Shown here one piece after another: positions 1 through 64,000 of a stretch of 64,000 nucleotides of DNA. The stretch spans positions 143,427-207,426 of the forward strand of contig JADJWH010000007.1 in NCBI GenBank assembly GCA_016716465.1, in the 5' to 3' direction. The notes under the pieces were generated by a model, which had not been told where the DNA came from, did no database searches, and saw only the letters and a list, made by a program, of their open reading frames with translations. The DNA is from Gammaproteobacteria bacterium. GTDB lineage: Bacteria; Pseudomonadota; Gammaproteobacteria; SZUA-140. The translations under genes and the position numbers were made by a program. Within the stretch, counting starts at the first letter, position 1. The number at the start of each line of letters is the position of its first letter.

Positions 1-2
1 CG

Positions 3-866
3 GGGAACCGCCCATTGGTCAATGAACCGGTCAAAGTGGTCGGTGATCTCGGTGCGCTGGTCAAGCATGCGCGGGAAGGCAAGATCGACGCCATTTATAT
101 CACCCTGCCGATGCGCGCCGAAGAGCGGATCAAGAAATTGCTCACCCAGCTATCGGATACCACGGTTTCGGTGCATCTGGTGCCGGATTTCTTCGTCTAT
201 AATCTTATGAACGCCGGGCTCAGCAACATCGGTCAGTTCCCCATCGTCAGCATTCATGAGACGCCTTTCAATGGTGTGGACGGTTGGATCAAGCGTCTGG
301 AAGACATCGTGCTGTCCAGCGTCATTCTCACGTTGATCAGCATCCCGATGCTGATCATTGCGCTGGGTGTCAAATTGTCGTCTCCCGGTCCCGTGTTGTA
401 CAAACAGAACCGGTACGGCTTGCGCGGAAACAGGATCGAGGTGTGGAAATTCCGCAGCATGACGGTGTGTGAAACCGAGGGCGAGGTCAAACAGGCCCAG
501 CAATCCGATAGCCGCATCACTGCCTTCGGCGCCTATCTGCGAAGGACATCCCTGGACGAACTGCCTCAGTTCATCAATGTGCTTCAGGGCAGCATGTCCA
601 TCGTCGGGCCGCGTCCTCATGCGGTGATTCATAATGAGGAATACCGCAAGCTGATCAATGGGTATATGCTGCGCCACAAGGTCAAGCCGGGTATTACCGG
701 GCTGGCCCAGATCAATGGTTGGCGAGGGGAAACGGATACCTTGGACAAGATGGAAATGCGCATCGAATACGATCTCGACTATATTAAGAACTGGTCGTTA
801 TGGCTGGACTTCAAGATCATATTCTTGACGGTATTTAAAGGATTTTCCGGTAAGAACGTTTATTGA
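3..866 (+). CDS. Polyprenyl glycosylphosphotransferase (WbaP/EpsB-type bacterial sugar transferase), 5'-truncated at the window edge
   Basis: ORF is open to the window start with no in-frame upstream stop. C-terminal sugar-transferase motifs are present (KFRSM, DELPQF.NVL.G.MS.VGPRP, KPGITGLAQ). A transmembrane helix precedes the catalytic domain. Confidence 0.85.
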   Translation, partial: GNRPLVNEPVKVVGDLGALVKHAREGKIDAIYITLPMRAEERIKKLLTQLSDTTVSVHLVPDFFVYNLMNAGLSNIGQFPIVSIHETPFNGVDGWIKRLEDIVLSSVILTLISIPMLIIALGVKLSSPGPVLYKQNRYGLRGNRIEVWKFRSMTVCETEGEVKQAQQSDSRITAFGAYLRRTSLDELPQFINVLQGSMSIVGPRPHAVIHNEEYRKLINGYMLRHKVKPGITGLAQINGWRGETDTLDKMEMRIEYDLDYIKNWSLWLDFKIIFLTVFKGFSGKNVY

Positions 867-1165
867 TTCTAAAGCGTGCGGGTTCGCTTTGTATCGATAA
901 GCGACAAGCCTCCTGCACGGAGGGAGTGCGTGCGGTAAGCCAAGGACTGGGCCAGATTTCTCTTCTGTCGACTCGCTTCCGAGCGGAAGAAGATCTTGAG
1001 CCTGTGGGTCTTCTCGATTGACATCCAGTCTCGTGCCGATCTGGATGCCTGGTTCCGGAACGGAAAGCACCGAATCTTCCCAGGATATCTTTTAATGACG
1101 CCCCGGCCTACTGGCTCATTTGTTGCTTTATTATGTCAAAACACAGCTTGTGACAGGTGGATATT

Positions 1166-1783
1166 ATGCGTGCTGAATGGGTAAGAGAGTCGCGCTACCG
1201 GAGAGTTGGCACATGGACGGTGGTGTTCCTGTGCGTGATGCTGGGTCTGGCAAGCCCCGGATTTACTCAGGAGCGGACGATAGTCGCCGGTGAGCTCAGC
1301 GGAGATTACCTGATCGGTCCGGATGATCTGTTGGACATAAGCGTATGGAAGGAAGATACGCTGCAACGCAAGGTTGTGGTGAGGCCGGATGGAAAGATCT
1401 CATTTCCATTGATAGGCGAGATTCCCGCCGCGGCCCGCCCCGCGGAGGAAATTCAGAAGGAAATAACGCAGCGGTTGAAGAAATATATCCCCGAGCCGGT
1501 AGTGACCGTGGTGGTTGAGAAAGTCGCCTCCTACAAAATATACGTGATTGGTGAAGTGAAGAACTCCGGTCAATACCAGGTGGGTCATTATCTGGACGTC
1601 GTTCAGGCCTTGGCGTTGGCGGGCGGATTGACCGCATATGCCGCCGAAAACAAGATAAGGATATTGCGTCGCGAGAATGGCGTCGAGATCGCCATTCCGT
1701 TCGAGTACGCCAAAGTAAAATCAGGGACCGATCTCAAGCAGAACATCATCCTGAGGCGTGGTGATGTGGTTGTTGTTCCCTGA
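1166..1783 (+). CDS. Polysaccharide export protein, Wza/EpsE-like (Poly_export + SLBB)
   Basis: Signal peptide (VVFLCVMLGLASPGF). Motifs typical of Wza N-terminal and SLBB domains (Y.IGPDDLL.ISVW, VRPDG.ISFPLIGEI, G.Y.V.HYLDVVQALALAGG). SD-like aggtgg lies 5 nt upstream of the ATG at 1166. Confidence 0.8.
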   Translation: MRAEWVRESRYRRVGTWTVVFLCVMLGLASPGFTQERTIVAGELSGDYLIGPDDLLDISVWKEDTLQRKVVVRPDGKISFPLIGEIPAAARPAEEIQKEITQRLKKYIPEPVVTVVVEKVASYKIYVIGEVKNSGQYQVGHYLDVVQALALAGGLTAYAAENKIRILRRENGVEIAIPFEYAKVKSGTDLKQNIILRRGDVVVVP

Positions 1784-1878
1784 TGCCGAATCGTATCTCA
1801 TGCGCGGGGGCGGCCTTGGCCATCTGAGTGGGGCTTATTCACGTGCCATCGGGTAGAAGGTTGATGTTTGGGGAGCGC

Positions 1879-3105
1879 ATGGGAGGTCGCGGTGGGAGTT
1901 TGACATGGCGGTGTGCCCGGATTGTCCTGGTTATACCGGTATTATTCATGTCATTTCCAATCCAGGCGGATCAGTGGGCGGTGACGCCATCAGTGCAGAT
2001 GCGGGCATCGCATGATGACAATATCAATTTGAGCGTCGATAACCCGATCTCAGTATGGGGCAGCTCCATATCGCCCCTCTTGGATTTAAGCAAGCGCAGT
2101 GCCGCCAGTTCGTACGGAATCGGTGGCAGGCTGATATTCAACCGCTATTCAGAGGAAAGCGTTCAGGACACGAATATCCAGTTATTGACGTTTTCAGGTC
2201 GTACCGCTACCCGGCTGAGCAGGTTTGGATTGTCCGGATCATATAAGCGTGACACCACGTTCGCGACGGTTACGGATACCTCCAGCGATGACGATGACGG
2301 GCAGCTAGCAGGTGATGTCGATGCCGGTCTGGTGCGGACTCAGGTGAGGCGCAATCGTCTTCTGCTGCGCCCAAGCTGGAGATATACCCTGTCTGAGGTT
2401 ATGTCGATCGATATGCGGTACATGTTCAATGACACTACGTATAGCGGAGACGGTAGCGAGGTGCTGACGGATTATCTTCGTCAGAGCGCCGAACTTACCG
2501 TGATCCGCAGGCTGTCCGAGCGGTCAAACATAACGGCTACTGCCGGCGCCGGACGATATACCACCTCCGGAGAAGGTACCGACACCGACGATTACAGCCT
2601 GAGCGCGGGATTCAGGCACGAATTCTCGCCGATGCTGACGATGCAGGTGGGCGTGGGGGTTCGGTCCGCCATATCAACCGTCGACAATTCGGACGTGGAA
2701 ACAACCGGGGCGTTGATAAATGCCAGTCTGAGCGGAAACCTCTCCGAGTTGACAACCTACCGCATAACCGCCAGCGAGAACTTTCAGCCGAGCGGTATCG
2801 GCTCGCTTGTGCTGAGTGACAGCCTGAGCTGGGACATGTCCCATGATCTTTCGCAGAAATTGTCCGTTTCACTCTGGGCAACCGCGTTCAGGAATCAATC
2901 CGTCGATTTCAACAGGGCCGCGTCGGACCGGACTCATTATGATGTCGAGCCGGGCTTTCGCTGGAAGCTGGGCAGGGAATGGAGCATGGACGGCTCCTAT
3001 CGTTACCGGTGGCAGAAGTATCGGGATGATGACGAGGCGGCAAGCAGCAACGCGATATATCTGGCCGTCAACTATGCCTGGCCGAGGATGGCGGTTTCGC
3101 GTTGA
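1879..3105 (+). CDS. Outer-membrane beta-barrel protein of the type associated with PEP-CTERM/EPS loci
   Basis: Signal peptide (ARIVLVIPVLFMSFPIQA). Alternating amphipathic strands and Y/R-rich repeats (SYRYRWQKY) along the length. Sits between the Wza-like and Wzz-like genes. ggggag SD lies before the ATG at 1879. Confidence 0.5.
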   Translation: MGGRGGSLTWRCARIVLVIPVLFMSFPIQADQWAVTPSVQMRASHDDNINLSVDNPISVWGSSISPLLDLSKRSAASSYGIGGRLIFNRYSEESVQDTNIQLLTFSGRTATRLSRFGLSGSYKRDTTFATVTDTSSDDDDGQLAGDVDAGLVRTQVRRNRLLLRPSWRYTLSEVMSIDMRYMFNDTTYSGDGSEVLTDYLRQSAELTVIRRLSERSNITATAGAGRYTTSGEGTDTDDYSLSAGFRHEFSPMLTMQVGVGVRSAISTVDNSDVETTGALINASLSGNLSELTTYRITASENFQPSGIGSLVLSDSLSWDMSHDLSQKLSVSLWATAFRNQSVDFNRAASDRTHYDVEPGFRWKLGREWSMDGSYRYRWQKYRDDDEAASSNAIYLAVNYAWPRMAVSR

Positions 3106-3189
3106 TGGAAATTAATGTTGTAGAATGGGCGGCACCTGGGCGGATTCTGGCTCGAGTATGCCCTAGTCCGTGTTTGGAGTAGTGTAATT

Positions 3190-4878
3190 ATGGAACGTTC
3201 AGGCCTCGATATTGGCGATTATGTGGATGTGCTGCGCAGGCGTAAGGCGCAGTTGCTCATCCCCATGCTGGCCGTGTTCGCGATCGCCGTTGCCATCGCC
3301 TTCGGCCTGCCGCCGGTATATCGTTCCACGGCGACTATCCTGATCGAACAGCAGGATATTCCGCAGGACCTCGTGCGGTCCACGGTCACGAGTTACGCGG
3401 CAGAGCGGATCCAGACGATCAGCCAGCGGGTGATGACGCGCGAGAATCTGTGGTCGATCGTCGAAAAGTACGATCTTTTCCCCGAGGAAAGACGTTCCGG
3501 GAATATCGATATCATCCTGCCGCACATACGGCAAAACATCGAAGTCGAAATGGTGAGCGCCGATATCGTCGATCCCAGAAGCGGCCGACAGAGCAAGGCT
3601 ACTATCGCCTTTGATCTTTCCTTTTATTACAGCGAAGCGACAGCCGCGAAAGAGGTGGTTGACGAATTGGTCTCGCTGTATCTGGAGGAGAACATACGAA
3701 TCCGGGAGCAGATGGCCTCGGAAACCTCCAGCTTCCTGTCCGAGGAAGCCAGCAGGCTGAGCGCTCATATCACCGAGCTGGAGGCCGTGCTGGCCAGCTT
3801 CAAGGAGAAGAATGTCGGCCAGATGCCGGAGCTGATGACGCTTAACATGAATCTGATCGAGCGTACTGAGCGGGAGCTGGAAGATACACGACGTGAAATA
3901 TCCTCCCTGGAGGAGCGCAAGGTCTTTCTCGAGTCTCAACTCGCGCAACTGGAACCCAATACCGGCGACAGCCCGGAGGGCCGGCTCAGATCCTTGCAGA
4001 TGCAGTTGTTGCGCGCCTCGTCGATCTACGCCCCCGATCACCCCGACATCGTCAATCTGCGGCGCGAGATCGAGGTGCTCAAGGCGCAGACGGGTAGCGG
4101 TACCAACAGAAAAGGTATCGAAGCGCAGATCTTGCAGCTCCAGTCCGAGCTGGCGTCGGCTCGTCAGAAATATTCCGATGATCACCCCGATATCATTGCG
4201 TTAAAGAAGTCTCTGGCGAACCTGAATGACGAGTTGAGGAACTCGACGTCGGGTGGTCTTATCTCGACAGACGGATTCCAGCCCGATAATCCGGCCTATG
4301 TCGCCACCAAGACCCAGCTCGAGGCGATAAAAATCGGCCTTAGAACGGCGCAGGAAAAGACGGATCGCTTGAAGGCCAAACTGGCTGAATACGAGGATCG
4401 CATCGTTCAGATGCCGCGCGTCGAGCAAGAGGGCGTCGCCATGCGCCGCGAATACGACAATGCGGTGCAGAAATACCATGAGATCAAGCAGAAATTGCTT
4501 GAGGCACAGGTCTCGGAACAGCTTGAAAAGGATCAGAAAGGCGAGCGGTTCTCGCTCATAGATCCTCCTATCATTCCAAGTGAGCCATACCAGCCGAATC
4601 GGATCGGGATCCTGTTGCTCGGAACCGTGTTGGCGATGGTAATTGGGCTCGGCGTCGCTTCGGTTGCCGAATATATGGATCAGACGGTGCGCGGCTCCCG
4701 CGGTGTCTCAGTTCTGCTCGGTTCTCCGCCGATAGCTACAATACCGTACTTCAAGGCCGATGGAGAGGAAGGACATCCCCAGCGCCGTATGCTGTTGGTC
4801 GGTACGATTATTCTTACCGTATTGATTCTTGGGGTTTTGGCCATAAAGGCTTTGTTCATGTCAGCGGATAATCTGTGA
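3190..4878 (+). CDS. Polysaccharide chain-length determinant (Wzz/Wzc N-terminal type, EpsF-like); no kinase domain in this ORF
   Basis: N-terminal TM (LLIPMLAVFAIAVAIAFGL). Long coiled-coil periplasmic region. C-terminal TM (IGILLLGTVLAMVIGLGVASV). Classic Wzz topology. Confidence 0.8.
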   Translation: MERSGLDIGDYVDVLRRRKAQLLIPMLAVFAIAVAIAFGLPPVYRSTATILIEQQDIPQDLVRSTVTSYAAERIQTISQRVMTRENLWSIVEKYDLFPEERRSGNIDIILPHIRQNIEVEMVSADIVDPRSGRQSKATIAFDLSFYYSEATAAKEVVDELVSLYLEENIRIREQMASETSSFLSEEASRLSAHITELEAVLASFKEKNVGQMPELMTLNMNLIERTERELEDTRREISSLEERKVFLESQLAQLEPNTGDSPEGRLRSLQMQLLRASSIYAPDHPDIVNLRREIEVLKAQTGSGTNRKGIEAQILQLQSELASARQKYSDDHPDIIALKKSLANLNDELRNSTSGGLISTDGFQPDNPAYVATKTQLEAIKIGLRTAQEKTDRLKAKLAEYEDRIVQMPRVEQEGVAMRREYDNAVQKYHEIKQKLLEAQVSEQLEKDQKGERFSLIDPPIIPSEPYQPNRIGILLLGTVLAMVIGLGVASVAEYMDQTVRGSRGVSVLLGSPPIATIPYFKADGEEGHPQRRMLLVGTIILTVLILGVLAIKALFMSADNL

Positions 4879-4954
4879 TCGAGACCATCATGATGGGAAA
4901 TTATTCTGTAAAATCATATGATTGTCAGCCCGGCATCCTGGCTTGCGTGGGTGG

Positions 4955-5755
4955 ATGATGTTCATGGACCGGATTACCAAGGCGGTTGAACGAACGCGGC
5001 AGGAAAAGGAAACGGCCCTCCAGCCAGGCGATGTCCTCATTGGCAATACACAGGACGCGAGCGAGATTTCCCGTATCGAGGTTTCGCAGGAGCTATTGCG
5101 CCAGAACCGTATTTTCCTAGGGAGTGAGGCTGGTGATTATGCCCATGCCTATAAAGTCCTGCGGACGCGCGTATGGCATCAGATGCGCACCAACGGCTGG
5201 CATAGCCTTGGAGTGACCAGTGCCAACCCCGGGGAAGGCAAAACGCTGACGGCAACCAATCTGGCAATAAGTCTGGCCAGGATGGAAATCGGCCGCAAGG
5301 TGGTCCTGGTCGATCTCGATATGCGGAGACCCAGTGTTCACAGGTACCTGGGGTTTCGTCCCGAATACGGGATCAGTGATTTCCTGCTCTCCGGTATGTC
5401 CCTCGGCAAGATACTAGTCGACATCGGAATCGAGAGATTCGCGGTATTGCCGGGTTGCGCCTCGTTTGCAAATTCATCCGAGATCCTGTCCTCGGGCAGG
5501 ATGGTGCAGCTGATGAATGAGATAAAGCGGTATTTCCCCTCGCGCGTGGTGATCTTTGACCTGCCCCCCATCCTCGCGGCGGACGATGTACTGGTCGTTG
5601 CTCCCCATATAAACGCCTTTCTGCTCGTGATCGAGGAAGGCAGGAGTCCCGCCAAAGACGTCGGCAAGGCGGCCGAATTGCTCAAGGATTCAAATATAGT
5701 CGGCACCGTGCTCAATAAGACCCCGGAAGCCGTTCAACAGTATTACGGTTACTGA
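4955..5755 (+). CDS. BY-kinase / ParA-MinD-like ATPase domain protein (EpsG-like tyrosine autokinase partner of the chain-length determinant)
   Basis: Walker A (SANPGEGKTLTATNLAIS), Walker A' (VVLVDLDMRRP) and Walker B (VVIFDLPP). In-frame start alternatives at 4922 (TTG), 4955, 4958 and 4964. Confidence 0.8.
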   Translation: MMFMDRITKAVERTRQEKETALQPGDVLIGNTQDASEISRIEVSQELLRQNRIFLGSEAGDYAHAYKVLRTRVWHQMRTNGWHSLGVTSANPGEGKTLTATNLAISLARMEIGRKVVLVDLDMRRPSVHRYLGFRPEYGISDFLLSGMSLGKILVDIGIERFAVLPGCASFANSSEILSSGRMVQLMNEIKRYFPSRVVIFDLPPILAADDVLVVAPHINAFLLVIEEGRSPAKDVGKAAELLKDSNIVGTVLNKTPEAVQQYYGY

Positions 5756-5772
5756 ACTGCCCGGCCAATTTT

Positions 5773-6678
5773 ATGTACGAATCGTTTTACAAACTGAGGG
5801 AAAAGCCTTTTTCCCTGTTGCCTGATCCGGGTTTCCTGTACATGAGCAGGAATCATCGCATGGCGTTGGCCATGCTGGAATATGGATTCATGAATCAGGC
5901 CGGATTTACGGTGATTACCGGAGAAATCGGCTCCGGCAAAACCACGCTGATCCGCCGCCTCATGGGTCAGATCGAGAATAACGAGAATTACAAGGTCGGG
6001 CTCGTTTCCAATACCCACCGCTCGTTCGGTGAATTGCTGCAGTGGATCCTGCTGGCCTTCAAGCTCGAATACCGAGGCAAGGAGAAGGTCGAGCTGTACC
6101 AGACATTGTCCGAGTTCCTTCTGCGCGAATATGACCTTGGGCACCGCACCATTCTGATCATCGACGAGGCGCAGAACCTTGATATCGAGTCGCTCGAACA
6201 GTTGCGCATGTTATCCAATATCAACGCGGGCAAGGACCAGATCCTGCAGTTGATGTTGATTGGCCAGCCCGGTCTGCGCGACATGCTCAGGCAGCCCGAG
6301 CTGGAACAGTTCGCGCAGCGTATCGCGGTGGATTTTCACCTGCGCCCTCTCGATATGCAATCGACAAGTGATTACATCCGGCACCGCCTGACGGTGGCGG
6401 GTGGAGATCCGGATCTCTTCGAGGCTGCCGCATGTGTCTCGGTTTATTACTATACGAGGGGAATACCCAGGCTCATTAACGTTCTGTGCGATACCGCCTT
6501 GATCTGTGGCTATGCCGATCAAAAATCCAGGATTGATGCCGATCTTATTCATGATGTGGTACGAGACAGGAGCGTAGGCGGGATCCTGCCGGTGTGGGAG
6601 GGCGACCAGGAAGAGCGCAGTGTGGTTCTCGATATCCACGCGGCGAAGAGCAAGAATCAGGGCGGCGGTGCTGAATAA
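5773..6678 (+). CDS. AAA ATPase, ExeA/GspA-like (EpsI-type ATPase of PEP-CTERM-type EPS loci)
   Basis: P-loop TGEIGSGKTTL and Walker B ILIIDEAQNL. Overall ExeA-like architecture of about 300 aa. Confidence 0.75.
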   Translation: MYESFYKLREKPFSLLPDPGFLYMSRNHRMALAMLEYGFMNQAGFTVITGEIGSGKTTLIRRLMGQIENNENYKVGLVSNTHRSFGELLQWILLAFKLEYRGKEKVELYQTLSEFLLREYDLGHRTILIIDEAQNLDIESLEQLRMLSNINAGKDQILQLMLIGQPGLRDMLRQPELEQFAQRIAVDFHLRPLDMQSTSDYIRHRLTVAGGDPDLFEAAACVSVYYYTRGIPRLINVLCDTALICGYADQKSRIDADLIHDVVRDRSVGGILPVWEGDQEERSVVLDIHAAKSKNQGGGAE

Positions 6679-6777
6679 CCGGTTCCGGCTAGGGATCTCC
6701 CTCGATATTGCGCTTGATCGATATATCCTCCGTACCATCCCGTTTCGCAGGACAACAGACTCATCAGGAGTGCATCA

Positions 6778-7545
6778 ATGAAGGTCGTGATCTTGGCTGG
6801 AGGACTGGGTACCCGTATCAGCGAGGAGACACAGCTGAAGCCAAAGCCCATGGTGGAGATCGGTGGCAAACCGATCCTGTGGCATATCATGAAGATTTAC
6901 TCGAGTCATGGCATCCACGATTTCATCATCTGTTGTGGCTATAAGGGGTACGTGATCAAGGAATATTTCGCCAATTACGTACTGCACTCCTCCGATGTCA
7001 CCTTTGACCTGAAGAATAACCGCATGGAGATGCACCAGAATGGAACGGACCCATGGCGGGTGACCCTCGTGAACACGGGAGACAACTCGGGGACGGGTGG
7101 GCGTCTGCGACGGGTGCGGGCCTACATCGGTGATGAGGATTTTTGTTTCACCTACGGTGACGGTGTCAGTAACGTCGATATCACCCGCTTGATCGCCTTT
7201 CACAAGAGCCGGGGCAGGCTGGCGACCCTGACGACGGTACAACCCCCCCATCGGTTCGGTGCCCTGGATTTCGATCAGGATTCCGTTATCAAGAGTTTTG
7301 AGGAAAAGCCTCATGAAGGCGGATGGATCAATGGTGGATTCTTCGTGCTTTCGCCCAAGGCGATCGACTACATCGAACAGGATGAGGTGATGTGGGAGCG
7401 TGAACCCATGCAGCGCCTGACCCGCGAGGGTAATCTATCGGCCTACCGCCATGAGGGCTTCTGGTATTCGATGGATACCCAGCGCGACAAAAACCGTCTG
7501 GAAGAGCTGTGGAATACCGGCAAGGCTCCATGGAAGATCTGGTAA
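6778..7545 (+). CDS. rfbF: Glucose-1-phosphate cytidylyltransferase
   Basis: N-terminus [34 protein letters not shown] and length 255 aa are characteristic of RfbF/DdhA. Confidence 0.9.
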
Positions 7546-7549
7546 ATTT

Positions 7550-8749
7550 GTGATCAATACGGATTTTCTTGTAATCGGCGGAGGGGTCATTGGGGTCAAT
7601 ATCGCCCGCACCATGAAGCGCCGATATCCCGATTCCCGGGTTGTCGTGCTCGAGAAGGAGCCGGGCTGCGGTTTGCACGCCAGCGGACGCAATAGCGGAG
7701 TCCTGCACGCCGGGTTCTACTATAGCCCTGACAGCCTGAAGGCGCGCTTTACTCGCATGGGTAACATCGCTATGACTGAGTACTGTCGCGACAGAGGCAT
7801 CAGGATCAACGCCTGTGGAAAACTGGTCGTGGCGCGGGACGAGGAGGATCTGCCCCAGATGGACGAGCTCCTGAAAAGAGGGCGGGCCAATGGGGTGCCA
7901 CTGGACGAGCTCTCCGAGTCCGATGCCCGGTCCATTGAACCTCGAGTGAAGACCTGCGGCAGGGCGTTGTATTCCCCCACCACGGCGTCCGTGGACCCAA
8001 CGGAAGTCATGCGCCGGATGGCCGAGGATGCCGCGCAAGAGGGGGTCGAGATACATACGGGGGTCGGCTATCTGAAGGCGGAAAACGGATCCGTCATGAC
8101 GTCCGCGGGCCGCTACGGCGCGGGTTATGTCATCAACGCCGCCGGGCTCTACGCGGATAAGGTCGCGAAAGATTTCGGCTTCTCCCAGCACTACAGCATC
8201 CTGCCCTTCAAGGGGCTATACCTCTATTCGGATGAACCCAGGGGTTCGATTCGCACCAATATCTACCCTGTCCCGGACCTGAGAAACCCATTTCTGGGCG
8301 TCCACTATACGTTGACGGTAAACAACGACGTGAAAATCGGGCCGACCGCCATCCCGGTGCTTTGGCGCGAGCAGTATCAAGGTCTGGAGAATTTCAGTTC
8401 GCGGGAATTTTTCGAGATCGTCTACCGTCAATTGGGGCTGTTCGCGCGCTCTAATTTCGATTTCAAGAAGCTCGCCATGGAGGAGATCAGGAAATATTCT
8501 CGCTCCCGGATGGTCGAACTCGCTTCTGTCCTTGTAGAAGGCGTCGACTCCGGCCGATACAGGCGGTGGGCCAAGCCCGGCATCCGGGCCCAGCTCCTGG
8601 ACCACAGGACAAAAAAACTGGAGATGGACTTCGTGATCGAGGGCGATGCGAAGTCACTGCATGTCCTCAACGCCGTGTCGCCGGCGTTTACCTGTTCCAT
8701 TCCGTTTTCGGAACATGTATGTAACGAGATTGATAGATTATTGCATTGA
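7550..8749 (+). CDS. FAD-dependent oxidoreductase (DAO / L-2-hydroxyglutarate-oxidase-like family)
   Basis: Rossmann FAD motif VIGGGVIGVNIA followed by LEKE.G.G.HASGRNSGV.HAG. The ORF track starts at 7451, but that stretch overlaps rfbF in another frame. GTG 7550 immediately after the rfbF stop is the likely start. Confidence 0.7.
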   Translation: MINTDFLVIGGGVIGVNIARTMKRRYPDSRVVVLEKEPGCGLHASGRNSGVLHAGFYYSPDSLKARFTRMGNIAMTEYCRDRGIRINACGKLVVARDEEDLPQMDELLKRGRANGVPLDELSESDARSIEPRVKTCGRALYSPTTASVDPTEVMRRMAEDAAQEGVEIHTGVGYLKAENGSVMTSAGRYGAGYVINAAGLYADKVAKDFGFSQHYSILPFKGLYLYSDEPRGSIRTNIYPVPDLRNPFLGVHYTLTVNNDVKIGPTAIPVLWREQYQGLENFSSREFFEIVYRQLGLFARSNFDFKKLAMEEIRKYSRSRMVELASVLVEGVDSGRYRRWAKPGIRAQLLDHRTKKLEMDFVIEGDAKSLHVLNAVSPAFTCSIPFSEHVCNEIDRLLH

Positions 8750-8765
8750 GCGGGTTGGAAATAAC

Positions 8766-9809
8766 ATGAATATCTTGATTACCGGAAATATGGGTTACGT
8801 GGGTCCCGTCGTCGTGAAACAGCTCAGATCGAGCTATCCGAAGGCGAGGCTGATTGGACTGGACATGGGCTATTTCGCCCATTGCCTCACGGCGGCGGAT
8901 ACCTTGCCGGAGTGCGACCTCGATGTTCAGTACTTCATGGATGTGCGGGACGTCGGGGTAGAGATGTTGTCCGGGGTCGATGCCATCGTACACCTGGCCG
9001 CGATCTCGAATGATCCCATGGGGAATGCCTTTGAGGAGGTTACCCTGGAGATCAATCACCGGGCCACCGTCGCGCTGGCGGAAAAGGCCAGGAAGGCCGG
9101 TGTCCGGCGCTTCGTTTTTGCTTCCAGCTGCAGCGTCTACGGGTTCGCCGAGGGCGGAGCGAGGGCCGAGGACGCGGAGTTGAATCCGCTGACCGCTTAC
9201 GCGAAATCCAAGGTCTACTCTGAGAAAGACCTGCAAGAGCTTGCCAGCGAGTCATTCATCGTAACCAGCCTGCGCTTTGCCACGGCCTGCGGTATGAGCC
9301 AGAGGCTGAGACTGGACCTCGTCCTGAATGATTTCGTGGCAAACGCGGTCGCGGCGAAGAAGATCGTGATTCTGAGCGACGGCACCCCCTGGCGTCCGCT
9401 GATCACGGTGCAGGATATGGCGCGCGCGATCGACTGGGCCGCGACCCGGCCGGTTGACAATGGCGGCGGTTTCATTGCGCTCAATGTCGGCAGCAATGTC
9501 TGGAACTACCAGGTCAGGGCCCTCGCCGAGGCGGTTGCGCGCGAGATTCCCGGGGTTGAAGTGACCATCAACAAGGATGCCGCCCCCGACAAGCGCTCAT
9601 ATCAGGTCAATTTCGACCTGTTTTCCAGGCTGGCGTCCGCTTATCAGCCCCAGGTTGATCTGCGCGGGGCGATTACGGGGCTGAAGGAAGGTCTGACGGC
9701 AATGCATTTCAAGGATGCCAATTTCAGGCAGTCGTCCTTCATGCGGCTGAAGGTGCTGCAGGAGCACCTCGATCGCGGCAGATTGACCAGGCAGCTGCGC
9801 TGGTCGTGA
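8766..9809 (+). CDS. NAD-dependent epimerase/dehydratase (extended SDR family) acting on a nucleotide sugar
   Basis: ILITGNMGYVGPVVVKQL glycine-rich NAD motif. Catalytic YAKSK (YxxxK). ATG at 8766. Confidence 0.8.
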   Translation: MNILITGNMGYVGPVVVKQLRSSYPKARLIGLDMGYFAHCLTAADTLPECDLDVQYFMDVRDVGVEMLSGVDAIVHLAAISNDPMGNAFEEVTLEINHRATVALAEKARKAGVRRFVFASSCSVYGFAEGGARAEDAELNPLTAYAKSKVYSEKDLQELASESFIVTSLRFATACGMSQRLRLDLVLNDFVANAVAAKKIVILSDGTPWRPLITVQDMARAIDWAATRPVDNGGGFIALNVGSNVWNYQVRALAEAVAREIPGVEVTINKDAAPDKRSYQVNFDLFSRLASAYQPQVDLRGAITGLKEGLTAMHFKDANFRQSSFMRLKVLQEHLDRGRLTRQLRWS

Positions 9810-9832
9810 CAACAAAGAGAGCAGGGTAACCT

Positions 9833-11074
9833 ATGTCTAGCGCAAACTTGTCGTGCCGCTTCTGTGGAGCAGGCCTGCGGCGCACATTCGCCGATCTCGG
9901 CATGTCGCCGGTGGCGAATTCCTATGTCAAACCCGACGCGTTGCATTGCATGGAGCCGTTCTATCCCCTTCATGCCTATGTGTGCGAGTCATGTTTTCTG
10001 GTTCAGCTCGAGGAATTCCAGAGCCCGTCGGAGATCTTCGGCGACTATGCCTATTTTTCCTCCTATTCAGAGAGCTGGCTGAAGCACGCCAGGGATTACT
10101 CGCTGGAGACCATGAAGCGCTTTGGTATTGATGCGAAATGGCAGGTGGTGGAAATCGCGAGCAATGACGGTTACCTGTTGAGGAATTTCAAGGAGGCCGG
10201 CGTCCCGGTGCTGGGTATAGAGCCGGCGGAGAACGTGGCCATGGTCGCGCAGCAGGCGGGCATACCCGCGGTCGTGAAATTCTTTGGCACCCGGACCGCA
10301 TCCGAGCTTGTCGATCAGGGTACCCGCGCGGATCTTCTGATCGGCAACAATGTATTGGCGCACGTCCCTGATCTGAACGATTTCGTCGGCGGGCTCAAGA
10401 TCCTGCTCAGTCCGCGCGGTGTCATCACGATGGAATTCCCGCATCTGCTTCGGCTGATGAAGGAGAATCAGTTCGATACCATTTACCATGAGCATTTTTC
10501 CTATTTCTCTTTCATTACGGTCGAGAAGGTCTTTGCCAAACATGGCCTGACCATTTTTGATGTCAAGGAACTGCCGACTCACGGAGGTTCGCTCAGGATC
10601 TATGCGTGCCATGATGCCGGTTCCGGGCATTTAGTGGGGGAGAGCGTAACTAAACTCAGGGCCGAAGAATTGCGCCAGGGATTTGACCAGCCTGGCACTT
10701 ACAGCAGCTTCAGCGAGCAGGTCAAGGAAACCAAGCGGAAACTTCTGGAATTTTTGATCGAGGCCAAGCGTGACGGTAAATCGGTCGTCGGTTATGGCGC
10801 CCCTGCCAAGGGGAACACGCTGTTGAATTATTGCGGGATCCGTTCCGATTTCATCGATTATACGGTTGACCTCAGCCCGCACAAGCAGGGGCTTTATCTG
10901 CCGGGAACACGCGTGCCGATTCACGCGCCTGACAAGATCAGGGAGACCCGCCCCGACTATGTCCTGATTCTGCCCTGGAATCTGAAGGACGAGATCATGA
11001 AGCAGATGCAGCACATACGCGAGTGGGGTGGAAAATTCGTCGTGCCGATTCCGGAGGTGAAGGTTTATCCATGA
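9833..11074 (+). CDS. SAM-dependent sugar C-methyltransferase family protein (N-terminal Cys4 zinc ribbon + class I methyltransferase + C-terminal C-MT domain)
   Basis: CRFCG..(x28)..CESC zinc ribbon. Methyltransferase motif I VVEIASNDGYLL. C-terminal domain typical of TylC3/NovU-type nucleotide-sugar C-methyltransferases. Confidence 0.7.
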   Translation: MSSANLSCRFCGAGLRRTFADLGMSPVANSYVKPDALHCMEPFYPLHAYVCESCFLVQLEEFQSPSEIFGDYAYFSSYSESWLKHARDYSLETMKRFGIDAKWQVVEIASNDGYLLRNFKEAGVPVLGIEPAENVAMVAQQAGIPAVVKFFGTRTASELVDQGTRADLLIGNNVLAHVPDLNDFVGGLKILLSPRGVITMEFPHLLRLMKENQFDTIYHEHFSYFSFITVEKVFAKHGLTIFDVKELPTHGGSLRIYACHDAGSGHLVGESVTKLRAEELRQGFDQPGTYSSFSEQVKETKRKLLEFLIEAKRDGKSVVGYGAPAKGNTLLNYCGIRSDFIDYTVDLSPHKQGLYLPGTRVPIHAPDKIRETRPDYVLILPWNLKDEIMKQMQHIREWGGKFVVPIPEVKVYP

Positions 11075-11616
11075 TATTCCGTGAGACGGAACTCGCTGGC
11101 GCCTTCATCATCGAGCCGGAGAAGATCGAGGATGACAGAGGATTTTTTGCGCGTAGCTGGTGCCGCAGGGAGTTTGGAGAGCATGGTCTAGAGACCGGCC
11201 TTGAGCAATGCAATATATCGTTCAACAAGATGAAGGGTACTCTTCGGGGGATGCATTATCAGATAGCCCCCCATGAAGAGGTGAAACTGGTCAGATGTAC
11301 ACGCGGGTCGATTTTCGATGTGATAATCGATCTGCGGCCTTCGTCCTCTACCTATGGGCGCCATTTCGGGCTTGTGCTTTCGGAGGATGAGAGAAACATG
11401 CTGTATATACCGGGTGGATTCGCGCACGGTTTTCAGACGCTGGTGGATTCGACGGAAGTGTTTTATCAGATGACCGAGTCATACCATCCGGAATCGGCGC
11501 GCGGCGTGCGATGGGATGATGCGGGATTTGATATCGAATGGCCACCTGCGGCGCCACGGTTGATTTCCGAGCGCGACAGAACCTGGCCTGACTTTACAGG
11601 TCATTCAGGGCGTTGA
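11071..11616 (+). CDS. Cupin-fold sugar nucleotide 3,5-epimerase (RmlC family)
   Basis: Motifs DDRGFF, RGMHYQ, KLVRC..G.IFDV.IDLR, YIP.GFAHGF. The ATGA start/stop overlap with the upstream gene suggests translational coupling. Confidence 0.8.
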   Translation: MIFRETELAGAFIIEPEKIEDDRGFFARSWCRREFGEHGLETGLEQCNISFNKMKGTLRGMHYQIAPHEEVKLVRCTRGSIFDVIIDLRPSSSTYGRHFGLVLSEDERNMLYIPGGFAHGFQTLVDSTEVFYQMTESYHPESARGVRWDDAGFDIEWPPAAPRLISERDRTWPDFTGHSGR

Positions 11617-11639
11617 TACAAAGCGAGAGTTCTATCACG

Positions 11640-12479
11640 ATGGCTAAGGAACAATCCGATAATATTCCCGTTCTGATCATCAAGCCGGACAGCGGCTGGA
11701 AGATGATCGACCTCGGCGAGATCATCAGGTACCGCGACCTGGCGTATAACCTGGTGTGGCGCGATATCACGGTTCAGCATGCCCAGACCGTCCTCGGGTT
11801 CATTTGGGCGATCATAACGCCGCTGGTCCAGATACTTATCTTCTCGATAATCTTCGGCAAGGTGGCCAAGATCAGCACGGACGGGATACCGTATACGCTG
11901 TTTACGACCGTTGCGATCATCCCGTGGACATATATGTCCACGGTCATGCTTCAGTCCAGTCAAAGCCTGATTTCGAACCATAACATGCTGGGTAAGATTT
12001 ACTTCCCGCGTCTGCTCTATCCGTTAACACCGGTCATTTCGAAAATGTTGAATTTCGGGATATCGCTGTTGCTACTGTTGGCGATCATGGTGTACTACAA
12101 GGTCGCGCCCACCTGGCAGTTGCTCTATTTGCCCCTATTCATCCTGATGATGATGATGGTTCCGGCGGGTATCGGCATGTGGATGTCCGCGATGGCGATA
12201 CGTTACCGCGACATAAAATTCATCATGCACTATGTTGTCCAGATGCTCATGTACAGCGCTCCGATCGTATATTCGGCGGCATCGATCCCGGAGAATTACC
12301 GGTTTGTATATTCATTGAATCCCATTGTGGGAGTGATCGAGGGGTATAGAGCCTGTCTCCTCGGCGCCGATATGCCCTGGCAATTCATACTGCCCGGCAT
12401 GTTCACGGCCGTTCTACTGTTCGTTGGGGGCGCCTTTTACTTCAAGCGTATCGAGCGGATATTTGTCGATGTTATGTAA
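11640..12479 (+). CDS. wzm: ABC-2 type polysaccharide export permease
   Basis: Six predicted TM helices, about 280 aa, ABC-2 signature region, directly upstream of the ATPase. Confidence 0.8.
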   Translation: MAKEQSDNIPVLIIKPDSGWKMIDLGEIIRYRDLAYNLVWRDITVQHAQTVLGFIWAIITPLVQILIFSIIFGKVAKISTDGIPYTLFTTVAIIPWTYMSTVMLQSSQSLISNHNMLGKIYFPRLLYPLTPVISKMLNFGISLLLLLAIMVYYKVAPTWQLLYLPLFILMMMMVPAGIGMWMSAMAIRYRDIKFIMHYVVQMLMYSAPIVYSAASIPENYRFVYSLNPIVGVIEGYRACLLGADMPWQFILPGMFTAVLLFVGGAFYFKRIERIFVDVM

Positions 12480-12509
12480 TGTATTCCGCTGCAGCAGAGT
12501 TGACACATC

Positions 12510-13871
12510 ATGCCTATGAACTCAGAAGAGATCGCTATCAGGGTCGAGAAAGTCGCCAAGCGGTTCCGTCTTGGCCTGGAAGACGCCATGCACGATACCT
12601 TCGGGGCGGCCATGCTCGATTTCATCAAAAGCCCCCTCAAGAACTATCGATACTATCGTTCGCTTCATAAATTCGACGACTCCGCCGGCCCGGACGATCC
12701 GTCGAGCGAGCCGTCGGATATCCTGTGGGCGCTCAGAAGCGTTTCATTCGAGGTCAAACGCGGGGAGGTCCTGGGGATAATCGGCACCAACGGCGCTGGC
12801 AAATCCACCCTGCTCAAAATCCTGTCGCGAATCACCCCGCCCACACGCGGCTCGATCGAAATCAGAGGCCGGGTATCCAGCCTGCTCGAGGTCGGCACCG
12901 GTTTCCATAATGAGCTGACGGGCAGGGAAAATATCTATCTCAATGGCACCGTTCTGGGGATGAGAAAGAAGGAAATTGACCGGAAATTCGATGAAATCGT
13001 CGAGTTCTCCGGCGTCGAGCGTTTCCTTGATACTCCGGTGAAGCGCTATTCCAGCGGCATGCGCGTCCGCCTGGCTTTTTCGGTGGCAGCCCATCTGGAG
13101 CCCGAGATCCTGATCATTGATGAGGTGCTGGCGGTGGGTGACGCGGCATTTCAGAAGAAATGCATGAACAAGATGCAGGATGTCGGCGAAGGCGGCCGCA
13201 CGGTTCTCTTCGTCTCCCACAGCATGCCCGCGATCACCCGATTGTGCCATCGAGCGATACTGCTGAATCAGGGTACCGTGCTGAAGGATGGTTTGACGCA
13301 TGACGTGGTGAGCGCCTATCTGGGATCTGGCCAGGGATCGCCATCACACAAACAATGGGACGATCCGGGCACGGCACCCGCAGGTAAAGTGGCGCGGTTG
13401 CTTGCCGTGCGAGCCCTGGATGCCGACCGCAAAATATCGAGCGCGATGAAGATTACTCAGCCGATCGCGATCGAGATTGAATTTGAGGTGATCGAGCCGG
13501 GATATATCCTGATGCCACATTTTCATGTCTTCAATGACGAAGGCGTGCGCCTGTTCGCGGCCTTGGACCAGGATCCGCAGTGGCGCGGAAAACAGCGCCC
13601 GAAAGGCCGCTATATTTGCCGTGGCTGGATTCCGGCGAACCTGCTGTCTGAGGGCTTGCTGTATGTGTCTCCCGCGCTAACGACACTGCAACCGGATATA
13701 CCGCAATTCATTGCCCGGGACGCCATCTCGTTCCAGGTAATGGACAGCCGGCATGAAGGCGCGGAGTCGGCGCGAGGGGACTATGCGAGGAATATCAAAG
13801 GGGTCATCAGACCGATGTTGAGCTGGGAGTCCGAAATCGTGGAGATACCAGGGCGGCGCTCAACCGCTTGA
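12510..13871 (+). CDS. wzt: ABC transporter ATP-binding protein with C-terminal polysaccharide-terminus-binding domain
   Basis: Walker A GTNGAGKST, signature YSSGMRVRL, Walker B ILIIDEV. About 190-aa C-terminal extension consistent with the Wzt_C beta-sandwich. Confidence 0.85.
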   Translation: MPMNSEEIAIRVEKVAKRFRLGLEDAMHDTFGAAMLDFIKSPLKNYRYYRSLHKFDDSAGPDDPSSEPSDILWALRSVSFEVKRGEVLGIIGTNGAGKSTLLKILSRITPPTRGSIEIRGRVSSLLEVGTGFHNELTGRENIYLNGTVLGMRKKEIDRKFDEIVEFSGVERFLDTPVKRYSSGMRVRLAFSVAAHLEPEILIIDEVLAVGDAAFQKKCMNKMQDVGEGGRTVLFVSHSMPAITRLCHRAILLNQGTVLKDGLTHDVVSAYLGSGQGSPSHKQWDDPGTAPAGKVARLLAVRALDADRKISSAMKITQPIAIEIEFEVIEPGYILMPHFHVFNDEGVRLFAALDQDPQWRGKQRPKGRYICRGWIPANLLSEGLLYVSPALTTLQPDIPQFIARDAISFQVMDSRHEGAESARGDYARNIKGVIRPMLSWESEIVEIPGRRSTA

Positions 13872-13928
13872 GTGTGCCGGCCGCGGGGCCGCGCTGCCGG
13901 CAGAATCGGCAATGCAGGATCGAATGAT

Positions 13929-15233
13929 ATGGACGATATGGACTTCTCTGCCAATGTGCCCTCCGTGGGCGATGACATGTACGGACTTGTCCGGCAATTG
14001 TTCCCGATTTGTCGCAGCATCACCGGTGACGGCGTGCGGGAGACACTCGCTCTCCTGAGAGAGCGGCTTTCGATCGAGATCCACGAAGTCGAAACCGGGA
14101 CGCAGGTATTCGACTGGACGATTCCGAAGGAATGGAACATCCGCGATGCCTACATCATGGATTCCCGCGGCCGGAAGGTGATCGACTTCCGGGACAACAA
14201 TCTGCATGTGTTGAATTACAGTACGCCGATACGTGCGCGGGTATCGAATGAGGAATTGAAGAAACACCTGTACACCCTTCCCGACCGGCCGGACTGGATT
14301 CCCTACCGCACCTCGTATTACAGCGAAAACTGGGGGTTTTGCGTCAGCCATAATCAATTCCTGAGCCTGACGGAACCGGAATACGAGGTTGTGATCGATT
14401 CCGATCTGAAGGCCGGTCATATGACCTATGGCGAGTACTACAAGCCGGGAGAGTCCACGGAGGAGGTACTGTTCTCCTGCCATGTGTGCCATCCCTCGCT
14501 CTGTAACGACAATCTTTCCGGGATAGCTCTCGCCGCGCAACTTGCACGCTGGCTGTCCGGTAGAACTACGAGATACTCCTACCGATTTCTCTTTATCCCC
14601 GGTACGATAGGGTCGATTGCCTGGCTGAGCCTGAACGAAGCCATGGTCGGGCGCATCAAGCACGGACTGGTGGTGGTCTGCGTCGGCGACGACGGTGACT
14701 TCACGTATAAGAAAAGCCGCCAGGCGGATAGCGAGATCGATCGAATCGTTTTGAATATACTGAAAAATTCGGGTAAGCCCTACAAGGTGATTGATTTCTA
14801 TCCCTATGGATATGACGAGCGTCAGTACTGTTCGCCCGGGTTCAATCTCGCCGTCGGCAGTCTGTCCAGAACGACCCATGGCGAATACCCTGAATACCAT
14901 ACCTCGGCGGATAATCTGTCATTTGTCAAACCAGTCAATCTGGCCGATTCCTTTGACAAGTATTGCCAGATCGTCGATGCGCTGGAAAACAATTACACCT
15001 ACCGCAATCTCAGTCCGAAATGTGAGCCCCAACTCGGGAAGAGAGGTCTATACGGCGGTATCGGGGCGGAGGACAAAAAGCCCGTGAAGACCATGACCCT
15101 CTTATGGGTCCTCAACCTGTCTGACGGCAAACACAGTCTGCTGGATATCTCGGAACGATCCGGCGTGCCGTTCGATGAGGTCGCCGCCGCTGCCGCTGCG
15201 CTGGCGGGTGCTGGGCTGTTGGCCAAGGTATGA
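13929..15233 (+). CDS. DUF4910 / M28-aminopeptidase-like domain protein associated with polysaccharide loci
   Basis: M28-like metal-ligand motifs (CHVCHPS, YHTSADN). Architecture recalls the DUF2172/DUF4910 proteins found beside wzm/wzt. In-frame GTG 13872 is an alternative start. Confidence 0.45.
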   Translation: MDDMDFSANVPSVGDDMYGLVRQLFPICRSITGDGVRETLALLRERLSIEIHEVETGTQVFDWTIPKEWNIRDAYIMDSRGRKVIDFRDNNLHVLNYSTPIRARVSNEELKKHLYTLPDRPDWIPYRTSYYSENWGFCVSHNQFLSLTEPEYEVVIDSDLKAGHMTYGEYYKPGESTEEVLFSCHVCHPSLCNDNLSGIALAAQLARWLSGRTTRYSYRFLFIPGTIGSIAWLSLNEAMVGRIKHGLVVVCVGDDGDFTYKKSRQADSEIDRIVLNILKNSGKPYKVIDFYPYGYDERQYCSPGFNLAVGSLSRTTHGEYPEYHTSADNLSFVKPVNLADSFDKYCQIVDALENNYTYRNLSPKCEPQLGKRGLYGGIGAEDKKPVKTMTLLWVLNLSDGKHSLLDISERSGVPFDEVAAAAAALAGAGLLAKV

Positions 15234-15967
15234 TGGGCCCGCTTTCGGGAAAGACCGCGGTCATCACCGGTGCCACCGGCGGCATCGGCAGGAGTGTTGC
15301 GCTGGCGCTGGCTCGGGAAGGCGTCAATCTGTGCCTGCTCGGTCGCGAGCGGGCTCGATGTGAGGGTCTCCTCGCGCAAGTGGCGACCGGGCATCCTGGG
15401 CTGCGTACCGCCTTTCAGGCGGTGGATCTTGCGGACGTTACCGGTGTGCGGCGTGCCTGCGAGAGCCTTCTGCGCGATCAGCCTGCTATCGATCTGTTGG
15501 TCCACTGCGCCGGCCTGATCGTTCCGGCCGAGTATGCGAGCGCGAAGACTGAGGATTTCGATGCGCAGTATTTCATCAACGTTCGGGCGCCATTCCTGCT
15601 GACCCAGGGGCTGCTCTCCGCGATCCGTGCCCGGAAGGGGCAGGTGGTATTCGTGAACTCAAGTGCGGCCCAGCAGAAGGCGAGGGGCGGTATGGCAGCC
15701 TACGCCGCCAGTAAATATGCCTTGACGGCGCTGGCCGACAGCCTGCGGGATGAGGTCAATGCGGATGGGGTGCGGGTCATCAGCGTCTACCCCGGCCGTA
15801 CCGCGACGGCCATGCAGGAGCAACTCCATGAGCGGGAGGGCAAGCCTTACCGGTCGAATGTTCTGCTGCAACCGGACGATGTCGCGGAGGCGATTCTTCA
15901 CGCCCTTATGGCCCCCCTCACCGCCGAGATCACCGATATCTCGATTCGCCCCTTTCAGAAGGGTTGA
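15230..15967 (+). CDS. Classical short-chain dehydrogenase/reductase
   Basis: TGATGGIG cofactor motif. NSSAA...YAASK catalytic tetrad region. ATGA overlap with the upstream gene. Confidence 0.8.
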   Translation: MMGPLSGKTAVITGATGGIGRSVALALAREGVNLCLLGRERARCEGLLAQVATGHPGLRTAFQAVDLADVTGVRRACESLLRDQPAIDLLVHCAGLIVPAEYASAKTEDFDAQYFINVRAPFLLTQGLLSAIRARKGQVVFVNSSAAQQKARGGMAAYAASKYALTALADSLRDEVNADGVRVISVYPGRTATAMQEQLHEREGKPYRSNVLLQPDDVAEAILHALMAPLTAEITDISIRPFQKG

Positions 15968-16060
15968 ATGGCGCGATGGATGGAGTGGCCGCATCCTCTC
16001 TTGGCGCGTCCGGATCCGGCGCCGGTGTGACAGGGGGCCAGGTACCGGCGGAGGTGCGGC

Positions 16061-16870
16061 GTGAAGCCCAGTAATCTGCTCGGGATTCTCGGCCATGCCG
16101 CGCCGGATTTTTTCATCATCGGGGTCCAGAAAGGCGGCACCACTTCGCTCTACAATTATCTCGCCCGTCATCCAGCGGTGCTTCCGGCGGTGGAAAAGGA
16201 GATTCACTATTTCAGTGAAAATTTCTATAGAGGCGAAGCGTGGTACAGCAAGCGCTTTCCGACCCGATACCACAAGCTGCGCCGCATGCTGGAGTTGCAT
16301 ACGCGTATCCTGACCGGAGAGGCAACCCCGTATTACATCTTCCATCCCCATGCCGCCCGACGGATCAGGGCGCGTCATCCACGCGCCAGGATCATCCTCA
16401 TGCTGCGCAATCCCGTCGATCGCGCCTATTCGCACTATCGTTATCACGTCAAGCTGGGTGTCGAGTCGCTGAGTTTCGAGGAGGCGATAGCCGCGGAGCC
16501 ACAGCGGCTGGCCGGGGAAATGGAGCGGATGATGGCCGATGAGTACTACTCCAGCGAAGCGTGCAAACTGTTTTCTTACCTGAGGCGCGGGATCTATGTC
16601 GACCAGATCCGGCGCTGGCGCGAATATTTTCCTCGCGAGCAGATGCTGGTCCTGAAAAGCGAGGATTTTTTTGCCAACCCGGCGGAGTCTTATCTGCAGG
16701 TCACCCGGTTTCTGGGCCTGGAGCACCATGATCTTAGCGCTTATGACACGTTCAATGCGGGCGCTGAATCGGCCCTGCGGTCTGACACACGGCAGGGGCT
16801 CGTGGAATATTTCCGGGCGAGTAACGAGCAGCTCTACGACTATCTGGGAGTCGATTTCGGCTGGAATTGA
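16061..16870 (+). CDS. Sulfotransferase (Sulfotransfer_1, heparan-sulfate-sulfotransferase-like PAPS-binding motifs)
   Basis: 5'-PSB loop IIGVQKGGTTSL, very similar to the animal HS sulfotransferase motif IIGV(R/K)KGGTRAL. 3'-PB motif RNPVDRAYSHY. GTG start. Confidence 0.8.
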   Translation: MKPSNLLGILGHAAPDFFIIGVQKGGTTSLYNYLARHPAVLPAVEKEIHYFSENFYRGEAWYSKRFPTRYHKLRRMLELHTRILTGEATPYYIFHPHAARRIRARHPRARIILMLRNPVDRAYSHYRYHVKLGVESLSFEEAIAAEPQRLAGEMERMMADEYYSSEACKLFSYLRRGIYVDQIRRWREYFPREQMLVLKSEDFFANPAESYLQVTRFLGLEHHDLSAYDTFNAGAESALRSDTRQGLVEYFRASNEQLYDYLGVDFGWN

Positions 16871-16893
16871 TGCTATAAATTTGCTCCGTATGG

Positions 16894-19800
16894 TTGGTGC
16901 CATTGATTGGCGGATATAGCTCAGTAAGCATGAATTTTCTCCCGCTCGTCGCCCGAGGTTTCAGCCAGGCCGTCCTGCTGGCCGCCCTCACGCTGTTACC
17001 GTTGACGATCCCCCCCGCGGCGGCGGCCGCGAATGCGCGTGCCGATTTCAACGGCGACGGGCGCACTGACCTGGCGATCGGTGTTCCGGGCGAGGATGTC
17101 GGGAGCATCATCGATGCCGGCGCCGTACGGATCGTTTATGGAAGCGGCAGTGGGGCGCCGGCGGCGGGTACAGAACAGATCTGGCATCTGGACAGCGTCG
17201 GTATACCGGGTACGGCGCAGTCGGGCGATCATTTCGGTGCGGCCATCGCCAGCGGGGATTTCAACCGGGACGGTTATACCGACCTCGCGGTGGGTATGCC
17301 GAACAAGAACGGCAATCGAGGCCAGATGCTGGTCATGTACGGCAGCGGCGCGGGTCTCAGCGCGGCCGGCAGCCAGATCTGGGATCAGGGGGTGCTCGCC
17401 GATGACCCGGAAACAGACGACCGCTTTGCATCCGCGCTCGTGGCGGGGGACTTCAACCGGGACGGATACGACGACCTCGCCGTCGGGGTTCCCGGGGAGG
17501 ATTATCCCGGCATCGGGCCACCTGAAGCCAACCCGCCGACTCCCAATTGCGATCCCTGCGTCAATGCCGGTGTGGTCAATGTGGTTTACGGCGGCCCCAG
17601 CGGCCTGACGGCCACGCGGAACGAGCTTTGGCACCAGGATCGCGGCGTTTCCTACGACGGCTGGGTTGAGCCACAGGACTGCTTCGGTGCAAGCCTGGCT
17701 TCCGCGGATTTCAATGGCGACGGCATAGATGATCTTGCCGTTGGCGTGCCGTGCGAGAACACCGGCGGCGCGGACGTGCCATTTCCGAACAACGGCGCGG
17801 TGAGCGTGTACTACGGTTCGACCGGCGGTCTGACGGGTGTCGGAGCGCAATACCTGCGGCAGTGGGCGGAAGACGTCGTCGATTATCCCCAGGCCAATGA
17901 TGCCTTCGGTTATGCCCTCGCGGCGGGAGATTTCGATGGTGACGGCCGCGCCGATCTGGCGATAGGCGTGCCGGGCGAGGATAGCGGCGGTATCAGCGAT
18001 GCCGGTGGCGTGGCGGTCTTTTACGGGGCTGCCGGCGGCCTGATCAGAAACGAGCTGTGGGGGACACACAGTCCGGATGTCATCGGCGACCCGGTCGCCA
18101 ATGCGCACTGGGGTTATGCGCTCGCCGCGGGAGATTTCAACCATGACGGGCGAGCTGATCTTGCGATCGGGGCACCCGGTGATAGCGTTTCGGCCATTAT
18201 CGAGGCCGGGTCCGTAAGCATACTTTACGGTGCCCCCACCGGACTGAGCGGCCAGTCCAGCCAACTGTTCACCCAGGATACCCCCGGCGTAGACGAGGTT
18301 GCCGAGCAGGTTGACTGGTTTGGACATACGCTCGCCGCTACCGATCTCGACGGCGATGGCGCTCAGGACCTCGTCATAGGCGTGCCATTCGAAGACTACG
18401 GATTCACCGTGGATGCGGGGGCCGTTCATCTCCTCTATGGCTCGGCAGGTACGGGGATTTCAGCAACCGGGAGCCGATTACTCGGTCAGGATGGACCAGG
18501 CAGCCAGGACATCAGCGAGGCAGGGGATCAATTCGGTGGTCGTCTGGTTCCGCGCCTCAACGGCGCGGCGCCCTGGCCGGATGAACCGACGAACTACATG
18601 ATGACGGCGCCGACCGCGGTGAATCTCACCGCGGAGGGTTCGGCGGACTGGGTTCATTGGGGCCGCGCCAGCGTAACAGCGCCGGATCGAAAATCCGGTG
18701 TTGCCCCCCAGATTGGCAACCTGTTTCCTCTGGGCGGGGCGAGTCCCGCGATCACGAACCAGACGAGCTCTGCCTATGCCTGGAGCGACGGCGCGCCACT
18801 CGCGACCCATTCCGGCACCAAATCCGGCGTTCGGGTGTTCAGCGCCGGCAATGGCTTCCAGTTCAGTGTGCCTGCAGATACGGGCTTCCGGACCCTCAAG
18901 GTCTATGTGGGAGCGAATGCCGCAAGAGGCCAATTTACCGCCAGTCTGAGTGATGGCAGTGCTCCGGCGTACACCACCGCGGTCGATCGCCGCAGTGGAC
19001 GCACCAGTCAGGTCATCACACTCAACTACCGCGCGGCATCGCCCGGCCAGACCCTGACCGTCAGCTACGTTTTGAACACGCTCTACCAGGCCAATCTCCA
19101 AAGCTGGATAACCCTCGAGTCGGCGGCACTGCGTGTTGCCGGGGATGATCGCCCGCCGATGCTTGAGCCGATCGGAAATCGAACCTTGCAGGAAGGCGAA
19201 CTGCTGAGTCTGGCCGTGGTCGCAGTGGATTCCGATGGTCCGGCCCCGCTGAGCCTGAGCCAGACCAATACGCTGCCCGGCAGCCCGAACATCCTGACCG
19301 ACAATGGCAACGGCAGCGGCACGCTGAACTGGACGCCGGCCGCGGGCTCCGCGGCCGGCAGCCCCTATTCGGTCACCGTCACGGCCACCGACGGCGCCGG
19401 GACCTCCTCGAGCACCAGCTTCACCGTGACCGTTCTCCCGGTCAGCTCGCACACGCCTTACGGCGGGAGCGCGTGGCCGATCCCGGGGATCATCGAGGCG
19501 GAGAACTACGACCTGGGCGGCTCAGGCGTGGGCTATTTCGACACCACGGCGGGCAACGCCGGCAATCTCTACCGCAGCGACGGCGTCGACATCTGGGTCG
19601 CCTCCGACGTGGATGGCGCCTACATGGTGGGCCAGACCAGCGCCGGCGAGTGGCTGGACTACACAGTCAACGTGGCAGCCGCCGGCAGCTACACGCTCAA
19701 TCTGCGGGTGGCGACGGCGGTGAACAACAAACGGCTGCGTATCCTGATGAACGGCGCCGACATCACCGGCTCGATCGCGGTGCCCAATACCGGCGGCTGG

Positions 19801-20694
19801 ACCGCCTGGACCACCCTCAGCCGGACGGTGACGCTCAATGCCGGCCAGCAGACCCTGCGCCTGCAGGTCGACAGCGGCAGCTTCAACGTCAACTGGATCG
19901 GTTTCACCTCCGGTTTCTCCAATGCCGCGCCCACCCTGAGCCCAATCGGCAATCAGACGGTGAATGAAGGGCAATTACTTGTCGTGCCGGTCTCGGCCAC
20001 TGACGCCGACGGTCCAGCCCCGCTGAGCCTGAGCCAGACCAGTACGCTGCCCGGCAGCCCGAACATCCTGACCGACAATGGCAACGGCAGCGGCACGCTG
20101 AACTGGACGCCGGCCGCGGGCTCCGCGGCCGGCAGCCCCTATTCGGTCACCGTCACGGCCACCGACGGCGCCGGGACCTCCTCGAGCACCAGCTTCACCG
20201 TGACCGTTCTCCCGGTCAGCTCGCACACGCCTTACGGCGGGAGCGCGTGGCCGATCCCGGGGATCATCGAGGCGGAGAACTACGACCTGGGCGGCTCAGG
20301 CGTGGGCTATTTCGACACCACGGCGGGCAACGCCGGCAATCTCTACCGCAGCGACGGCGTCGACATCTGGGTCGCCTCCGACGTGGATGGCGCCTACATG
20401 GTGGGCCAGACCAGCGCCGGCGAGTGGCTGGACTACACAGTCAACGTGGCAGCCGCCGGCAGCTACACGCTCAATCTGCGGGTGGCGACGGCGGTGAACA
20501 ACAAACGGCTGCGTATCCTGATGAACGGCGCCGACATCACCGGCTCGATCGCGGTGCCCAATACCGGCGGCTGGACCGCCTGGACCACCCTCAGCCGGAC
20601 GGTGACGCTCAATGCCGGCCAGCAGACCCTGCGCCTGCAGGTCGACAGCGGCAGCTTCAACGTCAACTGGATCGGTTTTTCGGGCATTAACTAG
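16894..20694 (+). CDS. Secreted FG-GAP (integrin-alpha-like beta-propeller) protein with two cadherin-like Ig modules and two CBM6 carbohydrate-binding modules
   Basis: Signal peptide (the start could instead be ATG 16930, MNFLPLVARGF...). At least seven FG-GAP repeats (DFNGDGRTDLAIGVPGED-type). Ig modules (PIGNQT..EG..L...V.A.D.DGPAPL.LSQT). CBM6 modules (PYGGSAWPIPGIIEAENYDLGG...NTGGW..W.T....V.LNAGQQTLRLQVD.GSFNVNWIGF). Confidence 0.8.
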   Translation: MVPLIGGYSSVSMNFLPLVARGFSQAVLLAALTLLPLTIPPAAAAANARADFNGDGRTDLAIGVPGEDVGSIIDAGAVRIVYGSGSGAPAAGTEQIWHLDSVGIPGTAQSGDHFGAAIASGDFNRDGYTDLAVGMPNKNGNRGQMLVMYGSGAGLSAAGSQIWDQGVLADDPETDDRFASALVAGDFNRDGYDDLAVGVPGEDYPGIGPPEANPPTPNCDPCVNAGVVNVVYGGPSGLTATRNELWHQDRGVSYDGWVEPQDCFGASLASADFNGDGIDDLAVGVPCENTGGADVPFPNNGAVSVYYGSTGGLTGVGAQYLRQWAEDVVDYPQANDAFGYALAAGDFDGDGRADLAIGVPGEDSGGISDAGGVAVFYGAAGGLIRNELWGTHSPDVIGDPVANAHWGYALAAGDFNHDGRADLAIGAPGDSVSAIIEAGSVSILYGAPTGLSGQSSQLFTQDTPGVDEVAEQVDWFGHTLAATDLDGDGAQDLVIGVPFEDYGFTVDAGAVHLLYGSAGTGISATGSRLLGQDGPGSQDISEAGDQFGGRLVPRLNGAAPWPDEPTNYMMTAPTAVNLTAEGSADWVHWGRASVTAPDRKSGVAPQIGNLFPLGGASPAITNQTSSAYAWSDGAPLATHSGTKSGVRVFSAGNGFQFSVPADTGFRTLKVYVGANAARGQFTASLSDGSAPAYTTAVDRRSGRTSQVITLNYRAASPGQTLTVSYVLNTLYQANLQSWITLESAALRVAGDDRPPMLEPIGNRTLQEGELLSLAVVAVDSDGPAPLSLSQTNTLPGSPNILTDNGNGSGTLNWTPAAGSAAGSPYSVTVTATDGAGTSSSTSFTVTVLPVSSHTPYGGSAWPIPGIIEAENYDLGGSGVGYFDTTAGNAGNLYRSDGVDIWVASDVDGAYMVGQTSAGEWLDYTVNVAAAGSYTLNLRVATAVNNKRLRILMNGADITGSIAVPNTGGWTAWTTLSRTVTLNAGQQTLRLQVDSGSFNVNWIGFTSGFSNAAPTLSPIGNQTVNEGQLLVVPVSATDADGPAPLSLSQTSTLPGSPNILTDNGNGSGTLNWTPAAGSAAGSPYSVTVTATDGAGTSSSTSFTVTVLPVSSHTPYGGSAWPIPGIIEAENYDLGGSGVGYFDTTAGNAGNLYRSDGVDIWVASDVDGAYMVGQTSAGEWLDYTVNVAAAGSYTLNLRVATAVNNKRLRILMNGADITGSIAVPNTGGWTAWTTLSRTVTLNAGQQTLRLQVDSGSFNVNWIGFSGIN
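19237..20678 (+). repeat. Direct tandem duplication with a 774-bp period inside the FG-GAP/CBM6 gene; 636 bp are perfectly identical (19269-19904 equals 20043-20678)
   Basis: Aligned by eye at offset 774. Two mismatches in the first 32 bp, then no differences to the end of the CBM6 module. Each unit encodes a partial Ig module plus a full CBM6. Confidence 0.9.
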
Positions 20695-20847
20695 CTCAAC
20701 TGGATTCAAATCCCCGGAATTTTGCCCGATACTCTCTGCATAGACACAGCCTCAAGAGCGCGTCAATTCCGTGGACAGCACCGGGTTTGGGTCGCGATAG
20801 CTTCGTTGGGGCAGGATCATTTTCGATAATTTAGCGGGACAATCGTG

Positions 20848-21789
20848 ATGTCGACCAATGAGCAGCGGCTGATCTTTCTGGGCGGGGCCCCCCGGTCGGG
20901 AACAACCTTGTTACAGAACATCCTCGATATGCATCCGGATATCCTGGGTGGTCCGGAGTTTCTGCATTTGCCGGATATCCTGCAACTTCGCGGCAAGCTG
21001 CGCGACTCCGTTGCCCGCGGATGGATCGATCTGATCTGCTCAGCGGAGGAGGTCGATGAACGCATGCGTAATCTCATTGGCGGATTTCTGTTGACCTTCG
21101 CCGACAGGCACGGCGCCAAATTGCTCAGCGAGAAGACACCCGAGAATGTCCTGGTCTTTCCCAAATTGGTGGAGTTGTTTCCGGGTTCGAAGTTCATTCA
21201 CATCGTGCGCGATCCACGCGCAACCGTGGCTTCTTTGCTGGAAGTTGGGAAAAAGGCCCGGCGTAAAGGTGAAACCCCGGCGTTGTTCACACGTGACGCA
21301 CAGTCCGCGATCAGGCATGTGCGACGCTGCCTGGATTCCGGCTTTTCGGCCTCCCGTACCGCGCCGGACAAGGTGTATACGCTGGTTTATGAACGATTGA
21401 TCCGGGACCCGGAGGCCGAGGGACGCCAGATCTGCGGTTTCCTCGGTGTGTCATGGGCGCCGGAGATGTTACGGCCCGGCGAGAAGCGCCACATGGGTGA
21501 GAGCGCCATTACCGTCAACTCAAAAGAGATCTGGTATGACGCCAAAACGTACAACTCCAATCCTCAACCGGACAGCCTGGAGAAATGGCGCGAAACGCTG
21601 GCGGCGCACGAAAAGCTGATGATTGCGCGCGCGTTCTCCGATTCAGAGGATTTGAGCCGGCTGGGGTACGATTTCACGCTCAGCGATATGGGGACGATGG
21701 ATCGCGCGCGCGGCGCCGTGGTAACGTGGCTGCGGGGGCTCCGTCGCCGGCTCGGCGGCGGGCTGCGCCGGCTTGCCGGAGATAAATGA
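20848..21789 (+). CDS. Sulfotransferase family protein (Sulfotransfer_3-like)
   Basis: 5'-PSB P-loop LGGAPRSGTTLL near the N-terminus. IVRDPRATVAS 3'-PB-like motif. Confidence 0.8.
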   Translation: MSTNEQRLIFLGGAPRSGTTLLQNILDMHPDILGGPEFLHLPDILQLRGKLRDSVARGWIDLICSAEEVDERMRNLIGGFLLTFADRHGAKLLSEKTPENVLVFPKLVELFPGSKFIHIVRDPRATVASLLEVGKKARRKGETPALFTRDAQSAIRHVRRCLDSGFSASRTAPDKVYTLVYERLIRDPEAEGRQICGFLGVSWAPEMLRPGEKRHMGESAITVNSKEIWYDAKTYNSNPQPDSLEKWRETLAAHEKLMIARAFSDSEDLSRLGYDFTLSDMGTMDRARGAVVTWLRGLRRRLGGGLRRLAGDK

Positions 21790-21797
21790 GCGATGTT

Positions 21798-22205
21798 TCA
21801 GTATTCCGCGTCGATCCCGTATCCACGGCCATCAGTAGGTGCCACGAGGAAGCGGACGTGCATCATTCCACCGTCCTGCAGATGGATCTCGGCATCGACC
21901 TCGACCTTACCTTCGGTGGTCTCTCTTGCATCCGAGATGCTGAACGTCGCGCCTGCGTAGGAATTCAACAATACCTGGCCATAGCCCGGACTTTCCAGCA
22001 GGGACTGACGTTCCTTGCGGAAGTCGGGCGTGATGAACTTGCTCAACTCGGCCGTATTTCCGCTGATCAGGCCGGCCATGTATCCCTCGACCGTTGCGCG
22101 CGCCATGGATTCGGCGGTCGTCATGGGCGCGGCGCCCAGCGCGGGGTGCGCGGTGAAGACCAGGAGTGCCAGGACGGTTGCCGTAAATGGGTGCATCGAT
22201 CTCAT
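21798..22205 (-). CDS. Small secreted/periplasmic hypothetical protein (135 aa), co-oriented with and directly downstream of the giant gene
   Basis: Clean signal peptide MRSMHPFTATVLALLVFTAHPALGA. 38-bp gap to the upstream gene. Confidence 0.5.
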   Translation of the reverse strand: MRSMHPFTATVLALLVFTAHPALGAAPMTTAESMARATVEGYMAGLISGNTAELSKFITPDFRKERQSLLESPGYGQVLLNSYAGATFSISDARETTEGKVEVDAEIHLQDGGMMHVRFLVAPTDGRGYGIDAEY

Positions 22206-22242
22206 GGCTCGTGTGCTCTATGGGTTGAATATCGTCCGGATC

Positions 22243-25200
22243 TCAATTCTTGACCACGATCGCAATGTAATTTGCCGCGGCACCGGTCGCCGCGGCGTTG
22301 GCGCCTCCTAGGAGGATGGTCCCCGACGCATTGTCCTTGCGATAGAGCTTCATCTGCGGCGTGGACGGGTTGCTGGTGTAGATCCGCAATCCGGAATCCA
22401 CGAATCCGGAGGATAGCCAGGAGGGCAGCGTGGCGGCATTGGCATCATACGCCACGTACAGCGTCGCGGGCGCCGGAATGTTGAACGACAGGTAATCGCT
22501 GTTGGCGGCGTTCTTGTCCAGATTGCCGGTCAGTATCCAGCGCCCATGCGCGAGCGCCGCCGGAATCGGGCTGTTGATCGTGTAGGTTTGATCGACATAG
22601 TACGGATCGCCGGGCTCCATCAGGTTTTCTTTGTAGGGAAGCGGGCTTGCGCACGAGCCGCCCTGGGACAAGCGCAGGCACAGGGCGCTGGCGACGAATG
22701 GCGGCGTCGAGTTTCCGGTCAGCGCGTTGGCGATCAGGCGCGCCATGACCTCGTAGCCGAGCGCGTTCGGATGAAGGTTGGTGGCGTACAGGTAGAATTT
22801 GTTCTCGCTGCCGAGGAAATAATCGTACAGATTCGCCCCCAATTGTCGGTCCGTGAGCTCATTGGCGATCACGGCATTGTATCCGTCACGAATCAGCAGA
22901 TTGCGTGCATGATTCGCCGGATCCGCATAGGGCGCCTGGAATGGATCGCCGAACCGGGGCGGCGCCCGGTTGACGACGACGGTTTTTCCCGCGGCGGTGA
23001 GCTGGTTGATAGTTGCCTGCAGATTACCCTTGAAGGTGCCGTTGCACTGGCTGCCGTTGCAGCCGAGGCCACTCGGTGTGAAGAGCGTTCCATTGGCGTC
23101 GTTGACGCCGATGGTTACGATGAATCTGTTGGAATCCGGATAGCCCTCGAGCACCGAGGCGAGCCTGTCGTTCAGCAAGTTGGCCGACGTGTCGCCGGGG
23201 ACGCCGGCGTTGTTCACGAGCGACGGATAGGGTTGTTGCGAGTTGAGCAAATCGGTCAGGGCGGCTTCATAACCCTGTGAGGAGATCACCCAGCCGCCCT
23301 GCGAAATACCGTCGCTGGAAGTGCTGTCGTCCAGCCCGTTGGTGATACTGTCGCCGAACGCCACATGGTTATCGCCACCGGAGCTTATGGAGGTATTGGT
23401 GTCGCTGTCCAGCTGGACATTGAACTGATCGCGCAATACCGCGCTCAATTGATAGACCCCCTGGGCCGGCGCGGTGCAGGAGGCGGTGAACAGGCCGGCA
23501 TGTCCCGTCTCGCTCGCGACGGTACAGGAGTTGAGCAGGCTGTTCAGCTGGAATTCGACCGTGGCTCCGGCGGGCTTGTTCATCACGACGGCGCCCACGT
23601 CGAACGTGGTGCCCGGAGAGACCGAGTAGGACACGGGCGCGGATATCGCGACGGCCGGAACCGTATCATTGTCCTGGATGTAAACATCGTCGAAGGCGCA
23701 CTGGTCGCGGCAGTAGAGTCCCACGGTGCCGCTGCTCAGGCTCGTGTCGTAAGCCCCGAACAGTTTCTCGCCGTTGACGCTGGCGATGACGACCGGTCCC
23801 TGGGCCTTCATGGTGACGTTCAGGGGCGTGCCGGTCAGATAGCCCCTGGCGTTTTTGGCCAGGGTATGGAAGGTGCCTCCGGCGCGGGTTTCGAGCCGTG
23901 CGAAGCCGTTCGCCGCGCTGTACGAGAGACGCGTATAGCTGTTGTCGTTGGGGTTGACGCGGATCATGACACCGATGTCCTGTCCCGAGGCCGCCGTCGG
24001 TAGAGCTTTGACGCTGAATGTGTAGTCGCCGAGCGTTATCCCTGGGACCAGATAGGAATAGGTGCCGCGATGGTATCCGCCCTGCAGGGCGCTTCCATTG
24101 AAGCCGACGAAGTTGTTCTGGCGGTATTCGCCGGCGGTCACGCCCCAATTCGGGTCTTGTCCGGAGTCATTGACGACCTGCCAGTTGGTGGCGAAGCCGC
24201 TGGAGAAATCCTCGGAGTAGGGAAGCGGCAACGCTCCGGCCGCCGTGAAGCTGATCCAGTTGACGTTGAAGCTGCCGTTGTCGATCTGGAGGCGCATCAC
24301 CTTCTGGCCCGCGCTGCCGATGTTGACCGGGATGCTGACGGTCTGCCAGGTGATCCAGCCGCCGGTATTCGGAATGGCGATCGGTCCGGCGATATCGTTG
24401 CCATTCATCAGTACGCGCGCCTGTTTGCCATTGGCCGCGGTCGCCACCCGCAGGTTCAACATGTAGGAGCCGGCGCTTTGCACCTCGACCGTGTATTCCA
24501 GCCACTCACCCGCCTTGGTCGAGCCCACCATATAGGCGCCGCTGACATCGGAAGCATTCCAGATGTCGACGTTGTCGCTCCGGTACAGATTGCCGTCGTT
24601 GCCGACGGTGGCATCCTGGTAAGCGATACCGGGCCCACCGAGGTCGTAGTTCTCCGCCTCTATGACCCCGGGGATCGGCCAGGGCGTGCCGCCATAGGGG
24701 GGCTGCGTGCTGGAAATGACTGTGACCTTGAAGCTCGCGCTGGAGAAGGCGCCGTCGCCATCGGTGGCCGTGACGGTGACCGAGTAGGGACTGCCGGCGG
24801 CCGCGCCCGTGGACGGCGTCCAGTTCAGCGTGCCGGTACCGTTGCCGTTGTCGGTCAGGATGAAGGGGTTGCCGGGCAGGGTGTTGGTCTGGCTCAGGGT
24901 CAGGGGCGCCGGGCCGTCGGTGTCGGAGGCCGAGACCGGCACGACGAGCGGCTGGCCTTCAGTTACGACCTGATTTCCGATGGGACTCAGGGTCGGTGGC
25001 AGGTTGTCGGTCACCGTGACTGTGAAGATCATGCTGGAGAAATGGCCGGCGCCGTCGGTGGCGGTAACGGTGATTGAATAGGGACTCCCGGCGGAGGAGC
25101 CAGCGGGAGGCGTCCAGTCGATGAACCCGTTGCCGCTGCCATAGTCCGTCAGGATGTTCGGGTTGCCGGGCAGGGTGTTGGTCTGGCTCAGGGTCAGGGG

Positions 25201-28200
25201 CGCCGGGCCATCCGTATCAGACGCGGTGACCACCAGGCCCAGCGACTGCCCCTCAGAGATCGCCTGGTTGCCGATCGGACTCAGTACGGGCGCCTGATTC
25301 CCAGCGACCGAAATGGTGAAGCTGGTGCTCGAGGAGGCCCCGGCACCATCGGTGGCCGTGACGGTAACGGAATAAGGGCTGCCGGAGGAGTCCCCTGTTG
25401 CGGGCGTCCAGTTCAGCGTGCCGGTGCCGTTGCCGTTGTCGGTCAGGATATTCGGACTGCCGGGCAGGGTGTTGGTCTGGCTCAGGGTCAGGGGCGCCGG
25501 GCCGTCGGTGTCGGAGGCCGAGACCGGCACGACGAGCGGCTGGCCCTCGGTCACGGTCTGATTGCCGATCGGATTCAGGGTCGGTGGGGCATTGGAGGAC
25601 CCGTCCGAGGTGAAACTGATCCAGTTGACGTTGAAGCTGCCGTTGTCGACCTGCAGGCGCAGGGTCTGCTGTCCGGCATTGAGCGTCACCGTCTTGCTGA
25701 TCGTCTGCCAGGTGGTCCAGCCCCCGGTGTTGGGCACCGTGATCGGACCGGTGATGTCGGCCCCGTTCATCAGAAAGCGCAGCCGCTTGCCGTTCGCCGC
25801 CGTCGCTACCCGCAGATTGAGCGTGTAGCTCCCGGCGGCCGCCACGTTGACCGTGTATCGCATCCATTCGCCTGTGCTGGTCTGGCCCACCATATAGGTG
25901 CCACCGGTGTCACCGGAATTCCAGATGTCGATATCGTCGCTGCGGTACAGGTTGCCGGCATTGCCCGCTGTGGTATCGAAATAGCCCACGTCCGAGCCGC
26001 CCAGATCGTAGTTCTCCGCCTCGATGAGGCCAGGGATCGGCCAGGGGAATCCGCCGTAGGGCGCCTGTCCGTTGGTTTGTATGGTGAACGTCCGACTGAT
26101 GACGGCGCTGTTGTTGTATCCGGTCCGTATCGCGATGGCCTTGACTGTGGTGGTAGCCGTCAAGGTGAATGGCGCCGTGTACAGCGTGGAGGTGGCGTTC
26201 GGCGTACTGCCATCCGTGGTGTAATGGATCGCTGCCCCCGGCGTGGTGCTGGAGAGTTGCACATCGACCGAGTTCTGGAACGTGCCTCCGTCCGGCACGA
26301 AGGCGGGTTCCGCGACGGCCGGCGCGCCGGCCTGCGAGTCGAACACCAGGTAGGCGACCTGCTCGGCTGAGAGATGCGAGCGTTCCACATCCAACTTCTG
26401 GTCTTCGTCGATCGCCACGGCGAGCTGGCTGGGCGAGACGGCGCCGGGTCCGTACTGTACCACCCAGCCGCCGTTGGTCCCTTTCATCCCGGCCTGGCTG
26501 ACGATGGCTATCTCAGGCTGGGTCAGGCCGCTGATCGGGATATTGAATGGCGGGCTGTCCTCGATCCCCTGCGCCACGGCGGAACTGAGTCCGGCCAGCG
26601 CCGTATCTCCATCGAGCGTGCTGATTCCCGCGTTCATGACCACATAGCCGAGCGTTTCCGCGCTGCGGGTCTTGTCGGGGTCTTCGCCGACGTGTTTGCC
26701 TATATAGAGGGTGTTGGTGTTGGGTGGATTCTGCGCCGAGCTGCCACGGCTCCAGAAGGTGGAGAAGTCGGCATCGTTATACGACATGACCTGTCCCAGC
26801 ACGACCGGTTGGGCGTACGAATTGGCGTAGGGCCGTTGCGTACCCACCCAGCTCGACGCATTGTCCGTCCGGTTTGTCCTCAGGCGCAGCGCCTCCAGGT
26901 CCACGCCGTGATGGGCCTGGTTATACACTCCCGCTTCGACCACCAGGTACTGGACGGTGGCCGGCGTGATCGCCGTGCCCGAGTTGTCGGCCCGCTCCAG
27001 CCGGATGTCGAAGCTGGCATGATCGACGGTGAGGTCATCGGCGTTGCGGATCCGGGTGACCACCGGTGGCATGGCGGCATCGGGATATTGCACACTGGTC
27101 AGTACGATTGGCGCGCGATAGGGATGACTCAGATTGATCGTGCGCCAGGCGCCGTCGACGTTGTTGAGTACCCCGCGCTCCAGGTCCAGCGGAGGCTGCC
27201 ACGGCACCAGACTTTCTTCCGCCTTGTAACCATTCAGTACCGCCATCAGTTCGGTGACCTTGGTCGGGTTGGAAGCGGCGAGATTCTGCGTCTCGTAGGG
27301 GTCACTGGCAAGGTTGTACAGTTCGAAGGTGCCGCCGGGCGCGTTCTGCACCAGTTTCCAGTCCTGTCTCCGCACCGCATAATGCGTCTTCCAGAGCGTG
27401 TCGGTGAAGGTGGAGCGGTTCTCGAAGAAAAGATCACGCGCGGGATACTGCGGGCTTTGTCCAAGCAATGTCGGCAGTATGGATCTGCCCTCGATCGGAT
27501 GTTGGATGGTAACGCCCGCGGCCTCGGCGATCGTTGCGTAGAGGTCCATGGTCAAGGCGATTTCCGCGCTTTGGGTGCCGGGCTGGATCCTGCCTGGCCA
27601 CACCGCTGCCATGGGTACGCGGAGGCCGCCCTCGTAGAAATCGAGTTTTCCACCCCGATACGGGCCATTATTGGCGTTATGCAGCAGGTACCCGCCGTTG
27701 TCGGACGTATAAATAATGAGCGTATTGTCGTAGATGCCGTTGTCTTTCAACTCCTGCACGACTTGACCGATGCTGTCGTCGAGGTGTTCGATGAGCGCGA
27801 CAAGCTTCGCCCGCTCGGGGTCAATGCCGGGTTCACGCGCCAGTACCTGATTCAGATAGGATTGCGGCGGCTGCACCGGGTCGTGAGGCGCACTGAAGGC
27901 CAGATACATCATGAACGGCTGGGATGAGCCCGCTCGTTCCTGGATGTAGTCCTTCGCCCATTGAGTCAGCAGGTCGGTCGTATGGATGCCCTGCAGTGAC
28001 GCCGGATCGAGCACCGTGTCATTGAGCATCAGCAGGTTGTCGCCCGGCCATCCATAGCTGGATCCGTCATGTGTGTAATAATCGCCCGCGGCCCCGATGA
28101 ATCCGTGAAAATGGTCGAAACCCCGGTGCGTCGGCAGGTTGTGCGGATCCCCACCCAGGTAGTCACCCAGGTGCCATTTACCAATCAGACCGGTGGTATA

Positions 28201-29373
28201 GCCGGCGGATTTGAGCAATTCCGGCAGGGTGGGGCCCGTGGGGGAAAAGTACCCCATGTTGGTGACCGGGTCGCGGGCCACGGTACCGGGTACGCCCACC
28301 AGCGCGGGATAACGCCCCGTCATCAGCGCGGCCCGGGTGGGGGAACAGACACTGCTGTTGGCGTAAAAATTATTGAAACGCATGCCATGCGCGGCGAGGT
28401 CGTCGAGATTCGGCGTCTCCAGGTCGGCCGCGAGCCCGGTGTAGGCAACGTCGCCATACCCCTGATCGTCGGTGAGGATTACGACGATATTGGGCGGTGG
28501 GGCGGACTGTATCGTCACCGCGAAGCTCAGGCTGGAAAACGCGCCGGCGCCATCGGTCGCGGTGACGGTAACCGAATAAGGGCTGCCCGCGGCGCTGCCC
28601 GCGGGGGGCGTCCAGTTCAGCGTGCCGCTACCATTGCCGTTGTCGGTCAGGATGTTCGGGTTGCCAGGCAGGGTGTTGGTCTGGGTCAGCGTGAGTGGGG
28701 CGGGACCGTCGCTGTCGGAGGCTGTAAAAGGGAGATTCCAGGATATCCCCTCGGTGACCATCTGGGTACCGATGGGGTTTATCACAGGAGCGGCATTGTT
28801 GGCGGTAAAGCTGATCCAGTTGATGTTGAGGCTGCCGACGTCGATCTGCAGCCGCATCACATGTTGTCCGGCGCTCAGATTGACCGTTCTGCTGACGGTC
28901 TGCCAGGTGGTCCAGCCGCCGGTGTTGGGTATCGCGATGGGGCCGGTGATATCCACCCCATCCATCAGGACGCGCGCCTGTTTTCCGTTCACGGCGGTGG
29001 CCGTTCGCAGGTTCAGGACATAGCTGCCGGTAGCCGCGACGTTGACTGTGTATGCCAGCCACTCTCCGACTTTGGTCGAGCCGACCATGTAGGCGCCGCT
29101 GACGTCCGCGGAGTTCCAGATGTCGACGTTGTCGGTTCGGTAGAGCCCGCCCTCGTTGCCCGAAGTGGCGTCCTGGTAGCCGACACCGGAGCCACCCAGA
29201 TCGTAGTCTTCCGCCTCGATCAGCCCGGGTACGGCCCATGGGGTACCGCCAAAAGGCGTTTGCACGGCCTCCGCATGCGGAGACAGCCCAAGAACCAGAA
29301 AGAAGGTACTGAGAAGAAGGTACTGCTTGGTTAACCTAAGATGCACCCAGGCGTCCGGCGTTTTATTGAACAT
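22243..29373 (-). CDS. Giant secreted multi-modular polysaccharide-modifying protein: CBM6 - Ig - Cys-type sulfatase - unknown beta region - CHB_HEX_C-like - CBM6 - 3x Ig - CBM6 - ConA/LamG-like - SGNH/GDSL hydrolase - C-terminal domain
   Basis: Signal peptide. Sulfatase signature NIVVILTDDQGYGD...CSPTRAALMTGRYP, with the FGly Cys at codon 343 (28345-28347). GDSL block VAFGDSITNG (about 23341-23370). Three CBM6 modules matching the IEAE(N/D)YDLGG...NTGGW...NWISF consensus. Four PIGNQ...DGPAPLTLSQTNTLPG Ig modules. Confidence 0.85.
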   Translation of the reverse strand: MFNKTPDAWVHLRLTKQYLLLSTFFLVLGLSPHAEAVQTPFGGTPWAVPGLIEAEDYDLGGSGVGYQDATSGNEGGLYRTDNVDIWNSADVSGAYMVGSTKVGEWLAYTVNVAATGSYVLNLRTATAVNGKQARVLMDGVDITGPIAIPNTGGWTTWQTVSRTVNLSAGQHVMRLQIDVGSLNINWISFTANNAAPVINPIGTQMVTEGISWNLPFTASDSDGPAPLTLTQTNTLPGNPNILTDNGNGSGTLNWTPPAGSAAGSPYSVTVTATDGAGAFSSLSFAVTIQSAPPPNIVVILTDDQGYGDVAYTGLAADLETPNLDDLAAHGMRFNNFYANSSVCSPTRAALMTGRYPALVGVPGTVARDPVTNMGYFSPTGPTLPELLKSAGYTTGLIGKWHLGDYLGGDPHNLPTHRGFDHFHGFIGAAGDYYTHDGSSYGWPGDNLLMLNDTVLDPASLQGIHTTDLLTQWAKDYIQERAGSSQPFMMYLAFSAPHDPVQPPQSYLNQVLAREPGIDPERAKLVALIEHLDDSIGQVVQELKDNGIYDNTLIIYTSDNGGYLLHNANNGPYRGGKLDFYEGGLRVPMAAVWPGRIQPGTQSAEIALTMDLYATIAEAAGVTIQHPIEGRSILPTLLGQSPQYPARDLFFENRSTFTDTLWKTHYAVRRQDWKLVQNAPGGTFELYNLASDPYETQNLAASNPTKVTELMAVLNGYKAEESLVPWQPPLDLERGVLNNVDGAWRTINLSHPYRAPIVLTSVQYPDAAMPPVVTRIRNADDLTVDHASFDIRLERADNSGTAITPATVQYLVVEAGVYNQAHHGVDLEALRLRTNRTDNASSWVGTQRPYANSYAQPVVLGQVMSYNDADFSTFWSRGSSAQNPPNTNTLYIGKHVGEDPDKTRSAETLGYVVMNAGISTLDGDTALAGLSSAVAQGIEDSPPFNIPISGLTQPEIAIVSQAGMKGTNGGWVVQYGPGAVSPSQLAVAIDEDQKLDVERSHLSAEQVAYLVFDSQAGAPAVAEPAFVPDGGTFQNSVDVQLSSTTPGAAIHYTTDGSTPNATSTLYTAPFTLTATTTVKAIAIRTGYNNSAVISRTFTIQTNGQAPYGGFPWPIPGLIEAENYDLGGSDVGYFDTTAGNAGNLYRSDDIDIWNSGDTGGTYMVGQTSTGEWMRYTVNVAAAGSYTLNLRVATAANGKRLRFLMNGADITGPITVPNTGGWTTWQTISKTVTLNAGQQTLRLQVDNGSFNVNWISFTSDGSSNAPPTLNPIGNQTVTEGQPLVVPVSASDTDGPAPLTLSQTNTLPGSPNILTDNGNGTGTLNWTPATGDSSGSPYSVTVTATDGAGASSSTSFTISVAGNQAPVLSPIGNQAISEGQSLGLVVTASDTDGPAPLTLSQTNTLPGNPNILTDYGSGNGFIDWTPPAGSSAGSPYSITVTATDGAGHFSSMIFTVTVTDNLPPTLSPIGNQVVTEGQPLVVPVSASDTDGPAPLTLSQTNTLPGNPFILTDNGNGTGTLNWTPSTGAAAGSPYSVTVTATDGDGAFSSASFKVTVISSTQPPYGGTPWPIPGVIEAENYDLGGPGIAYQDATVGNDGNLYRSDNVDIWNASDVSGAYMVGSTKAGEWLEYTVEVQSAGSYMLNLRVATAANGKQARVLMNGNDIAGPIAIPNTGGWITWQTVSIPVNIGSAGQKVMRLQIDNGSFNVNWISFTAAGALPLPYSEDFSSGFATNWQVVNDSGQDPNWGVTAGEYRQNNFVGFNGSALQGGYHRGTYSYLVPGITLGDYTFSVKALPTAASGQDIGVMIRVNPNDNSYTRLSYSAANGFARLETRAGGTFHTLAKNARGYLTGTPLNVTMKAQGPVVIASVNGEKLFGAYDTSLSSGTVGLYCRDQCAFDDVYIQDNDTVPAVAISAPVSYSVSPGTTFDVGAVVMNKPAGATVEFQLNSLLNSCTVASETGHAGLFTASCTAPAQGVYQLSAVLRDQFNVQLDSDTNTSISSGGDNHVAFGDSITNGLDDSTSSDGISQGGWVISSQGYEAALTDLLNSQQPYPSLVNNAGVPGDTSANLLNDRLASVLEGYPDSNRFIVTIGVNDANGTLFTPSGLGCNGSQCNGTFKGNLQATINQLTAAGKTVVVNRAPPRFGDPFQAPYADPANHARNLLIRDGYNAVIANELTDRQLGANLYDYFLGSENKFYLYATNLHPNALGYEVMARLIANALTGNSTPPFVASALCLRLSQGGSCASPLPYKENLMEPGDPYYVDQTYTINSPIPAALAHGRWILTGNLDKNAANSDYLSFNIPAPATLYVAYDANAATLPSWLSSGFVDSGLRIYTSNPSTPQMKLYRKDNASGTILLGGANAAATGAAANYIAIVVKN
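22750..23375 (-). other. SGNH/GDSL esterase-like domain within the giant protein
   Basis: Block I GDSITNG, later GVND-like block (TIGVNDANG). D-x-x-H-like C-terminal block (NLHPNALGY). Confidence 0.6.
27214..28506 (-). other. Sulfatase catalytic domain within the giant protein (approximately aa 290-720)
   Basis: C-x-P-x-R formylglycine motif and the N-terminal metal-binding DDQGYGD block; KWHLG, YTSDNGG-type sulfatase blocks downstream. Confidence 0.8.
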
Positions 29374-29442
29374 AGCTTGTCCATGATGTATCTGGCCACA
29401 CTGTGTCCTTACAGGCAGAGGCTAGGGTACGAACAAGCCAAA

Positions 29443-29471
29443 ATGATAGAGAAAACCGCCTGGTTTCTCAA
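29443..29471 (-). promoter_or_regulatory. Candidate sigma70-like promoter for the giant gene (minus strand: TTGAGA - 17 nt - TATCAT)
   Basis: Hexamers read on the minus strand in the AT-rich 190-bp region upstream of the ATG at 29373. Confidence 0.25.
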
Positions 29472-29566
29472 TGGGCTTGAGGCGGTGCGAACAGGGCAAA
29501 AAAGGTTAAGTGATTGAAATTAATAAATAAATAATTTTTGGTTATGTGACGGATTTTTGGCGATTC

Positions 29567-31651
29567 TCAAGGGGGGCTGTCGCCGGTCTCTTCCCGGGCC
29601 CGGAGGACACGGTCTGCCTGGACATCATGGAGGGTTTGAACGGTACCACTGGGCCAATGGATCGTGATCTCATCCGCCTGGACATTCGCGCCCAGGCCGA
29701 AGTGGAGGCGGGGGAAATTTTGCGCGATCCGGTGCATGCCGCCAGTCTGTACCCGGGTCTGGGTTACCCCTCCGGCCGTCAGGCTGACGACAGCCCCGAT
29801 GCCGTCGCGGTTGGAGCGGACCCCCTCGAGGTCGATCTCGAGCCAGTGGTTTCCATTGCCGAGATTCCGGAACAGCTGGTGCGGTCCATCCGCCACGAAG
29901 GGCGAGGTCGGATCCATCCCGTTGGTGACGAACAGATCGAGGAAACCGTCGCGATCGTAGTCAGCCACGGCGACGATGTCGCCGCGTCCAAGCGGGCTTC
30001 CCGCCGCGCCGCCCGCGTCGGAGACCAGAGTGAAGTTTCCCTTGCCGTCATTTTCCAGCAAGCGGTTCGGCAGATTTTCGACGGCACCGGAGCAAACCAG
30101 ATACAAGTCGATATCCATGTCATTGTCGAAATCGCCGGCGGCGACGGAATGACAGGCGGTATCGGCGCCGGCCGCGCCGGATAGCTTGTGTCGGATATAT
30201 CCGCCTTCTCCGCGCATCAGCAGGGCGTCGATACCCTGTTCGCGAAAGGGCTCGAATCCTTCCTGCTTCAGCCCGGTGATGGGCGTGGATGAATTGATGA
30301 TGAGATCAACGAACAGTCCATTCGAGATATTGCTGAAAACCCAGTCGCCAGATTCGCGATCGAAGGTGATCGAGAAGCCGCCGTTGCGAACGACTTCCGC
30401 GGATGGGGCTCCGTTAACCGCGGGGTCATCGCTGGATAAGGAAAACGAGCGCGAATCGGGATGGATGCCTTGCGTCCCGATATAGACGGTCGAGAGGTCA
30501 ATGAACGCGGGGAAGATCCGTACATCCAGGTGTCCCGGCGCATGGAATCGAACAGTTCTGGCTGCTTCATCCTTATTGCTGGTCAGCGTCGCCTTGATCG
30601 AATCAGGAGCGGTCTGAATCACATCCGACAGCAACCATGGACCGATCGTCAGATAGATATCGGGTTTTCCATCATTGTCGAAATCCGCGATCGCCGCGTC
30701 GCTGATATTGTCGAGCGCGGGAAAGCCCATCATCGCGGTTTCATCGCTAAACGGGACGTCATCGATCGAGTAAACCCTGGTCGGCGATGACAACAGAACC
30801 AGAGAGGCTTCCTGATCGCTCAGTAAGTCGGAAAGCTGGGCGGATTCCAGGTGTTTGTGCATATTGACCAGGCTGATTCGTCCGAATTTGAACCGCAGCG
30901 CGTTGCGCGCCATCCCCAGGTAGTCATCACGGCGAGACCAGCGGTCATCGCGGAAGCCGAATATTTTGTTCGCTTTCTCGAAGGAGTGATCGTCCTTCTG
31001 GCGAAAAATCCAGGAAGGCGTGGTGCCGCCACCGAGCCGTGTATTGGCCACCACCAGGTCGAGTCTGCCGTCCCGGTCAGCGTCGAGCCAGAGCGGGGTG
31101 CGCGCGAATCCTGTCGCGGCGAGGCCATATTTTTTCGCGCTTTCGACCAGTTTTCCCCCCTCGTTCACGAACAGATGATTGAGGCCGCACCCGAAACAGA
31201 ATGTGCCATCGATGTTCTGCATCGCCCCGACGACCTCGACCATATCCTGGTCGCCATCGTTGTCGAAATCGGCCCAGGCCGCCCCGTGGGTATCGGCGTG
31301 GGGATTGGTCGACCATACCTGGTCGATCACGTTGGAGAAACCGCCGCCCTGAAGATTGAGATAGAGCGTGGGTTTGCTGTCATGGTTGCCGACCCAAAGG
31401 TCGGGCCAGCCGTCGCCATTGAAGTCTCCCCACGAGGCGCCATAGCTCTGTCCCGCATGATCGATGCCCATCCGCTGGCTGGCATCCTCGAACCGGATGG
31501 CCGCCGGAAGCGACTGAACCGTGACCAGGCATAGCAGGGCGGACAGACGCGCAAGCCGGTTGGCCACGAAAGCGGGGCGGAAATCGTTCATCGGCCGAAC
31601 TCCCATCGAGAGCCGCTTGCGCGATATGTTGAGCGTCGAATCCAGGGTCAT
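29567..31651 (-). CDS. CRTAC1-like secreted protein: FG-GAP/VCBS repeats + C-terminal ASPIC/UnbV domain
   Basis: Signal peptide. FG-GAP repeats (GASWGDFNGDGWPDLWV, GAAWADFDNDGDQDMV, LDADRDGRLDLVVAN). C-terminal NHWLEIDLEGVRSNRDGIGAVV...HFGLG.....ITIHWPSG ASPIC/UnbV signature. Confidence 0.8.
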   Translation of the reverse strand: MTLDSTLNISRKRLSMGVRPMNDFRPAFVANRLARLSALLCLVTVQSLPAAIRFEDASQRMGIDHAGQSYGASWGDFNGDGWPDLWVGNHDSKPTLYLNLQGGGFSNVIDQVWSTNPHADTHGAAWADFDNDGDQDMVEVVGAMQNIDGTFCFGCGLNHLFVNEGGKLVESAKKYGLAATGFARTPLWLDADRDGRLDLVVANTRLGGGTTPSWIFRQKDDHSFEKANKIFGFRDDRWSRRDDYLGMARNALRFKFGRISLVNMHKHLESAQLSDLLSDQEASLVLLSSPTRVYSIDDVPFSDETAMMGFPALDNISDAAIADFDNDGKPDIYLTIGPWLLSDVIQTAPDSIKATLTSNKDEAARTVRFHAPGHLDVRIFPAFIDLSTVYIGTQGIHPDSRSFSLSSDDPAVNGAPSAEVVRNGGFSITFDRESGDWVFSNISNGLFVDLIINSSTPITGLKQEGFEPFREQGIDALLMRGEGGYIRHKLSGAAGADTACHSVAAGDFDNDMDIDLYLVCSGAVENLPNRLLENDGKGNFTLVSDAGGAAGSPLGRGDIVAVADYDRDGFLDLFVTNGMDPTSPFVADGPHQLFRNLGNGNHWLEIDLEGVRSNRDGIGAVVSLTAGGVTQTRVQTGGMHRIAQNFPRLHFGLGANVQADEITIHWPSGTVQTLHDVQADRVLRAREETGDSPP

Positions 31652-33801
31652 CTGGCCGCTTCCGTGACAGTCACTATCCGGTCGGCCTGGAGGTTCCTCA
31701 GTTCCTGTACGGTGCCGCCCGGCCAGCGGATCGTGAGCCTGTCGACCGTGCTGTTGGCGCCCAGCCCGAAATGGATGCGTGAATGGTTCTGCGAGAAACT
31801 GTGCATGCCGCCGCCCTGGGTCCGGGTCTGGCTCTTGCCGCCGGTCTCGAGCGTGAGCAGAGCCCCGATGCCGTCGCGGTTGGAGGTCGTGCCTGCGAGG
31901 TCGATTTCGATCCAGTGGTTGTCGTTGCCGAGGTTGCGGAACAACTGATGTGGGCCATCGGCGAATGGCGGAGGTCCCAGGCCGTTGGTCACAAACAGAT
32001 CGAGAAAGCCGTCACGGTCGTAATCCGCGACGCTCACCTGATTCCCGCGACCGCGCTCGCTGCCCGCCGCGCCGCCGGCCTGTTCTATCCGGGTGAAGTT
32101 GGCCTTGCCATCGTTTTCGTAGAGTATGTTGGGCTGATTCTGTGTGGGATCGGAACAGACCAGATACAGATCGATGTCCATGTCGTTGTCGAAGTCGCCG
32201 GCGGCGACCGAACTGCAGGCGGCGGGATTTCCGCTATCCGGGCCCTTGCGTGCCGTGAACTTTTTCCCGTCATTGATCAGGAGTCTGTCCTCGAGTCGGC
32301 CATTCGAGGGTTTGAAGCCCTCGGTGTGAATGGATGAGACAGGTTCGGTCGACGCCAGCTTGTATCCGATGGAGGCGATGGAGCTCCTCAGCGTCCAGGT
32401 TCGCGCGGCGCGGTCATAATGCAGAAAAATGCCCTCGCCCGCTCCCGCCGGAGGAAGAGCGCCAATCGATTCGTCATCGGGCGAAACGGTCAGCGCCTCT
32501 TCGGGCAGTTCCTGTTGCCGTTCCCCGAGATACAGCATGGGCCGGTTCGCCGATGCGGGATCGGAGGGGTCCATCCAGGGCCGGTGAATCTCGACCGTGA
32601 TCGAACCCTCGGAGATGAAAGCGATGGTGGAGGACTCGCCGGGTTTGTTGGCCAGATTGCCTTGCAGATGCGTCGCGTCGGTCTGGACCACATCCGTCGC
32701 CCAGGGCCTGGAACGTACCAGGTACCAGTCCGGTCTGCCGTCCCCGTTCAGATCTTCGAGGACGGCGTCCTGCACGGAGCTGACGTTGGGGAGCGATATC
32801 GTCCCATCCGCGTTCCGCAGGCCGGTGGAAGTCATGCCATAGATCCGCCCGGGCCGCATGTAGGCGATCAATTCGGGGTGGCCGTCGCCCGTCAGGTCAG
32901 CCAGTTGCGCGAATTCATCGGTGGATTTGATGGCGCCGGGCTTTTTATAACCCAGGGCCACGGCGTAGTCTCTGACGCGATTCATGGCCCGTGACAGAAA
33001 CGACTCTTCGGGCTGCGGGAAACCCAGGACCTTGTTGGCGAGAGAAAATCCGCCGGATGTCTGCAGGAAAATCGCCGACGGCGCCTCCACGCGGGGATGG
33101 TTCATCAACAGGAGGTCGAGTTTCCCGTCCTGGTCGATGTCGAGCCAGAGCGGTGTTCTGCCCCGGCCCAGCGAGTAATCCACCCCGTACTTCCCGGCCA
33201 GGTTGGTCAGCTTGCCGTCTTCGTTGATAAACAATCTGTTTGCACTGGCCCCCCGCCCCGCGCCTCCACCGGTGACCACAACCAGATCCTGGTCGCCATC
33301 GCCGTCGAAATCGGCCCAGGCCGCGCCATGGAAATCGGGCGCCGGAGCGGTCGGCAGACGTTTTCCGTTCGGCCCCAGGAAACCGGATGCGGCATCATCG
33401 ACGAGGATGTCGGCCGCGCGGTTTGCGAACGTGCCGTCGTGCAGGTTCAGATAGAGCGAGGGCCGGATGCCATGGTGGTTCGAGACCCACAGATCCGGCC
33501 ATCCATCGTTGTCGAAATCGCCCCAGGACGAGCCGGCCGACGGGCCGGTGAAATGGATACCGGCGGCGAGTGAAGACTCTTCAAACCGGATGTCGGCCAG
33601 CGCGGCAAAGGGGATCACGCATGCCAATAGCAGGCCGGTAAGGCGGTAAAGCCTGTCTGGCTGCGGGGAATTGTCAAATATGCGCATGCGGCTTGTTCTT
33701 TGTTCGAGGCAATAGTTTAATACGGGGCGGGAAATCCTGTGCAACATATGCGGTATTATCGATCTATTCAAGGCGAGCGTACAACATCCGCCGCGCATCA
33801 C
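31648..33801 (-). CDS. CRTAC1-like secreted protein (FG-GAP repeats + ASPIC/UnbV), paralog of the downstream gene
   Basis: Same repeat and C-terminal signature (NHWIEIDLAGTTSNRDGIGALL...HFGLG...LTIRWPGG). 4-bp ATGA-type overlap with the downstream paralog. Confidence 0.8.
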   Translation of the reverse strand: MMRGGCCTLALNRSIIPHMLHRISRPVLNYCLEQRTSRMRIFDNSPQPDRLYRLTGLLLACVIPFAALADIRFEESSLAAGIHFTGPSAGSSWGDFDNDGWPDLWVSNHHGIRPSLYLNLHDGTFANRAADILVDDAASGFLGPNGKRLPTAPAPDFHGAAWADFDGDGDQDLVVVTGGGAGRGASANRLFINEDGKLTNLAGKYGVDYSLGRGRTPLWLDIDQDGKLDLLLMNHPRVEAPSAIFLQTSGGFSLANKVLGFPQPEESFLSRAMNRVRDYAVALGYKKPGAIKSTDEFAQLADLTGDGHPELIAYMRPGRIYGMTSTGLRNADGTISLPNVSSVQDAVLEDLNGDGRPDWYLVRSRPWATDVVQTDATHLQGNLANKPGESSTIAFISEGSITVEIHRPWMDPSDPASANRPMLYLGERQQELPEEALTVSPDDESIGALPPAGAGEGIFLHYDRAARTWTLRSSIASIGYKLASTEPVSSIHTEGFKPSNGRLEDRLLINDGKKFTARKGPDSGNPAACSSVAAGDFDNDMDIDLYLVCSDPTQNQPNILYENDGKANFTRIEQAGGAAGSERGRGNQVSVADYDRDGFLDLFVTNGLGPPPFADGPHQLFRNLGNDNHWIEIDLAGTTSNRDGIGALLTLETGGKSQTRTQGGGMHSFSQNHSRIHFGLGANSTVDRLTIRWPGGTVQELRNLQADRIVTVTEAAR

Positions 33802-33926
33802 ACGAAGTATCCGTCACCCGGGCGGCCCCGCCAGGTGCCGTGTCGAGGTGCGGGCGCGGAAAAACCGCCCGTGACGGGTGGTTCCGGTCCGTGGCCGGTG
33901 CTGAGCGCTCCTGTTCGGGATAAACA

Positions 33927-34916
33927 ATGAATCAAAGTCCCACTCTGGTCAGTATCGTCACGCCCGTCTACAACGGCGAGGCTTATCTGGCGCAATGCAT
34001 CGAAAGCGTGCTCGGGCAGACCTACCATAACTGGGAATACATCATAGTCAATAATTGCAGCACCGACGGCACGCCTGCCATCGTGGAGCGTTATGCGCGG
34101 CGGGATTCGCGCATCAAGGTTCACGGCACCGACAGCTTGCTCTCGGCGGTGGAGAACCATAATTTCGCGGTAGCCAGGATGGATCCCGCGAGCGTGTACT
34201 GCAAAATCCTTCATGCCGACGACTGGCTGTTCCCCGAATGCCTGGAGCGCATGGTGGGCGTGGCGGTTTCGAACGCATCAGTGGGTATCGTCGGTTCCTA
34301 CAACCTGGTCGGGAAGACGGTGCGTTGCGACGGGCTGCCTTATCCGGACGCGGTGATTCCGGGACGGGAGGCCGGCCGCCTGGCTCTGTTGGGGAAGGCC
34401 TACCCGTTCTATTCACCTTCCTCCACGATGATCCGGTCGGATCTTGTCCGAGCCCGGGCCTCGTTCTACGACCCAACCAAGATGCATGCGGACGTCGAAC
34501 TTATGTACGAATTGCTCCAGGAACAGGATTTCGGCTTTGTACATCAGGTGCTGACGTACGTCCGTGAACACGCCGCGTCGGAAACCTCCCGGTCGGCTCA
34601 GCCGCTGAACAGGATTCTGTGGTCCAATTTCGATCTTCTGGTGAGATACGGCCCCATATTTCTCGAGGCAGGCGAGTTCAAGGCCAGGACCCGGGCCTAT
34701 GAGCGCAACTATTACAAATTTCTGGCCCGGGGCCTGTGGGAGCTGCGCGACCGGGAATTCTGGCGCTATCACGCGCGAGGATTGCGATCGCTCGGCTATC
34801 CGATCAATCCGGTGCGGCTGCTGGGTCGGGCCCTGGGCGAGGCCGTGTGTAGTCCACGGAACACCCTGGCGCGGCTGTTGCGCGGTTCAGGAATGACTCG
34901 CGGCGGCGCCCGCTGA
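33927..34916 (+). CDS. Glycosyltransferase family 2
   Basis: N-terminal VSIVTPVYNGEAYL and DxD region (ILHADD) typical of GT2. Confidence 0.8.
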   Translation: MNQSPTLVSIVTPVYNGEAYLAQCIESVLGQTYHNWEYIIVNNCSTDGTPAIVERYARRDSRIKVHGTDSLLSAVENHNFAVARMDPASVYCKILHADDWLFPECLERMVGVAVSNASVGIVGSYNLVGKTVRCDGLPYPDAVIPGREAGRLALLGKAYPFYSPSSTMIRSDLVRARASFYDPTKMHADVELMYELLQEQDFGFVHQVLTYVREHAASETSRSAQPLNRILWSNFDLLVRYGPIFLEAGEFKARTRAYERNYYKFLARGLWELRDREFWRYHARGLRSLGYPINPVRLLGRALGEAVCSPRNTLARLLRGSGMTRGGAR

Positions 34917-34954
34917 ACGCGGCGGACTGATCGGTCATATCTTGACCGGGCGGT

Positions 34955-35899
34955 TCAGGCCCAGTCGGCGTCGGAATAAAACTCGCGCGCGACGTCCTCG
35001 ACGTAACCCCGAATTCTCAGGATCTCTTCGCCCGACAGCCGGTGTTTCCAACTGGAAATGTTCTGCTGGCTGTCGAGTTTGAGAGTTTTCTCGGTGCCCG
35101 ATGCCCGTTCGGGGTTGGACTTCCCAGTGTGTTCGGCGATCACGGAGCGCGCTTTGTCCGTGTAGGGCAGCTCCAGTTTTTTGTACAGATCCGCGAAGGA
35201 CCGGGCGGGGTCGAGCGAGATGTCCTCATGGCGCAGGAAGGTCCAGTCAGGATGCCGTTTTTTGTAGGTTGAAATCACATGGTGATGCATCGCCCAGGCC
35301 AGCGACGCGCGCTCGATCAGGTCGTGCTCGCCACCGCTCATCTCACGTATTCGCCGTTCAAAGGGGCCGAGATAATCCCGCATCAGCAAGGTTTGCGGCA
35401 ACGCCCATTTTTCAGGATGGGAGGCCCATCCCAGCCGCTTCATGCTCGCGACGAATGCCGCGGGGTGGCGGATCATGACGATGCAGTGCATGTCGAAGTG
35501 GCCGCACAGCCACTCGGCCGACATCAGGGCGATCGGGTCCTTGATCAGGGGACGCCCTCCACCACGACGCAGCTCGCGGGATGCGCTCAGGTTGCGCGCG
35601 ATGCCCAGCAGGTCCCGGGGCGAGCGCGCGGAGCGCAGCCCATGCCTCCAGTCGTATCGCCCTTCGAGCAGTCGTTGCACCGCGGCGTGATATTCGTCGC
35701 CGTTATCCTCGCAGATATGAATGAAGTAGTGAGGCACCTTGAGCCCGTAAAGTTCCTCGCTCGCCTTGACGAGCGGGTTGAACGGTTCATGTACGTAGTA
35801 CAGCGCGGGATCGATGGTGAGCATGCGTCCGAGCCAAGTGGTGCCCGAGCGCGGGGCGCCGGTGACCAGGACGGGCTTGATCATTGCGGTGGCGTTCAT
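34955..35899 (-). CDS. Sulfotransferase family protein (Sulfotransfer_3-like)
   Basis: 5'-PSB P-loop VLVTGAPRSGTTWL. Overall similarity to the gene at 20848. Confidence 0.75.
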   Translation of the reverse strand: MNATAMIKPVLVTGAPRSGTTWLGRMLTIDPALYYVHEPFNPLVKASEELYGLKVPHYFIHICEDNGDEYHAAVQRLLEGRYDWRHGLRSARSPRDLLGIARNLSASRELRRGGGRPLIKDPIALMSAEWLCGHFDMHCIVMIRHPAAFVASMKRLGWASHPEKWALPQTLLMRDYLGPFERRIREMSGGEHDLIERASLAWAMHHHVISTYKKRHPDWTFLRHEDISLDPARSFADLYKKLELPYTDKARSVIAEHTGKSNPERASGTEKTLKLDSQQNISSWKHRLSGEEILRIRGYVEDVAREFYSDADWA

Positions 35900-36010
35900 G
35901 TGTTATCCATAAATGGGCGGGGATGGCTGGCCTTACATCGAAGCAAATCCTGTGCCACCGGGGTCTCATGGGCAGGATGTGTGCGATCGGTGAACAGCTC
36001 CGGGGCTCAG

Positions 36011-36016
36011 TATAAT
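36011..36016 (+). promoter_or_regulatory. Perfect TATAAT -10 hexamer upstream of the FG-GAP/ASPIC gene (weak -35)
   Basis: Sequence read directly. Lies in the divergent intergenic region about 80 nt upstream of ATG 36097. Confidence 0.2.
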
Positions 36017-36096
36017 CCGGGCCCGTGTAAACACACAGCCGCCCTCCGCACGTGGTCTGGCATGCTATCAGTGAAATAGCGGATAATGATATCTCA

Positions 36097-38154
36097 ATGA
36101 AGCCCGCCGAACATCTCGACTCCGACCATCACCTTGCCCAGGCGATCCGCGAACCAGGAATCTTCGCCCGGCGGCGCGGATTACAGCGGGCGTGCGTCGG
36201 GAGTATCTCCGGACGTCGCCTGCGGTCATGGGGACGTTTGCTGACGCTGGGCTGGGCAATCGCCACGATCTCCGCATGTTCTCCTTCGCTGCAGGGTGGG
36301 GAGGGGTTCAAGCCCGAACCCCTGGCGGTTGCCGACTATGGCATCTTCGATCTCGGAATCGCCGATATCAACGATGACGACCGCCTGGATGTCTTCACCT
36401 CGAATCATTCCGGCCCGCAAAGCATCTTGCTGAATCAGGGGGGCGGCGTGTTCAGTGATGGATTCTCAAACCTGAGGTTCGATCAGGATGCGAAATTTCC
36501 CGGGCTGGCCGTCGTCGCGCACGAGCCGGCGATAGACCGCCCCGGGCTCTTCATCAACTGGCGCGGTCCCAAGATTGTCATCCGTGCGCACGACCTCGAT
36601 CGACTCGACGGCACGGTATCCGGGACGATTCGGCTGCTCGACCCGGAGAAAGTGATTATCGAGGAAAAAAAGAACTTCGATGTATCGACCGAGTCCGCTC
36701 CCGGCGCGAATGGCATCTCCGATATGGTGATCCGGTTTACCGGCCGGGGGGAGGGTTACTTCGCCTTCAAGCCGAACATCCATGCCCAGTCCATCCACTT
36801 CCGAATCGATCCGGAAGTTACGCCCCGGGATATCCATGTCGGACCCGGGTACGCGTCACCGGCCGCGAATGAATTCTCGATGGATATGCGCGACCGCCAT
36901 GGCATGGCCTGGGCCGATTACAACGGCGACGGTCAAACCGATGTCTTCGTCACGCGCGGTGGACAGAGCGGCATGATGTGGATAATGCCGGGGGATTACT
37001 GGGACGAATTGCTGATCCGCGGGCGGACGGGTTTCGAGGATCGGGGAAAGTCGCTGGGCCTGGTAAAGCATGGCTGTTCGGGCAGACAGGCGGCATGGGT
37101 CGATTTCGACAATGACAACCGCCTGGATCTCTACATTGTCTGTGGGAGGGGCTTTCAGCGTCAGCTCAATCAGCTTTACCGCCAGAAAGAGGATGGCGCC
37201 TTTGTCGATGTCGCTCGGGAAACGGGGCTCGACATCGCCGATGACGGCATCTTCGAGTGGGTGGATGCCGACGGCGATGGAGACATGGATCTCGTCTGGG
37301 CCAGTCGCGACAAGTTTCTATTGTACGTCAACGACGGGGGCCGGTTCTCGGCGCGTGAAATCGGGGCCAATCCGGCGCGGCGTATTCCCACCGAGTTGGC
37401 GCCCTCGGATTTCGACAGTGATGGGGATATCGATATCTTTGCGGCCGCCCGGGGTGGGAATGCGCTCCTGATTAACCAGGGTGGAACGTACGTGGTGACC
37501 GATCTGAAGCCGCTGGGTTTGCCGCGGAAAAGCATGGCCGCCAACTGGGTGGATGTCGACAATGACGGGCGTGATGAGCTGCATCTCATGCCGGGCGGAC
37601 TGTATCGCCGGGTGGATGGGGTGTTCCGCCATGTCGGGGGGCCGGATCTCCGGATCAGGGAGCGCTTGTCGCCGGTCAATCTGACCGATGCCCGCGTTTC
37701 ATGGTTCGATGCCGATGACGACGGGACCCGCGACGTCATCGTGGCCGTGAATTATGTGGTCAAAAAGCAGAAATGGGCGAATTGGTATGCCGGTGTATCC
37801 GGTATTGAGGACCGCCTTGGCGGACTCAAGGATTATTGGGACGTCGGTTATTTCCATGTTGACCCGCCGGCTGCAAATCACTGGCTGCAGGTACGGCTTG
37901 TCGGTCCGGCCGGTAACCGCCCGGCCATCGGCGCGAGCGTGACGGTTACGACGTCGCGGTCCACGCAGATGAGGCAGGTCGGTTCCGCGGAAGGGTCGCG
38001 GTATTCACAGGGGCATTACCGCCTCTATTTCGGGCTGGGCGACGCGGACCGGGCCGAAAAAGTGGAAGTGCGCTGGCCTGACGGTCGCAGACAGGAAATC
38101 CGTGATCCGCGAGTCGATCGCCTCCTGGTGGCCGACTGGGACGCCGCGCGCTAG
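36097..38154 (+). CDS. CRTAC1-like protein (FG-GAP/VCBS repeats + ASPIC/UnbV C-terminal domain), third paralog; possible lipoprotein
   Basis: FG-GAP repeats (AWVDFDNDNRLDLYIV, WVDADGDGDMDLVWA, DFDSDGDIDIF). C-terminal GNRPAIGASVTV...YFGLG...VEVRWPDG. Possible lipobox ATISAC. Start uncertain: in-frame GTG 36052 or ATG 36097. Confidence 0.75.
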   Translation: MKPAEHLDSDHHLAQAIREPGIFARRRGLQRACVGSISGRRLRSWGRLLTLGWAIATISACSPSLQGGEGFKPEPLAVADYGIFDLGIADINDDDRLDVFTSNHSGPQSILLNQGGGVFSDGFSNLRFDQDAKFPGLAVVAHEPAIDRPGLFINWRGPKIVIRAHDLDRLDGTVSGTIRLLDPEKVIIEEKKNFDVSTESAPGANGISDMVIRFTGRGEGYFAFKPNIHAQSIHFRIDPEVTPRDIHVGPGYASPAANEFSMDMRDRHGMAWADYNGDGQTDVFVTRGGQSGMMWIMPGDYWDELLIRGRTGFEDRGKSLGLVKHGCSGRQAAWVDFDNDNRLDLYIVCGRGFQRQLNQLYRQKEDGAFVDVARETGLDIADDGIFEWVDADGDGDMDLVWASRDKFLLYVNDGGRFSAREIGANPARRIPTELAPSDFDSDGDIDIFAAARGGNALLINQGGTYVVTDLKPLGLPRKSMAANWVDVDNDGRDELHLMPGGLYRRVDGVFRHVGGPDLRIRERLSPVNLTDARVSWFDADDDGTRDVIVAVNYVVKKQKWANWYAGVSGIEDRLGGLKDYWDVGYFHVDPPAANHWLQVRLVGPAGNRPAIGASVTVTTSRSTQMRQVGSAEGSRYSQGHYRLYFGLGDADRAEKVEVRWPDGRRQEIRDPRVDRLLVADWDAAR

Positions 38155-38179
38155 ATTCGCGTGGTTCGCGCGCGAACTC

Positions 38180-38860
38180 TCAGGATGTGGCGGTTCGGAT
38201 TCTGACCACCCTGGCGGGATTGCCGACCGCGATGGCCATGGCCGGGATGTCACGTGACACCACGCTTCCGGCGCCCACGATGGCCCCTTCACCGATGGTT
38301 ACGCCGTCGAGCACGATGGTGCCAACTCCCAGCCAGACATCATCACCGATGACAATACCGCCTTTCGTCTGTACCGGCTGTTGTCTCAGTGGCTGATCAG
38401 ATGACATCCCGTGGTTATATGGGTAGAACGAACAGTTCGGTGCGATTTCCACCCGGCGGCCGATCCGAATCGAACCCACGTACGCCGACAACTGGCAGCG
38501 CGGCTGGATATGGCTTTCATCCCCGATGATGATCTTTCCGTCTGTGCCGGTTTGCAGGAAACAGTCCCGGTGGATATGTACCCCGGCGCCGAGTTCGATC
38601 TGTCCTCCGCCGTGATCCTCATAGATGAGCGCCTGTTCACCAATGAAGACCCGTGCATTCAGTCTGAGGTTCGAGTGGTGCAGGGTCGCGCAGGGGGATA
38701 TGTAGCCATTTTTGCCCATGGCTGCCAGCGGTAGACGGCCGTAGAAAGGAGGCCAGCCGAGTCCCGCAAGCCCGCATGCCGCGCGTCCCAGCGGTCCCTG
38801 TCCGGAGAATTTCATCCAGAACCGCGTCCAGCGGTTTCTGATGCGGGTCTTTATCGACAT
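38180..38860 (-). CDS. Hexapeptide-repeat (left-handed beta-helix) O-acetyltransferase, WcaF/Mac-like
   Basis: Tandem hexapeptide repeats (IGD.VWLG.G..V..GV.IG.GA.VGAGSVV). N-terminal region aligns with WcaF. Start chosen at the internal Met (MSIKTRIRN). Confidence 0.75.
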   Translation of the reverse strand: MSIKTRIRNRWTRFWMKFSGQGPLGRAACGLAGLGWPPFYGRLPLAAMGKNGYISPCATLHHSNLRLNARVFIGEQALIYEDHGGGQIELGAGVHIHRDCFLQTGTDGKIIIGDESHIQPRCQLSAYVGSIRIGRRVEIAPNCSFYPYNHGMSSDQPLRQQPVQTKGGIVIGDDVWLGVGTIVLDGVTIGEGAIVGAGSVVSRDIPAMAIAVGNPARVVRIRTATS

Positions 38861-39014
38861 GGATGTGTGTCTTTTATCGGTTCGGATAAACGGAAACCGC
38901 ATTATATCGCAGTTCAAGCAGGGTGCCCGGTTTCGCGGCTTGACTGGGCTCCTCGGTTGGGCATACTGGCGGGAAAGGCCGGAAGAGCCGAATCAGACGT
39001 GCCAGGGAGGCGTG

Positions 39015-39845
39015 ATGGTATCCGCTATCGCGAAGGCGGGCAGGAGAATCCGATCCAGGTTCAGCGGAGGCCGCTTCGGGGCAGTGTCCCTCCGCGCGCA
39101 GCCCCCACCGTTCAAAATCCTCGTCGGAACGCATCACAAGACGGGATCGTCCTGGATGCGCGGGATCTTCTCGAAGTTGTGCGAGACTTTCCAGTGGACC
39201 TTCTATGCCGGTGAACAGGAATTCCTTCCGCGGCAATTCGAGGTGTTCTTCAATAACCACAGTCGATTCGCGCCGGCGGACATTCACGAACCCTGCAGGG
39301 GAGTGCATGTGATCCGTGATCCGCGCGACCGCATCGTTTCGGGTTGTTTTTACCATCAAAAGTCTTCGGAAGGATGGCTGCACGTCAAGCGGCCCGAGTT
39401 CGGAGGGCTGACGTACCAGGAAAAGATCAACAGCTATGCAACCCTCGACGAGCAGCTTCTGTTCGAGATGGAGCATGCCGGTCGCAGGGGTATTGAGGAG
39501 ATGCTGTCCTGGGAATACCATCAGCCGGGGTTCTATGAGGCCAGGTACGAGGATCTCATACAGGACTACGACCTCCGAAAATTCCACGACATCTTCGCCT
39601 TTCTGGGTATCCCGGGCGAGATTCTTCCGGAATCCCTCCGGATCGCCTACGACAACAGCCTGTTTTCGGGGAACCACCGACGATCCGTCCATATCAGGTC
39701 AGGGCAGCCGGGGCAATGGGTTTCATACTTCAAATCGCGCCACCGGGAGAGATTCCGGGAACTGTTCGGGGACGCGCTGACGATTCTCGGTTATGAGCCC
39801 GATCATGCATGGGTGTCCGATGAGCGGGCCGGGGGTATGTCCTGA
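39015..39845 (+). CDS. Sulfotransferase (Sulfotransfer_1-like)
   Basis: 5'-PSB-like GTHHKTGSSW. 3'-PB RDPRDRIVS. C-terminal GQPGQWVSYF (R-G-x-x-G-x-W-x-x-F-type motif). GGGAGG SD before ATG 39015. The 5' part of the ORF in the track (38841-39014) overlaps the acetyltransferase. Confidence 0.75.
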   Translation: MVSAIAKAGRRIRSRFSGGRFGAVSLRAQPPPFKILVGTHHKTGSSWMRGIFSKLCETFQWTFYAGEQEFLPRQFEVFFNNHSRFAPADIHEPCRGVHVIRDPRDRIVSGCFYHQKSSEGWLHVKRPEFGGLTYQEKINSYATLDEQLLFEMEHAGRRGIEEMLSWEYHQPGFYEARYEDLIQDYDLRKFHDIFAFLGIPGEILPESLRIAYDNSLFSGNHRRSVHIRSGQPGQWVSYFKSRHRERFRELFGDALTILGYEPDHAWVSDERAGGMS

Positions 39846-39956
39846 CGTTCAGTGAAATAGCTCCCCCTAGTGGCCAACCCGCAGGGGATGTAGGAATCGA
39901 TCGGCTTTCTTTATACACTACGTCTATGTGCCGATTGATCGAGATGCGTCAGGTTT

Positions 39957-41153
39957 ATGGAGCCAAGCGGTAGTAAAAAGAAGATACTGGTTATATCTCC
40001 CACACCGACCCACCCTCACAGCGCCGGCAACCGGGCGAGAATACATACCCTGATGACCAGCATGCTTTCTTTGGGGCATGAGGTCCACTTCCTGCACATC
40101 GAGAAAGAGGCGGGTGATCGTCAAGCAATGCTGGCCTGTTGGGGGGGAAGATTTCATTCCCTGTCTTTCCGTATGCCGGAGAATCGTTTCTCGAGACTGC
40201 GACGCAGGGTCCGCAAATGGCTGGGTTTGGAGACACAATATATTTACGGTGTCGATGAATGGTACGATCCGGCCGCGGATGCCTTCATTCGCGATCTGGC
40301 CGCGAGGATCGGTTTTGATGCCGTGATCGTGGAATACGTGTTCTTTTCCAGGGCGCTGCGTTGTTTCGGCGGCGACGTATTAAAGCTTGTGGATACACAC
40401 GATGTTTTTGCGGATCGCCACCGGCGCTATCTGGCCGAGGGAAAAAAACCGCAATGGTTTTCCACCTCCAGGCGTGAAGAGGCGCGTGGCCTGGCGCGCG
40501 CGGATGTCGTTATCGCGATCCAGGAGAACGAGGCGCGCTTCTTTCGCGAAACAACGCCCCAACGGGTGATCACCGTTGGTCATATCGTGCCCGTGGATGA
40601 GGCGTCCGAAGACGAGGCGCGAACCTCCGGGATGTTGTACGTGGGGTCGGGTAATGAAATCAATGTGCATGCCGCTAAATATTTCATTGACGGCATATTG
40701 CCCGCCATCCGGCAACACATCCCCTCGGCGATATTGACAGTGGCCGGTGGTGTCTGCGACAGGCTCGCCGACACCCCGGGCGTCCGCCTGCTGGGGCAGG
40801 TCGAGGATCTCGCGCCTTTGTACCGGTCCGCCGCGGTCGTGGTCAATCCGATCCTGTTCGGGACCGGATTGAAGATCAAAACGGTGGAGGCCCTCGGGTT
40901 CGGCCGCCCACTGGTGACCACGCCAGCGGGCGCGGAAGGGCTGGAGGAGATGGCGGGCAAGGCGTTTGTGATAGCCGACTCGGAGTCCGCCTTTTCCAGC
41001 GCCGTGATCGACCTGCTCTCGGATCACCACGCCAGACAGGCGCTAGGGCAAAATGCCCGCGAGTGCGCCACGGATTGGAATCGGCATTGTCTGTCTGAGC
41101 TGGCGGCGGTGCTGAGCGGCCGATTGCCCGGTGCGCGCGATCGAATGGTGTAA
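39957..41153 (+). CDS. Glycosyltransferase family 1 (GT4-type)
   Basis: C-terminal GT1 motif (VVNPILFGTGLKIKTVEALGFGRPLVTT). Confidence 0.8.
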   Translation: MEPSGSKKKILVISPTPTHPHSAGNRARIHTLMTSMLSLGHEVHFLHIEKEAGDRQAMLACWGGRFHSLSFRMPENRFSRLRRRVRKWLGLETQYIYGVDEWYDPAADAFIRDLAARIGFDAVIVEYVFFSRALRCFGGDVLKLVDTHDVFADRHRRYLAEGKKPQWFSTSRREEARGLARADVVIAIQENEARFFRETTPQRVITVGHIVPVDEASEDEARTSGMLYVGSGNEINVHAAKYFIDGILPAIRQHIPSAILTVAGGVCDRLADTPGVRLLGQVEDLAPLYRSAAVVVNPILFGTGLKIKTVEALGFGRPLVTTPAGAEGLEEMAGKAFVIADSESAFSSAVIDLLSDHHARQALGQNARECATDWNRHCLSELAAVLSGRLPGARDRMV

Positions 41154-41180
41154 GATCGGAACCTACGGCGAAGATAGCGC

Positions 41181-42293
41181 ATGCATCCCCAGTCCTGGCC
41201 CCCGGCAACGCGGATCGTCCCGGCCCATGTCAAGGCCATCCCCCCGGCCACGCTGATCACGCTGCGCATGAGCGGTCATGCCGGCGCCTCCGGATATGAT
41301 CGTCTGCAGGAATTCACGGGTGGGGGACTGATCAGGCTGAATGATCATTGGACGCTGGGCCGGCGCGCCGTGGCCCGCTCGCTGCGCTTCATGATCCGGG
41401 GCTCGGGATCGCTCTGGTACCAGCGAGCGAACCTGGTCAGCGAACTGCAGGCGGCCCGGCAGTGGCTGGCGCGAAAAGGACAGGTGTTTCATTATCTGTA
41501 CGGCGAGAATTCGTATCGTTACCTGGGAGGGATGAAATCAGTGCGTCCCGGCAACGCCATCGTATGCACATATCATACCCCTCCCGACAGATTCAGGCAG
41601 GTGGTTACCGATCATAAGCACATCGCCCGTCTGGATGCCGTGATCGTCATGTCGACCGTTCAGTTGGAGCTCTTTACGGATCTGCTGGGCGGTGAGCGGG
41701 CATTTTTTATCCCGCACGGCATCGATGTCGATTGCTATGCGCCGGGCGCGGCGCCGCGGACGCGAGGCGGGATATTCCGCTGTCTCTTCGTCGGATCCCA
41801 CCTGCGCGATATCGATACCCTGGTGGCCACGGCGAGGGCGCTGCGACCGCGCGGAGATATCCGATTCACGGTGGTTACCCGGCCGGCCAATCTGCCGAAG
41901 CTTGAAGGCCTCGACAATATCGATATCCGTTCAAATCTCGATGACCGCCAATTATTGTCCCTGTATCAGGAATCGGATCTCTTTGTGATGCCTCTGCTCG
42001 ACAGCACGGCCAACAACAGCCTGCTGGAAGCCATGGCCTGCGGCATGCCGATGGTCACCACTGATCTTCAGGGGGTCCGGGATTACACTGACCCGGAGTG
42101 TGCCGTGCTCACGAAAAAAGGCGATGCGCGCGCAGTATCGGAGGCAATCGAATGGCTGGAGCGGGATGATGCCGCCCGCGAGCGAATGGGCCGGGCGAGC
42201 CGCGATCGTGCCCTGGCATTCCGCTGGGAAACGATCGCCGAACATACCCGCGATGTGTACTGCTTCGCGGGATTGAATCTTGCATCGGGATAA
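41181..42293 (+). CDS. Glycosyltransferase family 1 (GT4-type)
   Basis: E-x7-E region (LFVMPLLDSTANNSLLEAMACGMPMVTTD). Confidence 0.8.
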   Translation: MHPQSWPPATRIVPAHVKAIPPATLITLRMSGHAGASGYDRLQEFTGGGLIRLNDHWTLGRRAVARSLRFMIRGSGSLWYQRANLVSELQAARQWLARKGQVFHYLYGENSYRYLGGMKSVRPGNAIVCTYHTPPDRFRQVVTDHKHIARLDAVIVMSTVQLELFTDLLGGERAFFIPHGIDVDCYAPGAAPRTRGGIFRCLFVGSHLRDIDTLVATARALRPRGDIRFTVVTRPANLPKLEGLDNIDIRSNLDDRQLLSLYQESDLFVMPLLDSTANNSLLEAMACGMPMVTTDLQGVRDYTDPECAVLTKKGDARAVSEAIEWLERDDAARERMGRASRDRALAFRWETIAEHTRDVYCFAGLNLASG

Positions 42294-42299
42294 GGGGCC

Positions 42300-43493
42300 A
42301 TGAACATCATTCTCTATGTGAACAGTTTTCTTCCCACGTTGGGTGGGCGCGAGTTCGTCGTCCACTATCTGGCAGACGCTCTGTGCAAGCTGGGCCATCA
42401 GGCGCGGGTCGTGGGGCCGGCTGGCTTCTGGCGGCATCGCCACGAGCGATTCAGTTATCCCGTGCACCGTTGGCCAACCTTGCGGGGGTTGATGAGTGAT
42501 CAGGTCTCGCTGGCCAAAATCGCGCTGGATACCGCATTGTGGGGCGCTGATGTTATTCATGCCCACAACACCTGGCCGACCGGCTATCATGCGATCCGGT
42601 TGCGCAAGCTGCGGCGCTATCCGCTGGTGATCACACCACACGGCGCGGATATCCAGTCCATCCCTGAGATCGGCCACGGTCTGCGCCTTGATCCGGTAGT
42701 AAATCAGAAAATCATGTATGCGGTGAAGAACGCCGACATCGTCACCGCGATCAGTGACAACATCAAGTCAGCCCTGCTCGATGCCGGGGCGGTGCCGGAG
42801 CGCATCCGCATGATCCCCAACGGGGTCGATCTCATGCGTTATCAGCGACCATCCACGACGGACATACGGAGCTGGCTTGGCGTAGAGCCAGATTCCCGCC
42901 TGATCGTTACCATCGGCCGCTACAATCCCCGCAAGGGCCAGGATTATCTCATCCGCGCCATGCCAAAGATTCTGGCGCGCGAGCCGCGGGCGCGGCTGGT
43001 TATTGTGGGCAACAAGACTGAAGCGCTGGCTCCGCTGATCATAGAGCTTGGCTTGGAGAAAAAGGTCGTGCTGACTGGTGGCATCAGTCCATCACGCGCC
43101 ATCCTGGAGGCGGGCAGCGGGCCAACAGTTGAACCAGACTATCTGGCCGAATTGCTGCGTGCTGGCGAGCTGTATGTGTCCGCCGGTATTCAGAACAACG
43201 CTGAGGGGTTGTCACTCGCCGTATTGGAGGCGATGGCGTCCGGCCTTCCCATCGTGGCGACGGCCATCTCCGGCAATACCGATGTCGTTGCTCATGGGGT
43301 CAACGGTTTCCTGGTCGAACCCGCCAATGAGTCCATCCTGGCGGATGCGATCGTGGATGTGTTGCGGCAGCCCGGAGTTCAGAGCGAGATGCGGGAAAAA
43401 GCGCGCGAGACCGCGGCGAAATACGCCTGGGTCAATATCGCCCGCCAGTACCTGGATGTTTACCAGGAGGCGGTCGCGCTGGCGCGCAAATAA
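42300..43493 (+). CDS. Glycosyltransferase family 1 (GT4-type)
   Basis: EGLSLAVLEAMASGLPIVATAISGNTDVV E-x7-E motif. Confidence 0.8.
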   Translation: MNIILYVNSFLPTLGGREFVVHYLADALCKLGHQARVVGPAGFWRHRHERFSYPVHRWPTLRGLMSDQVSLAKIALDTALWGADVIHAHNTWPTGYHAIRLRKLRRYPLVITPHGADIQSIPEIGHGLRLDPVVNQKIMYAVKNADIVTAISDNIKSALLDAGAVPERIRMIPNGVDLMRYQRPSTTDIRSWLGVEPDSRLIVTIGRYNPRKGQDYLIRAMPKILAREPRARLVIVGNKTEALAPLIIELGLEKKVVLTGGISPSRAILEAGSGPTVEPDYLAELLRAGELYVSAGIQNNAEGLSLAVLEAMASGLPIVATAISGNTDVVAHGVNGFLVEPANESILADAIVDVLRQPGVQSEMREKARETAAKYAWVNIARQYLDVYQEAVALARK

Positions 43494-43523
43494 AAAAACG
43501 GGGACAGATTCAAATCCGTCCCC
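43491..43523 (-). terminator. Rho-independent terminator (minus-strand orientation): imperfect 10-bp stem GGGGACAGAT/ATCCGTCCCC followed on the minus strand by a T7 run
   Basis: Read directly. Overlaps the TAA stop of the plus-strand GT gene, so it may act bidirectionally. Confidence 0.4.
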
Positions 43524-43548
43524 ATGCCCATGTGCAATAAAAAAGGGG

Positions 43549-43580
43549 ACAGATTTTTCAATCTGTCCCCGTGTATGCCA
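43549..43580 (-). terminator. Rho-independent terminator for the minus-strand CBM gene: perfect 11-bp stem GGGGACAGATT/AATCTGTCCCC, loop TTTC, followed on the minus strand by TTTTTTATT
   Basis: Read directly. Lies 18 nt downstream of the stop at 43598. Confidence 0.6.
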
Positions 43581-43597
43581 GAAAGAGCTGGCGCGGC

Positions 43598-46324
43598 TTA
43601 CTGCGTCACACTGATCCAGTTGATGTTGACGCTGCCGCTCTCGATCTGCAGGCGCAGCACCTGCTGGCCGGCGCTGAGATTCACGGCCTTGCTGATCGTC
43701 TGCCAGTTCGTCCAGCCGCCGGTATTCGGCACCGCGACCGCGCCGGAGACGTCGGCGCCGTTCATCAGGACGCGCAGGCGCTTGTTATTAGCCGCGGTGG
43801 CGACCCTGAAATTCAGGGTATAAGCGCCCGCTTGCGCCACGTTGACCGTGTACTCCAGCCATTCGCCCGAGGTCGTGGCGCCCACCATGTACGCGCCGTT
43901 CACATCCGACGCGCTCCAGATATCCACGTCATCATCGCGGTAGATATTGCCCGCGTTGCCGCTCGTGGCGTCCGCGTAGGCGATGCCGCCGCCGCCGGTG
44001 TCGTAATCCTCGGCCTGAATGACGCCGGGCAAGGCCCAGGCGCTGCCGCCGAACGGCGCCTGACCGCTTGGCGGCGGGGTCGAGGTTCCCTGCAGCTCCA
44101 GATAGTCGATATTGAAGCTGCCGCTATCGACCTGCAGGCGCAAGACCTGCTGGCCGGCGCTGAGATTCACGGCTTTGCTGATCGTCTGCCAGGTCGTCCA
44201 GCCGCCGGTGTTCGGCACCGCGACCGCGCCGGTAAGATCGACTCCGTTCGACAGTACGCGCAGCTGCTTGCCATTGGCCGCGGTGGCGACCCGGAGATTC
44301 AGGGTGTAAGCGCCCGCTTGCGCCACGTTGACCGTGTACTCCAGCCATTCGCCGTTGGACATGGCGCCGACCATGTAGTTGCTGTCGCCCGTGATGGACC
44401 ACATATCCACGTCGTCATTGCGGTAGATGTTGCCCGCATTGCCATTGGTGCTGTCGGAGTAGGCGACGTCGCTCCCGCCCGTGTCGTAATTTTCCGCCTG
44501 GATGATGCCGGGCACGGCCCACGGCGTACCGCCAAACGGCGCCTGTCCACCGCTGGGCGGCGGCGTGGAGCTGCTCTGGAATTGCATGTAGTCGATGTTG
44601 AAGCTGCCGTTGTCCACCTGCAGGCGCAGAACCTGCGGGCCGGCATTCAGGGTGACCGGCATGCTCACCGTCGTCCAGTTTTCCCAGTTGCCGGTATTGG
44701 GTACCGATATCGTGCCGGTGATGTCGGCGCCATTCATCAGAAGGCGGAACTGCTTGCCGTTGGCTGCCGTCACGACGGGCATGGTCAGGGTATACTGGCC
44801 CGACTGCGCGACATTGACGCTGTATTCCAGCCATTCCCCCGTCTTGGTCGTGCCGACGTAGAGGGCGCCGTCCGCGGCCCGGGTCCAGATATCCACGTTG
44901 TCGCTGCGATAGACGCCGCCGGCGTTGCCGTTGGTGGTGTCGTTGAACGCCACGCCGGATCCGCCCAGATCATAGTTCTCGGCCTCGATCTTGCCCGGGA
45001 TCTGCCACACCGAGCCACCGTACGGCGACTGCTGAGCCCCGCCACCGCCGGTATCGATCGTAAAGGTCCGGGAAACCACCGAGCTGTCGTTATATCCGTC
45101 CAGTTTGGCGATGGCCCTGACCGTGGTGGTCGAGGTCAAAGTGAACGGGCCGCCGTAGGGCGTGGAGCTTCCGGTCGGGGTACTGCCGTTGGTGGTGTAA
45201 TAGATCGTCGCGCCCGGTGTCGAGCTTGTGAGCTGCACGGTGACGGAATCCTGGTGCGTGCCGCCATTGGGGTTGAAGCTGGGGTCGCTGACCGTAGGGG
45301 TCTCGCCGCCGCCCGAACCGGCCCTGGAGTAGACATCGATCTTGTCGAACAGGGGGCCGGCTGTGTATTCCACCGCGCGCAGGCGCACGGTATTGTTGCC
45401 GGGGTTCAGGTTTACCAACCAGTCATGGCTGGCCCAGCTCGAAACGCGCCCGGTAGCGGCCGGCTTCACCAGGCCCTGGCTGACCCCGTTTACCAGAAGT
45501 TCGACGTTCTTAACGTTACCCTCGTGAGCGTAACGCATGGAGATAACGCGTTGGCCACCGGAAGTTCCGCCGCTGACATTGGTCCACTGGACATAGCCGT
45601 TGTTATTCGGCTTGAAGAACCCACTGCCGGTATAGTCGGGTTCATTGGTCTGGATGGCGCCATTTGAAATCGTGCCGTTTTCCGCCTGGTAGGAGGCGAG
45701 CAGACTGCCGCGATTGGGGAATTCGCGCAGCGTCAGGGAGGCGTCGTCCCAGTAGCTGACACCGCCTGTTACATCCCACCAGATTCTGAACCCGGCGTCG
45801 ACCTTCGAGGCCGTGGAGGGCGCCTGGAGGTGGATGGTCGAAGGGAACCAGTCATAGGTTCCATACGGCCCCCACATATACATCTCTTTTGCCAGCGCGG
45901 CATTGGAGGCATCCCTCCAGCGCACCACCGCGAGTGGTTTCCCACCCGCGCCATTGCCCGCGACGTTATCGCCTTTGACATATACGGTGTAGACATACTC
46001 GGCGCCGGGGGTGATCCCGGGAATGCGCGCCTGAGTGATGTTCGTCTGGGTCTGCGAGGGGTTGCTGTTACCATTGTGGGTCAGCTTTATCGAGCGGTTC
46101 CCGCTGTGCGCGACTCCGTTGACCACGGCCCCGTTGGCGGTATTGGAAACCCACGCTGTACCGGTTTCCATTGAAGCATCGGGGATGATGTTGGCCGGGG
46201 CCGCGCCATGGGCGGGAAGCGCGATCAGCCCTAGGAGAATAGCGGTGGTCCCCAACCCCATCAGAGGACGGGAGAGATCCTTCCGCAGGCTCCGGATATA
46301 TTTCAACATGATTGTTATCCTCAC
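43598..46324 (-). CDS. Secreted multi-CBM lectin-like protein: CBM4_9-like N-terminal module, divergent CBM6/35-like module, CHB_HEX_C-like Ig module, four tandem CBM6 modules; no catalytic domain recognised
   Basis: Signal peptide. Four repeats of the PFGG(T/S)(P/A)WA.PG.I.AE.YD.GG...NTGGWT.WQTIS..V.L.AGQQVLRLQ consensus. Confidence 0.8.
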   Translation of the reverse strand: MRITIMLKYIRSLRKDLSRPLMGLGTTAILLGLIALPAHGAAPANIIPDASMETGTAWVSNTANGAVVNGVAHSGNRSIKLTHNGNSNPSQTQTNITQARIPGITPGAEYVYTVYVKGDNVAGNGAGGKPLAVVRWRDASNAALAKEMYMWGPYGTYDWFPSTIHLQAPSTASKVDAGFRIWWDVTGGVSYWDDASLTLREFPNRGSLLASYQAENGTISNGAIQTNEPDYTGSGFFKPNNNGYVQWTNVSGGTSGGQRVISMRYAHEGNVKNVELLVNGVSQGLVKPAATGRVSSWASHDWLVNLNPGNNTVRLRAVEYTAGPLFDKIDVYSRAGSGGGETPTVSDPSFNPNGGTHQDSVTVQLTSSTPGATIYYTTNGSTPTGSSTPYGGPFTLTSTTTVRAIAKLDGYNDSSVVSRTFTIDTGGGGAQQSPYGGSVWQIPGKIEAENYDLGGSGVAFNDTTNGNAGGVYRSDNVDIWTRAADGALYVGTTKTGEWLEYSVNVAQSGQYTLTMPVVTAANGKQFRLLMNGADITGTISVPNTGNWENWTTVSMPVTLNAGPQVLRLQVDNGSFNIDYMQFQSSSTPPPSGGQAPFGGTPWAVPGIIQAENYDTGGSDVAYSDSTNGNAGNIYRNDDVDMWSITGDSNYMVGAMSNGEWLEYTVNVAQAGAYTLNLRVATAANGKQLRVLSNGVDLTGAVAVPNTGGWTTWQTISKAVNLSAGQQVLRLQVDSGSFNIDYLELQGTSTPPPSGQAPFGGSAWALPGVIQAEDYDTGGGGIAYADATSGNAGNIYRDDDVDIWSASDVNGAYMVGATTSGEWLEYTVNVAQAGAYTLNFRVATAANNKRLRVLMNGADVSGAVAVPNTGGWTNWQTISKAVNLSAGQQVLRLQIESGSVNINWISVTQ

Positions 46325-46717
46325 TATATTGATAGCAAATAACTTTCCGGATCGTCTGATGGCGCAGAGAAGATATGCTTGTCAGCCGTTTCTTGAGACG
46401 GGCAAATGAAGGATTCAGTTCCTCACTTTTTGCACGATTGCGACGAGAAAGCCCGATACTTCCACCTCAGGACCCAAAATTGCCAGCCAAAGATACCATG
46501 CGTCGAATTCGTGTGACAACATTCTGACGCCGGATTTTTATGACGATTTTATGGCGATGAATCGGTAAATACGAGGGTTTGCGAGATGGTCTCACGAGTT
46601 TTCGGCAACTGAGTGGAGATCGGGGTTGGATATTCCTTATAGATTTATAGAGGGTGGAGAGCATAAGTTATTATGATTACAGGGAAATGCTTGCATCGAT
46701 CCCGGATTCGGGGAGAA

Positions 46718-46723
46718 TATAAT
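46718..46723 (+). promoter_or_regulatory. TATAAT -10 hexamer in the divergent intergenic region upstream of the sulfotransferase at 46804
   Basis: Read directly. No convincing -35 at 17-bp spacing. Confidence 0.15.
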
Positions 46724-46803
46724 CGGCTCCAGGGCCTTTGAGTTTTCTGGATGCCAGTCTTTACAAGAACAATAAGCAATTAATTATTCAGGGGCTTTTC
46801 GAG

Positions 46804-47751
46804 ATGTCCTTTTTCAACAGAATCAAACGGATTCTCAAGCATGGGCTTGAGGGTGTTCGTGGGGAACAACACCCATTTCTTATCGCATCAGAGCCGATAA
46901 AGGTATCCAGAGAGGCCATCGAGGTAGCGCGGACCATTCGGGGAGAGCGCCCGCCGGCGCTGATCATCCACGGCGTGATGCCAAGGTCCGGAACGGTATA
47001 TACCGGCGAGCTACTGCGTCTGCATCCGGATCTGCACGCCTATCCCAATGAATTATGGGAAGTTCCCTTTCTGGAGCTGACCGGCGATATCCTCAGGACC
47101 CAAGAGCATTTTTTCCGGGCCTACCGGCAGAACATCAGCCGAATGGGTAACAAGGATTTTCTACCCCTGTTCGGTGCCGCGTTCATTGCCTATCTATACA
47201 GCTTCGTCCCCCCCGGCAAGCGCATGCTGCTCAAGATTCCGGATGTGCAGTATTTGAATCATTTCTATACGGTATTTCCCCATGAAACCCCGCTGTTGTT
47301 GCTGCGGGATGGGCGGGATCTGGTGGCCTCGACAATAAACTCCTGGCCGGGTAGACGTTTCGATGAGGTATGTCAATTGTGGGCAAACAGCGCCAGGATG
47401 ATGCTGGCGTTTCAGCGTCAGTATCCGCGGGAGGAATACGAGTACCTGACGATGAAGTACGAAGACGTCGTATTGGCTCCGGAGGCGTTTGTGACCGCCG
47501 CTTGCAAAACTTATGGGCTCGATCAGTCGATATATCCCTATGGCCAGATCAAGGATCTACCGGTCAGGGGATCATCCACGGTAAAGGAATTGCAGAGGGG
47601 GGGCGTGTCCTGGGATCCGATGGATAAGCCGGATAACTTTAAGTCCGTCGGGCATTGGAGCGAGTGGCCGTCAAGCCGGAAGCGTATCTTCAAGGGGATC
47701 TCAGGGCAGGTTCTATTGGAGACGGGTTATTGTAAGGATCTGGACTGGTAA
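46804..47751 (+). CDS. Sulfotransferase family protein
   Basis: 5'-PSB-like loop IIHGVMPRSGTVYTG. LLLRDGRDLVAS 3'-PB-like motif. Start at the internal ATG rather than the track start 46738. Confidence 0.7.
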   Translation: MSFFNRIKRILKHGLEGVRGEQHPFLIASEPIKVSREAIEVARTIRGERPPALIIHGVMPRSGTVYTGELLRLHPDLHAYPNELWEVPFLELTGDILRTQEHFFRAYRQNISRMGNKDFLPLFGAAFIAYLYSFVPPGKRMLLKIPDVQYLNHFYTVFPHETPLLLLRDGRDLVASTINSWPGRRFDEVCQLWANSARMMLAFQRQYPREEYEYLTMKYEDVVLAPEAFVTAACKTYGLDQSIYPYGQIKDLPVRGSSTVKELQRGGVSWDPMDKPDNFKSVGHWSEWPSSRKRIFKGISGQVLLETGYCKDLDW

Positions 47752-48064
47752 TTGATATATAAATGGTGCCGAACAGGCCATGGACAATTTTATCTGCTGG
47801 CTAAAGTTGAGCGGTTTGATATTGATCCAATACTCAGAATCTTTCTCTGTTGAGTTTATAACAAAATAACGCCACGCGTGGTTTCATGTGTTCTATTATC
47901 GCTTTACAACTAATTGATTCCTTTGGCATGTAGTCGGATGCATTAAAGGTTGCCACTGACTAAACGATAGAGGCGGCGTATATGCTATTTGTCGATTATC
48001 CATCCCTCCCAGCACAGCTACATGCTGCGTAACGCATTGGGCTATATAACGTCAGCCTTGTCTT

Positions 48065-48073
48065 GGGGGGGGG
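48065..48073 (+). repeat. Homopolymeric G9 tract in the AT-rich intergenic region upstream of the first island glycosyltransferase
   Basis: Read directly (cttgtcttGGGGGGGGGcactt). It is the longest homopolymer in the window. Confidence 0.9.
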
Positions 48074-48244
48074 CACTTATGTTATGAAAAATGCTCGATT
48101 GATCTGGACACTCTTTGAGGGGAAGGCCACCAGATCATCGGCAAACAGCCAAGTCGTTTTAATGAGTTGAACGCAAGGCATACTTTAAATAGAAGAGTTT
48201 TTCTAAAAGCTTGTGACGAAATTTTCGGAATATGAGACGCTCCA

Positions 48245-49363
48245 ATGCCTTCCAGTGCTAGAAAATTAAAGCTCTGCTTCGTTATTCCCAGCCACTGGGC
48301 GGGAAGTTACGGTGGCGCCGAGCAGCAGGTGCGTCTATTGATCGACGCGCTTATTCAACAAAAGAGGTTCGAGTTAACCTATATCACCAGAAAGGCCAGC
48401 GAGAGCTACAAGCCAGAAGGATACGTCATAGAAAAGGTCAAGTCGGGCTTGCTTGCCGAGAAGCTAGGACTATTTCTCGATGCGCGCGCGCTATTGGCGG
48501 CACTGAACAAGATTAGGCCAGATGTAATATATCAGCGCATGGGGTGTTCATATACAGGAATCGCCGCTTTTTATGCTAAAAAGAACAGCTGCCGAATGAT
48601 TTGGCACATCGCGAACGATGTGAACGTATTGCCATTCCATCTGGATAAAAACAAATCCTATAACATCGTTTCCAGATATCTGGAGAAAAAGATTTTGGAG
48701 TATGGCATAAGGAATAGCGGTGGCATCATCGCGCAAACGAATCAGCAGGCTGAGATGCTCAGGACCTATTATGGTTGTACTGCCGAGCAGGTGATCCCGA
48801 ATTTCCAGCCTATCAGTGTGGCTTCGAGGAAGCGAAATGATTTGATCAAGGTTGTGTGGGTGGCAAATCTCAAGCCTGCAAAACGGCCAGAGCTATTCGT
48901 AAATCTTGCCAATGAATTGCATTCTAATTCCGGGATTGAATTCATAATGATTGGCCGCTCAGGCCATTCGGCCTGGCACAAAGATCTGATGGGCAGGATA
49001 AAGAGCGCCGCCCATCTCAGGTATCTGGGTGAGCTTCCGCAGGATGAGGTCAATGCCATCTTATCGGAGGCACATATTTTCGTGAATACCAGTGAATACG
49101 AAGGCTTCCCCAATACCTTTATTCAGGCATGGATGCGGGAGGTGCCCGTAGTAAGTCTAGAGATAAATCCTGATGGCATTTTTAACGATCGCAGGGTCGG
49201 TTTTTTCTCTGGAAACTATAAGCAGATGTGTGCGGATGTTTTAACGATTGCATCTGATGAGAGGCTGAGATCCGATATGGGGTCGCATGCCAGGAGGCAT
49301 GCCATGAAAAATCATTCTTTGGATAATATTTCCAGAATCATGGAAGTTATCGAGTCTGGATGA
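48245..49363 (+). CDS. Glycosyltransferase family 1 (GT4-type); first gene of the low-GC island
   Basis: VNTSEYEGFPNTFIQAWMREVPVVS E-x7-E motif. Confidence 0.8.
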   Translation: MPSSARKLKLCFVIPSHWAGSYGGAEQQVRLLIDALIQQKRFELTYITRKASESYKPEGYVIEKVKSGLLAEKLGLFLDARALLAALNKIRPDVIYQRMGCSYTGIAAFYAKKNSCRMIWHIANDVNVLPFHLDKNKSYNIVSRYLEKKILEYGIRNSGGIIAQTNQQAEMLRTYYGCTAEQVIPNFQPISVASRKRNDLIKVVWVANLKPAKRPELFVNLANELHSNSGIEFIMIGRSGHSAWHKDLMGRIKSAAHLRYLGELPQDEVNAILSEAHIFVNTSEYEGFPNTFIQAWMREVPVVSLEINPDGIFNDRRVGFFSGNYKQMCADVLTIASDERLRSDMGSHARRHAMKNHSLDNISRIMEVIESG

Positions 49364-49501
49364 ATATTATGGTGATGCCAAAAAGTCTACTGATTCGACT
49401 CTGCCGGTCCGATATCAAGCCCATTACTGGGAATAATCAGAGCACTTAGGGCAAGCACTTTCTAATCGGTCTAGGAAAATGATCGTGGCGGAGTTATTGA
49501 A

Positions 49502-50671
49502 GTGAAGGCAATCTTAAAAAAGATAATATGGATGGACCCAGATCGGTTTGATTTGAAGCCAAATAAAAGTCCGATGATAGAAATGTCGCGGGCTTTGACG
49601 CAGGAGGGATTTGACGTAGTAATCGTGACTGGATACGGAAAGAACCCATATCAGATCAGGGACTCGAGCATTGCTATCGTCAGTCTTTCGTCCATCAATT
49701 TATCCTTTCTGTTCAGATATAGTCTCATGATGAACATGCTGATATGGACGGCTTTCAACGCTAAAAGAGACGATATCTTCATTTTGAACCAGACGACTCT
49801 ACTGCTTTCGCCAGTTTTGCGTCTTCTCGGATTCTCCAATCTTCATCTGGACATTCGCACACTTCCCCTGAGGGCAAATAAATCCTGGAAGAAAAGGATA
49901 GATCGATTCTTGTTCTGGACTTTTCCTCTCATGATGTTTGTTCGATTGGTCAGAAGTTATTCATTTATAACCAACCGATTGAGGCTGGCGATCCAGGAAG
50001 AGTTTAGCATCACATTTGATGATTACGTTATCTGGCAGTCCGGCGTTAATACGAGGGTTTTCAAGCCGATTGAAAATAATAAGGTACGTGCGGCAGATAA
50101 CAGATATACGATTTTTTACCATGGAAGCATCTACGGAAATCGTGGCGTGGATAATCTTATTGATGCGATGTCAATTTTAAGGCCTGCATATAAAGATAAT
50201 GTGCGTCTGGTAATTGTCGGGCCAGTGTTGGATAAGATTGGCTTGGAGGGGCTTATCAATAAGCAAGGATTGAGTGGCACTGTGTTTCTGGAGGGTATGG
50301 TTCCGTATGAAGAAATACCAGAAAGAATAGCGCAGGCGGATTGTTGTGTCTGTCCTTTGCCGGATCTAATCGAATGGAATGTCTCAAGTCCGTTGAAGGT
50401 TTTTGAATACATGGCGTGCGGCAGGCCCATTATATTGACGCCTATCCCCGCGCATAAGGACGTTGCTGATGGCTTGGACTATATCGTATGGGCAAAGGGA
50501 TCTCAGGCCGAGGATCTCAGTAATGCAATAGAGTACGCGTTTGATCACAAGGATGAATTGTCGCAGACGGCTATAAAAGCGTACGACCATGTAAAATCAG
50601 AATATGACTGGGAAGTTCAGGGTAGAAAGTTATCAGAATATCTGCTGAAGCGGCAGCAATTAGATGATTAA
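49502..50671 (+). CDS. Glycosyltransferase family 1 (GT4-type)
   Basis: PLKVFEYMACGRPIILTPIPAHKDV motif. GTG 49502 or ATG 49532 start. Confidence 0.75.
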   Translation: MKAILKKIIWMDPDRFDLKPNKSPMIEMSRALTQEGFDVVIVTGYGKNPYQIRDSSIAIVSLSSINLSFLFRYSLMMNMLIWTAFNAKRDDIFILNQTTLLLSPVLRLLGFSNLHLDIRTLPLRANKSWKKRIDRFLFWTFPLMMFVRLVRSYSFITNRLRLAIQEEFSITFDDYVIWQSGVNTRVFKPIENNKVRAADNRYTIFYHGSIYGNRGVDNLIDAMSILRPAYKDNVRLVIVGPVLDKIGLEGLINKQGLSGTVFLEGMVPYEEIPERIAQADCCVCPLPDLIEWNVSSPLKVFEYMACGRPIILTPIPAHKDVADGLDYIVWAKGSQAEDLSNAIEYAFDHKDELSQTAIKAYDHVKSEYDWEVQGRKLSEYLLKRQQLDD

Positions 50672-52016
50672 CAGGCTAGTTAATTTGATAATTTGCACTG
50701 TATTCTTCTCCAGTTTCCTAGCGTCAAATGTACAGAGAGAGCTTACGCTGCTTCCCGAAGTATTATCCTTCCTTATATTTGTGGTGGTGATTGTTAGGTT
50801 CGCTGCGCACAAGTCGATGTCGCTGAGCCCGAAGTATGTGATACTTGGCATATTGGTTTTTCTACATGTATTGACGGGATTAGTTGTGAACTCGGTTGCG
50901 CCGGGTACCTTGCTAACGGGTCTTCGCCCTTATGTAAAATGGCTGCCAGTGTTTCTTCTGCCAATGGTGTATCCATTTTCAGAAAAGGAAATCAGAAATC
51001 AGCTGAGACTAGTGTTAGTTCTGTCGATAATTCAGTGCCCCATTGCTCTTTATCAGAGATTCGTCCAGTACAGGGGGATGGCTACTGGCGACGTGGTCAC
51101 TGGAACGCTAGGCTTGGGCGCCTCAGGTGTGCTTTCTATTCTTATGCTTTCGGCGATAGCTGTGCTGTTAGCATATTTCATCAGAGAAAAGATACGTGCC
51201 GGGGCATTCGTTATTATATTGTGCATCCTGTTCTTGCCAACGATGATCAATGAAACAAAAGCTACGCTGGTACTTTTGCCTATCGTATTGATTATTCCAT
51301 ATCTATATGCATCCAGAAAAAAACTGTCAGCACTGCAGCTAGTAAGTATATCCGCAATATCCTTGTCACTATTGATTGGGTTCGTATATGTCTATGACCA
51401 GATTTCGGGTCAATTGGGGCGTGGAGCCAGCATTCTAGAATTTATAACCTCAGATCGCAGCACTTCTTATCTTTATAGTCAAAAAGAACTCTACAAAGAG
51501 AAGGACTTGTTGGAGCGTATTCAGATTGGCAGTATGGAACTCCCTAGAGATGTAATAGGTAGCAAAGAAGGTGGTGGTAGGATCGACAAAATACTTCTCC
51601 CGATTAATGTATTTTCTGATCGACCGTTAAAATTGTGGCTCGGACTTGGGGTGGGAAATGTATCGACCTCGATCCTAAATGTATTTTCCGGAGAGTATGC
51701 CGTACGTCTGGGCGCGGTTAGCGGCGAAATGCTGTTAACATTATTGTTGTGGGAAACAGGTGTTGGTGGCGTAATCCTCTTCGTTTTGTTTCTAATTTTC
51801 CTAATCGTTGATGCACATAAATTGTCGAGGTCGGGTGACTCTAGTGCAATTTTGGCATCTGGATGGCTGGGAGTATTGGCAGTTATTCTCATAGCTATGA
51901 CTTATATCAACATGTTTTATTTTAATACGTTGATATTCATGTTTTCTTATTTTTCTGGTTATGTGGCAGCAAAATCCGCATCCTTGAGATACAATTTTCA
52001 CAAAGAGAGCAGATGA
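50664..52016 (+). CDS. Polytopic membrane protein, O-antigen polymerase/ligase-like (Wzy family)
   Basis: About 10-12 predicted TM helices with a large periplasmic loop near the C-terminal third. 8-bp overlap with the upstream GT. Confidence 0.55.
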   Translation: MINRLVNLIICTVFFSSFLASNVQRELTLLPEVLSFLIFVVVIVRFAAHKSMSLSPKYVILGILVFLHVLTGLVVNSVAPGTLLTGLRPYVKWLPVFLLPMVYPFSEKEIRNQLRLVLVLSIIQCPIALYQRFVQYRGMATGDVVTGTLGLGASGVLSILMLSAIAVLLAYFIREKIRAGAFVIILCILFLPTMINETKATLVLLPIVLIIPYLYASRKKLSALQLVSISAISLSLLIGFVYVYDQISGQLGRGASILEFITSDRSTSYLYSQKELYKEKDLLERIQIGSMELPRDVIGSKEGGGRIDKILLPINVFSDRPLKLWLGLGVGNVSTSILNVFSGEYAVRLGAVSGEMLLTLLLWETGVGGVILFVLFLIFLIVDAHKLSRSGDSSAILASGWLGVLAVILIAMTYINMFYFNTLIFMFSYFSGYVAAKSASLRYNFHKESR

Positions 52017-52023
52017 GCGCGTC

Positions 52024-53139
52024 ATGAAAAAATATGCGTTCATCAAGATCAGGTCGAACCATGCCATTATTGACCAGATCATTAAAATCTTGGCGCATAC
52101 ATTTCCTGACTATCAATTGGATGTTATCGATATAAAAGACATTTTAAGGAATAAAATATTTTATGTATTTATTAATTTATTTCACGTTATAAAAATCTAT
52201 GGTTTCTCGACAATATTTGAAAGTAAGAGCGTTATTTATAACCGATTCTTTGGTACTCCCTATATGTATCATGTGATCAGTCGCCTGCTGGATTCTCATA
52301 TAGCGAAGGGTTATGCATTTACTATTCAAGATTGCTCGTTGTTCAACGGGAAGCAGCGTGATATCCCAAATTTCGTATATACAGATCATACGGTTCTAGC
52401 CAATAAAAACTACCCTTCCTATGATGAAAAAAGAGATTTGCTGGCGGAATCGTGGATAAACCTTGAGCGTAATATCTACAGCGAAGCAAGTATGGTGTTT
52501 ACGCGTTCTGAGGCGATCCGTAATTCGGTGATAAATGATTATTCTTGCGACCCTAGTAATGTTGAATGCGTTTATTTTGCGCCATTCATTACAACTAGGA
52601 GCGGGGTTGTAAATGCTGAAAAATACAAGAGAAAGAAGATATTATTTGTCGGCATTGAGTGGGAGAGGAAGGGTGGGCCTCAGTTGGTTGAGGCGTTCAA
52701 GCAGGTGCTGGAGGTCATTCCTGATGCCAGCCTAGTTGTCGTTGGTTGTGCTCCCACCATTTTGTTACCTAACGTGGAAGTGATTGGTCTTGTCGATAAA
52801 GAATACTTACCGCTCTATTATGAAAATGCCTCGGTATTTTGTTTGCCTACCCAACGCGAGCCATTCGGAATAGTCTTTATCGAAGCTATGAGCTACTCAT
52901 TGCCAGTTATAGGAACCAATATCGGTGCTCTTCCAGAGTTCATCCATGATGGCATCAATGGATATAAGGTCAATACTGGCGATGTAGACAGGTTGTCAGC
53001 TCTGCTCATAGAGCTGTTATCTGACCCGATCAAATGCGAACAATTAGGGAAAATGGGCTATGGTATCTACCATGAGAAATTTACGTTGGAAGGAGTTTCA
53101 TCTCTGCTCAACCACCATATAAGTCGGTTTATTGTATGA
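52024..53139 (+). CDS. Glycosyltransferase family 1 (GT4-type)
   Basis: FCLPTQREPFGIVFIEAMSYSLPVIGTNIGALPEFI motif. Confidence 0.8.
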   Translation: MKKYAFIKIRSNHAIIDQIIKILAHTFPDYQLDVIDIKDILRNKIFYVFINLFHVIKIYGFSTIFESKSVIYNRFFGTPYMYHVISRLLDSHIAKGYAFTIQDCSLFNGKQRDIPNFVYTDHTVLANKNYPSYDEKRDLLAESWINLERNIYSEASMVFTRSEAIRNSVINDYSCDPSNVECVYFAPFITTRSGVVNAEKYKRKKILFVGIEWERKGGPQLVEAFKQVLEVIPDASLVVVGCAPTILLPNVEVIGLVDKEYLPLYYENASVFCLPTQREPFGIVFIEAMSYSLPVIGTNIGALPEFIHDGINGYKVNTGDVDRLSALLIELLSDPIKCEQLGKMGYGIYHEKFTLEGVSSLLNHHISRFIV

Positions 53140-53218
53140 TTTCTAAGTGTTTAAATAAGTAAATGTGCGTGTCTCTATTATAATGGCTGAACTTTGAAAT
53201 AAGAATATTTCTAATCCA

Positions 53219-54442
53219 TTGTCGAATCTACTATCAATCAATAATTATTATTACTTCCGCGGCGGTGCGGAAGCGGTATTTCTGAGGCAAAATGCCTTGT
53301 TTGAAAGTATGGGTTGGCGCGTGGCGCCATTCTCTATGCGCCATTCGAATAATATTGATTCTCCTTGGTCGGACTACTTTGTCGAGGAAATTGAGTTCGG
53401 ATCAGAATATTCCCTATGGGGGAAAATTCGGCGTGTTCCGAAGGTGGTTTATTCTCTTGAGGCGCGGAGAAGGGTGCGCAGGCTGCTTGATGTATTTCCT
53501 GCTGATATATGCCATGCCCATAATATTTATCACCATATCTCTCCATCGATATTGCATCTGATCAAGCAGCGTGGCATTCCGATCGTCATGACACTTCATG
53601 ACCTGAAGCTCGCCTGCCCTGCATATAACATGCTTGCCAATGACGGTATTTGCGAGCGCTGTAAGGATGGCCGGATATATAACGTCCTACGTCACAGTTG
53701 CATAAAAGGTTCAGTGACTCTGAGCGCGGTAGTCATGGCCGAAACCCTACTCCACCGAGCATTGAAAACATTCGAGCGGCACATAGACAGGTTTATTGTT
53801 CCCAGTCATTTTTATATGGCTAAGCTGGCTGAATGGGGTTGGGATAAGTCACGGTTTTTGTACATTCCCAACGCACTCGATGTGGAGACATTCAGCGTTG
53901 ATTATGTTCCAGGAAAATCATTTGTATATTTTGGAAGGCTAAGTCGGGAAAAGGGTATTTCGACCTTAATCAAGGCCGCCTCTATTGCTGGCGTGTCTTT
54001 GACGATTGTAGGGACTGGCCCTGACGAACACCTACTACGGAAACTCTCTAAAGATGAAGGGGCAGATGTTACGTTTCTGGGCTACCTGAAGGGGCAGAAG
54101 TTGCATGATGTTGTCCGTTCTGCCCGTGCGGTTGTGCTACCCTCGGAGTGGTATGAGAATGCGCCATTGTCTGTTATGGAAGCCTATGCATTAGGCAAGC
54201 CAGTTATTGGTGCCACGATAGGTGGCATCCCAGAATTGATACAGAATGGGATAACAGGCGCCACGTTTGAATCGGGTTCTATCAGAGAACTAGCGGAAAT
54301 ATTGGCCCGATTTTCCTGTCTTCCGGACTCGGATATGTCCAACATGGGGCATGCTGGACGTTCTTGGATAGAAAGGGAATTCAACATGGACCAGTATGGA
54401 TCTAGGATGCTGAGTTTGTATCGGGAGCTTGGAGTTCAATGA
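53219..54442 (+). CDS. Glycosyltransferase family 1 (GT4-type)
   Basis: N-terminal INNYYYFRGGAE. C-terminal LPSEWYENAPLSVMEAYALGKPVIGATIGGIPE. TTG start as in the ORF track. Confidence 0.75.
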   Translation: MSNLLSINNYYYFRGGAEAVFLRQNALFESMGWRVAPFSMRHSNNIDSPWSDYFVEEIEFGSEYSLWGKIRRVPKVVYSLEARRRVRRLLDVFPADICHAHNIYHHISPSILHLIKQRGIPIVMTLHDLKLACPAYNMLANDGICERCKDGRIYNVLRHSCIKGSVTLSAVVMAETLLHRALKTFERHIDRFIVPSHFYMAKLAEWGWDKSRFLYIPNALDVETFSVDYVPGKSFVYFGRLSREKGISTLIKAASIAGVSLTIVGTGPDEHLLRKLSKDEGADVTFLGYLKGQKLHDVVRSARAVVLPSEWYENAPLSVMEAYALGKPVIGATIGGIPELIQNGITGATFESGSIRELAEILARFSCLPDSDMSNMGHAGRSWIEREFNMDQYGSRMLSLYRELGVQ

Positions 54443-54494
54443 ATATAGTTCTAATAGCAGAAGCTCGCAACGGTGAAAAGGGTTTCAGTAATTG

Positions 54495-55616
54495 ATGCGC
54501 ATAATGGTGCTAGGCCTTCGTGGGTTCCCTAATGTCCAGGGAGGCGTGGAGCAACATGCTGAGCAATTGTATCCTTTGCTAGCTAAGTTGGGTTGCCACA
54601 TCGATGTAATTGCACGTTCACCCTATGTGCCGCGCGAGCTTCGGATGTGGAATGGCATTACTTTTCACCGATTATGGGCGCCAAGGATCAGGGGGCTGGA
54701 AGCGCTGATACATTCCTTGATCGGGGTATTCTATGCCGGCATCAAGAGGCCTGATATCTTGCACATTCATGCTGTTGGCCCTGCGATCATTGCGCCACTC
54801 GGTAGAGCGCTAGGACTTAGGGTTGTGGTCACGCATCATGGTCCGGATTATGATCGCGAAAAATGGGGAAGGTCAGCGCGTTGGTTACTTCGGCTAGGTG
54901 AGAAGTGGGGTATGCTCTGTGCGAATCAGAGGATTGTCATCTCCAAAGTGATTAGAAAGCTGGTGTTCGATAAATATCGTCTCGATTCAGTTGTTATCCC
55001 AAATGGTGTCACTCTCCCAAAAATTCCTGAGACCAAGGAAACGCTGGGGCGATTTTCGCTGGTTGCTAAGAGATATATTTTGTTGGTTAGCCGCTTTGTG
55101 CCAGAAAAGAGGCATCTCGACTTAATTGAAGCCTTTGCCATGTCCAGACTTTTGGATTGGAAGCTGGTGTTGGTTGGAGAGGTGGATCGCCGCGACAGGT
55201 ATTGCATGAAGGTGCTATCTTCCGCCGAGCAGATCCCGGGTGTGGTAATCACAGACTTTCAATTTGGCCAAGCACTACAGGAGTTATATTCGTATGCTGG
55301 TCTCTTTGTATTGCCATCATCGCATGAAGGGCTTCCGATTGCTTTGCTTGAGGCATTAAGCTACGGATTACCCGTGCTGGCAAGTGATATACCCGCCAAT
55401 CTGGAAGTCGGCCTTCCGGAAACTAATTACTTTCCCCTTGGGAATGTCGCCATACTCGCCGGGGTATTGTGCGAGCGGGCTGTTGAGCAGTCAGATGGCG
55501 CACAGCGGGAGAGGTTACGTGCATGGGTTAGTGAGCGTTATTGCTGGACAGAGGTGGCGCAACGTACATTGGATACTTATAAAAAAGTATTAAGAAGGTC
55601 TAAGATATATTGGTAG
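54495..55616 (+). CDS. Glycosyltransferase family 1 with N-terminal DUF1972-type domain
   Basis: MRIMVLGLRGFPNVQGGVEQHAEQL N-terminal signature. PSSHEGLPIALLEALSYGLPVLASD C-terminal motif. Confidence 0.8.
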   Translation: MRIMVLGLRGFPNVQGGVEQHAEQLYPLLAKLGCHIDVIARSPYVPRELRMWNGITFHRLWAPRIRGLEALIHSLIGVFYAGIKRPDILHIHAVGPAIIAPLGRALGLRVVVTHHGPDYDREKWGRSARWLLRLGEKWGMLCANQRIVISKVIRKLVFDKYRLDSVVIPNGVTLPKIPETKETLGRFSLVAKRYILLVSRFVPEKRHLDLIEAFAMSRLLDWKLVLVGEVDRRDRYCMKVLSSAEQIPGVVITDFQFGQALQELYSYAGLFVLPSSHEGLPIALLEALSYGLPVLASDIPANLEVGLPETNYFPLGNVAILAGVLCERAVEQSDGAQRERLRAWVSERYCWTEVAQRTLDTYKKVLRRSKIYW

Positions 55617-55717
55617 TTGCCTAGATCCAAAGCTTAAGAATAAGCTCTGGTCTGCGCGGTTATTCTGATGTGGTCAATCTCTAAGAGGAGCTATGTGAGG
55701 AACACCAAGGGGGTGTT

Positions 55718-57232
55718 ATGGGCCTTGTTTATCGATTTCAGAATAATAAAAAATTTTTTATAGAAAAAGGGCAGTCAGAAAAAAACCATATAAAAGTATT
55801 TTTAGGAAATAAACTATCTTCTGAGCATGATCCAACCGCAGATGGAATATGGGCGGAATGGGAGTGGGATGGGATTGAATTTAGATTTTCCAATGATAGG
55901 CTTGGATTTTACCCGATCTATTATTACAGTTATGAAGGAAAGTTTGGTATCTCCACGTCTATAATTGATCTTGTTGAGAAAGGGGACGTCCCTCTGGATC
56001 TCGACGATCAAGCAGTGGCATTCTTTATAAGAATGGGATTTTTTCTCGCTGATGACACCCCATTTAAATACATTCATAGTGCGCCACCAGCCTGTAGTAT
56101 TAAATGGAAAGATGGGAGAGTGGAGGTATTTACAAAAGGGTGTATATCATCACAGATAGCAGTCGGGTTATCTAGAGGGGCGGCGATCAAAGAGTATGGA
56201 GAGAGATTTCAGAATGCTATTAATAATACAACTCCTGATAAGAACGAAAAGGTTGGTGTCCCGTTAAGTGGTGGAAGGGACTCGAGGCATATTGCCTTGG
56301 CATTATATGAGGGTGGGGTAAATATACATTCGTTTTTGACTGTTAATAAGGGCCAGGATTTGACAGTCTCTCGCCAAGTAGCGCGTGAGTTGGGAATAGC
56401 TCAGTCAGTTATATATCAAAAGGGGTCTAGATTCGGGCAAGAAATTCGTAAGAATTATCTTACCAGTTTTTGTGCTGATGAGCATGCATGGGCTTTAGGC
56501 TTGGCCAATTCTATTGAAGAAAATCGATACACGGTTATTTATGATGGGATTGGTGGTGATGTTTTATCTGCGAGCGCGTTCCTCAATGAAAGGAGATTAG
56601 ATTTATATAGAAAGGAAAAGTTAGAGCAACTGGCAGAGCATCTAATGATAGACGAAGGTTATATACGATATTCTCTGCCAGAGGATTTTTATCAACGATT
56701 TAGCCGTGAACGAGCGGTCAATAAATTAACGGAGGAGTTAAGGAAGCATGTAAACACGCCAAATCCTGTTTCGCAATTCTTTTTTTGGAATAGAACGAGG
56801 AGAGAAATAGCATTATTGCCATGGGGTCTCTATAGGCGGGATATCAAAATTATGGCTCCTTATTTAATGAAAGGTATCTATGACTTTCTAACAGGATTGC
56901 CTGCCGAGTATATGCTCAACCGTCAATTCCATGAGCAAGCTATAAATAATCAATATGCTAAACACAGTCATATCCCTTATGAGGATAAGTCGGTATCTAC
57001 ACAAAGATTGTGTAAGCAATTTATTAAGACATTCAGAGAGGCGAGATTAATTAAAAACTATATTAATTATATTTCTATCTCTGGCGTCAAGAAATTTGAT
57101 ATCGGACTCGGGGCGCATTTCATAAAGCTGATTGGCATGTACTCAATGGCCCGCTCAAATGATCAATTCTTAAATTCCTTGAGAAGGATCATTTGGTTGG
57201 TACAGCTGTTGAGCCTACAGAAAATAAAGTAG
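55718..57232 (+). CDS. Asparagine-synthase-related amidotransferase (AsnB C-terminal synthetase domain; N-terminal domain lacks the Cys2 nucleophile)
   Basis: PP-loop VGVPLSGGRDSRHIA. N-terminus MGLVYRF... instead of MCGI. Similar to WbpS-like O-antigen sugar amidotransferases. Confidence 0.65.
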   Translation: MGLVYRFQNNKKFFIEKGQSEKNHIKVFLGNKLSSEHDPTADGIWAEWEWDGIEFRFSNDRLGFYPIYYYSYEGKFGISTSIIDLVEKGDVPLDLDDQAVAFFIRMGFFLADDTPFKYIHSAPPACSIKWKDGRVEVFTKGCISSQIAVGLSRGAAIKEYGERFQNAINNTTPDKNEKVGVPLSGGRDSRHIALALYEGGVNIHSFLTVNKGQDLTVSRQVARELGIAQSVIYQKGSRFGQEIRKNYLTSFCADEHAWALGLANSIEENRYTVIYDGIGGDVLSASAFLNERRLDLYRKEKLEQLAEHLMIDEGYIRYSLPEDFYQRFSRERAVNKLTEELRKHVNTPNPVSQFFFWNRTRREIALLPWGLYRRDIKIMAPYLMKGIYDFLTGLPAEYMLNRQFHEQAINNQYAKHSHIPYEDKSVSTQRLCKQFIKTFREARLIKNYINYISISGVKKFDIGLGAHFIKLIGMYSMARSNDQFLNSLRRIIWLVQLLSLQKIK

Positions 57233-57243
57233 CTTGACGATTT

Positions 57244-58215
57244 CTATTTGTGAGGCGGCTGGATTTGGCTGCTGCGAGCATAACGCAAATAGCCGAGGCT
57301 TCGCGCGAAAGAATTCTTCAGCCAGCGCGCCTGAACCTCGGGTGCCCGCATTTTTATATTTGGCCCTTCATCAGAGATGAGGTCGTTTCGCACATCGTGG
57401 AGTGTGAGCATTTTCATGATGCCCTGCAAATAGCCTGACTTTTTAATACGAAGAGCTACCAGTTCCTCCAATTGCGGATCATTGATCTGCTTATAGTAAA
57501 TAGTACGTAATTCTTGTGTGACAGCAGTCCGGTTGTTATTGGTTCTTTCTTCAAAATTGGCAGCAGAACTCTGATCTTGAAGGTGTACTCGCGCCGACTC
57601 GTTTCCAAACAGAAGATGGTGTTTCTTGTGCCAGAACTTCTCTTTTCCCTCGAAATAAGGTATGCCTAAGTAGCAACAAATATTCTCAAGCACTGCTGGG
57701 TCTCGTGTATAGTCGGAGTAGGGTACGGAGCGCCAGTCAGCTATCTTGGTTGTATATAGACGAAAATAGTTTATCCACGAACTCTCCCATTTGTCGTAAC
57801 CTTTGCCCCGCTTTTTTAATGAATGCGCGTATTCTAGAGGGGTTTTCCATATAACAATATGCTTGGTTTCAATGCCGGACTTTCTAAGAAGCTTCGACTG
57901 ATAGTTAATCCAAAAGGGATCCTTGCTGGAATCAATGATAAACCTTACCTCAGGTTTAAGTTCGAAGATCTTGTTATAGAGATTCTGCTTCCCCGCGGCG
58001 CGCACTTGTGACCAGAAGTTACAATTTATTTCTCCGCATCCACATATTGGATCTATATGGTGTGCGCGATAGGGGTGAATCAGTGCATTGACTTCCCCGG
58101 TTGAGAACCCAGCAGGATCATTTCCCAGCGTCATGTCAAAAAAGGTAGAACCACTAAATGCGGTTCCCCCAACAAAGATCAGTTTTCTTTCTGTCATTTG
58201 AGTTATTACCATCAA
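57244..58215 (-). CDS. P-loop sulfotransferase-like protein
   Basis: N-terminal LIFVGGTAFSGSTFF loop and overall size resemble Stf0/Sulfotransfer_3 proteins. Weaker motif match than the other five. Confidence 0.5.
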   Translation of the reverse strand: MMVITQMTERKLIFVGGTAFSGSTFFDMTLGNDPAGFSTGEVNALIHPYRAHHIDPICGCGEINCNFWSQVRAAGKQNLYNKIFELKPEVRFIIDSSKDPFWINYQSKLLRKSGIETKHIVIWKTPLEYAHSLKKRGKGYDKWESSWINYFRLYTTKIADWRSVPYSDYTRDPAVLENICCYLGIPYFEGKEKFWHKKHHLLFGNESARVHLQDQSSAANFEERTNNNRTAVTQELRTIYYKQINDPQLEELVALRIKKSGYLQGIMKMLTLHDVRNDLISDEGPNIKMRAPEVQARWLKNSFARSLGYLRYARSSQIQPPHK

Positions 58216-58872
58216 TGGGGATGTTCTTTGGAGGGATATTTTTTAGATAAATCAGCCAGATTTTCCGGAGGCGCTGCCATGGTTGTACTTTTCTGGTTTA
58301 AAGTATTTTTCTATTAGTTTCGGCTGATTTATATGCACTGCATTTATGAGTTGGCGGAAATTGGTTATATAGATTTTTATGCATTTGTGAGGCATATGAT
58401 TATGTTACAGTTTGCTCGATTGGGTTCTATATTTTCTGTGTGGCATATGCGAGTGACTTGTGGTGCTCGATGAAACACAGCTTTGCTCTTGAAAAATTTT
58501 CCGCGATGTTCCTGTAGAGAAATTCGTTATAGATGGGTGGCAAATAATCTCGATAAGGCAGAGCATTGGCGATAACGATCAGAATATCTGTTATTTGAAT
58601 CGGAAGGAAACTTCATCTGGCCAATATAGCGTACAGGAAGGATAAACGCCCCTTTTCGTATCCGTCAACCAGTTATTCACGGGGGGAGTGTTTAGATAGT
58701 TCATTGTTGTTACATCCAAGAAACGGCAACGGGAGCCGAATGTGAGGTGATGACGTACTTGCTTCAATGATGAGTCTGGGGCAGGGTCGGATAGTATTCG
58801 TATGCAGCCCGAGCCAGTTCAAGGAGCTAGTTGTGCTTGTATTATGAAATACCCTTTGAAGCTCCAACAGAC

Positions 58873-60342
58873 TCAGGGTTCATATCCTGGGGGCAGATAT
58901 GGGAAAGCAAATGTTCCTGGTGGCCCGAATGTATCAAGTGCCTGGTGAACCTCTTCAAGAGTCGGCGGGTTATTGTGCCAAGGGGTGTCCCATGATACAG
59001 CAAGATTATGGACGGGCATTATGCCGGGTGGGTCTTCGCCGGCCCGGCCTAGCCCAGAATTCCTCTTTGCCGGATCTGTCGCTTTTGGCGAGCCCGAGAG
59101 CGCCCATACAATATGGGAAAATGTCTGTGGCACAGTTACATTGCTGTAATTCCATGGATTGGGAATGCCAGCTGCAAAGAAAGTGGTTTCTCTCTGTCCG
59201 TTACTTTCAGTCGCCTGCGACAGAAATCTAATATCCTTCTGATAAACGCCATTCAGGTCATTAAACCTGGTCGCGCTAGTGAAATTATCTGTTCCCACCA
59301 TTTTCATGTCAGGGAAGTTCGCACCCATGTGTGGGTTGTTCATATATTGCCAGCGTATATCAAGCCCCCCCCCTACCAGGGTCGACTGTGTTACATAGAT
59401 GCCAGATGCCGCATAAATCTCTGCAATCTTTCTGTTAAGCAGGCTCATGCCATGATAATAGTCTGTTGAGTTGTAATCGCTGGGGAGATTACCTGACGGC
59501 TCCGCTTCTGGACAGCGTATAAACATGACCTTGTTTATATTGCCAGTTGCAACTAAATGGTCATACATTGCTTTGACAAAGATTAAAATCTCATCGATTA
59601 CATATGGCGCAGTGCCTCTGTTTCTTAGTCCTCTAGCATCAGGCCCAGAATATCGATAGAACTTGGGAACCCAATGTGACGTTCCATCAGTGCTCCAAAC
59701 GGCATCATACGGAGCTGCATTTAACCACGCCGGAGTGCTGGGACTGTTTCCCCACGAAACTACTCCTAGATTAAGTACCAGGAGCGCCCCTTCGTTTTGT
59801 ACTGCATTGATTTTAAATGCTGCATCAAGAAGGCTCCAATCATATCCCGGGTCAGTGTGATTTGCCGGATTAGAGGGTCTGATATTCTGGTTGGTGTAAT
59901 ATCTCCACATGCGTAAGGGAAATACTATCCCACCATATACCCCGGGTGGCCGATATGAGGCTTTGCGATTCGGGCTGGTGGTAAATAAGGCCTGCCACTT
60001 AGATTCCATGAGGGAAGGGGAAGGATTTTCTTCCGATGTATCCACCACGATGCCGGGGCGGAATTTCAAATTTGTTCCGGGGAATACTCCGGATTGGCTA
60101 CTTGATACATTTGCAGCAGAGGAATTGCTGGAAGCGGCACATTGAATCCCCTCCGAGTGTTCGATGCATATGTCCGTCGGCGTCGTCGGAGGAGCTGCTG
60201 GGGCCGCTCCAATCGAGCTTGCCAGTAGGAAGATCAGAAGATAGAGGGATTGTTTCAACATGATAGGTTTTGTGCTCGTATCTGGATAAACGAAGGGGTG
60301 TGCGTCGCGGCGCATGGATATGCTCATGTTCTTGTCATGCAT
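58873..60342 (-). CDS. Secreted hypothetical protein (low-GC), possibly a glycan hydrolase; co-transcribed downstream of the CBM6 lipoprotein
   Basis: Signal peptide MLKQSLYLLIFLLASSIGAA (an alternative start is at 60261). No motif recognised by eye. 20-bp gap to the upstream gene. Confidence 0.45.
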   Translation of the reverse strand: MHDKNMSISMRRDAHPFVYPDTSTKPIMLKQSLYLLIFLLASSIGAAPAAPPTTPTDICIEHSEGIQCAASSNSSAANVSSSQSGVFPGTNLKFRPGIVVDTSEENPSPSLMESKWQALFTTSPNRKASYRPPGVYGGIVFPLRMWRYYTNQNIRPSNPANHTDPGYDWSLLDAAFKINAVQNEGALLVLNLGVVSWGNSPSTPAWLNAAPYDAVWSTDGTSHWVPKFYRYSGPDARGLRNRGTAPYVIDEILIFVKAMYDHLVATGNINKVMFIRCPEAEPSGNLPSDYNSTDYYHGMSLLNRKIAEIYAASGIYVTQSTLVGGGLDIRWQYMNNPHMGANFPDMKMVGTDNFTSATRFNDLNGVYQKDIRFLSQATESNGQRETTFFAAGIPNPWNYSNVTVPQTFSHIVWALSGSPKATDPAKRNSGLGRAGEDPPGIMPVHNLAVSWDTPWHNNPPTLEEVHQALDTFGPPGTFAFPYLPPGYEP

Positions 60343-60361
60343 TGGCAGGTTGTTCTCAGTC

Positions 60362-62890
60362 TCAGATGGTCAGGGGGACCATGGTGCATGCGGGCATAGA
60401 CCAGTCTGAGATACCATCGGCATTATAAGCGCGAAGCTTAAAGCAGATATTATCCCCGGGTTTCATGCCTAAATCATACCAGGAGTCATACTGTATAGCC
60501 GGATTCACGGGGTCAAAGCTCCCGGCGAATGCCTGAATATTCGTGGTTTCGGTGGTGACCGCATTTTCGCTGGGGCCGAAATAGACGATATAGCCCTGTA
60601 TGGAATCAGAATTGGGTGACCAGGTGAGCGTTAATGTGGTGTTTGTAACATCAGCCTGATCATCTATGTTGCCAGACAGGATCTCGATCGAGTTGAGATT
60701 GAAGCTACCATTGTCCACCTGCATGCGCAGCACGTGCAGGCCGGCGCTGAGATTGACGGATTTCCTGACGGTCTGCCAGGTTTGCCAGCCGCCGGTGTTG
60801 GGGATGGCAATCGCGCCGGTAAGATCGCTGCCATCCACCAGGATGCGAGCCAGTTTTCCACTGTCGGCGGTGGCCACACGCAGGTTTATGGTATAGGTTC
60901 CGGTAGTGGTCACGTTGACGGTATATTCCAGCCACTCCCCGGCCTGGGTAGTGCCCACCATGTAGCCTCCGCCAATGTCGGTGGAGACCCAGATGTCCAC
61001 ATTGTCGCTGCGCAGATAACCGCCAGAGTTGCCGTTGGTAGTGTCGGAGTAGGCAACCCCGTCACCGCCTTCGTCGTAATACTCGGCCTCGATCAGGCCC
61101 GGAACCGTCCAGGGCGTCCCGCCATGAGGTTTTTGTAGGGGGTCAATGACTACCACCGGCGTCGTTTGCGTCCCATTGGTCTGTCCGCTGGAGCTGTCAG
61201 CCGTGATCTTGATCGAATTGAGGTTGAAGCTGCCGTTGTCGACCTGCACACGCAGGACATGCAGGCCGGATCCAAGATTGACGGATTTTCCTACGGTCTG
61301 CCAGGTTTGCCAGCCGCCAGTGTTGGGGACCGCAATCGACCCGGTAAGGTCGCTGCCGTCCAGCAGGACGCGGGCCAGTTTACCGTCTTCGGCGGAGGCC
61401 ACACGCAGGTTGATGACGTAGGCACCGGTGTTGACCACGTTGACGGTATATTCCAGCCATTCCCCGGTCTTTGTCGTACCCACCATGTAGCCACCGCCTG
61501 TATCGGTGGAGACCCAGATGTCCACATTGTCGCTGCGCAGATAGCCGCCGGCATTGCCGAGGGTGGTGTCGGAGTAGGCGACCCCGTCACCGCCTTCGTC
61601 GTAAAACTCGGCCTCGATCAGGCCCGGAACCGTCCAGGGTGTCCCGCCATAGGCTCGTTGCGCGGAGTCGGTGGCGGGTCCCACGGGGATACTGCTTATT
61701 ACCTGTTCCACAACCGCGGTTTCCTCGGTATTGGCCGGATTGAGGATTTCCGACATGGCATCGTCGAGCAAGCTGGTGTTGTTTGCCGCGGCCAGATTGA
61801 TGGCGATTTCCTGCGCTGTGCTGCCGACTTCAATAGTGGTGATGCTGGTCTGAATATCTGCGAGCCCCGCACTGGGGGCAATGACAGCAGCTACAGCGAG
61901 AGCGGTCTGTACGTTCTGCAAAATTTCCATGTTAACTGGAAGTTCCCCCGTTGTCTCGGTCGCGGTGGGCATAATCGCCTTGATCGAGTCATCCAGTTGA
62001 CTGGTGGCCGGAGCATTATTCACTTGCAGGTTATTGCTAAGGGCTTCAATTAGTACTTGCCCGGAAGCAACTGTTGCAGTTGCAGAAACTGTGGTGTCAG
62101 CCCCTGAGGCTCCCTTGCCATCGAGCACGCCATCCGTCATATCGGCGGCGAGGCTCTCAATCAAGGTGTTTTGAGTAACCTCACTATTGACGCTGGAAAG
62201 GGCGGAATAGTTCCTTCGAATTATCTCCGCGAGCACCTCGCTCGATTTGACGACGGTCGCGACATTCTGCTCGGTTACGGGTGTCGTGATTGGATTCGGC
62301 ATCTTCTTGGTATCCAGGCCGGCATTGAAGCCCGCAAGGATGTTCCGATTGGCCGTGACCAGATTCGCGGGGGTCAGGCCCGAGGGCATTTTCTGCGCCG
62401 TCTTCACGATCAGTGTGGAGAATGGGTTGATGTTCGCCGTGGTCTCCTGCGTGCTCATCACGGTGCTGACCATATTGAAGGTCGGCTCGGCATTGGTGAC
62501 CAGGTCGGTGCCGCCGCTGGAAGAGATCGTCACCGGGAATGCCGTGCCGGCGGGAATGTTGGCGGAGTAGCGGGCCTGGTAGTCGCTGTAGACCTTCGCC
62601 AGTTCCTGCCCTCCGGCGTCCCTGATGGTGATGGCGGCCCCGATCACGGGGCCATCGACGATGCTCCCGCTGATGGTGATCTGGGAATCGCTGCGCGATA
62701 CTCCCTGGATCGTGGCGGTTCCGGTTTGTCCGTTGCTGTCGTTTTCACCATTGGTGGAACCCAGGATGACACCGGTCTCATGGTTTTCGCCCGATGCTGA
62801 ATCATCCCCGCCTCCGCAGGCCGTCAGTGTGCCGACTAGAAATAATATGGAGGAGAGCGAGATCAGCCTGATCTTTGCGGGACGAAACAT
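60362..62890 (-). CDS. Lipoprotein with a roughly 450-aa low-complexity Thr/Ser/Ala/Asn-rich region, two CBM6 modules and a C-terminal FN3-like module
   Basis: Lipobox LVGTLTAC. CBM6 consensus twice (GGTPWTVPGLIEAE.YDEGGDGVAYSDTT.GN.GGYLRSDNVDIWVSTD). C-terminal WSPNSDSIQGYIVYFGP...CFKLRAYNADGISDWS. Confidence 0.75.
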   Translation of the reverse strand: MFRPAKIRLISLSSILFLVGTLTACGGGDDSASGENHETGVILGSTNGENDSNGQTGTATIQGVSRSDSQITISGSIVDGPVIGAAITIRDAGGQELAKVYSDYQARYSANIPAGTAFPVTISSSGGTDLVTNAEPTFNMVSTVMSTQETTANINPFSTLIVKTAQKMPSGLTPANLVTANRNILAGFNAGLDTKKMPNPITTPVTEQNVATVVKSSEVLAEIIRRNYSALSSVNSEVTQNTLIESLAADMTDGVLDGKGASGADTTVSATATVASGQVLIEALSNNLQVNNAPATSQLDDSIKAIMPTATETTGELPVNMEILQNVQTALAVAAVIAPSAGLADIQTSITTIEVGSTAQEIAINLAAANNTSLLDDAMSEILNPANTEETAVVEQVISSIPVGPATDSAQRAYGGTPWTVPGLIEAEFYDEGGDGVAYSDTTLGNAGGYLRSDNVDIWVSTDTGGGYMVGTTKTGEWLEYTVNVVNTGAYVINLRVASAEDGKLARVLLDGSDLTGSIAVPNTGGWQTWQTVGKSVNLGSGLHVLRVQVDNGSFNLNSIKITADSSSGQTNGTQTTPVVVIDPLQKPHGGTPWTVPGLIEAEYYDEGGDGVAYSDTTNGNSGGYLRSDNVDIWVSTDIGGGYMVGTTQAGEWLEYTVNVTTTGTYTINLRVATADSGKLARILVDGSDLTGAIAIPNTGGWQTWQTVRKSVNLSAGLHVLRMQVDNGSFNLNSIEILSGNIDDQADVTNTTLTLTWSPNSDSIQGYIVYFGPSENAVTTETTNIQAFAGSFDPVNPAIQYDSWYDLGMKPGDNICFKLRAYNADGISDWSMPACTMVPLTI

Positions 62891-63272
62891 TCAGTCTTAC
62901 CTTTGGGTTCGCGGCCATGTTCAGGACCTGTTACCTAGCAGCCGTATGTTGCCCGGGTTCGTCGCAGGCTTCCGTGAGGGGGTTCATCGGGGAGCTGTGA
63001 GATCAGTCACAGATCGGGAATCCCATGTGGAAAAGGCCGGGTTTCCAGGGGTGGAACTGCTTGTTCGCACGATGATATGACCGCAAACCCTCCCGTCACG
63101 GGAAGGCGGGGTCATGCTGTGTTAGCGTGTTGAGACCGGAACTGGCGCACACTTTCGCATGGTGTGCGGGAAACCCGGATCGCGTTCAGAGCTGTTTCAG
63201 CCGGCGGGTGTGGAAATGCTGAACTGGCGCGATCGAACGGTATGGCGCCGTTCGTGGAGGAATATCAGGGAA

Positions 63273-63776
63273 TCAGGTGTAGGTGAAGCACACGGCGTCG
63301 GAGAAATCGGAAGTGCCTTCGGCGTTGTAGGCCTTGATCCGGAAGCAGGAGGCGTCGCCGGTATTCAATCCGAGATCCAGCGTGGGGTCGTAATGAACCG
63401 TGGTCTCCAGCGTGATGGCCAGCAAGGCCGTGGCACTCTCCGGCGTGGGTCCGTGAAAGATCATGTAGCCGTCGATGAAGCCGGTGCTCGGGCGCCAGGA
63501 TAGAGTGAGGGTGTACGGTGATTCCTGTTGCTCGGCATCCGAATCCAGATCGGAGTAGTCGTCCAGATCGTAGTCCGAAGAATCGTTCTGGGCCACGTCG
63601 TCCGGATCCTCACGGGTATCCTGGCCGCCGGGCAGCATGACGACACCTGTGCTTCTTGTGCCGGATGTGTTCGGGCTGTTATTGTCGTAGCAACCGGTAA
63701 GCAGTGCGAAAGCGACGAGGATCAGAAGGCCCTGAACGTATGTGGTGAGAGGGTGGTGTGATGACATGCTCAACAA
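63273..63776 (-). CDS. Small lipoprotein with an acidic linker and an FN3-like module paralogous to the C-terminus of the upstream lipoprotein
   Basis: Lipobox ALLTGC. DYDLDDYSDLDSD acidic stretch. FIDGYMIFHGP...CFRIKAYNAEGTSDFS matches the FN3 end of the gene at 60362. Confidence 0.6.
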   Translation of the reverse strand: MLSMSSHHPLTTYVQGLLILVAFALLTGCYDNNSPNTSGTRSTGVVMLPGGQDTREDPDDVAQNDSSDYDLDDYSDLDSDAEQQESPYTLTLSWRPSTGFIDGYMIFHGPTPESATALLAITLETTVHYDPTLDLGLNTGDASCFRIKAYNAEGTSDFSDAVCFTYT

Positions 63777-64000
63777 TTTTTCATCTTTGACGATTTGTTA
63801 AAGTGGGTATCGGCAGGATTGAGAAATCAGCTTAATTCATACAAATCCGTTTGTTCGTAATCCCTGTGTGTCGAGTCGAGGGAATTGCCTGTCGGTGCGC
63901 TGGTCTAACTGGTTGATTTTTGGTGATGTAATTCTATTGGATGTCAGAACCGCTATATATAGTGGTTTAGAAATTGACCACATACTATATACATGGTTAC

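Follow-up and report, generated by a model that had tools for sequence, protein, structure and literature searches.

Which sugar is assembled by an operon that joins a CDP-glucose-forming enzyme to a sugar C-methyltransferase, and what is the role of the FAD-dependent oxidoreductase encoded between the two? The earlier note on this locus had read it as a five-gene operon for a C-methyl-branched deoxyhexose, in which the FAD enzyme might replace a canonical reductase. In our judgement the chances are roughly even that the product of the operon is a C-methyl-branched, CDP-linked hexose destined for an exported surface glycan, and that the 4-keto group arises by dehydrogenation and not by 4,6-dehydration.

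Gene content and conservation of the cassette

An ORF and profile check of the window, i.e. the entire 64-kb stretch of DNA analysed, places all five operon genes on the + strand between 6778 and 11616, so that their reality and position stand as first described, with two starts corrected. The operon runs past 11616, as four more genes lie downstream in the same orientation, no gap exceeding 30 nt, and the cassette ends at 15967. The genes and their predicted products are:

6778..7545, + strand, rfbF, glucose-1-phosphate cytidylyltransferase (TIGR02623, PF00483)
7550..8749, + strand, FAD-dependent L-2-hydroxyglutarate oxidase/dehydrogenase, LhgO/L2HGDH family (NF008726, PF01266)
8766..9809, + strand, extended SDR, sister family of Cj1427 (PF01370)
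9833..11074, + strand, zinc-ribbon SAM-dependent sugar C-methyltransferase, TylC3/TcaB9/MtmC family (PF08421, PF13489, PF08484)
11071..11616, + strand, RmlC-family cupin epimerase (TIGR01221, PF00908)
11640..12479, + strand, Wzm-type ABC-2 permease, polysaccharide export (PF01061)
12510..13871, + strand, Wzt-type ABC ATPase (PF00005)
13872..15233, + strand, DUF4910/DUF2172/HTH_47 metallopeptidase-like protein (PF16254)
15230..15967, + strand, classical SDR (adh_short), candidate C4-ketoreductase (PF00106)

The longest ORFs of the FAD and extended SDR genes run into their upstream neighbours; their likely starts are the GTG at 7550 (399 aa, matching homologues of 398-399 aa) and the ATG at 8766 (347 aa), respectively, while the DUF4910 gene probably starts at the ATG at 13929 rather than at 13872. 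The rfbF ATG is preceded by an AGGAG ribosome-binding site. At 11071-11074 the sequence ATGA places the RmlC start (ATG at 11071) within the TGA stop of the methyltransferase gene, in line with the translational coupling already proposed for these two genes, and the DUF4910 and classical SDR genes overlap by 4 nt. Promoter and terminator scans gave matches no commoner than in shuffled sequence.

Among the genome stretches scanned, 524 contained a relative of the extended SDR. The set of related loci was built from the 80 genome hits of highest similarity and five contigs (three close homologues), less four duplicates. The resulting 81 loci are phylogenetically non-independent, so that counts and Fisher tests on them overstate significance; 48 of them form the full-flank subset, and neighbours were clustered from same-strand ORFs within about 9 kb. 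The core rfbF-SDR-RmlC is kept in 46/48 full-flank loci, the SDR gene being adjoined by rfbF in 46/48 of them and by the RmlC gene likewise in 46/48.

Origin of the 4-keto sugar

With 442 bits against the TIGR02623 equivalog model (cut-off 300) over its full length (1-255), the rfbF product bears out CDP-glucose as the start of the pathway. The deoxyhexose product suggested at first did not hold up in the same way, as searches of the operon, of the whole 64-kb window and of the genes that frequently neighbour the SDR in the 81 related loci turned up no CDP-glucose 4,6-dehydratase, and no second extended SDR was found in the window. The extended SDR itself (PF01370, 4.9e-40) has no match to the CDP-glucose 4,6-dehydratase model TIGR02622 at E <= 0.001 and exceeds the cut-off of no model, and the positions of the dehydratase acid/base pair, Asp-Glu in DesIV and Asn-Ser in Cj1427 according to the alignment, are occupied by Cys122-Ser123. 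This pair is invariant across the family, whose conserved residues comprise S121-C122-S123, Y145 and K149. On these two grounds the SDR was rejected as a candidate CDP-glucose 4,6-dehydratase.

In turn, the top PDB match of the SDR family profile is Cj1427 of C. jejuni (6vo6; 1e-27, 100 bits, full length), with a margin of 26 bits over the next structure (74 bits), and the motifs RxRLDLxxNDF and PDKRxYxV are common to the SDR and the Cj1427 clade but missing in DesIV. The identity to Cj1427 is about 25%, and by fold search Cj1427 cannot be told apart from 4-epimerases such as MoeE5. Cj1427 oxidises a nucleotide sugar at C4 and passes the hydride on to 2-oxoglutarate in a ping-pong reaction yielding L-2-hydroxyglutarate (L-2-HG; PMC10680097). 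Since Cj1427 is the closest characterised relative, the dehydratase residues are missing, and both the RmlC epimerase and the C-methyltransferase need a free 4-keto sugar, the SDR is proposed to be a CDP-glucose C4-dehydrogenase that would release CDP-4-keto-glucose with hydride transfer to 2-oxoglutarate.

Alternatively, as in the earlier model, the SDR might be a non-canonical CDP-glucose 4,6-dehydratase leading to a vinelose-type C-methyl 6-deoxyhexose, with the FAD enzyme serving another redox step. The order of rfbF, SDR, C-methyltransferase and epimerase mirrors that of classical deoxysugar operons, and DesIV and other 4,6-dehydratases occur among the PDB matches of the SDR. In addition, a Kuenenia-related MAG (locus L040) carries the cassette, and a 174-Da residue of the Kuenenia S-layer glycan was read as a 'dimethylated deoxyhexose' (PMC5088730); if that sugar derives from the cassette, the product would be 6-deoxy. 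However, apart from the missing TIGR02622 match and the invariant Cys-Ser pair, a dehydratase is internally redox-neutral and would offer no reason for four separate recruitments of LhgO-family enzymes, and the FAD enzyme has an active site of the L2HGDH type and not that of a sugar oxidoreductase (see below). We therefore regard this alternative as unlikely, and a C-methyl hexose with its 6-OH kept as the more likely product.

The FAD enzyme and L-2-hydroxyglutarate

The FAD protein (PF01266, 1.9e-51) scores 326.6 bits against the L-2-hydroxyglutarate oxidase model NF008726 (cut-off 299), and its top PDB match is Drosophila L2HGDH (8w75, 2.3e-48). All six residues that contact 2-oxoglutarate in L2HGDH (S88, H92, Y289, L299, H302 and R393; PMC10726252) are conserved in it, as they are in each of the 43 homologues linked to the cassette; these homologues form three lineages of about 30% mutual identity. 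L-2-HG is thus well supported by sequence as its predicted substrate.

In 43/81 loci, spanning Nitrospirota, anammox planctomycetes, Gammaproteobacteria, Desulfobacterota and Bacteroidota, the FAD gene adjoins this SDR family and occupies the same slot between rfbF and the SDR gene, with gaps of 4-16 nt. It is found in both cassette types and independently of the methyltransferase (24/30 versus 14/18 loci, p = 1), and is therefore tied to the SDR step. Besides, a Bacillota MAG encodes a 67%-identical homologue of Cj1427 with an LhgO-family gene two genes upstream (331.7 bits, same six residues). Because three lineages thus accompany the SDR and a fourth a Cj1427 homologue, the FAD enzyme most likely recycles the co-substrate of the SDR, the coupling being deduced from adjacency in four independent lineages; the replacement of a reductase considered in the earlier note is at odds with a full L-2-HG site in a gene that tracks the SDR and not the methyltransferase, and that fits L-2-HG recycling (PMC10680097). 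A linked LhgO gene is missing in 38/81 loci (18/48 among those with full flanks) and in three of four independent contexts of the Cj1427 clade, and the partner must therefore be dispensable or encoded elsewhere.

Such loci would also be expected if the LhgO enzyme were accessory, i.e. if the NADH bound to the SDR also reduced the modified keto sugar, and 2-oxoglutarate and LhgO only rescued E-NADH trapped after escape of an intermediate. Cj1427 binds NADH very tightly (PMC10680097), and an obvious reductase is missing in 16/38 methyltransferase-containing loci, a count that covers only same-strand ORFs within about 9 kb. However, most loci encode a protein that could serve as the reductase (adh_short, a second extended SDR or a DRL/SAF oxidoreductase), and C. 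jejuni uses a separate NADPH-dependent reductase, Cj1428 (PMC10680097), which makes such a shuttle quite improbable. Still less probable is a role of the FAD enzyme itself in oxidising the sugar or some substituent of the glycan, which would leave the extended SDR to act as a simple epimerase or as the 4-ketoreductase of the last step: DAO-family enzymes do act on many alpha-hydroxy and amino compounds, and one short lineage (363-382 aa) reaches only 250-279 bits, under the LhgO cut-off, but the six residues of the L2HGDH substrate site, with His302 and the Arg that binds the C5 carboxylate among them, are present in every lineage, and the loci without the FAD gene keep rfbF-SDR-RmlC, so that the SDR and not the FAD enzyme must make the keto sugar. 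LhgO does have known roles elsewhere, e.g. with csiD in glutarate catabolism (PMC6265302, PMC8206213), but its identical slot across several phyla and its separate lineages make it very improbable that a housekeeping gene unrelated to the sugar pathway has landed here by chance.

Proposed pathway and known relatives

The methyltransferase matches PF08421 (5.4e-24), PF08484 (2.1e-69) and PF13489 in profile searches and, amongst structures, MtmC (4rv9, 2.8e-89), 5t64 (1.2e-71) and 3ndi (1.6e-69), TcaB9 and KijD1 matching at about 1e-69. Four zinc-ribbon cysteines (CRFC...CESC) and the equivalents of TcaB9 Tyr76, His181, Tyr222, Glu224 and His225 (Tyr/His/Tyr-x-Glu-His), which we take to be catalytic, are kept. 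Its prediction as a genuine sugar C-methyltransferase, as in the earlier note, is therefore well supported, and the RmlC assignment likewise stands (TIGR01221, 183.4 bits, cut-off 155.75; PF00908, 3.9e-64).

Further downstream, the permease comes nearest to the NCBIfam models Wzm/RfbD and KpsM and has homologues in 35/81 related loci, and the ATPase comes nearest to Wzt/TagH, its approximately 180 extra C-terminal residues perhaps forming a glycan-terminus-binding domain; the Wzt homologues of related loci match PF14524 (Wzt_C) weakly. The DUF4910 protein (PF16254, 5e-115) matches CA_C2195 (3K9T) at 4.2e-159 over residues 27-450, with an identity of roughly 60% as read off the alignment. Its gene co-occurs with that of the C-methyltransferase in 33/34 cases and by this co-occurrence is its partner; a role in modified-carbohydrate biosynthesis was proposed for DUF4910 from neighbourhoods with nucleotidyltransferase, epimerase/dehydratase and methylase genes in Nitrospirae, Planctomycetes and other phyla (Das et al. 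2014, PMC4000134). The window protein sits among such genes, while this cassette, the PF08421/PF08484 pairing and the LhgO link go beyond that study. The classical SDR (PF00106, 4.7e-42), with homologues in 12/38 methyltransferase-containing loci, is a candidate for the C4-ketoreductase of the last step.

Beyond family assignments, we infer the following chemistry. RfbF would convert glucose-1-P and CTP to CDP-D-glucose, as supported at family level, and the NAD+ bound to the SDR would oxidise C4, the resulting NADH being re-oxidised by 2-oxoglutarate. The FAD enzyme would return L-2-HG to 2-oxoglutarate, with electrons passing to quinone or O2, so that 2-oxoglutarate would be catalytic and C4 oxidation pulled forward. 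The methyltransferase, with the DUF4910 protein acting alongside it in some way, would methylate a carbon adjoining the keto group, likely C3, since all solved relatives are 3-C enzymes, and possibly C5. By its family assignment RmlC would epimerise the 4-keto sugar at C5, and also at C3 if unmethylated; the 4-OH would be restored by the adh_short protein or the SDR's own NADH, and the finished glycan exported by Wzm/Wzt.

In branches of the TDP-L-mycarose type, the 3-C-methyltransferase TylC3 or MtmC is followed by a 5-epimerase and a 4-ketoreductase. The window shares with them the methyltransferase family and its catalytic positions (PDB 4rv9, 3ndi, 5t64) as well as, in the pathway proposed, C-methylation of a 4-keto sugar, RmlC-like epimerisation and C4 reduction. 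However, the carrier here is CDP and not dTDP, the absence of 4,6- and 2,3-dehydratases means that the sugar is probably not deoxygenated, and the genes lie in a Gram-negative surface-polysaccharide locus and not in an antibiotic cluster. CDP-vinelose of Azotobacter is an example of a CDP-deoxyhexose. Operons for CDP-deoxyhexoses (rfbF/ddhA plus rfbG/ddhB) have in common with the window the RfbF entry and a CDP-sugar C-methyltransferase, whereas their canonical CDP-glucose 4,6-dehydratase (TIGR02622) is here replaced by the Cj1427-like SDR and LhgO.

In GDP-heptose modification of C. jejuni, the C4-dehydrogenase Cj1427, the C3/C5-epimerase Cj1430 and the C4-reductase Cj1428 act together (PMC10680097; PDB 6VO6/6VO8). 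In both pathways an extended SDR that lacks dehydratase residues precedes a cupin epimerase of the RmlC type and a separately encoded reductase, and Cj1427 is the closest solved relative of the window SDR; formation of L-2-HG is documented for Cj1427 and presumed for the window SDR. Unlike in C. jejuni, the substrate is CDP-glucose, the SDR belongs to a distinct sister family, a C-methyltransferase is inserted ahead of the epimerase, and the operon has a dedicated L-2-HG dehydrogenase gene, which is absent from the capsule locus described for C. jejuni. In CsiD-LhgO of E. coli and P. putida, LhgO is likewise encoded beside an L-2-HG-producing enzyme (PMC6265302, PMC5974017), and the active site is conserved in the window enzyme; the producer proposed here, however, is a nucleotide-sugar dehydrogenase and not a glutarate hydroxylase, and 2-oxoglutarate would be a recycled redox carrier and not a catabolic intermediate.

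No description of the cassette was found in the literature. The rarity that the earlier note ascribed to such sugars does not extend to the genes: a ddhA-ddhB-NDP-hexose 3-C-methyltransferase cluster also exists in S. meliloti (SMb21416-21418; PMC4053727), and while no C-methyl CDP-sugar derived from the cassette has yet been characterised, the cassette itself is common, being conserved across hundreds of environmental bacterial species.

Organisation of the operon and its surroundings

The five genes proposed by the earlier note for 6778-11616 are present and co-directional on the + strand:

6778-7545, +, rfbF, glucose-1-phosphate cytidylyltransferase; equivalog model TIGR02623, 442 bits (cut-off 300)
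7550-8749, +, DAO-family FAD protein; best and passing model NF008726 (L-2-hydroxyglutarate oxidase), 326.6 bits (cut-off 299)
8766-9809, +, extended SDR (PF01370)
9833-11074, +, C-methyltransferase with zinc ribbon (PF08421), SAM fold and C-terminal domain PF08484
11071-11616, +, RmlC, TIGR01221/PF00908 family; 183.4 bits (cut-off 155.75)

With scores above the respective cut-offs, the earlier assignments of RfbF and of an RmlC-family epimerase both hold. The TIGR02623 match is full-length (residues 1-255 on model positions 1-255), and RmlC matches RmlC structures in the PDB with E = 1e-43 to 1e-34; as read from the operon alone, the latter may act on a CDP-linked substrate. The longest open reading frames of the FAD and SDR genes run into their upstream neighbours, and by homologue lengths and Pfam match positions the real starts are GTG 7550 and ATG 8766, respectively. 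The ATG of rmlC shares the sequence ATGA (11071-11074) with the stop codon of the methyltransferase gene, and the translational coupling proposed for these two genes is therefore real.

The claim of a C-methyltransferase, which an O- or N-methyltransferase affiliation would have contradicted, is likewise upheld. The protein matches PF08421 (84.6 bits), PF13489 (49.4 bits) and PF08484 (232.9 bits), and its closest solved relatives are MtmC (2.8e-89) as well as KijD1 and TcaB9 (about 1e-70). The four zinc cysteines (CRFC...CESC) align with those of all three, and in an alignment to 3ndi, allowing for a chain offset of 2 residues, the equivalents of Tyr76, His181, Tyr222, Glu224 and His225 of TcaB9, which we take to be the active-site residues, are all kept (5/5; motif IYHEHFSY in the window). 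The methyl group would be placed on C3 or C5 of an NDP-4-keto sugar, and C3 is the likelier position, as the solved relatives among the PDB matches are all 3-C enzymes.

RmlC is not the last gene of the string: Wzm, Wzt, a DUF4910/DUF2172/HTH_47 protein and a classical SDR (adh_short) come after it, no gap exceeding 30 nt, and the string ends at 15967, 93 nt before a sulfotransferase gene. Scans for promoters and terminators gave matches no more numerous than in shuffled sequence. Wzt (12510-13871) has 453 aa, of which about 180 residues after the ABC domain lack a Pfam match, and a weak match to Wzt_C is seen in its counterparts from related loci; it is a matter of speculation that the unusual sugar might be a chain-terminating cap recognised by the C-terminal region of Wzt. 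The DUF4910 protein (13872-15233) is very strongly conserved: it matches 3K9T, that is CA_C2195 of C. acetobutylicum, with E = 4.2e-159 and, by eye, roughly 60% identity. This family was described by Das et al. as lacking peptidase catalytic residues and as set among sugar-modifying genes (PMC4000134).

Directly upstream of the cassette (15-6678, +) lies a PEP-CTERM/EpsH-type exopolysaccharide gene set coding for Bac_transf, Poly_export/SLBB, a BBP2_2 beta-barrel, a Wzz/GNVR chain-length protein, a ParA-like tyrosine-kinase-type ATPase and an AAA_22 ATPase. Such an arrangement recurs in gammaproteobacterial and Nitrospirota loci (neighbour-protein clusters c14, c17, c19 and c31; e.g., locus L002). 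Further genes include four for sulfotransferases (16061-16870, 20845-21789, 38841-39845 and 46738-47751, +), one for a 2376-aa protein with sulfatase, three CBM6/CBM35, Ig-like and GDSL lipase domains (22243-29373, -), and others for FG-GAP/ASPIC and CBM6 proteins (16894-20694, 29567-33801, 36052-38154, 43598-46324 and 60362-62890), a content that would suit the production and remodelling of a sulfated exopolysaccharide. Between about 46000 and 60000 the G + C content falls from about 61% to 42-47%; this part contains five GT4 glycosyltransferases, a 450-aa protein without Pfam match (50664-52016) and an asparagine-synthase-like gene (55718-57232), and we regard it as a probable glycosyltransferase island, either hypervariable or gained by horizontal transfer.

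Affiliation of the extended SDR

With respect to the extended SDR, the deoxyhexose product proposed earlier is not supported by several observations. The model for CDP-glucose 4,6-dehydratases, TIGR02622, is absent from its 18 NCBIfam matches at E <= 0.001, and no NCBIfam model passes its cut-off, the best being GalE with 78 bits against 262. In NDP-hexose 4,6-dehydratases, an acid/base pair directly follows the catalytic Ser/Thr (Asp-Glu in DesIV and RmlB). Aligned to the T-D-E of DesIV (PDB 1r6d being a D/E double mutant), the SDR has S121-C122-S123, with Cys122-Ser123 at the position of the Asp-Glu pair, and this triplet does not vary among 25 family members drawn from several phyla. Neither a Pfam scan of the rest of the 64-kb window nor tblastn (queries: the SDR family, DesIV, Cj1427 and a second extended SDR known from related loci) revealed a hidden dehydratase or any other extended SDR; the only matches were those to the SDR gene at 8766 and to adh_short. 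Nor is there a dehydratase family among the frequent neighbours in related loci. Judged by its sequence, the SDR is not a 4,6-dehydratase.

The second extended SDR of related loci (cluster C9, 13 loci; e.g., L040:15719-16672) gives a weak dehydratase-like match (119 bits against 365), but it was rejected as the dehydratase of this pathway, being located outside the core and missing from the window. A separate sugar pathway is its probable context, since it is often accompanied by a second, divergent nucleotidyltransferase-like protein that is common downstream (cluster C8, 26 loci; L039:139-975, 278 aa, matching RmlA only at 3e-08); the pair perhaps represents a separate NDP-sugar pathway within the same glycan locus.

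The solved protein closest to the single SDR sequence is Cj1427, a nucleotide-sugar C4-dehydrogenase of C. jejuni (1.7e-18). A profile of the SDR family matches 6vo6 over its full length (1e-27, 100 bits), 6VO6 and 6VO8 both being confirmed as Cj1427, while the next structure lies 26 bits lower at 74 bits, the score of the Pyrococcus UDP-galactose 4-epimerase 8rdg. In addition, both families have in common a Ser at the Glu position and the motifs RxRLDLxxNDF and PDKRxYxV, each of the three being at least 95% conserved in both and absent from DesIV. A fold search with an AF2 model of the SDR (pLDDT 84.6) scored MoeE5, Cj1427, TunA and many 4-epimerases alike, and the sequence profile is more informative for its placement. 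Since identity to Cj1427 is only about 25% and the fold search cannot separate Cj1427 from 4-epimerases, the SDR family is best regarded as a sister family of Cj1427 and not as a member.

RmlC-type epimerases and C-methyltransferases of the TylC3/TcaB9 family use 4-keto sugars. As the SDR is the only universal candidate source of such a substrate, it would have to release a 4-keto CDP-hexose. A model based on CDP-tyvelose/CDP-glucose 2-epimerases was rejected: no such structure is found among the PDB matches of the SDR, and neither RmlC nor the C-methyltransferase could be supplied by an epimerase from which no keto sugar is released. According to the published account, Cj1427 is a ping-pong dehydrogenase that oxidises C4 of GDP-heptose, its tightly bound NADH being re-oxidised by alpha-ketoglutarate to give L-2-hydroxyglutarate (L-2-HG), and is followed by the RmlC-type epimerase Cj1430 and a separate reductase, Cj1428 (PMC10680097). 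By analogy, the SDR might release a 4-keto sugar while its bound NADH is re-oxidised by 2-oxoglutarate (2-OG), a reading suggested indirectly by its RmlC partner (46/48 loci), which needs a free 4-keto sugar, and by the adjoining genes of the L-2-hydroxyglutarate oxidase (LhgO) family.

Two further loci carry SDRs of the Cj1427 clade. In L089 (6001-8726), split transketolase N and C genes come directly after an SDR with 65% identity to Cj1427, together with another SDR, an aldo-keto reductase and TylF-type O-methyltransferases; from a 4-keto intermediate, such a set may lead to a sugar with a two-carbon branch. In L088 (3089-6936), the neighbours of the SDR include a GHMP kinase, a nucleotidyltransferase and, in divergent orientation, a PF08421/PF08484 C-methyltransferase, so that C4-dehydrogenases are paired with C-methyltransferases outside CDP-glucose cassettes too.

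The FAD protein and the distribution of the cassette

The best structure match of the FAD protein is L2HGDH of Drosophila (2.3e-48), in which Ser88, His92, Tyr289, Leu299, His302 and Arg393 contact 2-oxoglutarate, whereas glycerol-3-phosphate oxidase retains only some of these contacts (PMC10726252). After correction for a 40-residue offset of the L2HGDH PDB chain, the window protein retains all six (in NSGVLHAG, NIYPVP, FLGVH and GIRAQ). Together with the NF008726 score above cut-off, they speak against the earlier suggestion that this oxidoreductase might replace a reductase step, and its assignment as an L-2-hydroxyglutarate dehydrogenase/oxidase appears well supported.

The same six residues are kept in 43/43 cassette-linked FAD homologues, which fall into three lineages with mutual identities of about 30%: the window type (NF008726 322-327 bits, cut-off 299), a shorter type of 363-382 aa below that cut-off (250-279 bits), and the canonical LhgO in Xanthocytophaga (561 bits). 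In a separate search with Cj1427 as query, a 67%-identical homologue was found in a Bacillota MAG, with an LhgO-family gene (331.7 bits, same six residues) two genes upstream; three other Cj1427-clade contexts examined lack an LhgO gene. Four independent recruitments of LhgO beside two sister SDR families would be hard to explain unless these SDRs produce L-2-HG. This adjacency is the key new point of the analysis, and a literature search of incomplete coverage turned up no connection between LhgO and nucleotide-sugar enzymes.

With more than 8000 database matches, and with relatives in 524 genome stretches when one genome per species is scanned, the SDR family is large; identity stays at 63-70% across Nitrospirota, anammox planctomycetes, Gammaproteobacteria, Desulfobacterota and Bacteroidota. 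Among the carriers of a relative, Thermithiobacillus tepidarius DSM 3134, Xanthocytophaga flavus and Splendidivirga corallicola are in culture. The 81 loci analysed comprise the 80 best genome matches plus five contigs for three close homologues, minus four duplicates. They show two arrangements: type A, as in the window, with rfbF-(LhgO)-SDR-C-methyltransferase-RmlC-DUF4910 and a variable reductase-like gene, and type B with rfbF-(LhgO)-SDR-RmlC followed by a DRL_cat/SAF NAD(P) oxidoreductase. No published description of this widespread cassette was found.

Genes alongside the SDR in the 48 loci with full flanks
rfbF: 46/48
RmlC: 46/48
C-methyltransferase: 38/48
DUF4910: 34/48, of which 33 with methyltransferase
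LhgO-like: 30/48
DRL oxidoreductase: 9/48, of which 8 without methyltransferase

The LhgO-like gene occurs independently of the methyltransferase (p = 1, Fisher values being indicative only because the loci are mutually related), and 38 of the 81 loci lack a linked copy; a clear reductase is missing in 16 of the 38 type A loci. The DUF4910/DUF2172/HTH_47 protein pairs almost solely with the C-methyltransferase (33/34; e.g., L002, L004, L008 and L009), and this tight pairing is new. Type B loci (L023:5630-6931, L028, L032, L034, L042, L048, L071, L072, L074 and L077) lack both the methyltransferase and DUF4910 and carry after RmlC an oxidoreductase of 433 aa (NAD_binding_3, DRL_cat and SAF), which suggests a pathway from CDP-glucose to a CDP-L-hexose by oxidation, epimerisation and reduction with an unusual reductase. 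PhyH-like dioxygenase and class IV aminotransferase genes recur in Nitrospira loci.

A candidate pathway and its significance

The cassette might thus combine Cj1427-type chemistry on CDP-glucose with a C-methyltransferase and a dedicated enzyme for recycling L-2-HG. RfbF would form CDP-glucose, an activity established for its family, which the SDR might oxidise to CDP-4-keto-glucose by passing the hydride to 2-oxoglutarate. The FAD enzyme, with a well-supported substrate, would convert L-2-HG back to 2-oxoglutarate, if it is indeed coupled to the SDR. C-methylation of the 4-keto sugar (by family, probably at C3) and epimerisation by RmlC (by family) would then be followed by reduction at C4, possibly by the adh_short protein or by the NADH of the SDR, and by export via Wzm/Wzt, as expected of their families; the product would be a C-methyl hexose retaining the 6-OH. 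Of the earlier interpretation, the CDP-sugar pathway and a true C-methyltransferase stand, and the 'deoxy' label and the role given to the FAD protein have to be revised.

The S-layer O-glycan of Kuenenia stuttgartiensis contains an unidentified 174-Da residue, read as a dimethylated deoxyhexose (PMC5088730). A type A cassette is present in L040, a MAG of Ca. Kuenenia hertensis; if the cassette makes the 174-Da residue, the earlier 6-deoxy reading would be favoured.

In a wider sense we propose tentatively, as a reading somewhat short of probable, that a 2-OG-dependent nucleotide-sugar C4-dehydrogenase and an L-2-HG dehydrogenase form a general redox module, in which hydride passes to the quinone pool via catalytic amounts of 2-OG/L-2-HG and free 4-keto hexoses arise without deoxygenation; it would feed undescribed CDP-linked C-methyl hexoses (type A) or L-hexoses (type B) into surface glycans of Nitrospira, anammox bacteria, sulfur-oxidising Gammaproteobacteria and others. 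To our knowledge, the physiological oxidant of Cj1427-type enzymes has been deduced from in-vitro work on one Campylobacter enzyme; if the proposal is true, the repeated recruitment of LhgO into the same operons would be genomic evidence for the 2-OG/L-2-HG couple in cells. L-2-HG is usually regarded as a damage or catabolic metabolite, and it would then have a biosynthetic role, just as there would be a route to 4-keto hexoses with the 6-OH kept. The long-unassigned DUF4910/CA_C2195 family gains a specific partner in the C-methyltransferase. Finally, the cassette would imply that the surfaces of nitrite oxidisers, anammox bacteria and sulfur oxidisers, organisms that are environmentally important and hard to culture, carry a branched sugar not characterised so far.

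What the first reader, a model, noticed from the sequence alone, without database searches (positions are those of the whole stretch)
11640..16870. ABC-transporter export module alongside Wza/Wzc/Wzy-type machinery, with a sulfotransferase as candidate chain terminator
The locus contains a Wzm/Wzt ABC exporter (11640-13871) as well as Wza/Wzc-type components (1166-5755) and a Wzy-like protein (50664-52016). The Wzt has an extended C-terminal domain of about 190 aa of the kind that recognises a capped chain terminus. In ABC-dependent O-polysaccharide systems the non-reducing end is capped, for example by the methyl-phosphate cap added by WbdD. Here the genes immediately downstream are a DUF4910/M28-like protein, an SDR and a heparan-sulfate-type sulfotransferase (16061-16870). 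This raises the possibility that a sulfate group serves as the chain-terminating, export-licensing cap, which has not been described. Alternatively the window encodes two distinct polymers.
Basis: inference. Interest (0 to 1): 0.5.

Follow-up and report, generated by a model that had tools for sequence, protein, structure and literature searches.

The report
Sugar-chain exporter beside a sulfotransferase
An uncultured gammaproteobacterium carries a standard "finish the chain, then export it" polysaccharide transporter inside a large locus for sulfated surface sugars, and the neighbouring sulfotransferase more likely decorates the chain than acts as a new "sulfate stop signal", although that idea is not excluded.

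Summary
Wzm (11613/11640-12479), Wzt (12510-13871), DUF4910, an SDR and a heparan-sulfate-3-OST-like sulfotransferase (ST1, 16061-16870) lie co-directionally. The Wzt C-terminus (about 180 aa) is a genuine Wzt carbohydrate-binding domain (CBD): the AF2 model has pLDDT 85 and the top 17 PDB fold hits are all Wzt CBDs.

The sulfate-cap interpretation gets only weak support.
- For: no methyltransferase other than the sugar C-methyltransferase, no kinase and no Kdo-transferase domain was detected in the 64 kb. ST1-like genes sit near related wzt genes in at least 4 other lineages. In one (L015) they occupy the slot abutting wzt that a methyltransferase holds in about 50 of 80 related loci.
- Against: DUF4910 and the SDR travel with a CDP-3-C-methyl-6-deoxyhexose pathway. 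The window has at least 5 sulfotransferases plus a sulfatase. Of 80 metagenomic loci with ST1 relatives, none has this CBD and only 3 have a Wzt-type ATPase. Sulfotransferase-linked CBDs are not one clade and share no specific pocket residue. The nearest CBD relatives and L030 have methyltransferases and no sulfotransferase; L027 has both.

Best reading: an ABC-transporter-dependent glycan that is probably sulfated, next to a separate Wzy/OPX/PCP-type pathway.

The parts
6778..7545 (+). Glucose-1-phosphate cytidylyltransferase, the first step of a CDP-sugar pathway.
   Evidence: NCBIfam TIGR02623, 442 bits against a cut-off of 300. Homologues lie next to wzm/wzt in 16 related loci.
7451..8749 (+). 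FAD-dependent oxidoreductase (DAO, L-2-hydroxyglutarate-oxidase-like) inside the sugar operon. Its role is unknown.
   Evidence: PF01266, E 1.9e-51. NF008726, 327 bits. Conserved in L002, L014, L016, L027 and L030.
8646..9809 (+). NAD-dependent dehydratase/epimerase. Inferred to be the CDP-hexose 4,6-dehydratase step.
   Evidence: PF01370, E 4.9e-40. 61-67% identical homologues sit in the same modules of related loci.
9833..11074 (+). Sugar-nucleotide C-methyltransferase of the TylC3 type.
   Evidence: PF08421 + PF08484, E 2e-69. Present in 8 related genome loci plus L161 and L164.
11023..11616 (+). RmlC-like 3,5-epimerase.
   Evidence: PF00908, E 3.9e-64. TIGR01221, 183 bits against a cut-off of 156.
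11613..12479 (+). Wzm, the ABC-2 permease. The probable ATG start is at 11640.
   Evidence: PF01061, E 1.3e-13. A homologue is adjacent to wzt in 63-67 of 80 related loci.
12510..13322 (+). Wzt nucleotide-binding domain with its N-terminal extension.
   Evidence: phmmer against A. aeolicus Wzt 6oih/7k2t, E 1.7e-68 over residues 70-271.
13323..13871 (+). Wzt C-terminal carbohydrate-binding domain (Wzt_C jelly-roll fold).
   Evidence: AF2 model pLDDT 84.7. Foldseek top 17 hits are all Wzt CBDs; the best is 6o14, E 1.7e-6, TM 0.72. The family has more than 3600 members and about two thirds of the 120 listed carry PF14524.
13872..15233 (+). DUF4910/DUF2172/wHTH peptidase-like protein (CA_C2195 family). 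Assigned to the modified-sugar pathway, not to capping.
   Evidence: PF16254, E 5e-115. Always found with the C-methyltransferase (8 of 8 loci). A role in modified-carbohydrate biosynthesis was proposed in PMC4000134.
15230..15967 (+). SDR oxidoreductase. Inferred to be the ketoreductase of the sugar pathway.
   Evidence: PF00106, E 4.7e-42. In L030 it sits between DUF4910 and wzm.
16061..16870 (+). ST1, a PAPS-dependent carbohydrate O-sulfotransferase of the heparan-sulfate 3-OST type.
   Evidence: PF00685, E 7.7e-20. 3rnl 1e-29 and 3-OST-3A1 8e-21, with the 5'-PSB loop, catalytic E/H and 3'-PB motif aligned. Conserved at 75-80% identity in L001 and L002.
20845..21789 (+). ST2, a second sulfotransferase.
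   Evidence: PF13469, E 3e-33. Conserved in L001 and L002. A 48% identical homologue lies beside a CDP-sugar module in L111.
33927..34916 (+). GT2 glycosyltransferase from the cluster that typically flanks this wzm/wzt family. It is the probable glycosyltransferase of the ABC pathway.
   Evidence: PF00535, E 1e-25. It falls in the same blastp cluster as GT2 genes found in 55 of the 81 regions compared (80 loci plus the window), at a median of about 0.8 kb from wzt.
34955..35899 (-). ST3, a third sulfotransferase.
   Evidence: PF13469, E 3.5e-12. ST3-like genes pair with ST1-like genes and a Bac_transf PGT in about 9 metagenomic loci.
38180..38917 (-). Hexapeptide-repeat acyltransferase of a type recurrent near this wzt family.
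   Evidence: PF00132. Homologues at 33-53% identity occur in 9 Wzt loci.
1157..5755 (+). OPX (Poly_export), outer-membrane beta-barrel, PCP and BY-kinase. This is export machinery of the XrtA/PEP-CTERM-like EPS type.
   Evidence: Pfam and NCBIfam hits. All NCBIfam XrtA-type hits are below their curated cut-offs.

Best explanation
Positions 6.8-16.9 kb form one co-directional gene block for an ABC-transporter-dependent glycan.

- Seven genes are inferred to make a CDP-activated 3-C-methyl-6-deoxyhexose: cytidylyltransferase, FAD oxidoreductase, dehydratase, C-methyltransferase, RmlC-like epimerase, DUF4910 and SDR.
- The polymer is assembled on a lipid carrier at the cytoplasmic face. A GT2 (33927-34916) and an acyltransferase (38180-38917) of the kinds that normally accompany this transporter family probably contribute.
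- The finished chain is exported by Wzm/Wzt. Wzt's C-terminal jelly-roll domain binds the non-reducing terminus. This step is inferred from the fold and from the Aquifex, O9a and O12 paradigms.
- ST1 is an active-looking cytoplasmic O-sulfotransferase of the 3-OST type. It most probably sulfates the deoxyhexose-containing chain before export, as a decoration. It is one of at least five sulfotransferases in a sulfated-glycan supercluster that also encodes secreted sulfatase/CBM6 proteins.
- The chemical nature of the cap read by the CBD is unresolved.
- The PGT, OPX, PCP and kinase genes and the low-GC GT4/Wzy-like block most probably make a second polymer.
For: Shown:
- Gene identities.
- CBD fold.
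- ST1 catalytic motifs.
- DUF4910 co-occurs with the C-methyltransferase in 8 of 8 loci. The module order NTP-transferase, DAO, dehydratase, C-methyltransferase, epimerase, DUF4910, SDR (L030) or SDR-type epimerase (L027), then wzm and wzt recurs in those two loci.
- The nearest CBD relatives (50-53% identity) sit in a block of wzm, wzt, NTP-transferase, dehydratase, C-methyltransferase and epimerase.
- ST1 relatives link to the same sugar module without Wzt (L082, L111), or to ST3-like genes plus a Bac_transf PGT.
- None of 80 loci with ST1 relatives contains this CBD and 3 have a Wzt-type ATPase.
- The window holds at least 5 sulfotransferases and a sulfatase.
- The GT2 and the hexapeptide acyltransferase belong to clusters typical of this wzt family.
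- GC content drops to 0.42-0.47 at 46-60 kb.

Inferred: the sugar's identity, the operon structure (no excess of terminator-like sites), and decoration rather than capping.
Against: - A CBD-bearing Wzt is expected to need a cap (PMC9445017). No methyltransferase other than the sugar C-methyltransferase, no kinase and no Kdo-transferase domain was detected in the ORFs of at least 100 aa scanned across the 64 kb. The decoration reading therefore leaves the cap unexplained.
- In L015 two sulfotransferases abut wzt exactly where methyltransferases sit in about 50 other loci.
- The window-clade CBD is the least acidic of 79 and has clade-specific basic residues (K293, K314, R414, H415, R427, K430).
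- No chemistry is available for this uncultured organism.
Confidence: 0.55

Rival explanations
1. ST1 adds sulfate to the non-reducing terminal sugar. The sulfate stops elongation and is the ligand of the Wzt CBD that licenses export.
For: - The CBD is genuine.
- No conventional terminator was found in the window.
- ST1 lies in the same co-directional block 2.2 kb from wzt and is conserved in L001 and L002.
- ST1-family genes lie within 5 kb of related wzt genes in L004, L007, L011, L010, L015 and L027. In L015 they occupy the slot abutting wzt that methyltransferases hold in about 50 of 80 loci.
- Loci with the same C-methyl-sugar module carry a methyltransferase (L030, L161, L164), both enzymes (L027) or a sulfotransferase only (the window clade).
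- The window-clade CBD is the least acidic.
- A sulfotransferase-domain ORF also follows wzt in Aeromonas salmonicida, where its role is unexplained (PMC4483657).
Against: - Most ST1 relatives are not near Wzm/Wzt. Of 80 loci, none has this CBD and 3 have a Wzt-type ATPase.
- Sulfotransferase-linked CBDs are polyphyletic. They share clades with loci that have neither enzyme on long contigs (L014, L016, L006, L013, L012).
- The basic residue at putative pocket position 347 is shared with loci lacking a sulfotransferase (L006, L013, L018, L012).
- L027 has a methyltransferase abutting wzt in addition to the sulfotransferase.
- In L004, L007 and L011 the sulfotransferase sits inside the sugar-nucleotide operon.
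- 3-OST-type enzymes act on internal chain residues (established knowledge).
- ST1 has no coiled-coil or ruler domain like WbdD.
- Four other sulfotransferases in the window make general sulfation the simpler reading.
Confidence: 0.12
2. The cap is a distinct terminal residue, not sulfate. The CDP-derived 3-C-methyl-6-deoxyhexose itself, possibly O-modified, would be added once at the chain end, as Kdo is in Klebsiella O12. The CBD reads that sugar. ST1 decorates this polymer or the other one.
For: - CBD similarity tracks the C-methyl-sugar module rather than the sulfotransferase. The closest CBDs (P0018, P0023, P0039 and L018, at 48-53% identity) all sit beside an NTP-transferase and dehydratase, with or without the C-methyltransferase.
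- Unique-sugar caps are an established class (PMC9445017).
- The sugar module is interleaved with wzm/wzt in the window.
Against: - The same module could just as well supply the repeating backbone, as deoxyhexose homopolymers are typical ABC-pathway products.
- Relatives with the module also carry O-methyltransferases next to wzt, which suggests that a small-group cap is still needed.
- No dedicated terminating glycosyltransferase was identified.
Confidence: 0.2
3. There is a single polymer. Wzm/Wzt works together with the upstream OPX and PCP/kinase, in a capsule-like ABC plus OPX route, so the window makes one sulfated exopolysaccharide rather than two.
For: OPX genes lie within 10 kb of CBD-type wzm/wzt in L007, L011, L012, L014, L019, L022 and L023 as well as in the window and L002. 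In L012 the order is wzm, OPX, barrel, PCP. In L016 the XrtA-type ATPase and the kinase abut wzt.
Against: - The window also has a Bac_transf PGT, seven GT4 genes and a polytopic Wzy-like protein in a compositionally distinct block. This is what a separate Wzy-type pathway needs.
- PCP-2a/BY-kinase pairs are characteristic of Wzy-dependent systems (established knowledge).
- Most loci of this Wzt family (all the acidobacterial ones) have no OPX nearby.
Confidence: 0.13

Closest known systems
Aquifex aeolicus WzmWzt O-antigen ABC transporter with a CBD that reads a 3-O-methyl cap (PDB 6oih, 7k2t, 8dku, 8dky; PMC9445017)
   Same: - Wzm permease plus Wzt ATPase.
- The nucleotide-binding domain matches at E 1e-68.
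- The C-terminal jelly-roll CBD is the best structural match (6o14, TM 0.72).
- A deoxyhexose pathway is encoded next to the transporter.
   Different: - CBD sequence identity is only about 17%, and Pfam Wzt_C is below threshold.
- No O-methyltransferase was found in the window.
- A sulfotransferase sits in the gene block.
- The locus context is a sulfated-EPS supercluster with OPX/PCP, not a classical O-antigen cluster.
E. coli O9a/O8 WbdD-Wzt system (methyl-phosphate or methyl cap; PDB 2r5o; PMC3482155)
   Same: The logic of a CBD-bearing Wzt that requires a terminal modification. The CBD fold matches (2r5o, E 2e-6).
   Different: No homologue of WbdD (kinase/methyltransferase with a coiled-coil ruler) is present. 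ST1 is a single-domain, 269-aa sulfotransferase.
Klebsiella O12 / Raoultella terrigena Wzt with the WbbB Kdo cap (PDB 5hno/5hnp)
   Same: The CBD fold matches (E about 2e-5). It is a precedent for a unique sugar acting as cap.
   Different: No domain resembling a GT99 Kdo transferase was detected by Pfam in the window's ORFs.
Sulfated bacterial polysaccharide loci, e.g. Synechocystis synechan xss (PMC8205485) and Cobetia marina sulfated CPS (PMC11766843)
   Same: Multiple PAPS-type sulfotransferases are embedded among glycosyltransferases and OPX/PCP export genes. Sulfation is a decoration made in the cytoplasm.
   Different: Synechan is Wzx/Wzy-dependent. Here one sulfotransferase lies in a block with a CBD-type Wzm/Wzt. 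The organism is an uncultured gammaproteobacterium.
Aeromonas salmonicida A450 wb(salmo) O-antigen cluster (PMC4483657)
   Same: It uses an ABC-2 pathway, and a sulfotransferase-domain ORF immediately follows wzt (438 aa).
   Different: That ORF is 216 aa and is followed by a WbbB-type enzyme. No sulfate was seen in the published O-polysaccharide structure. Its homology to ST1 was not tested here.

Membership tests
Cap-dependent Wzm/Wzt O-polysaccharide ABC exporter | An ABC-2 permease (Wzm) is encoded next to the ATPase. | tested here: met
   PF01061, E 1.3e-13, at 11613-12479, 30 bp upstream of wzt.
Cap-dependent Wzm/Wzt O-polysaccharide ABC exporter | The Wzt nucleotide-binding domain is homologous to characterised Wzt proteins. 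| tested here: met
   phmmer E 1.7e-68 to A. aeolicus Wzt (6oih/7k2t) over residues 70-271.
Cap-dependent Wzm/Wzt O-polysaccharide ABC exporter | A C-terminal carbohydrate-binding domain with the Wzt_C jelly-roll fold. | tested here: met
   AF2 pLDDT 84.7. The 17 best Foldseek PDB hits are all Wzt CBDs. By sequence, PF14524 reaches only 15.5 bits against a cut-off of 30.4, but about two thirds of the 120 listed family members carry PF14524.
Cap-dependent Wzm/Wzt O-polysaccharide ABC exporter | A chain-terminating, cap-adding enzyme in the locus (methyltransferase, kinase/methyltransferase such as WbdD, or a GT99 Kdo transferase). | tested here: not met
   Pfam scans of all ORFs of at least 100 aa in the 64 kb found only the sugar-nucleotide C-methyltransferase. 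There was no other methyltransferase, kinase or Kdo-transferase-like domain. About 50 of 80 related loci do have a methyltransferase abutting wzt. The enzyme could lie outside the window, or be ST1.
Cap-dependent Wzm/Wzt O-polysaccharide ABC exporter | Export depends on binding of the capped terminus by the CBD. | not testable with these tools
   This requires genetics or binding assays.
PAPS-dependent carbohydrate sulfotransferase (heparan-sulfate 3-OST/NDST-like) | 5'-phosphosulfate-binding loop, 3'-phosphate-binding motif and catalytic Glu/His. | tested here: met
   The alignment to 3-OST-3A1 (1t8t) pairs GVQKGGTTSL with GVKKGGTRAL, KEIHYF with AEPHFF, and LRNPVDRAYSHY with VRDPVTRAISDY. 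PF00685, E 7.7e-20.
Chain-terminating (capping) enzyme of an ABC-dependent glycan | Consistent genomic coupling of the enzyme family to CBD-type wzt. | tested here: not met
   Of 80 metagenomic loci with ST1 relatives, none has this CBD and 3 have a Wzt-type ATPase. Thirty of the loci are at least 8 kb long. In the other direction, ST1-family genes occur in 9 of 80 Wzt loci.
Chain-terminating (capping) enzyme of an ABC-dependent glycan | The CBD co-varies with the enzyme, as a clade or in pocket residues specific to sulfotransferase-linked transporters. | tested here: not met
   The CBD tree groups by methyltransferase type, but sulfotransferase-linked CBDs are scattered. No basic residue is shared only by them, and R/K347 also occurs in loci without a sulfotransferase.
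Chain-terminating (capping) enzyme of an ABC-dependent glycan | The modification is confined to the non-reducing terminus and controls chain length. | not testable with these tools
   This needs MS/NMR of the polymer and mutants.
XrtA/PEP-CTERM-type or Wzy-dependent EPS system | Initiating PGT, OPX, PCP and BY-kinase. | tested here: met
   Bac_transf at 15-866, Poly_export at 1157-1783, Wzz/GNVR at 3190-4878 and a tyrosine kinase at 4922-5755.
XrtA/PEP-CTERM-type or Wzy-dependent EPS system | An exosortase (XrtA), or a Wzx flippase with a Wzy polymerase. | tested here: inconclusive
   No exosortase or MOP flippase was found in the window. ORF 50664-52016 is polytopic (about 10-11 transmembrane segments) but matches no family. 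The NCBIfam XrtA-associated hits (TIGR03007, TIGR03015, TIGR03018) are all below their curated cut-offs.

The most novel reading that the evidence does not exclude
In this gammaproteobacterial clade an O-sulfate added by the 3-OST-like ST1 has replaced the O-methyl group of relatives as the non-reducing-end cap. It would terminate polymerisation and be read by a divergent, less acidic Wzt CBD. That would make it a fourth chemical class of export-licensing cap, after methyl, (methyl)phosphate and Kdo. The same might hold in Woeseia-like L015, where two sulfotransferases abut wzt.
Probability: 0.12. Interest if true: 0.7.

Novelty: new member of a known kind. Interest (0 to 1): 0.35.

Why it matters
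If the conservative reading holds, this is an ordinary CBD-type Wzm/Wzt pathway. It sits in an unusually sulfotransferase-rich exopolysaccharide locus of an uncultured, probably sediment-dwelling gammaproteobacterium. That makes it a useful catalogue entry for sulfated bacterial glycans, which are still sparsely documented outside cyanobacteria, but it is not a new mechanism.

The comparative data give two reusable leads:
- In about 50 acidobacterial loci a methyltransferase abuts wzt and the CBD phylogeny splits by methyltransferase family. This marks candidate specificity positions at Wzt residues 339-354 and 401-404.
- A minority of related transporters carry sulfotransferases in or near that slot.

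If sulfate does prove to be a cap in any of them, it would extend the known chemical repertoire of the chain-termination and export checkpoint. It would also give a handle for engineering sulfated glycans of defined length.

Tried and rejected
1. Pfam Wzt_C on the C-terminus gave only E 0.018. I rejected 'no CBD' after the structure prediction and fold search.
2. I tested DUF4910 and the SDR as cap machinery and rejected this. Both travel with the C-methyl-sugar pathway.
3. I looked for a sulfate-specific CBD clade or signature and found none in the tree, the column comparison, the net charge or the specificity positions. Only the window clade itself is less acidic.
4. A residue-level mapping of the Aquifex methyl pocket (L300, T346, A348, W362) onto this CBD failed.
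5. I checked whether genes upstream of wzt in L008, L010 and L012 encode PAPS synthesis. They do not. L010:2895-4736 has no PDB match, and two others are YceI-like and TANGO2-like. Only a CitMHS/Na-sulfate-symporter-like transporter abuts wzt.
6. A generic regex for the SAM-binding motif and extra jackhmmer seeds, intended to find missed methyltransferases, were uninformative. Methyltransferase absence in the 'neither' loci is therefore only as good as four seed families plus Pfam on selected genes.
7. The promoter and terminator scan of 6-22.5 kb showed nothing above shuffled expectation.
8. My own longest-ORF caller lost ST1 to a 414-aa shadow ORF on the opposite strand. I corrected this with six-frame searches.
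9. Literature searches found no report of a sulfate cap for Wzt. The library does not cover subscription journals.

Full report
**1. What is in the sequence**

The flagged interval is part of a co-directional, tightly spaced run of genes from about 6.8 to 21.8 kb. Pfam and NCBIfam give the following assignments.

| Coordinates | Assignment | Evidence |
|---|---|---|
| 6778-7545 | glucose-1-phosphate cytidylyltransferase | TIGR02623, 442 bits, above cut-off |
| 7451-8749 | FAD oxidoreductase | |
| 8646-9809 | NAD-dependent dehydratase/epimerase | |
| 9833-11074 | TylC3-type sugar C-methyltransferase | |
| 11023-11616 | RmlC-like 3,5-epimerase | |
| 12510-13871 | Wzt, 453 aa | |
| 13872-15233 | DUF4910/DUF2172/wHTH protein | |
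| 15230-15967 | SDR | |
| 16061-16870 | sulfotransferase ST1 | |

Upstream lie a phosphoglycosyl transferase (PGT, Bac_transf family), an OPX (outer-membrane polysaccharide export protein, Wza type), an outer-membrane barrel, a PCP (polysaccharide co-polymerase, Wzc type), a BY-kinase and an XrtA-type ATPase.

Downstream the window carries:
- four more sulfotransferases (20845-21789, 34955-35899(-), 38841-39845, 46738-47751);
- a 2376-aa secreted sulfatase/CBM6/GDSL protein;
- several FG-GAP/ASPIC and CBM6 proteins;
- a GT2, a hexapeptide acyltransferase and ten GT4-type glycosyltransferases;
- a polytopic membrane protein (50664-52016) that matches no family.

The 46-60 kb block has a GC content of 0.42-0.47, against about 0.60 elsewhere.

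**2. The Wzt C-terminal domain**

- The nucleotide-binding domain matches Aquifex aeolicus Wzt at E 1.7e-68.
- The C-terminal ~180 residues score only 15.5 bits on Pfam Wzt_C, against a cut-off of 30.4.
- A profile search found more than 3600 proteins with this domain. About two thirds of the 120 listed carry a precomputed Wzt_C hit.
- An AF2 model built on 108 sequences has pLDDT 84.7 and pTM 0.81 and is a beta-sandwich.
- In Foldseek against the PDB, the 17 best hits are all Wzt carbohydrate-binding domains (CBDs): Aquifex 6o14/8dky/8dku, E. coli O9a 2r5o and the Kdo-cap-binding O12 domain 5hno/5hnp.

According to PMC9445017, the caps known for such transporters are methyl, (methyl)phosphate and Kdo. 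My literature searches found no sulfate cap.

**3. What the neighbours of this Wzt family are**

A genome scan returned 80 loci with full-length relatives at 49-94% identity, CBD included. They come from Gammaproteobacteria (Thiogranum, Woeseia, Pseudomonadales), Desulfosarcina, Nitrospira, Acidobacteriota and others.

By tblastn and ORF clustering:
- Wzm accompanies Wzt in 63-67 loci.
- One GT2 cluster occurs in 55 of the 81 regions compared (80 loci plus the window). The window's member is 33927-34916, 20 kb away from wzt.
- A hexapeptide acyltransferase occurs in 9 loci. The window's member is 38180-38917(-).
- DUF4910 occurs in 8 loci, always together with the C-methyltransferase.
- In L030 and L027 the order is NTP-transferase, DAO, dehydratase, C-methyltransferase, epimerase, DUF4910, then an SDR (L030) or an SDR-type epimerase (L027), then wzm and wzt.

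DUF4910 and the SDR therefore belong to the sugar-nucleotide pathway. This agrees with the proposal made for the DUF4910 prototype CA_C2195 (PMC4000134). In the window, wzm and wzt are simply inserted in the middle of that pathway.

**4. Methyltransferases and sulfotransferases next to wzt**

- In about 50 of the 80 loci, mostly Acidobacteriota, a SAM-dependent methyltransferase abuts the 3' end of wzt. The families are Methyltransf_23, Methyltransf_24, TylF and Methyltransf_11.
- L030 has a 437-aa Methyltransf_11 protein in the same position.
- A neighbour-joining tree of the CBDs splits cleanly by methyltransferase family.
- Positions that discriminate MT23-type from MT24-type CBDs cluster at Wzt residues 339-354 and 401-404. 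The first stretch aligns roughly with the region of the Aquifex methyl-pocket residue L300. This alignment is low-confidence.
- An iterative search with ST1 finds sulfotransferases near wzt in the window, L001 and L002 (close relatives), L004, L007, L011, L010, L015 and L027.
- In L015 (Woeseia) two sulfotransferases directly follow wzt (confirmed by Pfam).
- In L004, L007 and L011 the sulfotransferase lies between the cytidylyltransferase and an oxidoreductase of the sugar operon.
- In L027 the sulfotransferase precedes wzm while a methyltransferase abuts wzt.

**5. Tests that weigh against a dedicated sulfate cap**

(a) Reciprocal context. Eighty metagenomic loci encode ST1 relatives at 29-57% identity, and 30 of them are at least 8 kb long.
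- None contains this CBD family.
- Three have a Wzt-type ATPase and one has a Wzm.
- The recurrent partners are instead an ST3-like sulfotransferase plus a Bac_transf PGT, or the CDP-sugar module without a transporter (L111, L082).
- ST1's family is thus a general polysaccharide sulfotransferase family, possibly tied to the deoxyhexose substrate.

(b) CBD phylogeny. Sulfotransferase-linked CBDs are scattered among CBDs from long contigs that show neither a sulfotransferase nor a methyltransferase (L014 and L016 next to L004 and L007; L006, L013 and L018 next to the window clade; L012 next to L010).

(c) Pocket residues.
- No basic residue is shared only by sulfotransferase-linked CBDs.
- R/K at position 347 also occurs in L006, L013, L018 and L012.
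- Only the window clade is less acidic, with net charge 0 to -1 against a median of -5 to -6. Its clade-specific basic residues fall mostly in a low-confidence loop.

(d) Nearest relatives. The closest CBD relatives outside the clade (P0018, P0023, P0039; 50-53% identity) sit in a block of wzm, wzt, NTP-transferase, dehydratase, C-methyltransferase and epimerase. They have a Methyltransf_21 or Methyltransf_24 gene and no sulfotransferase.

(e) Enzyme type. ST1 aligns with heparan-sulfate 3-O-sulfotransferases and has intact PAPS-binding and catalytic residues. From established knowledge, those enzymes modify internal residues of a chain. ST1 has no extra domain comparable to the WbdD ruler.

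(f) Locus context. With five sulfotransferases and a secreted sulfatase in the window, sulfation as a general decoration is the simpler reading.

**6. Most likely mechanism**

*Shown:* gene identities, the CBD fold, the active-site motifs of ST1 and the gene associations.

*Inferred:*
- The block makes a CDP-activated 3-C-methyl-6-deoxyhexose.
- A lipid-linked glycan containing that sugar is completed in the cytoplasm and sulfated there by ST1, perhaps also by ST2 to ST4.
- It is then exported by Wzm/Wzt after the CBD binds its terminus.
- What the CBD reads remains open. Options are an O-sulfated terminal sugar (about 12%), a distinct terminal sugar such as the C-methyl sugar (about 20%), or a cap made by an enzyme outside the window.
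- The PGT, OPX, PCP and kinase genes and the low-GC GT4/Wzy-like block most likely make a second polymer.
- However, OPX genes recur next to CBD-type wzm/wzt in seven other loci, so coupling of the ABC exporter to an OPX cannot be dismissed.

**7. Comparison with known systems and verdict**

By its permease, nucleotide-binding domain and CBD fold, this is a member of the CBD-type Wzm/Wzt class. The one defining feature not found is a conventional terminator enzyme.

It works like the Aquifex, O9a and O12 systems. It is embedded in a sulfated-polysaccharide locus comparable in logic to synechan (PMC8205485) or Cobetia CPS (PMC11766843).

A sulfotransferase-domain ORF right after wzt has been noted before in Aeromonas salmonicida, where it was left unexplained (PMC4483657).

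I rate the finding as a new member of a known kind, with interest 0.35. The sulfate-cap hypothesis is testable and not excluded, but it is currently a minority reading.

Noticed in passing
window 19231-19909 and 20005-20683 (inside gene 16894-20694): There is a near-perfect tandem duplication inside the secreted FG-GAP protein: 679 nt at 98.8% identity with an offset of 774 nt. It duplicates a He_PIG/Ig plus CBM6 module. It is either a recent duplication or an assembly collapse or expansion.
   Followed up: partly
window 46000-60000: GC content falls from about 0.60 to 0.42-0.47 across a block holding seven GT4 genes, the polytopic Wzy-like ORF (50664-52016), sulfotransferase ST5, an Asn-synthase-like gene and a sulfotransferase-like ORF (57244-58215(-)). 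The block was probably acquired separately from the rest of the locus.
   Followed up: partly
window 22243-29373 (-): This is a 2376-aa multidomain protein with a sulfatase, an SGSH_C domain, three CBM6/35 modules, Ig-like domains and a GDSL esterase. It sits in the middle of a biosynthetic locus that has at least five sulfotransferases. It may remodel or recycle the sulfated polymer outside the cell. An 84% identical homologue is present in L001.
   Followed up: no
L025-L080 (Acidobacteriota), the gene abutting the 3' end of wzt: About 50 loci carry a SAM-dependent methyltransferase (Methyltransf_23, Methyltransf_24 or TylF) within 0-250 bp of wzt. The CBD tree splits by methyltransferase family. 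Discriminating positions cluster at window Wzt residues 339-354 and 401-404, which makes them candidate cap-specificity determinants.
   Followed up: partly
L007, L011, L012, L014, L019, L022, L023, L016; window 1157-5755: OPX (Poly_export), PEP-CTERM-type outer-membrane barrel, PCP and kinase genes recur within 10 kb of CBD-type wzm/wzt in unrelated lineages. In L012 the order is wzm, OPX, barrel, PCP. In Nitrospira the order is OPX, OPX, barrel, wzm, wzt. This hints that some CBD-type ABC exporters feed an OPX route rather than LPS ligation.
   Followed up: partly
window 7451-8749: An FAD oxidoreductase scores above the NCBIfam cut-off for L-2-hydroxyglutarate oxidase. It sits inside the CDP-sugar operon and is conserved there in L002, L014, L016, L027 and L030. 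Its role in a deoxysugar pathway is unexplained.
   Followed up: no
window 15659-16903 (-): A 414-aa shadow ORF on the opposite strand overlaps the SDR and ST1 genes and is longer than either. A longest-ORF gene caller picks it and loses the real sulfotransferase.
   Followed up: yes
L010 11405-16645: Downstream of wzt the order is an NKWYS (PF10364) protein, a GT4, a heparinase II/III-like protein (728 aa) and then an ST1-like sulfotransferase. This may be a glycosaminoglycan-like sulfated polymer. A CitMHS/Na-sulfate-symporter-like transporter abuts wzt upstream in L008, L010 and L012.
   Followed up: partly
L116-L118, L122-L126, L128, L134: A recurrent metagenomic module pairs an ST3-like sulfotransferase with an ST1-like sulfotransferase and a Bac_transf phosphoglycosyl transferase. 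The window's ST1 and ST3 types therefore travel together in loci that are not ABC-type.
   Followed up: no
window 29567-33801 (-) and 36052-38154 (+): Three paralogous FG-GAP/ASPIC-UnbV (CRTAC1-like) proteins of about 700 aa are interleaved with the glycosyltransferase and sulfotransferase genes. Their function here is unknown.
   Followed up: no

What the first reader, a model, noticed from the sequence alone, without database searches (positions are those of the whole stretch)
16061..58215. Six sulfotransferase genes interleaved with glycosyltransferases: genetic basis for a heavily sulfated bacterial exopolysaccharide
Six separate ORFs carry PAPS-binding 5'-PSB P-loops: 16061-16870, 20848-21789, 34955-35899 (-), 39015-39845, 46804-47751 and 57244-58215 (-). 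Several also have 3'-PB motifs. The one at 16061 has IIGVQKGGTTSL and RNPVDRAYSHY, which closely resemble the motifs of animal heparan-sulfate sulfotransferases. They are distributed among about ten glycosyltransferases, a Wzy-like protein and export machinery. Sulfated EPS or O-polysaccharides are rare outside cyanobacteria, rhizobial Nod factors and mycobacterial sulfolipids. Sulfated glycosaminoglycan-like polymers have been detected chemically in wastewater granules, but without a defined gene cluster. This locus looks like a complete build, sulfate, export and edit system.
Basis: partly seen in the sequence, partly recalled or inferred. Interest (0 to 1): 0.85.

Follow-up and report, generated by a model that had tools for sequence, protein, structure and literature searches.

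The report
Sulfated-polysaccharide gene locus in uncultured Gammaproteobacterium
This stretch of an uncultured gammaproteobacterial genome carries five clear sulfotransferase genes and one atypical one among sugar-assembly and export genes, next to a giant secreted sugar sulfatase, so it very probably makes sulfate-decorated surface or slime polysaccharide; that is a plausible but unproven genetic source for the sulfated polymers found chemically in microbial aggregates.

Summary

They sit among nine glycosyltransferases, a WcaJ-type priming enzyme, a polymerase/ligase-fold membrane protein, Wzm/Wzt, and OPX/PCP/tyrosine-kinase export genes. A 2376-aa secreted sulfatase lies beside them; it has an intact CSPTR site and is closest to carrageenan and GalNAc sulfatases.

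The core (ST1, ST2, ST3, sulfatase, GT2, three GT4s) is syntenic in two related MAG species. ST4 is absent from one relative. ST5 and ST6 lie in a 14-kb low-GC island. The locus is therefore a mosaic, probably making more than one glycan, and not one "complete" system. The window holds no Wzx, PAPS-synthesis or sulfatase-maturation genes.

Sulfated-polysaccharide clusters with sulfotransferases are already described in Synechocystis (xss), Vibrio, Cobetia and Pontiella. I rate this a new variant of a known kind, notable for the number and diversity of sulfotransferases and the conserved sulfatase/CBM partner set. No chemistry was or could be tested.

The parts
15..866 (+). WcaJ-type undecaprenyl-phosphate glucose phosphotransferase (priming enzyme), cut off by the window edge
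   Evidence: Bac_transf 224 bits. TIGR03023 460 bits against a cut-off of 411, matching profile positions 175-453. The frame is open to base 3.
1157..6678 (+). Export module: OPX (Poly_export/SLBB), outer-membrane beta-barrel, PCP (Wzz/GNVR), separate tyrosine autokinase, and an XrtA/PEP-CTERM-associated-type ATPase
   Evidence: Pfam. NCBIfam TIGR03027, 03016, 03007, 03018 and 03015 are all the best hits but all fall below their cut-offs.
6778..11616 (+). Nucleotide-sugar genes: NTP transferase, FAD oxidoreductase, epimerase/dehydratase, NDP-hexose C-methyltransferase, RmlC-like 3,5-epimerase
   Evidence: Pfam. Syntenic at 79-95% amino-acid identity in L005 and L006.
11613..13871 (+). Wzm/Wzt-type ABC-2 glycan exporter (permease and ATPase with a C-terminal extension)
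   Evidence: ABC2_membrane and ABC_tran. Weak Wzt_C match at 0.02.
13872..15967 (+). DUF4910/DUF2172/HTH_47 protein and a short-chain dehydrogenase, directly upstream of ST1
   Evidence: Pfam. Syntenic in L005 and L006.
16061..16870 (+). ST1: heparan-sulfate-3-OST/NDST-like sulfotransferase (PF00685)
   Evidence: Orthologues at 80% and 75% in the same position in two related MAGs.
16894..20694 (+). Secreted FG-GAP propeller + 2x CBM6/35 + Ig-like protein (variable: absent between ST1 and ST2 in SJ243)
   Evidence: Pfam, signal-like N-terminus, synteny.
20845..21789 (+). ST2: Sulfotransfer_3 (TPST/NoeE-like) sulfotransferase
   Evidence: 116 bits. TPST1/2 at 4e-19 and CurM ST at 1e-10. NoeE at 1e-10. 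82-90% orthologues in L005 and L006.
21786..22253 (+). 155-aa ORF of unknown function between ST2 and the sulfatase; weakly conserved
   Evidence: No Pfam hit. 45% identical ORF at the same place in L006.
22243..29373 (-). 2376-aa secreted multidomain protein: type I sulfatase + CBM6/35 modules + Ig-like repeats + GDSL esterase
   Evidence: Pfam Sulfatase 202 bits, SGSH_C, CBM_6 x3, Lipase_GDSL_2. CSPTRAALMTGR at C343. Best PDB matches are S1_19 carrageenan sulfatases at 2.5e-66, followed by GalNAc-6- and GalNAc-4-sulfatases. 80-84% orthologue in SJ243.
29567..33801 (-). Two paralogous FG-GAP/UnbV_ASPIC (CRTAC1-like) proteins with signal-like N-termini
   Evidence: Pfam. 76-83% orthologues in SJ243.
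33927..34916 (+). GT2 glycosyltransferase
   Evidence: Glycos_transf_2 90.9 bits. 81% orthologue in SJ243. 57% homologue next to an ST5 homologue in L079.
34955..35899 (-). ST3: Sulfotransfer_3 sulfotransferase (weakly Stf1-like)
   Evidence: 47.5 bits. Weak N-terminal match to PDB 2zq5 at 1.5e-3, an entry listed as M. tuberculosis Stf1 sulfotransferase. 88% orthologue in SJ243.
36052..38917 (.). Third FG-GAP/UnbV_ASPIC protein (+) and a hexapeptide-repeat acyltransferase (-)
   Evidence: Pfam. 75% and 88% orthologues in SJ243.
39015..39845 (+). ST4: Sulfotransfer_1 (cytosolic-SULT-like) sulfotransferase heading the GT4a-c operon; accessory
   Evidence: 44.6 bits. Motifs HKTGSS and RDPRDRIVS. 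No counterpart in SJ243, where only 268 bp separate Hexapep and GT4a.
39957..43493 (+). Three GT4 glycosyltransferases (GT4a-c)
   Evidence: Pfam. 77-82% orthologues in SJ243.
43598..46324 (-). Secreted 908-aa protein made of about five CBM6/35 modules plus a CHB_HEX_C domain; no catalytic domain found
   Evidence: Pfam. A 903-aa protein with the same Pfam domains (Fn3_assoc, CHB_HEX_C_1, CBM_6/35) sits at the matching position in SJ243.
46804..47751 (+). ST5: Sulfotransfer_3 sulfotransferase, first gene of the low-GC island operon
   Evidence: 53.9 bits. TPST at 2e-4. 84% and 53% homologues in L078 and L079, the latter next to GT2 and Hexapep homologues.
48245..55616 (+). Low-GC cassette: GT4d, GT4e, Wzy/WaaL-fold 10-TM protein (50664-52016), GT4f, GT4g, GT4h
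55718..57232 (+). Asparagine-synthase-like amidotransferase (no glutaminase domain detected)
   Evidence: Asn_synthase 26.3 bits. Weak TIGR01536 and TIGR03108 matches.
57244..58215 (-). ST6: sulfotransferase-fold protein of an unannotated family whose 5'-PSB loop has Phe/Tyr in place of Lys/Arg
   Evidence: Homologues lie beside canonical sulfotransferases and GT4s in L069 and L071.
58873..62890 (-). Two secreted proteins: a 489-aa protein of unknown function, and an 842-aa lipoprotein-like protein with 2x CBM6/35 + fn3 and an unassigned 460-aa N-terminal region
   Evidence: No Pfam or NCBIfam hit for the 489-aa protein. CBM_6 x2. N-termini.

Best explanation
The window is a mosaic cell-surface or extracellular polysaccharide super-locus from an uncultured gammaproteobacterium. 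It most likely produces one or more O-sulfated glycans.

**Proposed mechanism**
1. A WcaJ-type enzyme primes undecaprenyl phosphate with Glc-1-P. *(Family assignment shown; activity inferred.)*
2. GT2 and GT4 enzymes extend the lipid-linked oligosaccharide on the cytoplasmic face. *(Inferred.)*
3. Five soluble, cytoplasmic PAPS-dependent sulfotransferases from five unrelated lineages, possibly joined by the atypical ST6, add sulfate esters at different positions at this stage. The cytoplasm is the only place PAPS is available. *(Sulfotransferase family membership and the lack of TM or signal segments are shown; substrate and timing are inferred.)*
4. Units are polymerised by the Wzy/WaaL-fold protein and exported through PCP/BY-kinase/OPX. 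In parallel, a second polymer containing a C-methyl-branched deoxysugar is exported by Wzm/Wzt, with ST1 as the last gene of that operon. *(Fold and families shown; the partition into two routes is inferred.)*
5. Outside the cell, a conserved set of secreted CBM6/35-rich proteins binds the polymer. The set includes a 2376-aa sulfatase/GDSL-esterase. It trims sulfate and acyl groups. *(Domains, active-site motif and synteny shown; action on the cell's own polymer inferred.)*

A conserved core (ST1, ST2, ST3, sulfatase, ASPIC proteins, GT2, GT4a-c) is shared with related species. ST4 and the low-GC island (ST5, five GT4s, Wzy-like, AsnB-like, ST6) are horizontally acquired decorations.
For: - Sulfotransferase identity; ST6 by fold.
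- No TM or signal segment in any sulfotransferase.
- Sulfotransferase genes are co-directional with and adjacent to GT and sugar genes: SDR then ST1; ST4 then GT4a-c; ST5 then GT4d-h.
- Priming, export and polymerase parts.
- The sulfatase has a canonical CSPTR site and is closest to carbohydrate sulfatases.
- Synteny of ST1-ST2-sulfatase-ASPIC-GT2-ST3-...-GT4a-c at 75-96% identity in two other species-level MAGs.
- ST1 homologues in other phyla lie beside a fused ATP-sulfurylase/APS-kinase, further sulfotransferases and GT4s (L047). PAPS genes occur near ST1 homologues in 5 of 64 loci.
- ST1's family is richest in filamentous cyanobacteria, the group known for sulfated EPS (PMC8205485).
- ST6 homologues are embedded among canonical sulfotransferases and GT4s (L071, L069).
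- An ST5 homologue lies next to homologues of the core GT2 and Hexapep (L079).
- Mosaic structure.
- Precedent: the xss cluster with 2 sulfotransferases, 8 GTs and Wzx/Wzy/PCP makes synechan (PMC8205485).
Against: - No sulfate chemistry, expression or enzymology exists for this organism.
- No PAPS-synthesis or cysQ genes are in the window. Authors of the Vibrio and Cobetia clusters call such genes a hallmark (PMC11641403).
- No Wzx is present, so the Wzy route is incomplete within the window.
- ST6 lacks the catalytic Lys/Arg and may be inactive or do something else.
- ST2, ST5 and ST6 are closest in sequence or fold to protein-tyrosine sulfotransferases.
- The sulfatase and CBM proteins could instead forage on foreign sulfated glycans.
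- The Wzy/WaaL fold cannot separate a polymerase from a ligase.
- An assembly chimera at the low-GC island was not excluded by an independent contig spanning a junction (one search failed).
Confidence: 0.68

Rival explanations
1. All six sulfotransferases act on one repeat unit of a single, heavily sulfated, glycosaminoglycan-like exopolysaccharide. The locus is a self-contained build-sulfate-export-edit system.
For: All six genes lie within 42 kb among GTs and export genes. ST1 is related to heparan-sulfate 3-OST and NDST. The sulfatase carries an SGSH_C domain and resembles GalNAc sulfatases. Roughly ten GTs and six sulfotransferases could fit one large repeat, as 8 GTs and 2 sulfotransferases do for synechan (PMC8205485).
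Against: - There are two export routes (Wzm/Wzt and Wzy-type).
- ST4 is absent in SJ243.
- ST5 and ST6 sit in a foreign-GC island whose GT4-Wzy cassette exists elsewhere without sulfotransferases.
- No Wzx, PAPS or FGE genes are present.
- No UDP-sugar dehydrogenase, hexosamine-pathway or GAG-synthase genes were found.
- ST1 lacks the counterparts of 3-OST-3 Asp189 and Lys215.
Confidence: 0.2
2. The sulfated product is a cell-bound glycan (LPS O-antigen, capsule or glycolipid) and not a released EPS. ST1 in particular modifies, and perhaps caps, the ABC-transporter-exported chain.
For: ST1 is the terminal gene of a conserved operon with Wzm/Wzt and deoxysugar genes. The Wzy-like protein's best structural match is the O-antigen ligase WaaL. 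The published gammaproteobacterial precedents are sulfated capsules and possibly O-antigen exported by ABC transporters (PMC11641403, PMC11766843).
Against: OPX/PCP/BY-kinase and the XrtA-associated-type ATPase and porin are typical of EPS loci. The many secreted CBM proteins suggest an extracellular matrix polymer. No lipid A/core or KpsS/C-type genes are in the window.
Confidence: 0.3
3. Some of the TPST-like enzymes (ST2, ST5, ST6) sulfate tyrosines of secreted proteins or peptides, for example the FG-GAP/CBM proteins encoded alongside. This would resemble RaxST-type bacterial tyrosine sulfation and would not involve sugars.
For: ST2 matches TPST1/2 at about 4e-19 over roughly 200 residues. 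ST5 matches TPST at 2e-4. The ST6 model's top Foldseek hits are TPSTs. Eight secreted proteins are encoded nearby.
Against: Sulfotransfer_3 is a broad family. ST2 also matches the carbohydrate sulfotransferase NoeE and the CurM ST. All three are predicted to be cytoplasmic, while the candidate protein substrates carry signal peptides. ST5 and ST6 homologues sit among GT4 genes. No peptide-export ABC/MFP genes like raxA/raxB are present (the comparison with rax rests on my own knowledge).
Confidence: 0.08
4. The sulfatase, CBM6/35 and FG-GAP proteins form a catabolic, PUL-like system for foreign sulfated polysaccharides that merely neighbours a biosynthetic locus. Under this reading the 'edit' idea is wrong.
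For: The sulfatase's nearest characterised relatives are catabolic carrageenan and GalNAc sulfatases. CBM-rich secreted enzymes are typical of degraders.
Against: No glycoside hydrolase, polysaccharide lyase, TonB-dependent receptor or sugar-uptake gene was detected in the window. These genes are interleaved with, not adjacent to, the sulfotransferase and GT genes, and that interleaving is conserved across three species.
Confidence: 0.12

Closest known systems
Synechocystis sp. PCC 6803 xss cluster (synechan; Maeda et al. 2021, PMC8205485)
   Same: It is a polysaccharide cluster in which sulfotransferases from distinct subfamilies (PF00685/PF13469) are interleaved with about eight GTs, a Wzy-type polymerase and a PCP. 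Sulfation is presumed to occur on the cytoplasmic lipid-linked unit. The OPX or other parts may lie elsewhere in the genome.
   Different: xss has 2 sulfotransferases; this locus has 5 plus 1 atypical. xss has a Wzx; none is in this window. xss carries its own regulators (XssQRS); none were seen here. xss has no sulfatase, CBM or FG-GAP partner set and no ABC-transporter arm. xss is genetically and chemically proven; this locus is prediction only. The host is a gammaproteobacterium, not a cyanobacterium.
Sulfated capsule clusters of Vibrio sp. KMM 8419 and Cobetia marina KMM 1449 (PMC11641403, PMC11766843)
   Same: Both hosts are Gammaproteobacteria. Sulfotransferases (three in Vibrio, at least one in Cobetia) lie in large glycan regions with an ABC transporter, deoxysugar (Rha) genes and GTs. 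HGT and mosaicism are noted, and strain-to-strain presence or absence of a sulfotransferase is reported.
   Different: Those clusters include dedicated cysD/N/C (and cysQ) PAPS genes and Kps-type capsule export. This window has neither and uses OPX/PCP/BY-kinase with XrtA-type accessory genes. No sulfatase is reported in those clusters. Their polymer structures are solved by NMR; nothing is known here.
Putative sulfated-GAG cluster of Pontiella sulfatireligans F21 (PMC7356697) and sulfated GAG-like polymers of granular sludge (PMC10483923)
   Same: These are non-cyanobacterial environmental bacteria with a PF13469 sulfotransferase among GT2/GT4 genes. They raise the same open question of who makes sulfated polymers in aggregates and with which genes.
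   Different: Pontiella has one sulfotransferase in its cluster, plus chemical (dye-based) evidence of sulfated polymer. This locus has six sulfotransferases and no chemistry. The sludge studies have chemistry but found few sulfotransferase genes by BLASTp.
Animal heparan-sulfate sulfation and editing (3-OST/NDST sulfotransferases, extracellular Sulf endosulfatases)
   Same: ST1 shares the KGGT 5'-PSB, E-x-H catalytic motif, RxPxxRxxS 3'-PB and C-terminal DFGW with 3-OST-3A1. The locus pairs intracellular sulfation with an extracellular carbohydrate sulfatase. (The Sulf analogy rests on my own knowledge.)
   Different: ST1's closest structure is a bacterial sulfotransferase (3rnl, 1e-29), not an animal one. 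The 3-OST-3 Asp189 and Lys215 positions are Ser and Ala. There is no GAG synthase, C5-epimerase or UDP-GlcA supply in the window. The sulfatase is S1_19/carrageenan-like, not Sulf-like.

Membership tests
PAPS-dependent sulfotransferases (Pfam PF00685 / PF13469) | Profile score above the curated gathering cut-off | tested here: met
   ST1 71.8/22, ST2 116.3/27, ST3 47.5/27, ST4 44.6/22, ST5 53.9/27. ST6 is NOT met: 17.6/27.
PAPS-dependent sulfotransferases (Pfam PF00685 / PF13469) | 5'-PSB loop with a conserved Lys/Arg (PKxGTT / PRSGTT) | tested here: met
   ST1 QKGGTT, ST2 PRSGTT, ST3 PRSGTT, ST4 HKTGSS, ST5 PRSGTV. ST6 is NOT met: AFSGST. Across its family the position is Y 129, F 44, R 18, H 5 of 199.
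PAPS-dependent sulfotransferases (Pfam PF00685 / PF13469) | 3'-PB motif (R/K-x-P/G-x5-S) | tested here: met
   RNPVDRAYS, RDPRATVAS, RHPAAFVAS, RDPRDRIVS, RDGRDLVAS, and KTPLEYAHS in ST6. The K-x-P-x5-S-x2-[KR]R form occurs in 197 of the 225 ST6-family members examined.
PAPS-dependent sulfotransferases (Pfam PF00685 / PF13469) | Sulfotransferase fold, as distinct from nucleotide kinases (tested for ST6) | tested here: met
   [not shown]
PAPS-dependent sulfotransferases (Pfam PF00685 / PF13469) | PAPS binding and sulfuryl transfer to an acceptor | not testable with these tools
   This needs recombinant enzyme assays.
Heparan-sulfate 3-O-sulfotransferase / NDST clade (for ST1) | Significant sequence similarity and the catalytic Glu-x-His | tested here: met
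   3-OST-3A1 7.8e-21, 3-OST-5 7e-19, NDST1 1.3e-14. E-I-H-Y-F aligns with E-P-H-F-F.
Heparan-sulfate 3-O-sulfotransferase / NDST clade (for ST1) | Acceptor-binding residues of 3-OST-3 (Asp189, Lys215; residue numbers from my own knowledge) | tested here: not met
   The aligned residues in ST1 are Ser and Ala, as in the bacterial 3rnl protein.
Wzx/Wzy-dependent polysaccharide pathway | Priming phosphoglycosyltransferase | tested here: met
   TIGR03023 WcaJ 460 bits, above the 411 cut-off.
Wzx/Wzy-dependent polysaccharide pathway | Wzy polymerase | tested here: inconclusive
   [not shown]
Wzx/Wzy-dependent polysaccharide pathway | Wzx flippase | tested here: not met
   A scan of all ORFs of 150 aa or more for 4 or more TM segments found only Wzm and the Wzy-like protein. 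A Wzx may lie outside the window.
Wzx/Wzy-dependent polysaccharide pathway | PCP, BY-kinase and OPX export proteins | tested here: met
   Wzz and GNVR; TIGR01007 114 bits against a cut-off of 108; Poly_export and SLBB.
ABC-transporter-dependent glycan pathway | Wzm-type ABC-2 permease plus Wzt-type ATPase in an operon with sugar genes | tested here: met
   ABC2_membrane 51 bits, ABC_tran 83.5 bits. The operon is conserved in L005 and L006. The Wzt_C glycan-binding domain match is weak (0.02).
XrtA/PEP-CTERM-associated EPS locus | TIGR03015/03007/03018/03027/03016 family members above cut-off, with an exosortase and PEP-CTERM proteins | tested here: inconclusive
   All five models are the top hits but fall below their cut-offs: 296/324, 255/279, 158/231, 143/180, 41/91. 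No exosortase gene was found, and no PEP-CTERM tail was seen on the secreted proteins in the window.
Type I (formylglycine) sulfatases, SulfAtlas S1 | Sulfatase domain with the C/S-x-P-x-R signature and metal-binding DDxG | tested here: met
   PF00884 202 bits. CSPTRAALMTGR and LTDDQGYGD. Best PDB hit 6bia, labelled only 'Sulfatase', at 2.5e-66; named carrageenan S1 sulfatases (6prm, 6b0k) follow at about 1e-64, and 9hh3 is labelled family S1-19.
Type I (formylglycine) sulfatases, SulfAtlas S1 | A maturation enzyme (FGE or anSME) available | not tested
   None was detected among the window proteins scanned.
Sulfated-polysaccharide BGC as defined in PMC11641403 (sulfotransferase genes plus PAPS-synthesis genes in one cluster) | cysD/cysN/cysC (and cysQ) inside the cluster | tested here: not met
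   No ATP-sulfurylase or APS-kinase hit in the window, by Pfam or by tblastn with the L047 PAPS synthase. The genome-wide supply is untestable here.

The most novel reading that the evidence does not exclude
A lineage of uncultured Gammaproteobacteria runs a bacterial 'sulfation code'. Several unrelated cytoplasmic sulfotransferases write position-specific sulfates on matrix polysaccharide. One of them belongs to a large, unannotated family that has replaced the catalytic P-loop Lys/Arg with Tyr/Phe. A conserved, CBM-tethered giant extracellular sulfatase/esterase then rewrites the pattern after export. This would be functionally analogous to heparan-sulfate sulfotransferases plus Sulf endosulfatases in animals, and it would be the genetic source of sulfated 'GAG-like' polymers reported in microbial aggregates.
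Probability: 0.2. Interest if true: 0.8.

Novelty: new variant of a known kind. Interest (0 to 1): 0.55.

Why it matters
Sulfated polysaccharides are valuable biomaterials. Their bacterial biosynthesis is genetically proven essentially only for synechan in a cyanobacterium (PMC8205485). Sludge and granule researchers detect sulfated, GAG-like polymers chemically but state that the responsible bacterial pathways and sulfotransferases are not known (PMC10483923).

This locus offers a concrete set of genes that could be cloned: five diverse carbohydrate-type sulfotransferases, one atypical one, their GTs, and a matched secreted sulfatase. It comes from a non-cyanobacterial environmental bacterium, and its core is conserved across species. 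That makes the question testable by heterologous expression, enzyme assays and metatranscriptomics.

The work also flags two unannotated protein families. One is an ST6-type sulfotransferase fold lacking the canonical Lys/Arg, with 342 cluster representatives at E≤1e-30. The other is a Pfam-less Wzy/WaaL-fold family. Both recur in glycan loci.

Tried and rejected
1. Rejected for ST1-ST5 by Pfam. Rejected for ST6 by fold ranking, with sulfotransferases above all kinases.
2. hhalign of the ST6 family against ST2 gave only a local match at 11% probability. Uninformative.
3. Phmmer of ST6 alone against PDB found nothing.
4. Walking out of the window to look for PAPS, Wzx or exosortase genes failed. 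Exact-sequence look-ups for window 1157-1783, window 58873-60342, P0001 and ST5 (46804 start) were not on record.
5. The source genome is not among the GTDB representatives; the best hit is 80%.
6. Narrowing the taxonomy through the conserved ATPase failed. Near hits are all 'Gammaproteobacteria bacterium', and the only named isolate is Sulfurifustis variabilis at 68%.
7. I could not confirm the sampled environment. Searches for the assembly and run accessions found no paper. My recollection that IPM-type locus tags belong to the Danish activated-sludge MAG set (PRJNA629478) is unverified.
8. The promoter and terminator scan of the island was at chance level. No tRNA genes flank the island.
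9. No PEP-CTERM tails were seen on the secreted proteins.
10. I searched for catalytic domains in CBM6x4, the CBM6_842 N-terminus, the 489-aa protein and the sulfatase inter-domain regions. Nothing was found beyond one more CBM6.
11. ST6-family context is not uniformly glycan-related: L003 shows a stand-alone gene.

Full report
**1. Observation**

The six ORFs exist as described. In Pfam, ST1 (16061-16870) scores 71.8 bits on Sulfotransfer_1. ST2 (20845-21789) scores 116.3 on Sulfotransfer_3. ST3 (34955-35899, minus strand) scores 47.5, ST4 (38841/39015-39845) scores 44.6 on Sulfotransfer_1, and ST5 (46738/46804-47751) scores 53.9. All five are above the gathering cut-offs.

The translated sequences carry the PAPS motifs. 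ST1 has IIGVQKGGTTSL and RNPVDRAYSHY, exactly as quoted. ST2 and ST3 have GAPRSGTT, with RDPRATVAS and RHPAAFVAS respectively. ST4 has HKTGSS and RDPRDRIVS. ST5 has PRSGTV and RDGRDLVAS.

ST6 (57244-58215, minus strand) is different. It scores only 17.6 bits (cut-off 27), its loop is GGTAFSGST with no Lys or Arg, and alone it has no significant PDB match.

None of the six has a TM or signal-like segment. They share no significant similarity with one another; the best pair scores 31 bits. They are six independent lineages, not paralogues.

**2. What ST6 is**

Eighty homologues were found, nearly all labelled 'hypothetical'. The family conserves GGTxYSGST, GE, DSSKDP and IWKTPxExAxSxxKR. Its profile hits the CurM sulfotransferase at 8.3e-6. 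Of 28 members, 23 touch Sulfotransfer_3.

An exhaustive profile search finds 342 cluster representatives at E≤1e-30 and 1,048 at E≤1e-10. The residue in the Lys/Arg position is Tyr in 129 members, Phe in 44, Arg in 18 and His in 5, out of 199. The family therefore grades into canonical enzymes.

Homologues lie beside canonical sulfotransferases and GT4s in L071 and L069, and beside a CysQ-like gene in L004. One homologue is stand-alone (L003). ST6 is a sulfotransferase-fold protein. Whether it is active is open.

**3. Affinities of the others**

- ST1's best structural relative is a bacterial sulfotransferase (3rnl, 1.2e-29), followed by heparan-sulfate 3-OST-3A1 (7.8e-21), 3-OST-5, 3-OST-1 and NDST1. 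The alignment keeps KGGT, E-x-H-x-F, RxPVxRAxS and DFGW. The positions of 3-OST-3 Asp189 and Lys215 are Ser and Ala. The animal-like motifs are real, but a glycosaminoglycan substrate is not implied.
- ST2 resembles TPST1/2 (4e-19) and CurM ST, and weakly NoeE, a Nod-factor carbohydrate sulfotransferase.
- ST3 weakly matches PDB entry 2zq5, listed as mycobacterial Stf1.
- ST4 weakly matches cytosolic SULTs.
- ST5 weakly matches TPST.

**4. Surroundings**

From the left edge the window encodes:
- A WcaJ-type priming transferase, cut by the window edge (TIGR03023, 460 bits above the 411 cut-off; frame open to the edge).
- OPX, a beta-barrel porin, PCP, a tyrosine autokinase and an ATPase. Their best NCBIfam hits are the XrtA/PEP-CTERM EPS models, all below cut-off.
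- A nucleotide-sugar set with an NDP-hexose C-methyltransferase and an RmlC-like epimerase.
- Wzm/Wzt, a DUF4910 protein, an SDR, and then ST1.
- A secreted FG-GAP/CBM6 protein, ST2, and a 155-aa ORF.
- A 2376-aa secreted protein on the minus strand, carrying a sulfatase domain, CBM6/35 modules, Ig repeats and a GDSL esterase.
- Two FG-GAP/UnbV_ASPIC proteins, GT2, ST3, a third ASPIC protein and a hexapeptide acyltransferase.
- ST4 and three GT4s.
- A protein made of about five CBM6 modules.
- ST5, two GT4s, a 10-TM protein, three GT4s and an AsnB-like protein.
- ST6, a secreted 489-aa protein of unknown function, and another CBM6 protein.

No Wzx-like multi-TM ORF is present. No PAPS-synthesis gene is present.

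**5. The sulfatase**

It has a signal-like N-terminus, the canonical CSPTRAALMTGR signature and DDQGYGD. Its catalytic domain is most similar to carbohydrate sulfatases: S1_19 iota/kappa-carrageenan sulfatases (2.5e-66 to 1e-63), S1_16, and GalNAc-6- and GalNAc-4-sulfatases. It is a credible polysaccharide sulfatase.

**6. Conservation and mosaicism**

The window belongs to an NCBI MAG labelled 'Gammaproteobacteria bacterium' (MBK9132722.1 to MBK9132746.1, contig 226,430 bp). There ST1 and ST3 are already named sulfotransferases, while ST6 and the Wzy-like protein are 'hypothetical'.

Two other species-level MAGs share the core:
- SJ336 (L005) has ATPase, sugar genes, Wzm/Wzt, DUF4910, SDR, ST1, FG-GAP and ST2 at 76-96% identity.
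- SJ243 (L006 and L072) has CMeT through ST1, ST2, h155, sulfatase, two ASPICs, GT2, ST3 (88%), ASPIC, Hexapep, GT4a-c, an AsnB-like gene and a CBM6 protein.

ST4 has no counterpart in SJ243. The FG-GAP/CBM gene between ST1 and ST2 is also absent there.

GC content drops from 0.60-0.64 to 0.36-0.51 between about 46.4 and 60.4 kb. This island holds ST5, five GT4s, the Wzy-like protein, the AsnB-like protein, ST6 and the 489-aa protein. The GT4-GT4-Wzy-like-GT4-GT4(+AsnB) cassette occurs in another genome without sulfotransferases (L076), and a related one occurs with them (L071).

An independent short-read contig is 100% identical over 48-57 kb (L075) but does not span a junction. An ST5 homologue (53%) lies next to homologues of the core GT2 (57%) and Hexapep (61%) in L079. 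This ties ST5-type genes to this kind of core.

**7. Wider comparative support**

ST1 homologues (34-58% identity) are concentrated in filamentous cyanobacteria. They also occur in Bacillus/Priestia and Bacillota, Chloroflexota, Acidobacteriota, Planctomycetota and Gemmatimonadota.

Around them, 12 of 64 loci hold at least one more sulfotransferase-like gene, and several hold three or four (L044, L047, L056, L063, L068). In L047 the ST1 homologue sits in this order: transporter, fused ATP-sulfurylase/APS-kinase, GT4, ST, ST, ST, GT4, AsnB. PAPS genes flank ST1 homologues in 5 loci. Multi-sulfotransferase glycan loci are therefore recurrent but essentially uncharacterised.

**8. Mechanism**

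The most likely mechanism has these steps:
- Lipid-linked assembly primed by the WcaJ-type enzyme and extended by GT2 and GT4s.
- Cytoplasmic O-sulfation by the soluble sulfotransferases using PAPS.
- Polymerisation by the Wzy/WaaL-fold protein and export via PCP/BY-kinase/OPX.
- A parallel Wzm/Wzt-exported polymer containing a C-methyl deoxysugar, to which ST1 is genetically tied.
- Extracellular binding and trimming by the CBM6/35 protein set, including the sulfatase/GDSL esterase.

What is shown: family and fold memberships, motifs, predicted localisation, gene order and synteny. What is inferred: substrates, timing, the number of polymers, and that the sulfatase acts on the cell's own product. 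My confidence is about 0.68 that at least one sulfated glycan is made.

**9. Comparison with known systems**

Closest is the xss/synechan cluster, with 2 sulfotransferases, 8 GTs and Wzx/Wzy/PCP. Its authors wrote that sulfotransferase genes had not been found in other bacterial EPS clusters and that cyanobacterial sulfotransferase genes mostly lie in Wzx/Wzy- or ABC-type clusters (PMC8205485).

Since then, sulfated capsule clusters in Gammaproteobacteria have been described. The Vibrio sp. KMM 8419 cluster has three sulfotransferases plus cysDNC, and sulfotransferase presence varies between strains (PMC11641403). The Cobetia marina cluster has a sulfotransferase plus cysNC/D/Q (PMC11766843). 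A putative cluster is reported in Pontiella (PMC7356697). A Shark Bay MAG survey recorded sulfotransferase genes in several gammaproteobacterial orders (PMC9723792).

Granular-sludge work finds sulfated GAG-like polymers chemically but few sulfotransferase genes, and calls the pathways unknown (PMC10483923).

This locus differs in four ways:
- The number and diversity of sulfotransferases.
- The conserved secreted sulfatase/CBM/FG-GAP partner set.
- The OPX/PCP/XrtA-type export genes.
- The lack of in-cluster PAPS genes.

**10. Verdict**

The finding is real, well supported as a sulfotransferase-rich glycan locus, and partly over-interpreted. I rate it a new variant of a known kind, with interest 0.55. 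The sampled environment and finer taxonomy could not be verified.

Noticed in passing
window 57244-58215 (-), and P0001-P0080, P0272-P0416: ST6 belongs to an unannotated family: 342 representatives at E≤1e-30 and 1,048 at E≤1e-10. It has a sulfotransferase fold, but the P-loop Lys/Arg is replaced by Tyr (129) or Phe (44); only 18 of 199 members keep Arg. GE, DSSKDP and K-x-P-x5-S-x2-[KR]R are conserved.
   Followed up: yes
[not shown]
   Followed up: yes
window 16894-20694, 22243-29373, 43598-46324, 60362-62890: At least 11 CBM6/CBM35 modules are spread over four secreted proteins. The modules are 47-78% identical between proteins (tblastn cross-hits). This suggests a common ligand, possibly the locus's own polymer. 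No catalytic domain was found in the 908-aa protein.
   Followed up: partly
window 29567-33801 (-), 36052-38154 (+): Three paralogous FG-GAP/UnbV_ASPIC (CRTAC1-like) proteins are interleaved with the sulfotransferase and GT genes and conserved in SJ243. Their role in a polysaccharide locus is unexplained.
   Followed up: no
window 6778-15967 (+): A conserved operon for a C-methyl-branched deoxysugar (NDP-hexose C-methyltransferase, RmlC-like epimerase, FAD oxidoreductase, SDR), with Wzm/Wzt and a DUF4910/DUF2172/HTH_47 protein, ends in ST1. The Wzt has a 200-aa C-terminal extension with only a weak Wzt_C match (0.02).
   Followed up: partly
window ~46400-60400: A 14-kb low-GC island (0.36-0.51 against 0.60-0.64) has no flanking tRNA gene and none of the scanned ORFs there hit an integrase or transposase family. 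The GC content rises gradually through 58.5-61 kb and not abruptly.
   Followed up: partly
window 38917-39957; L072 6686-7050: ST4 occupies a site between the hexapeptide acyltransferase and GT4a that is only a 268-bp spacer in the related MAG SJ243. This is a gain or loss of a single sulfotransferase gene between species.
   Followed up: yes
L047 3792-18387: An Acidobacteriota MAG locus runs: CitMHS-type transporter, fused ATP-sulfurylase/APS-kinase, GT4 fusion, ST1 homologue, two more sulfotransferases, GT4, AsnB. It is a compact 'PAPS supply plus sulfation plus GT' module. PAPS genes are also near ST1 homologues in L046, L053, L017 and L020.
   Followed up: partly
L071 1-20927: A metagenomic locus holds an ST6 homologue, two more PF00685/PF13469 sulfotransferases, a Sulfotransfer_2, a Wzy-like homologue (29%), four GT4s, a heparinase II/III-like protein, UDP-glucose dehydrogenase, MBOAT and GDSL. 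It looks like a uronic-acid-containing sulfated and acylated glycan locus.
   Followed up: no
window 58873-60342 (-) and 61511-62890 (-): A secreted 489-aa protein and the 460-aa N-terminal region of the CBM6/fn3 lipoprotein have no detectable family. They are candidates for a novel depolymerase, or something else entirely.
   Followed up: partly
window 55718-57232 (+): The AsnB-like protein matches only the synthetase part of asparagine synthase (26 bits), with no glutaminase domain detected. AsnB-like genes recur in related cassettes (L072, L076, L047), which hints at amidation of a uronic acid or a similar modification.
   Followed up: no
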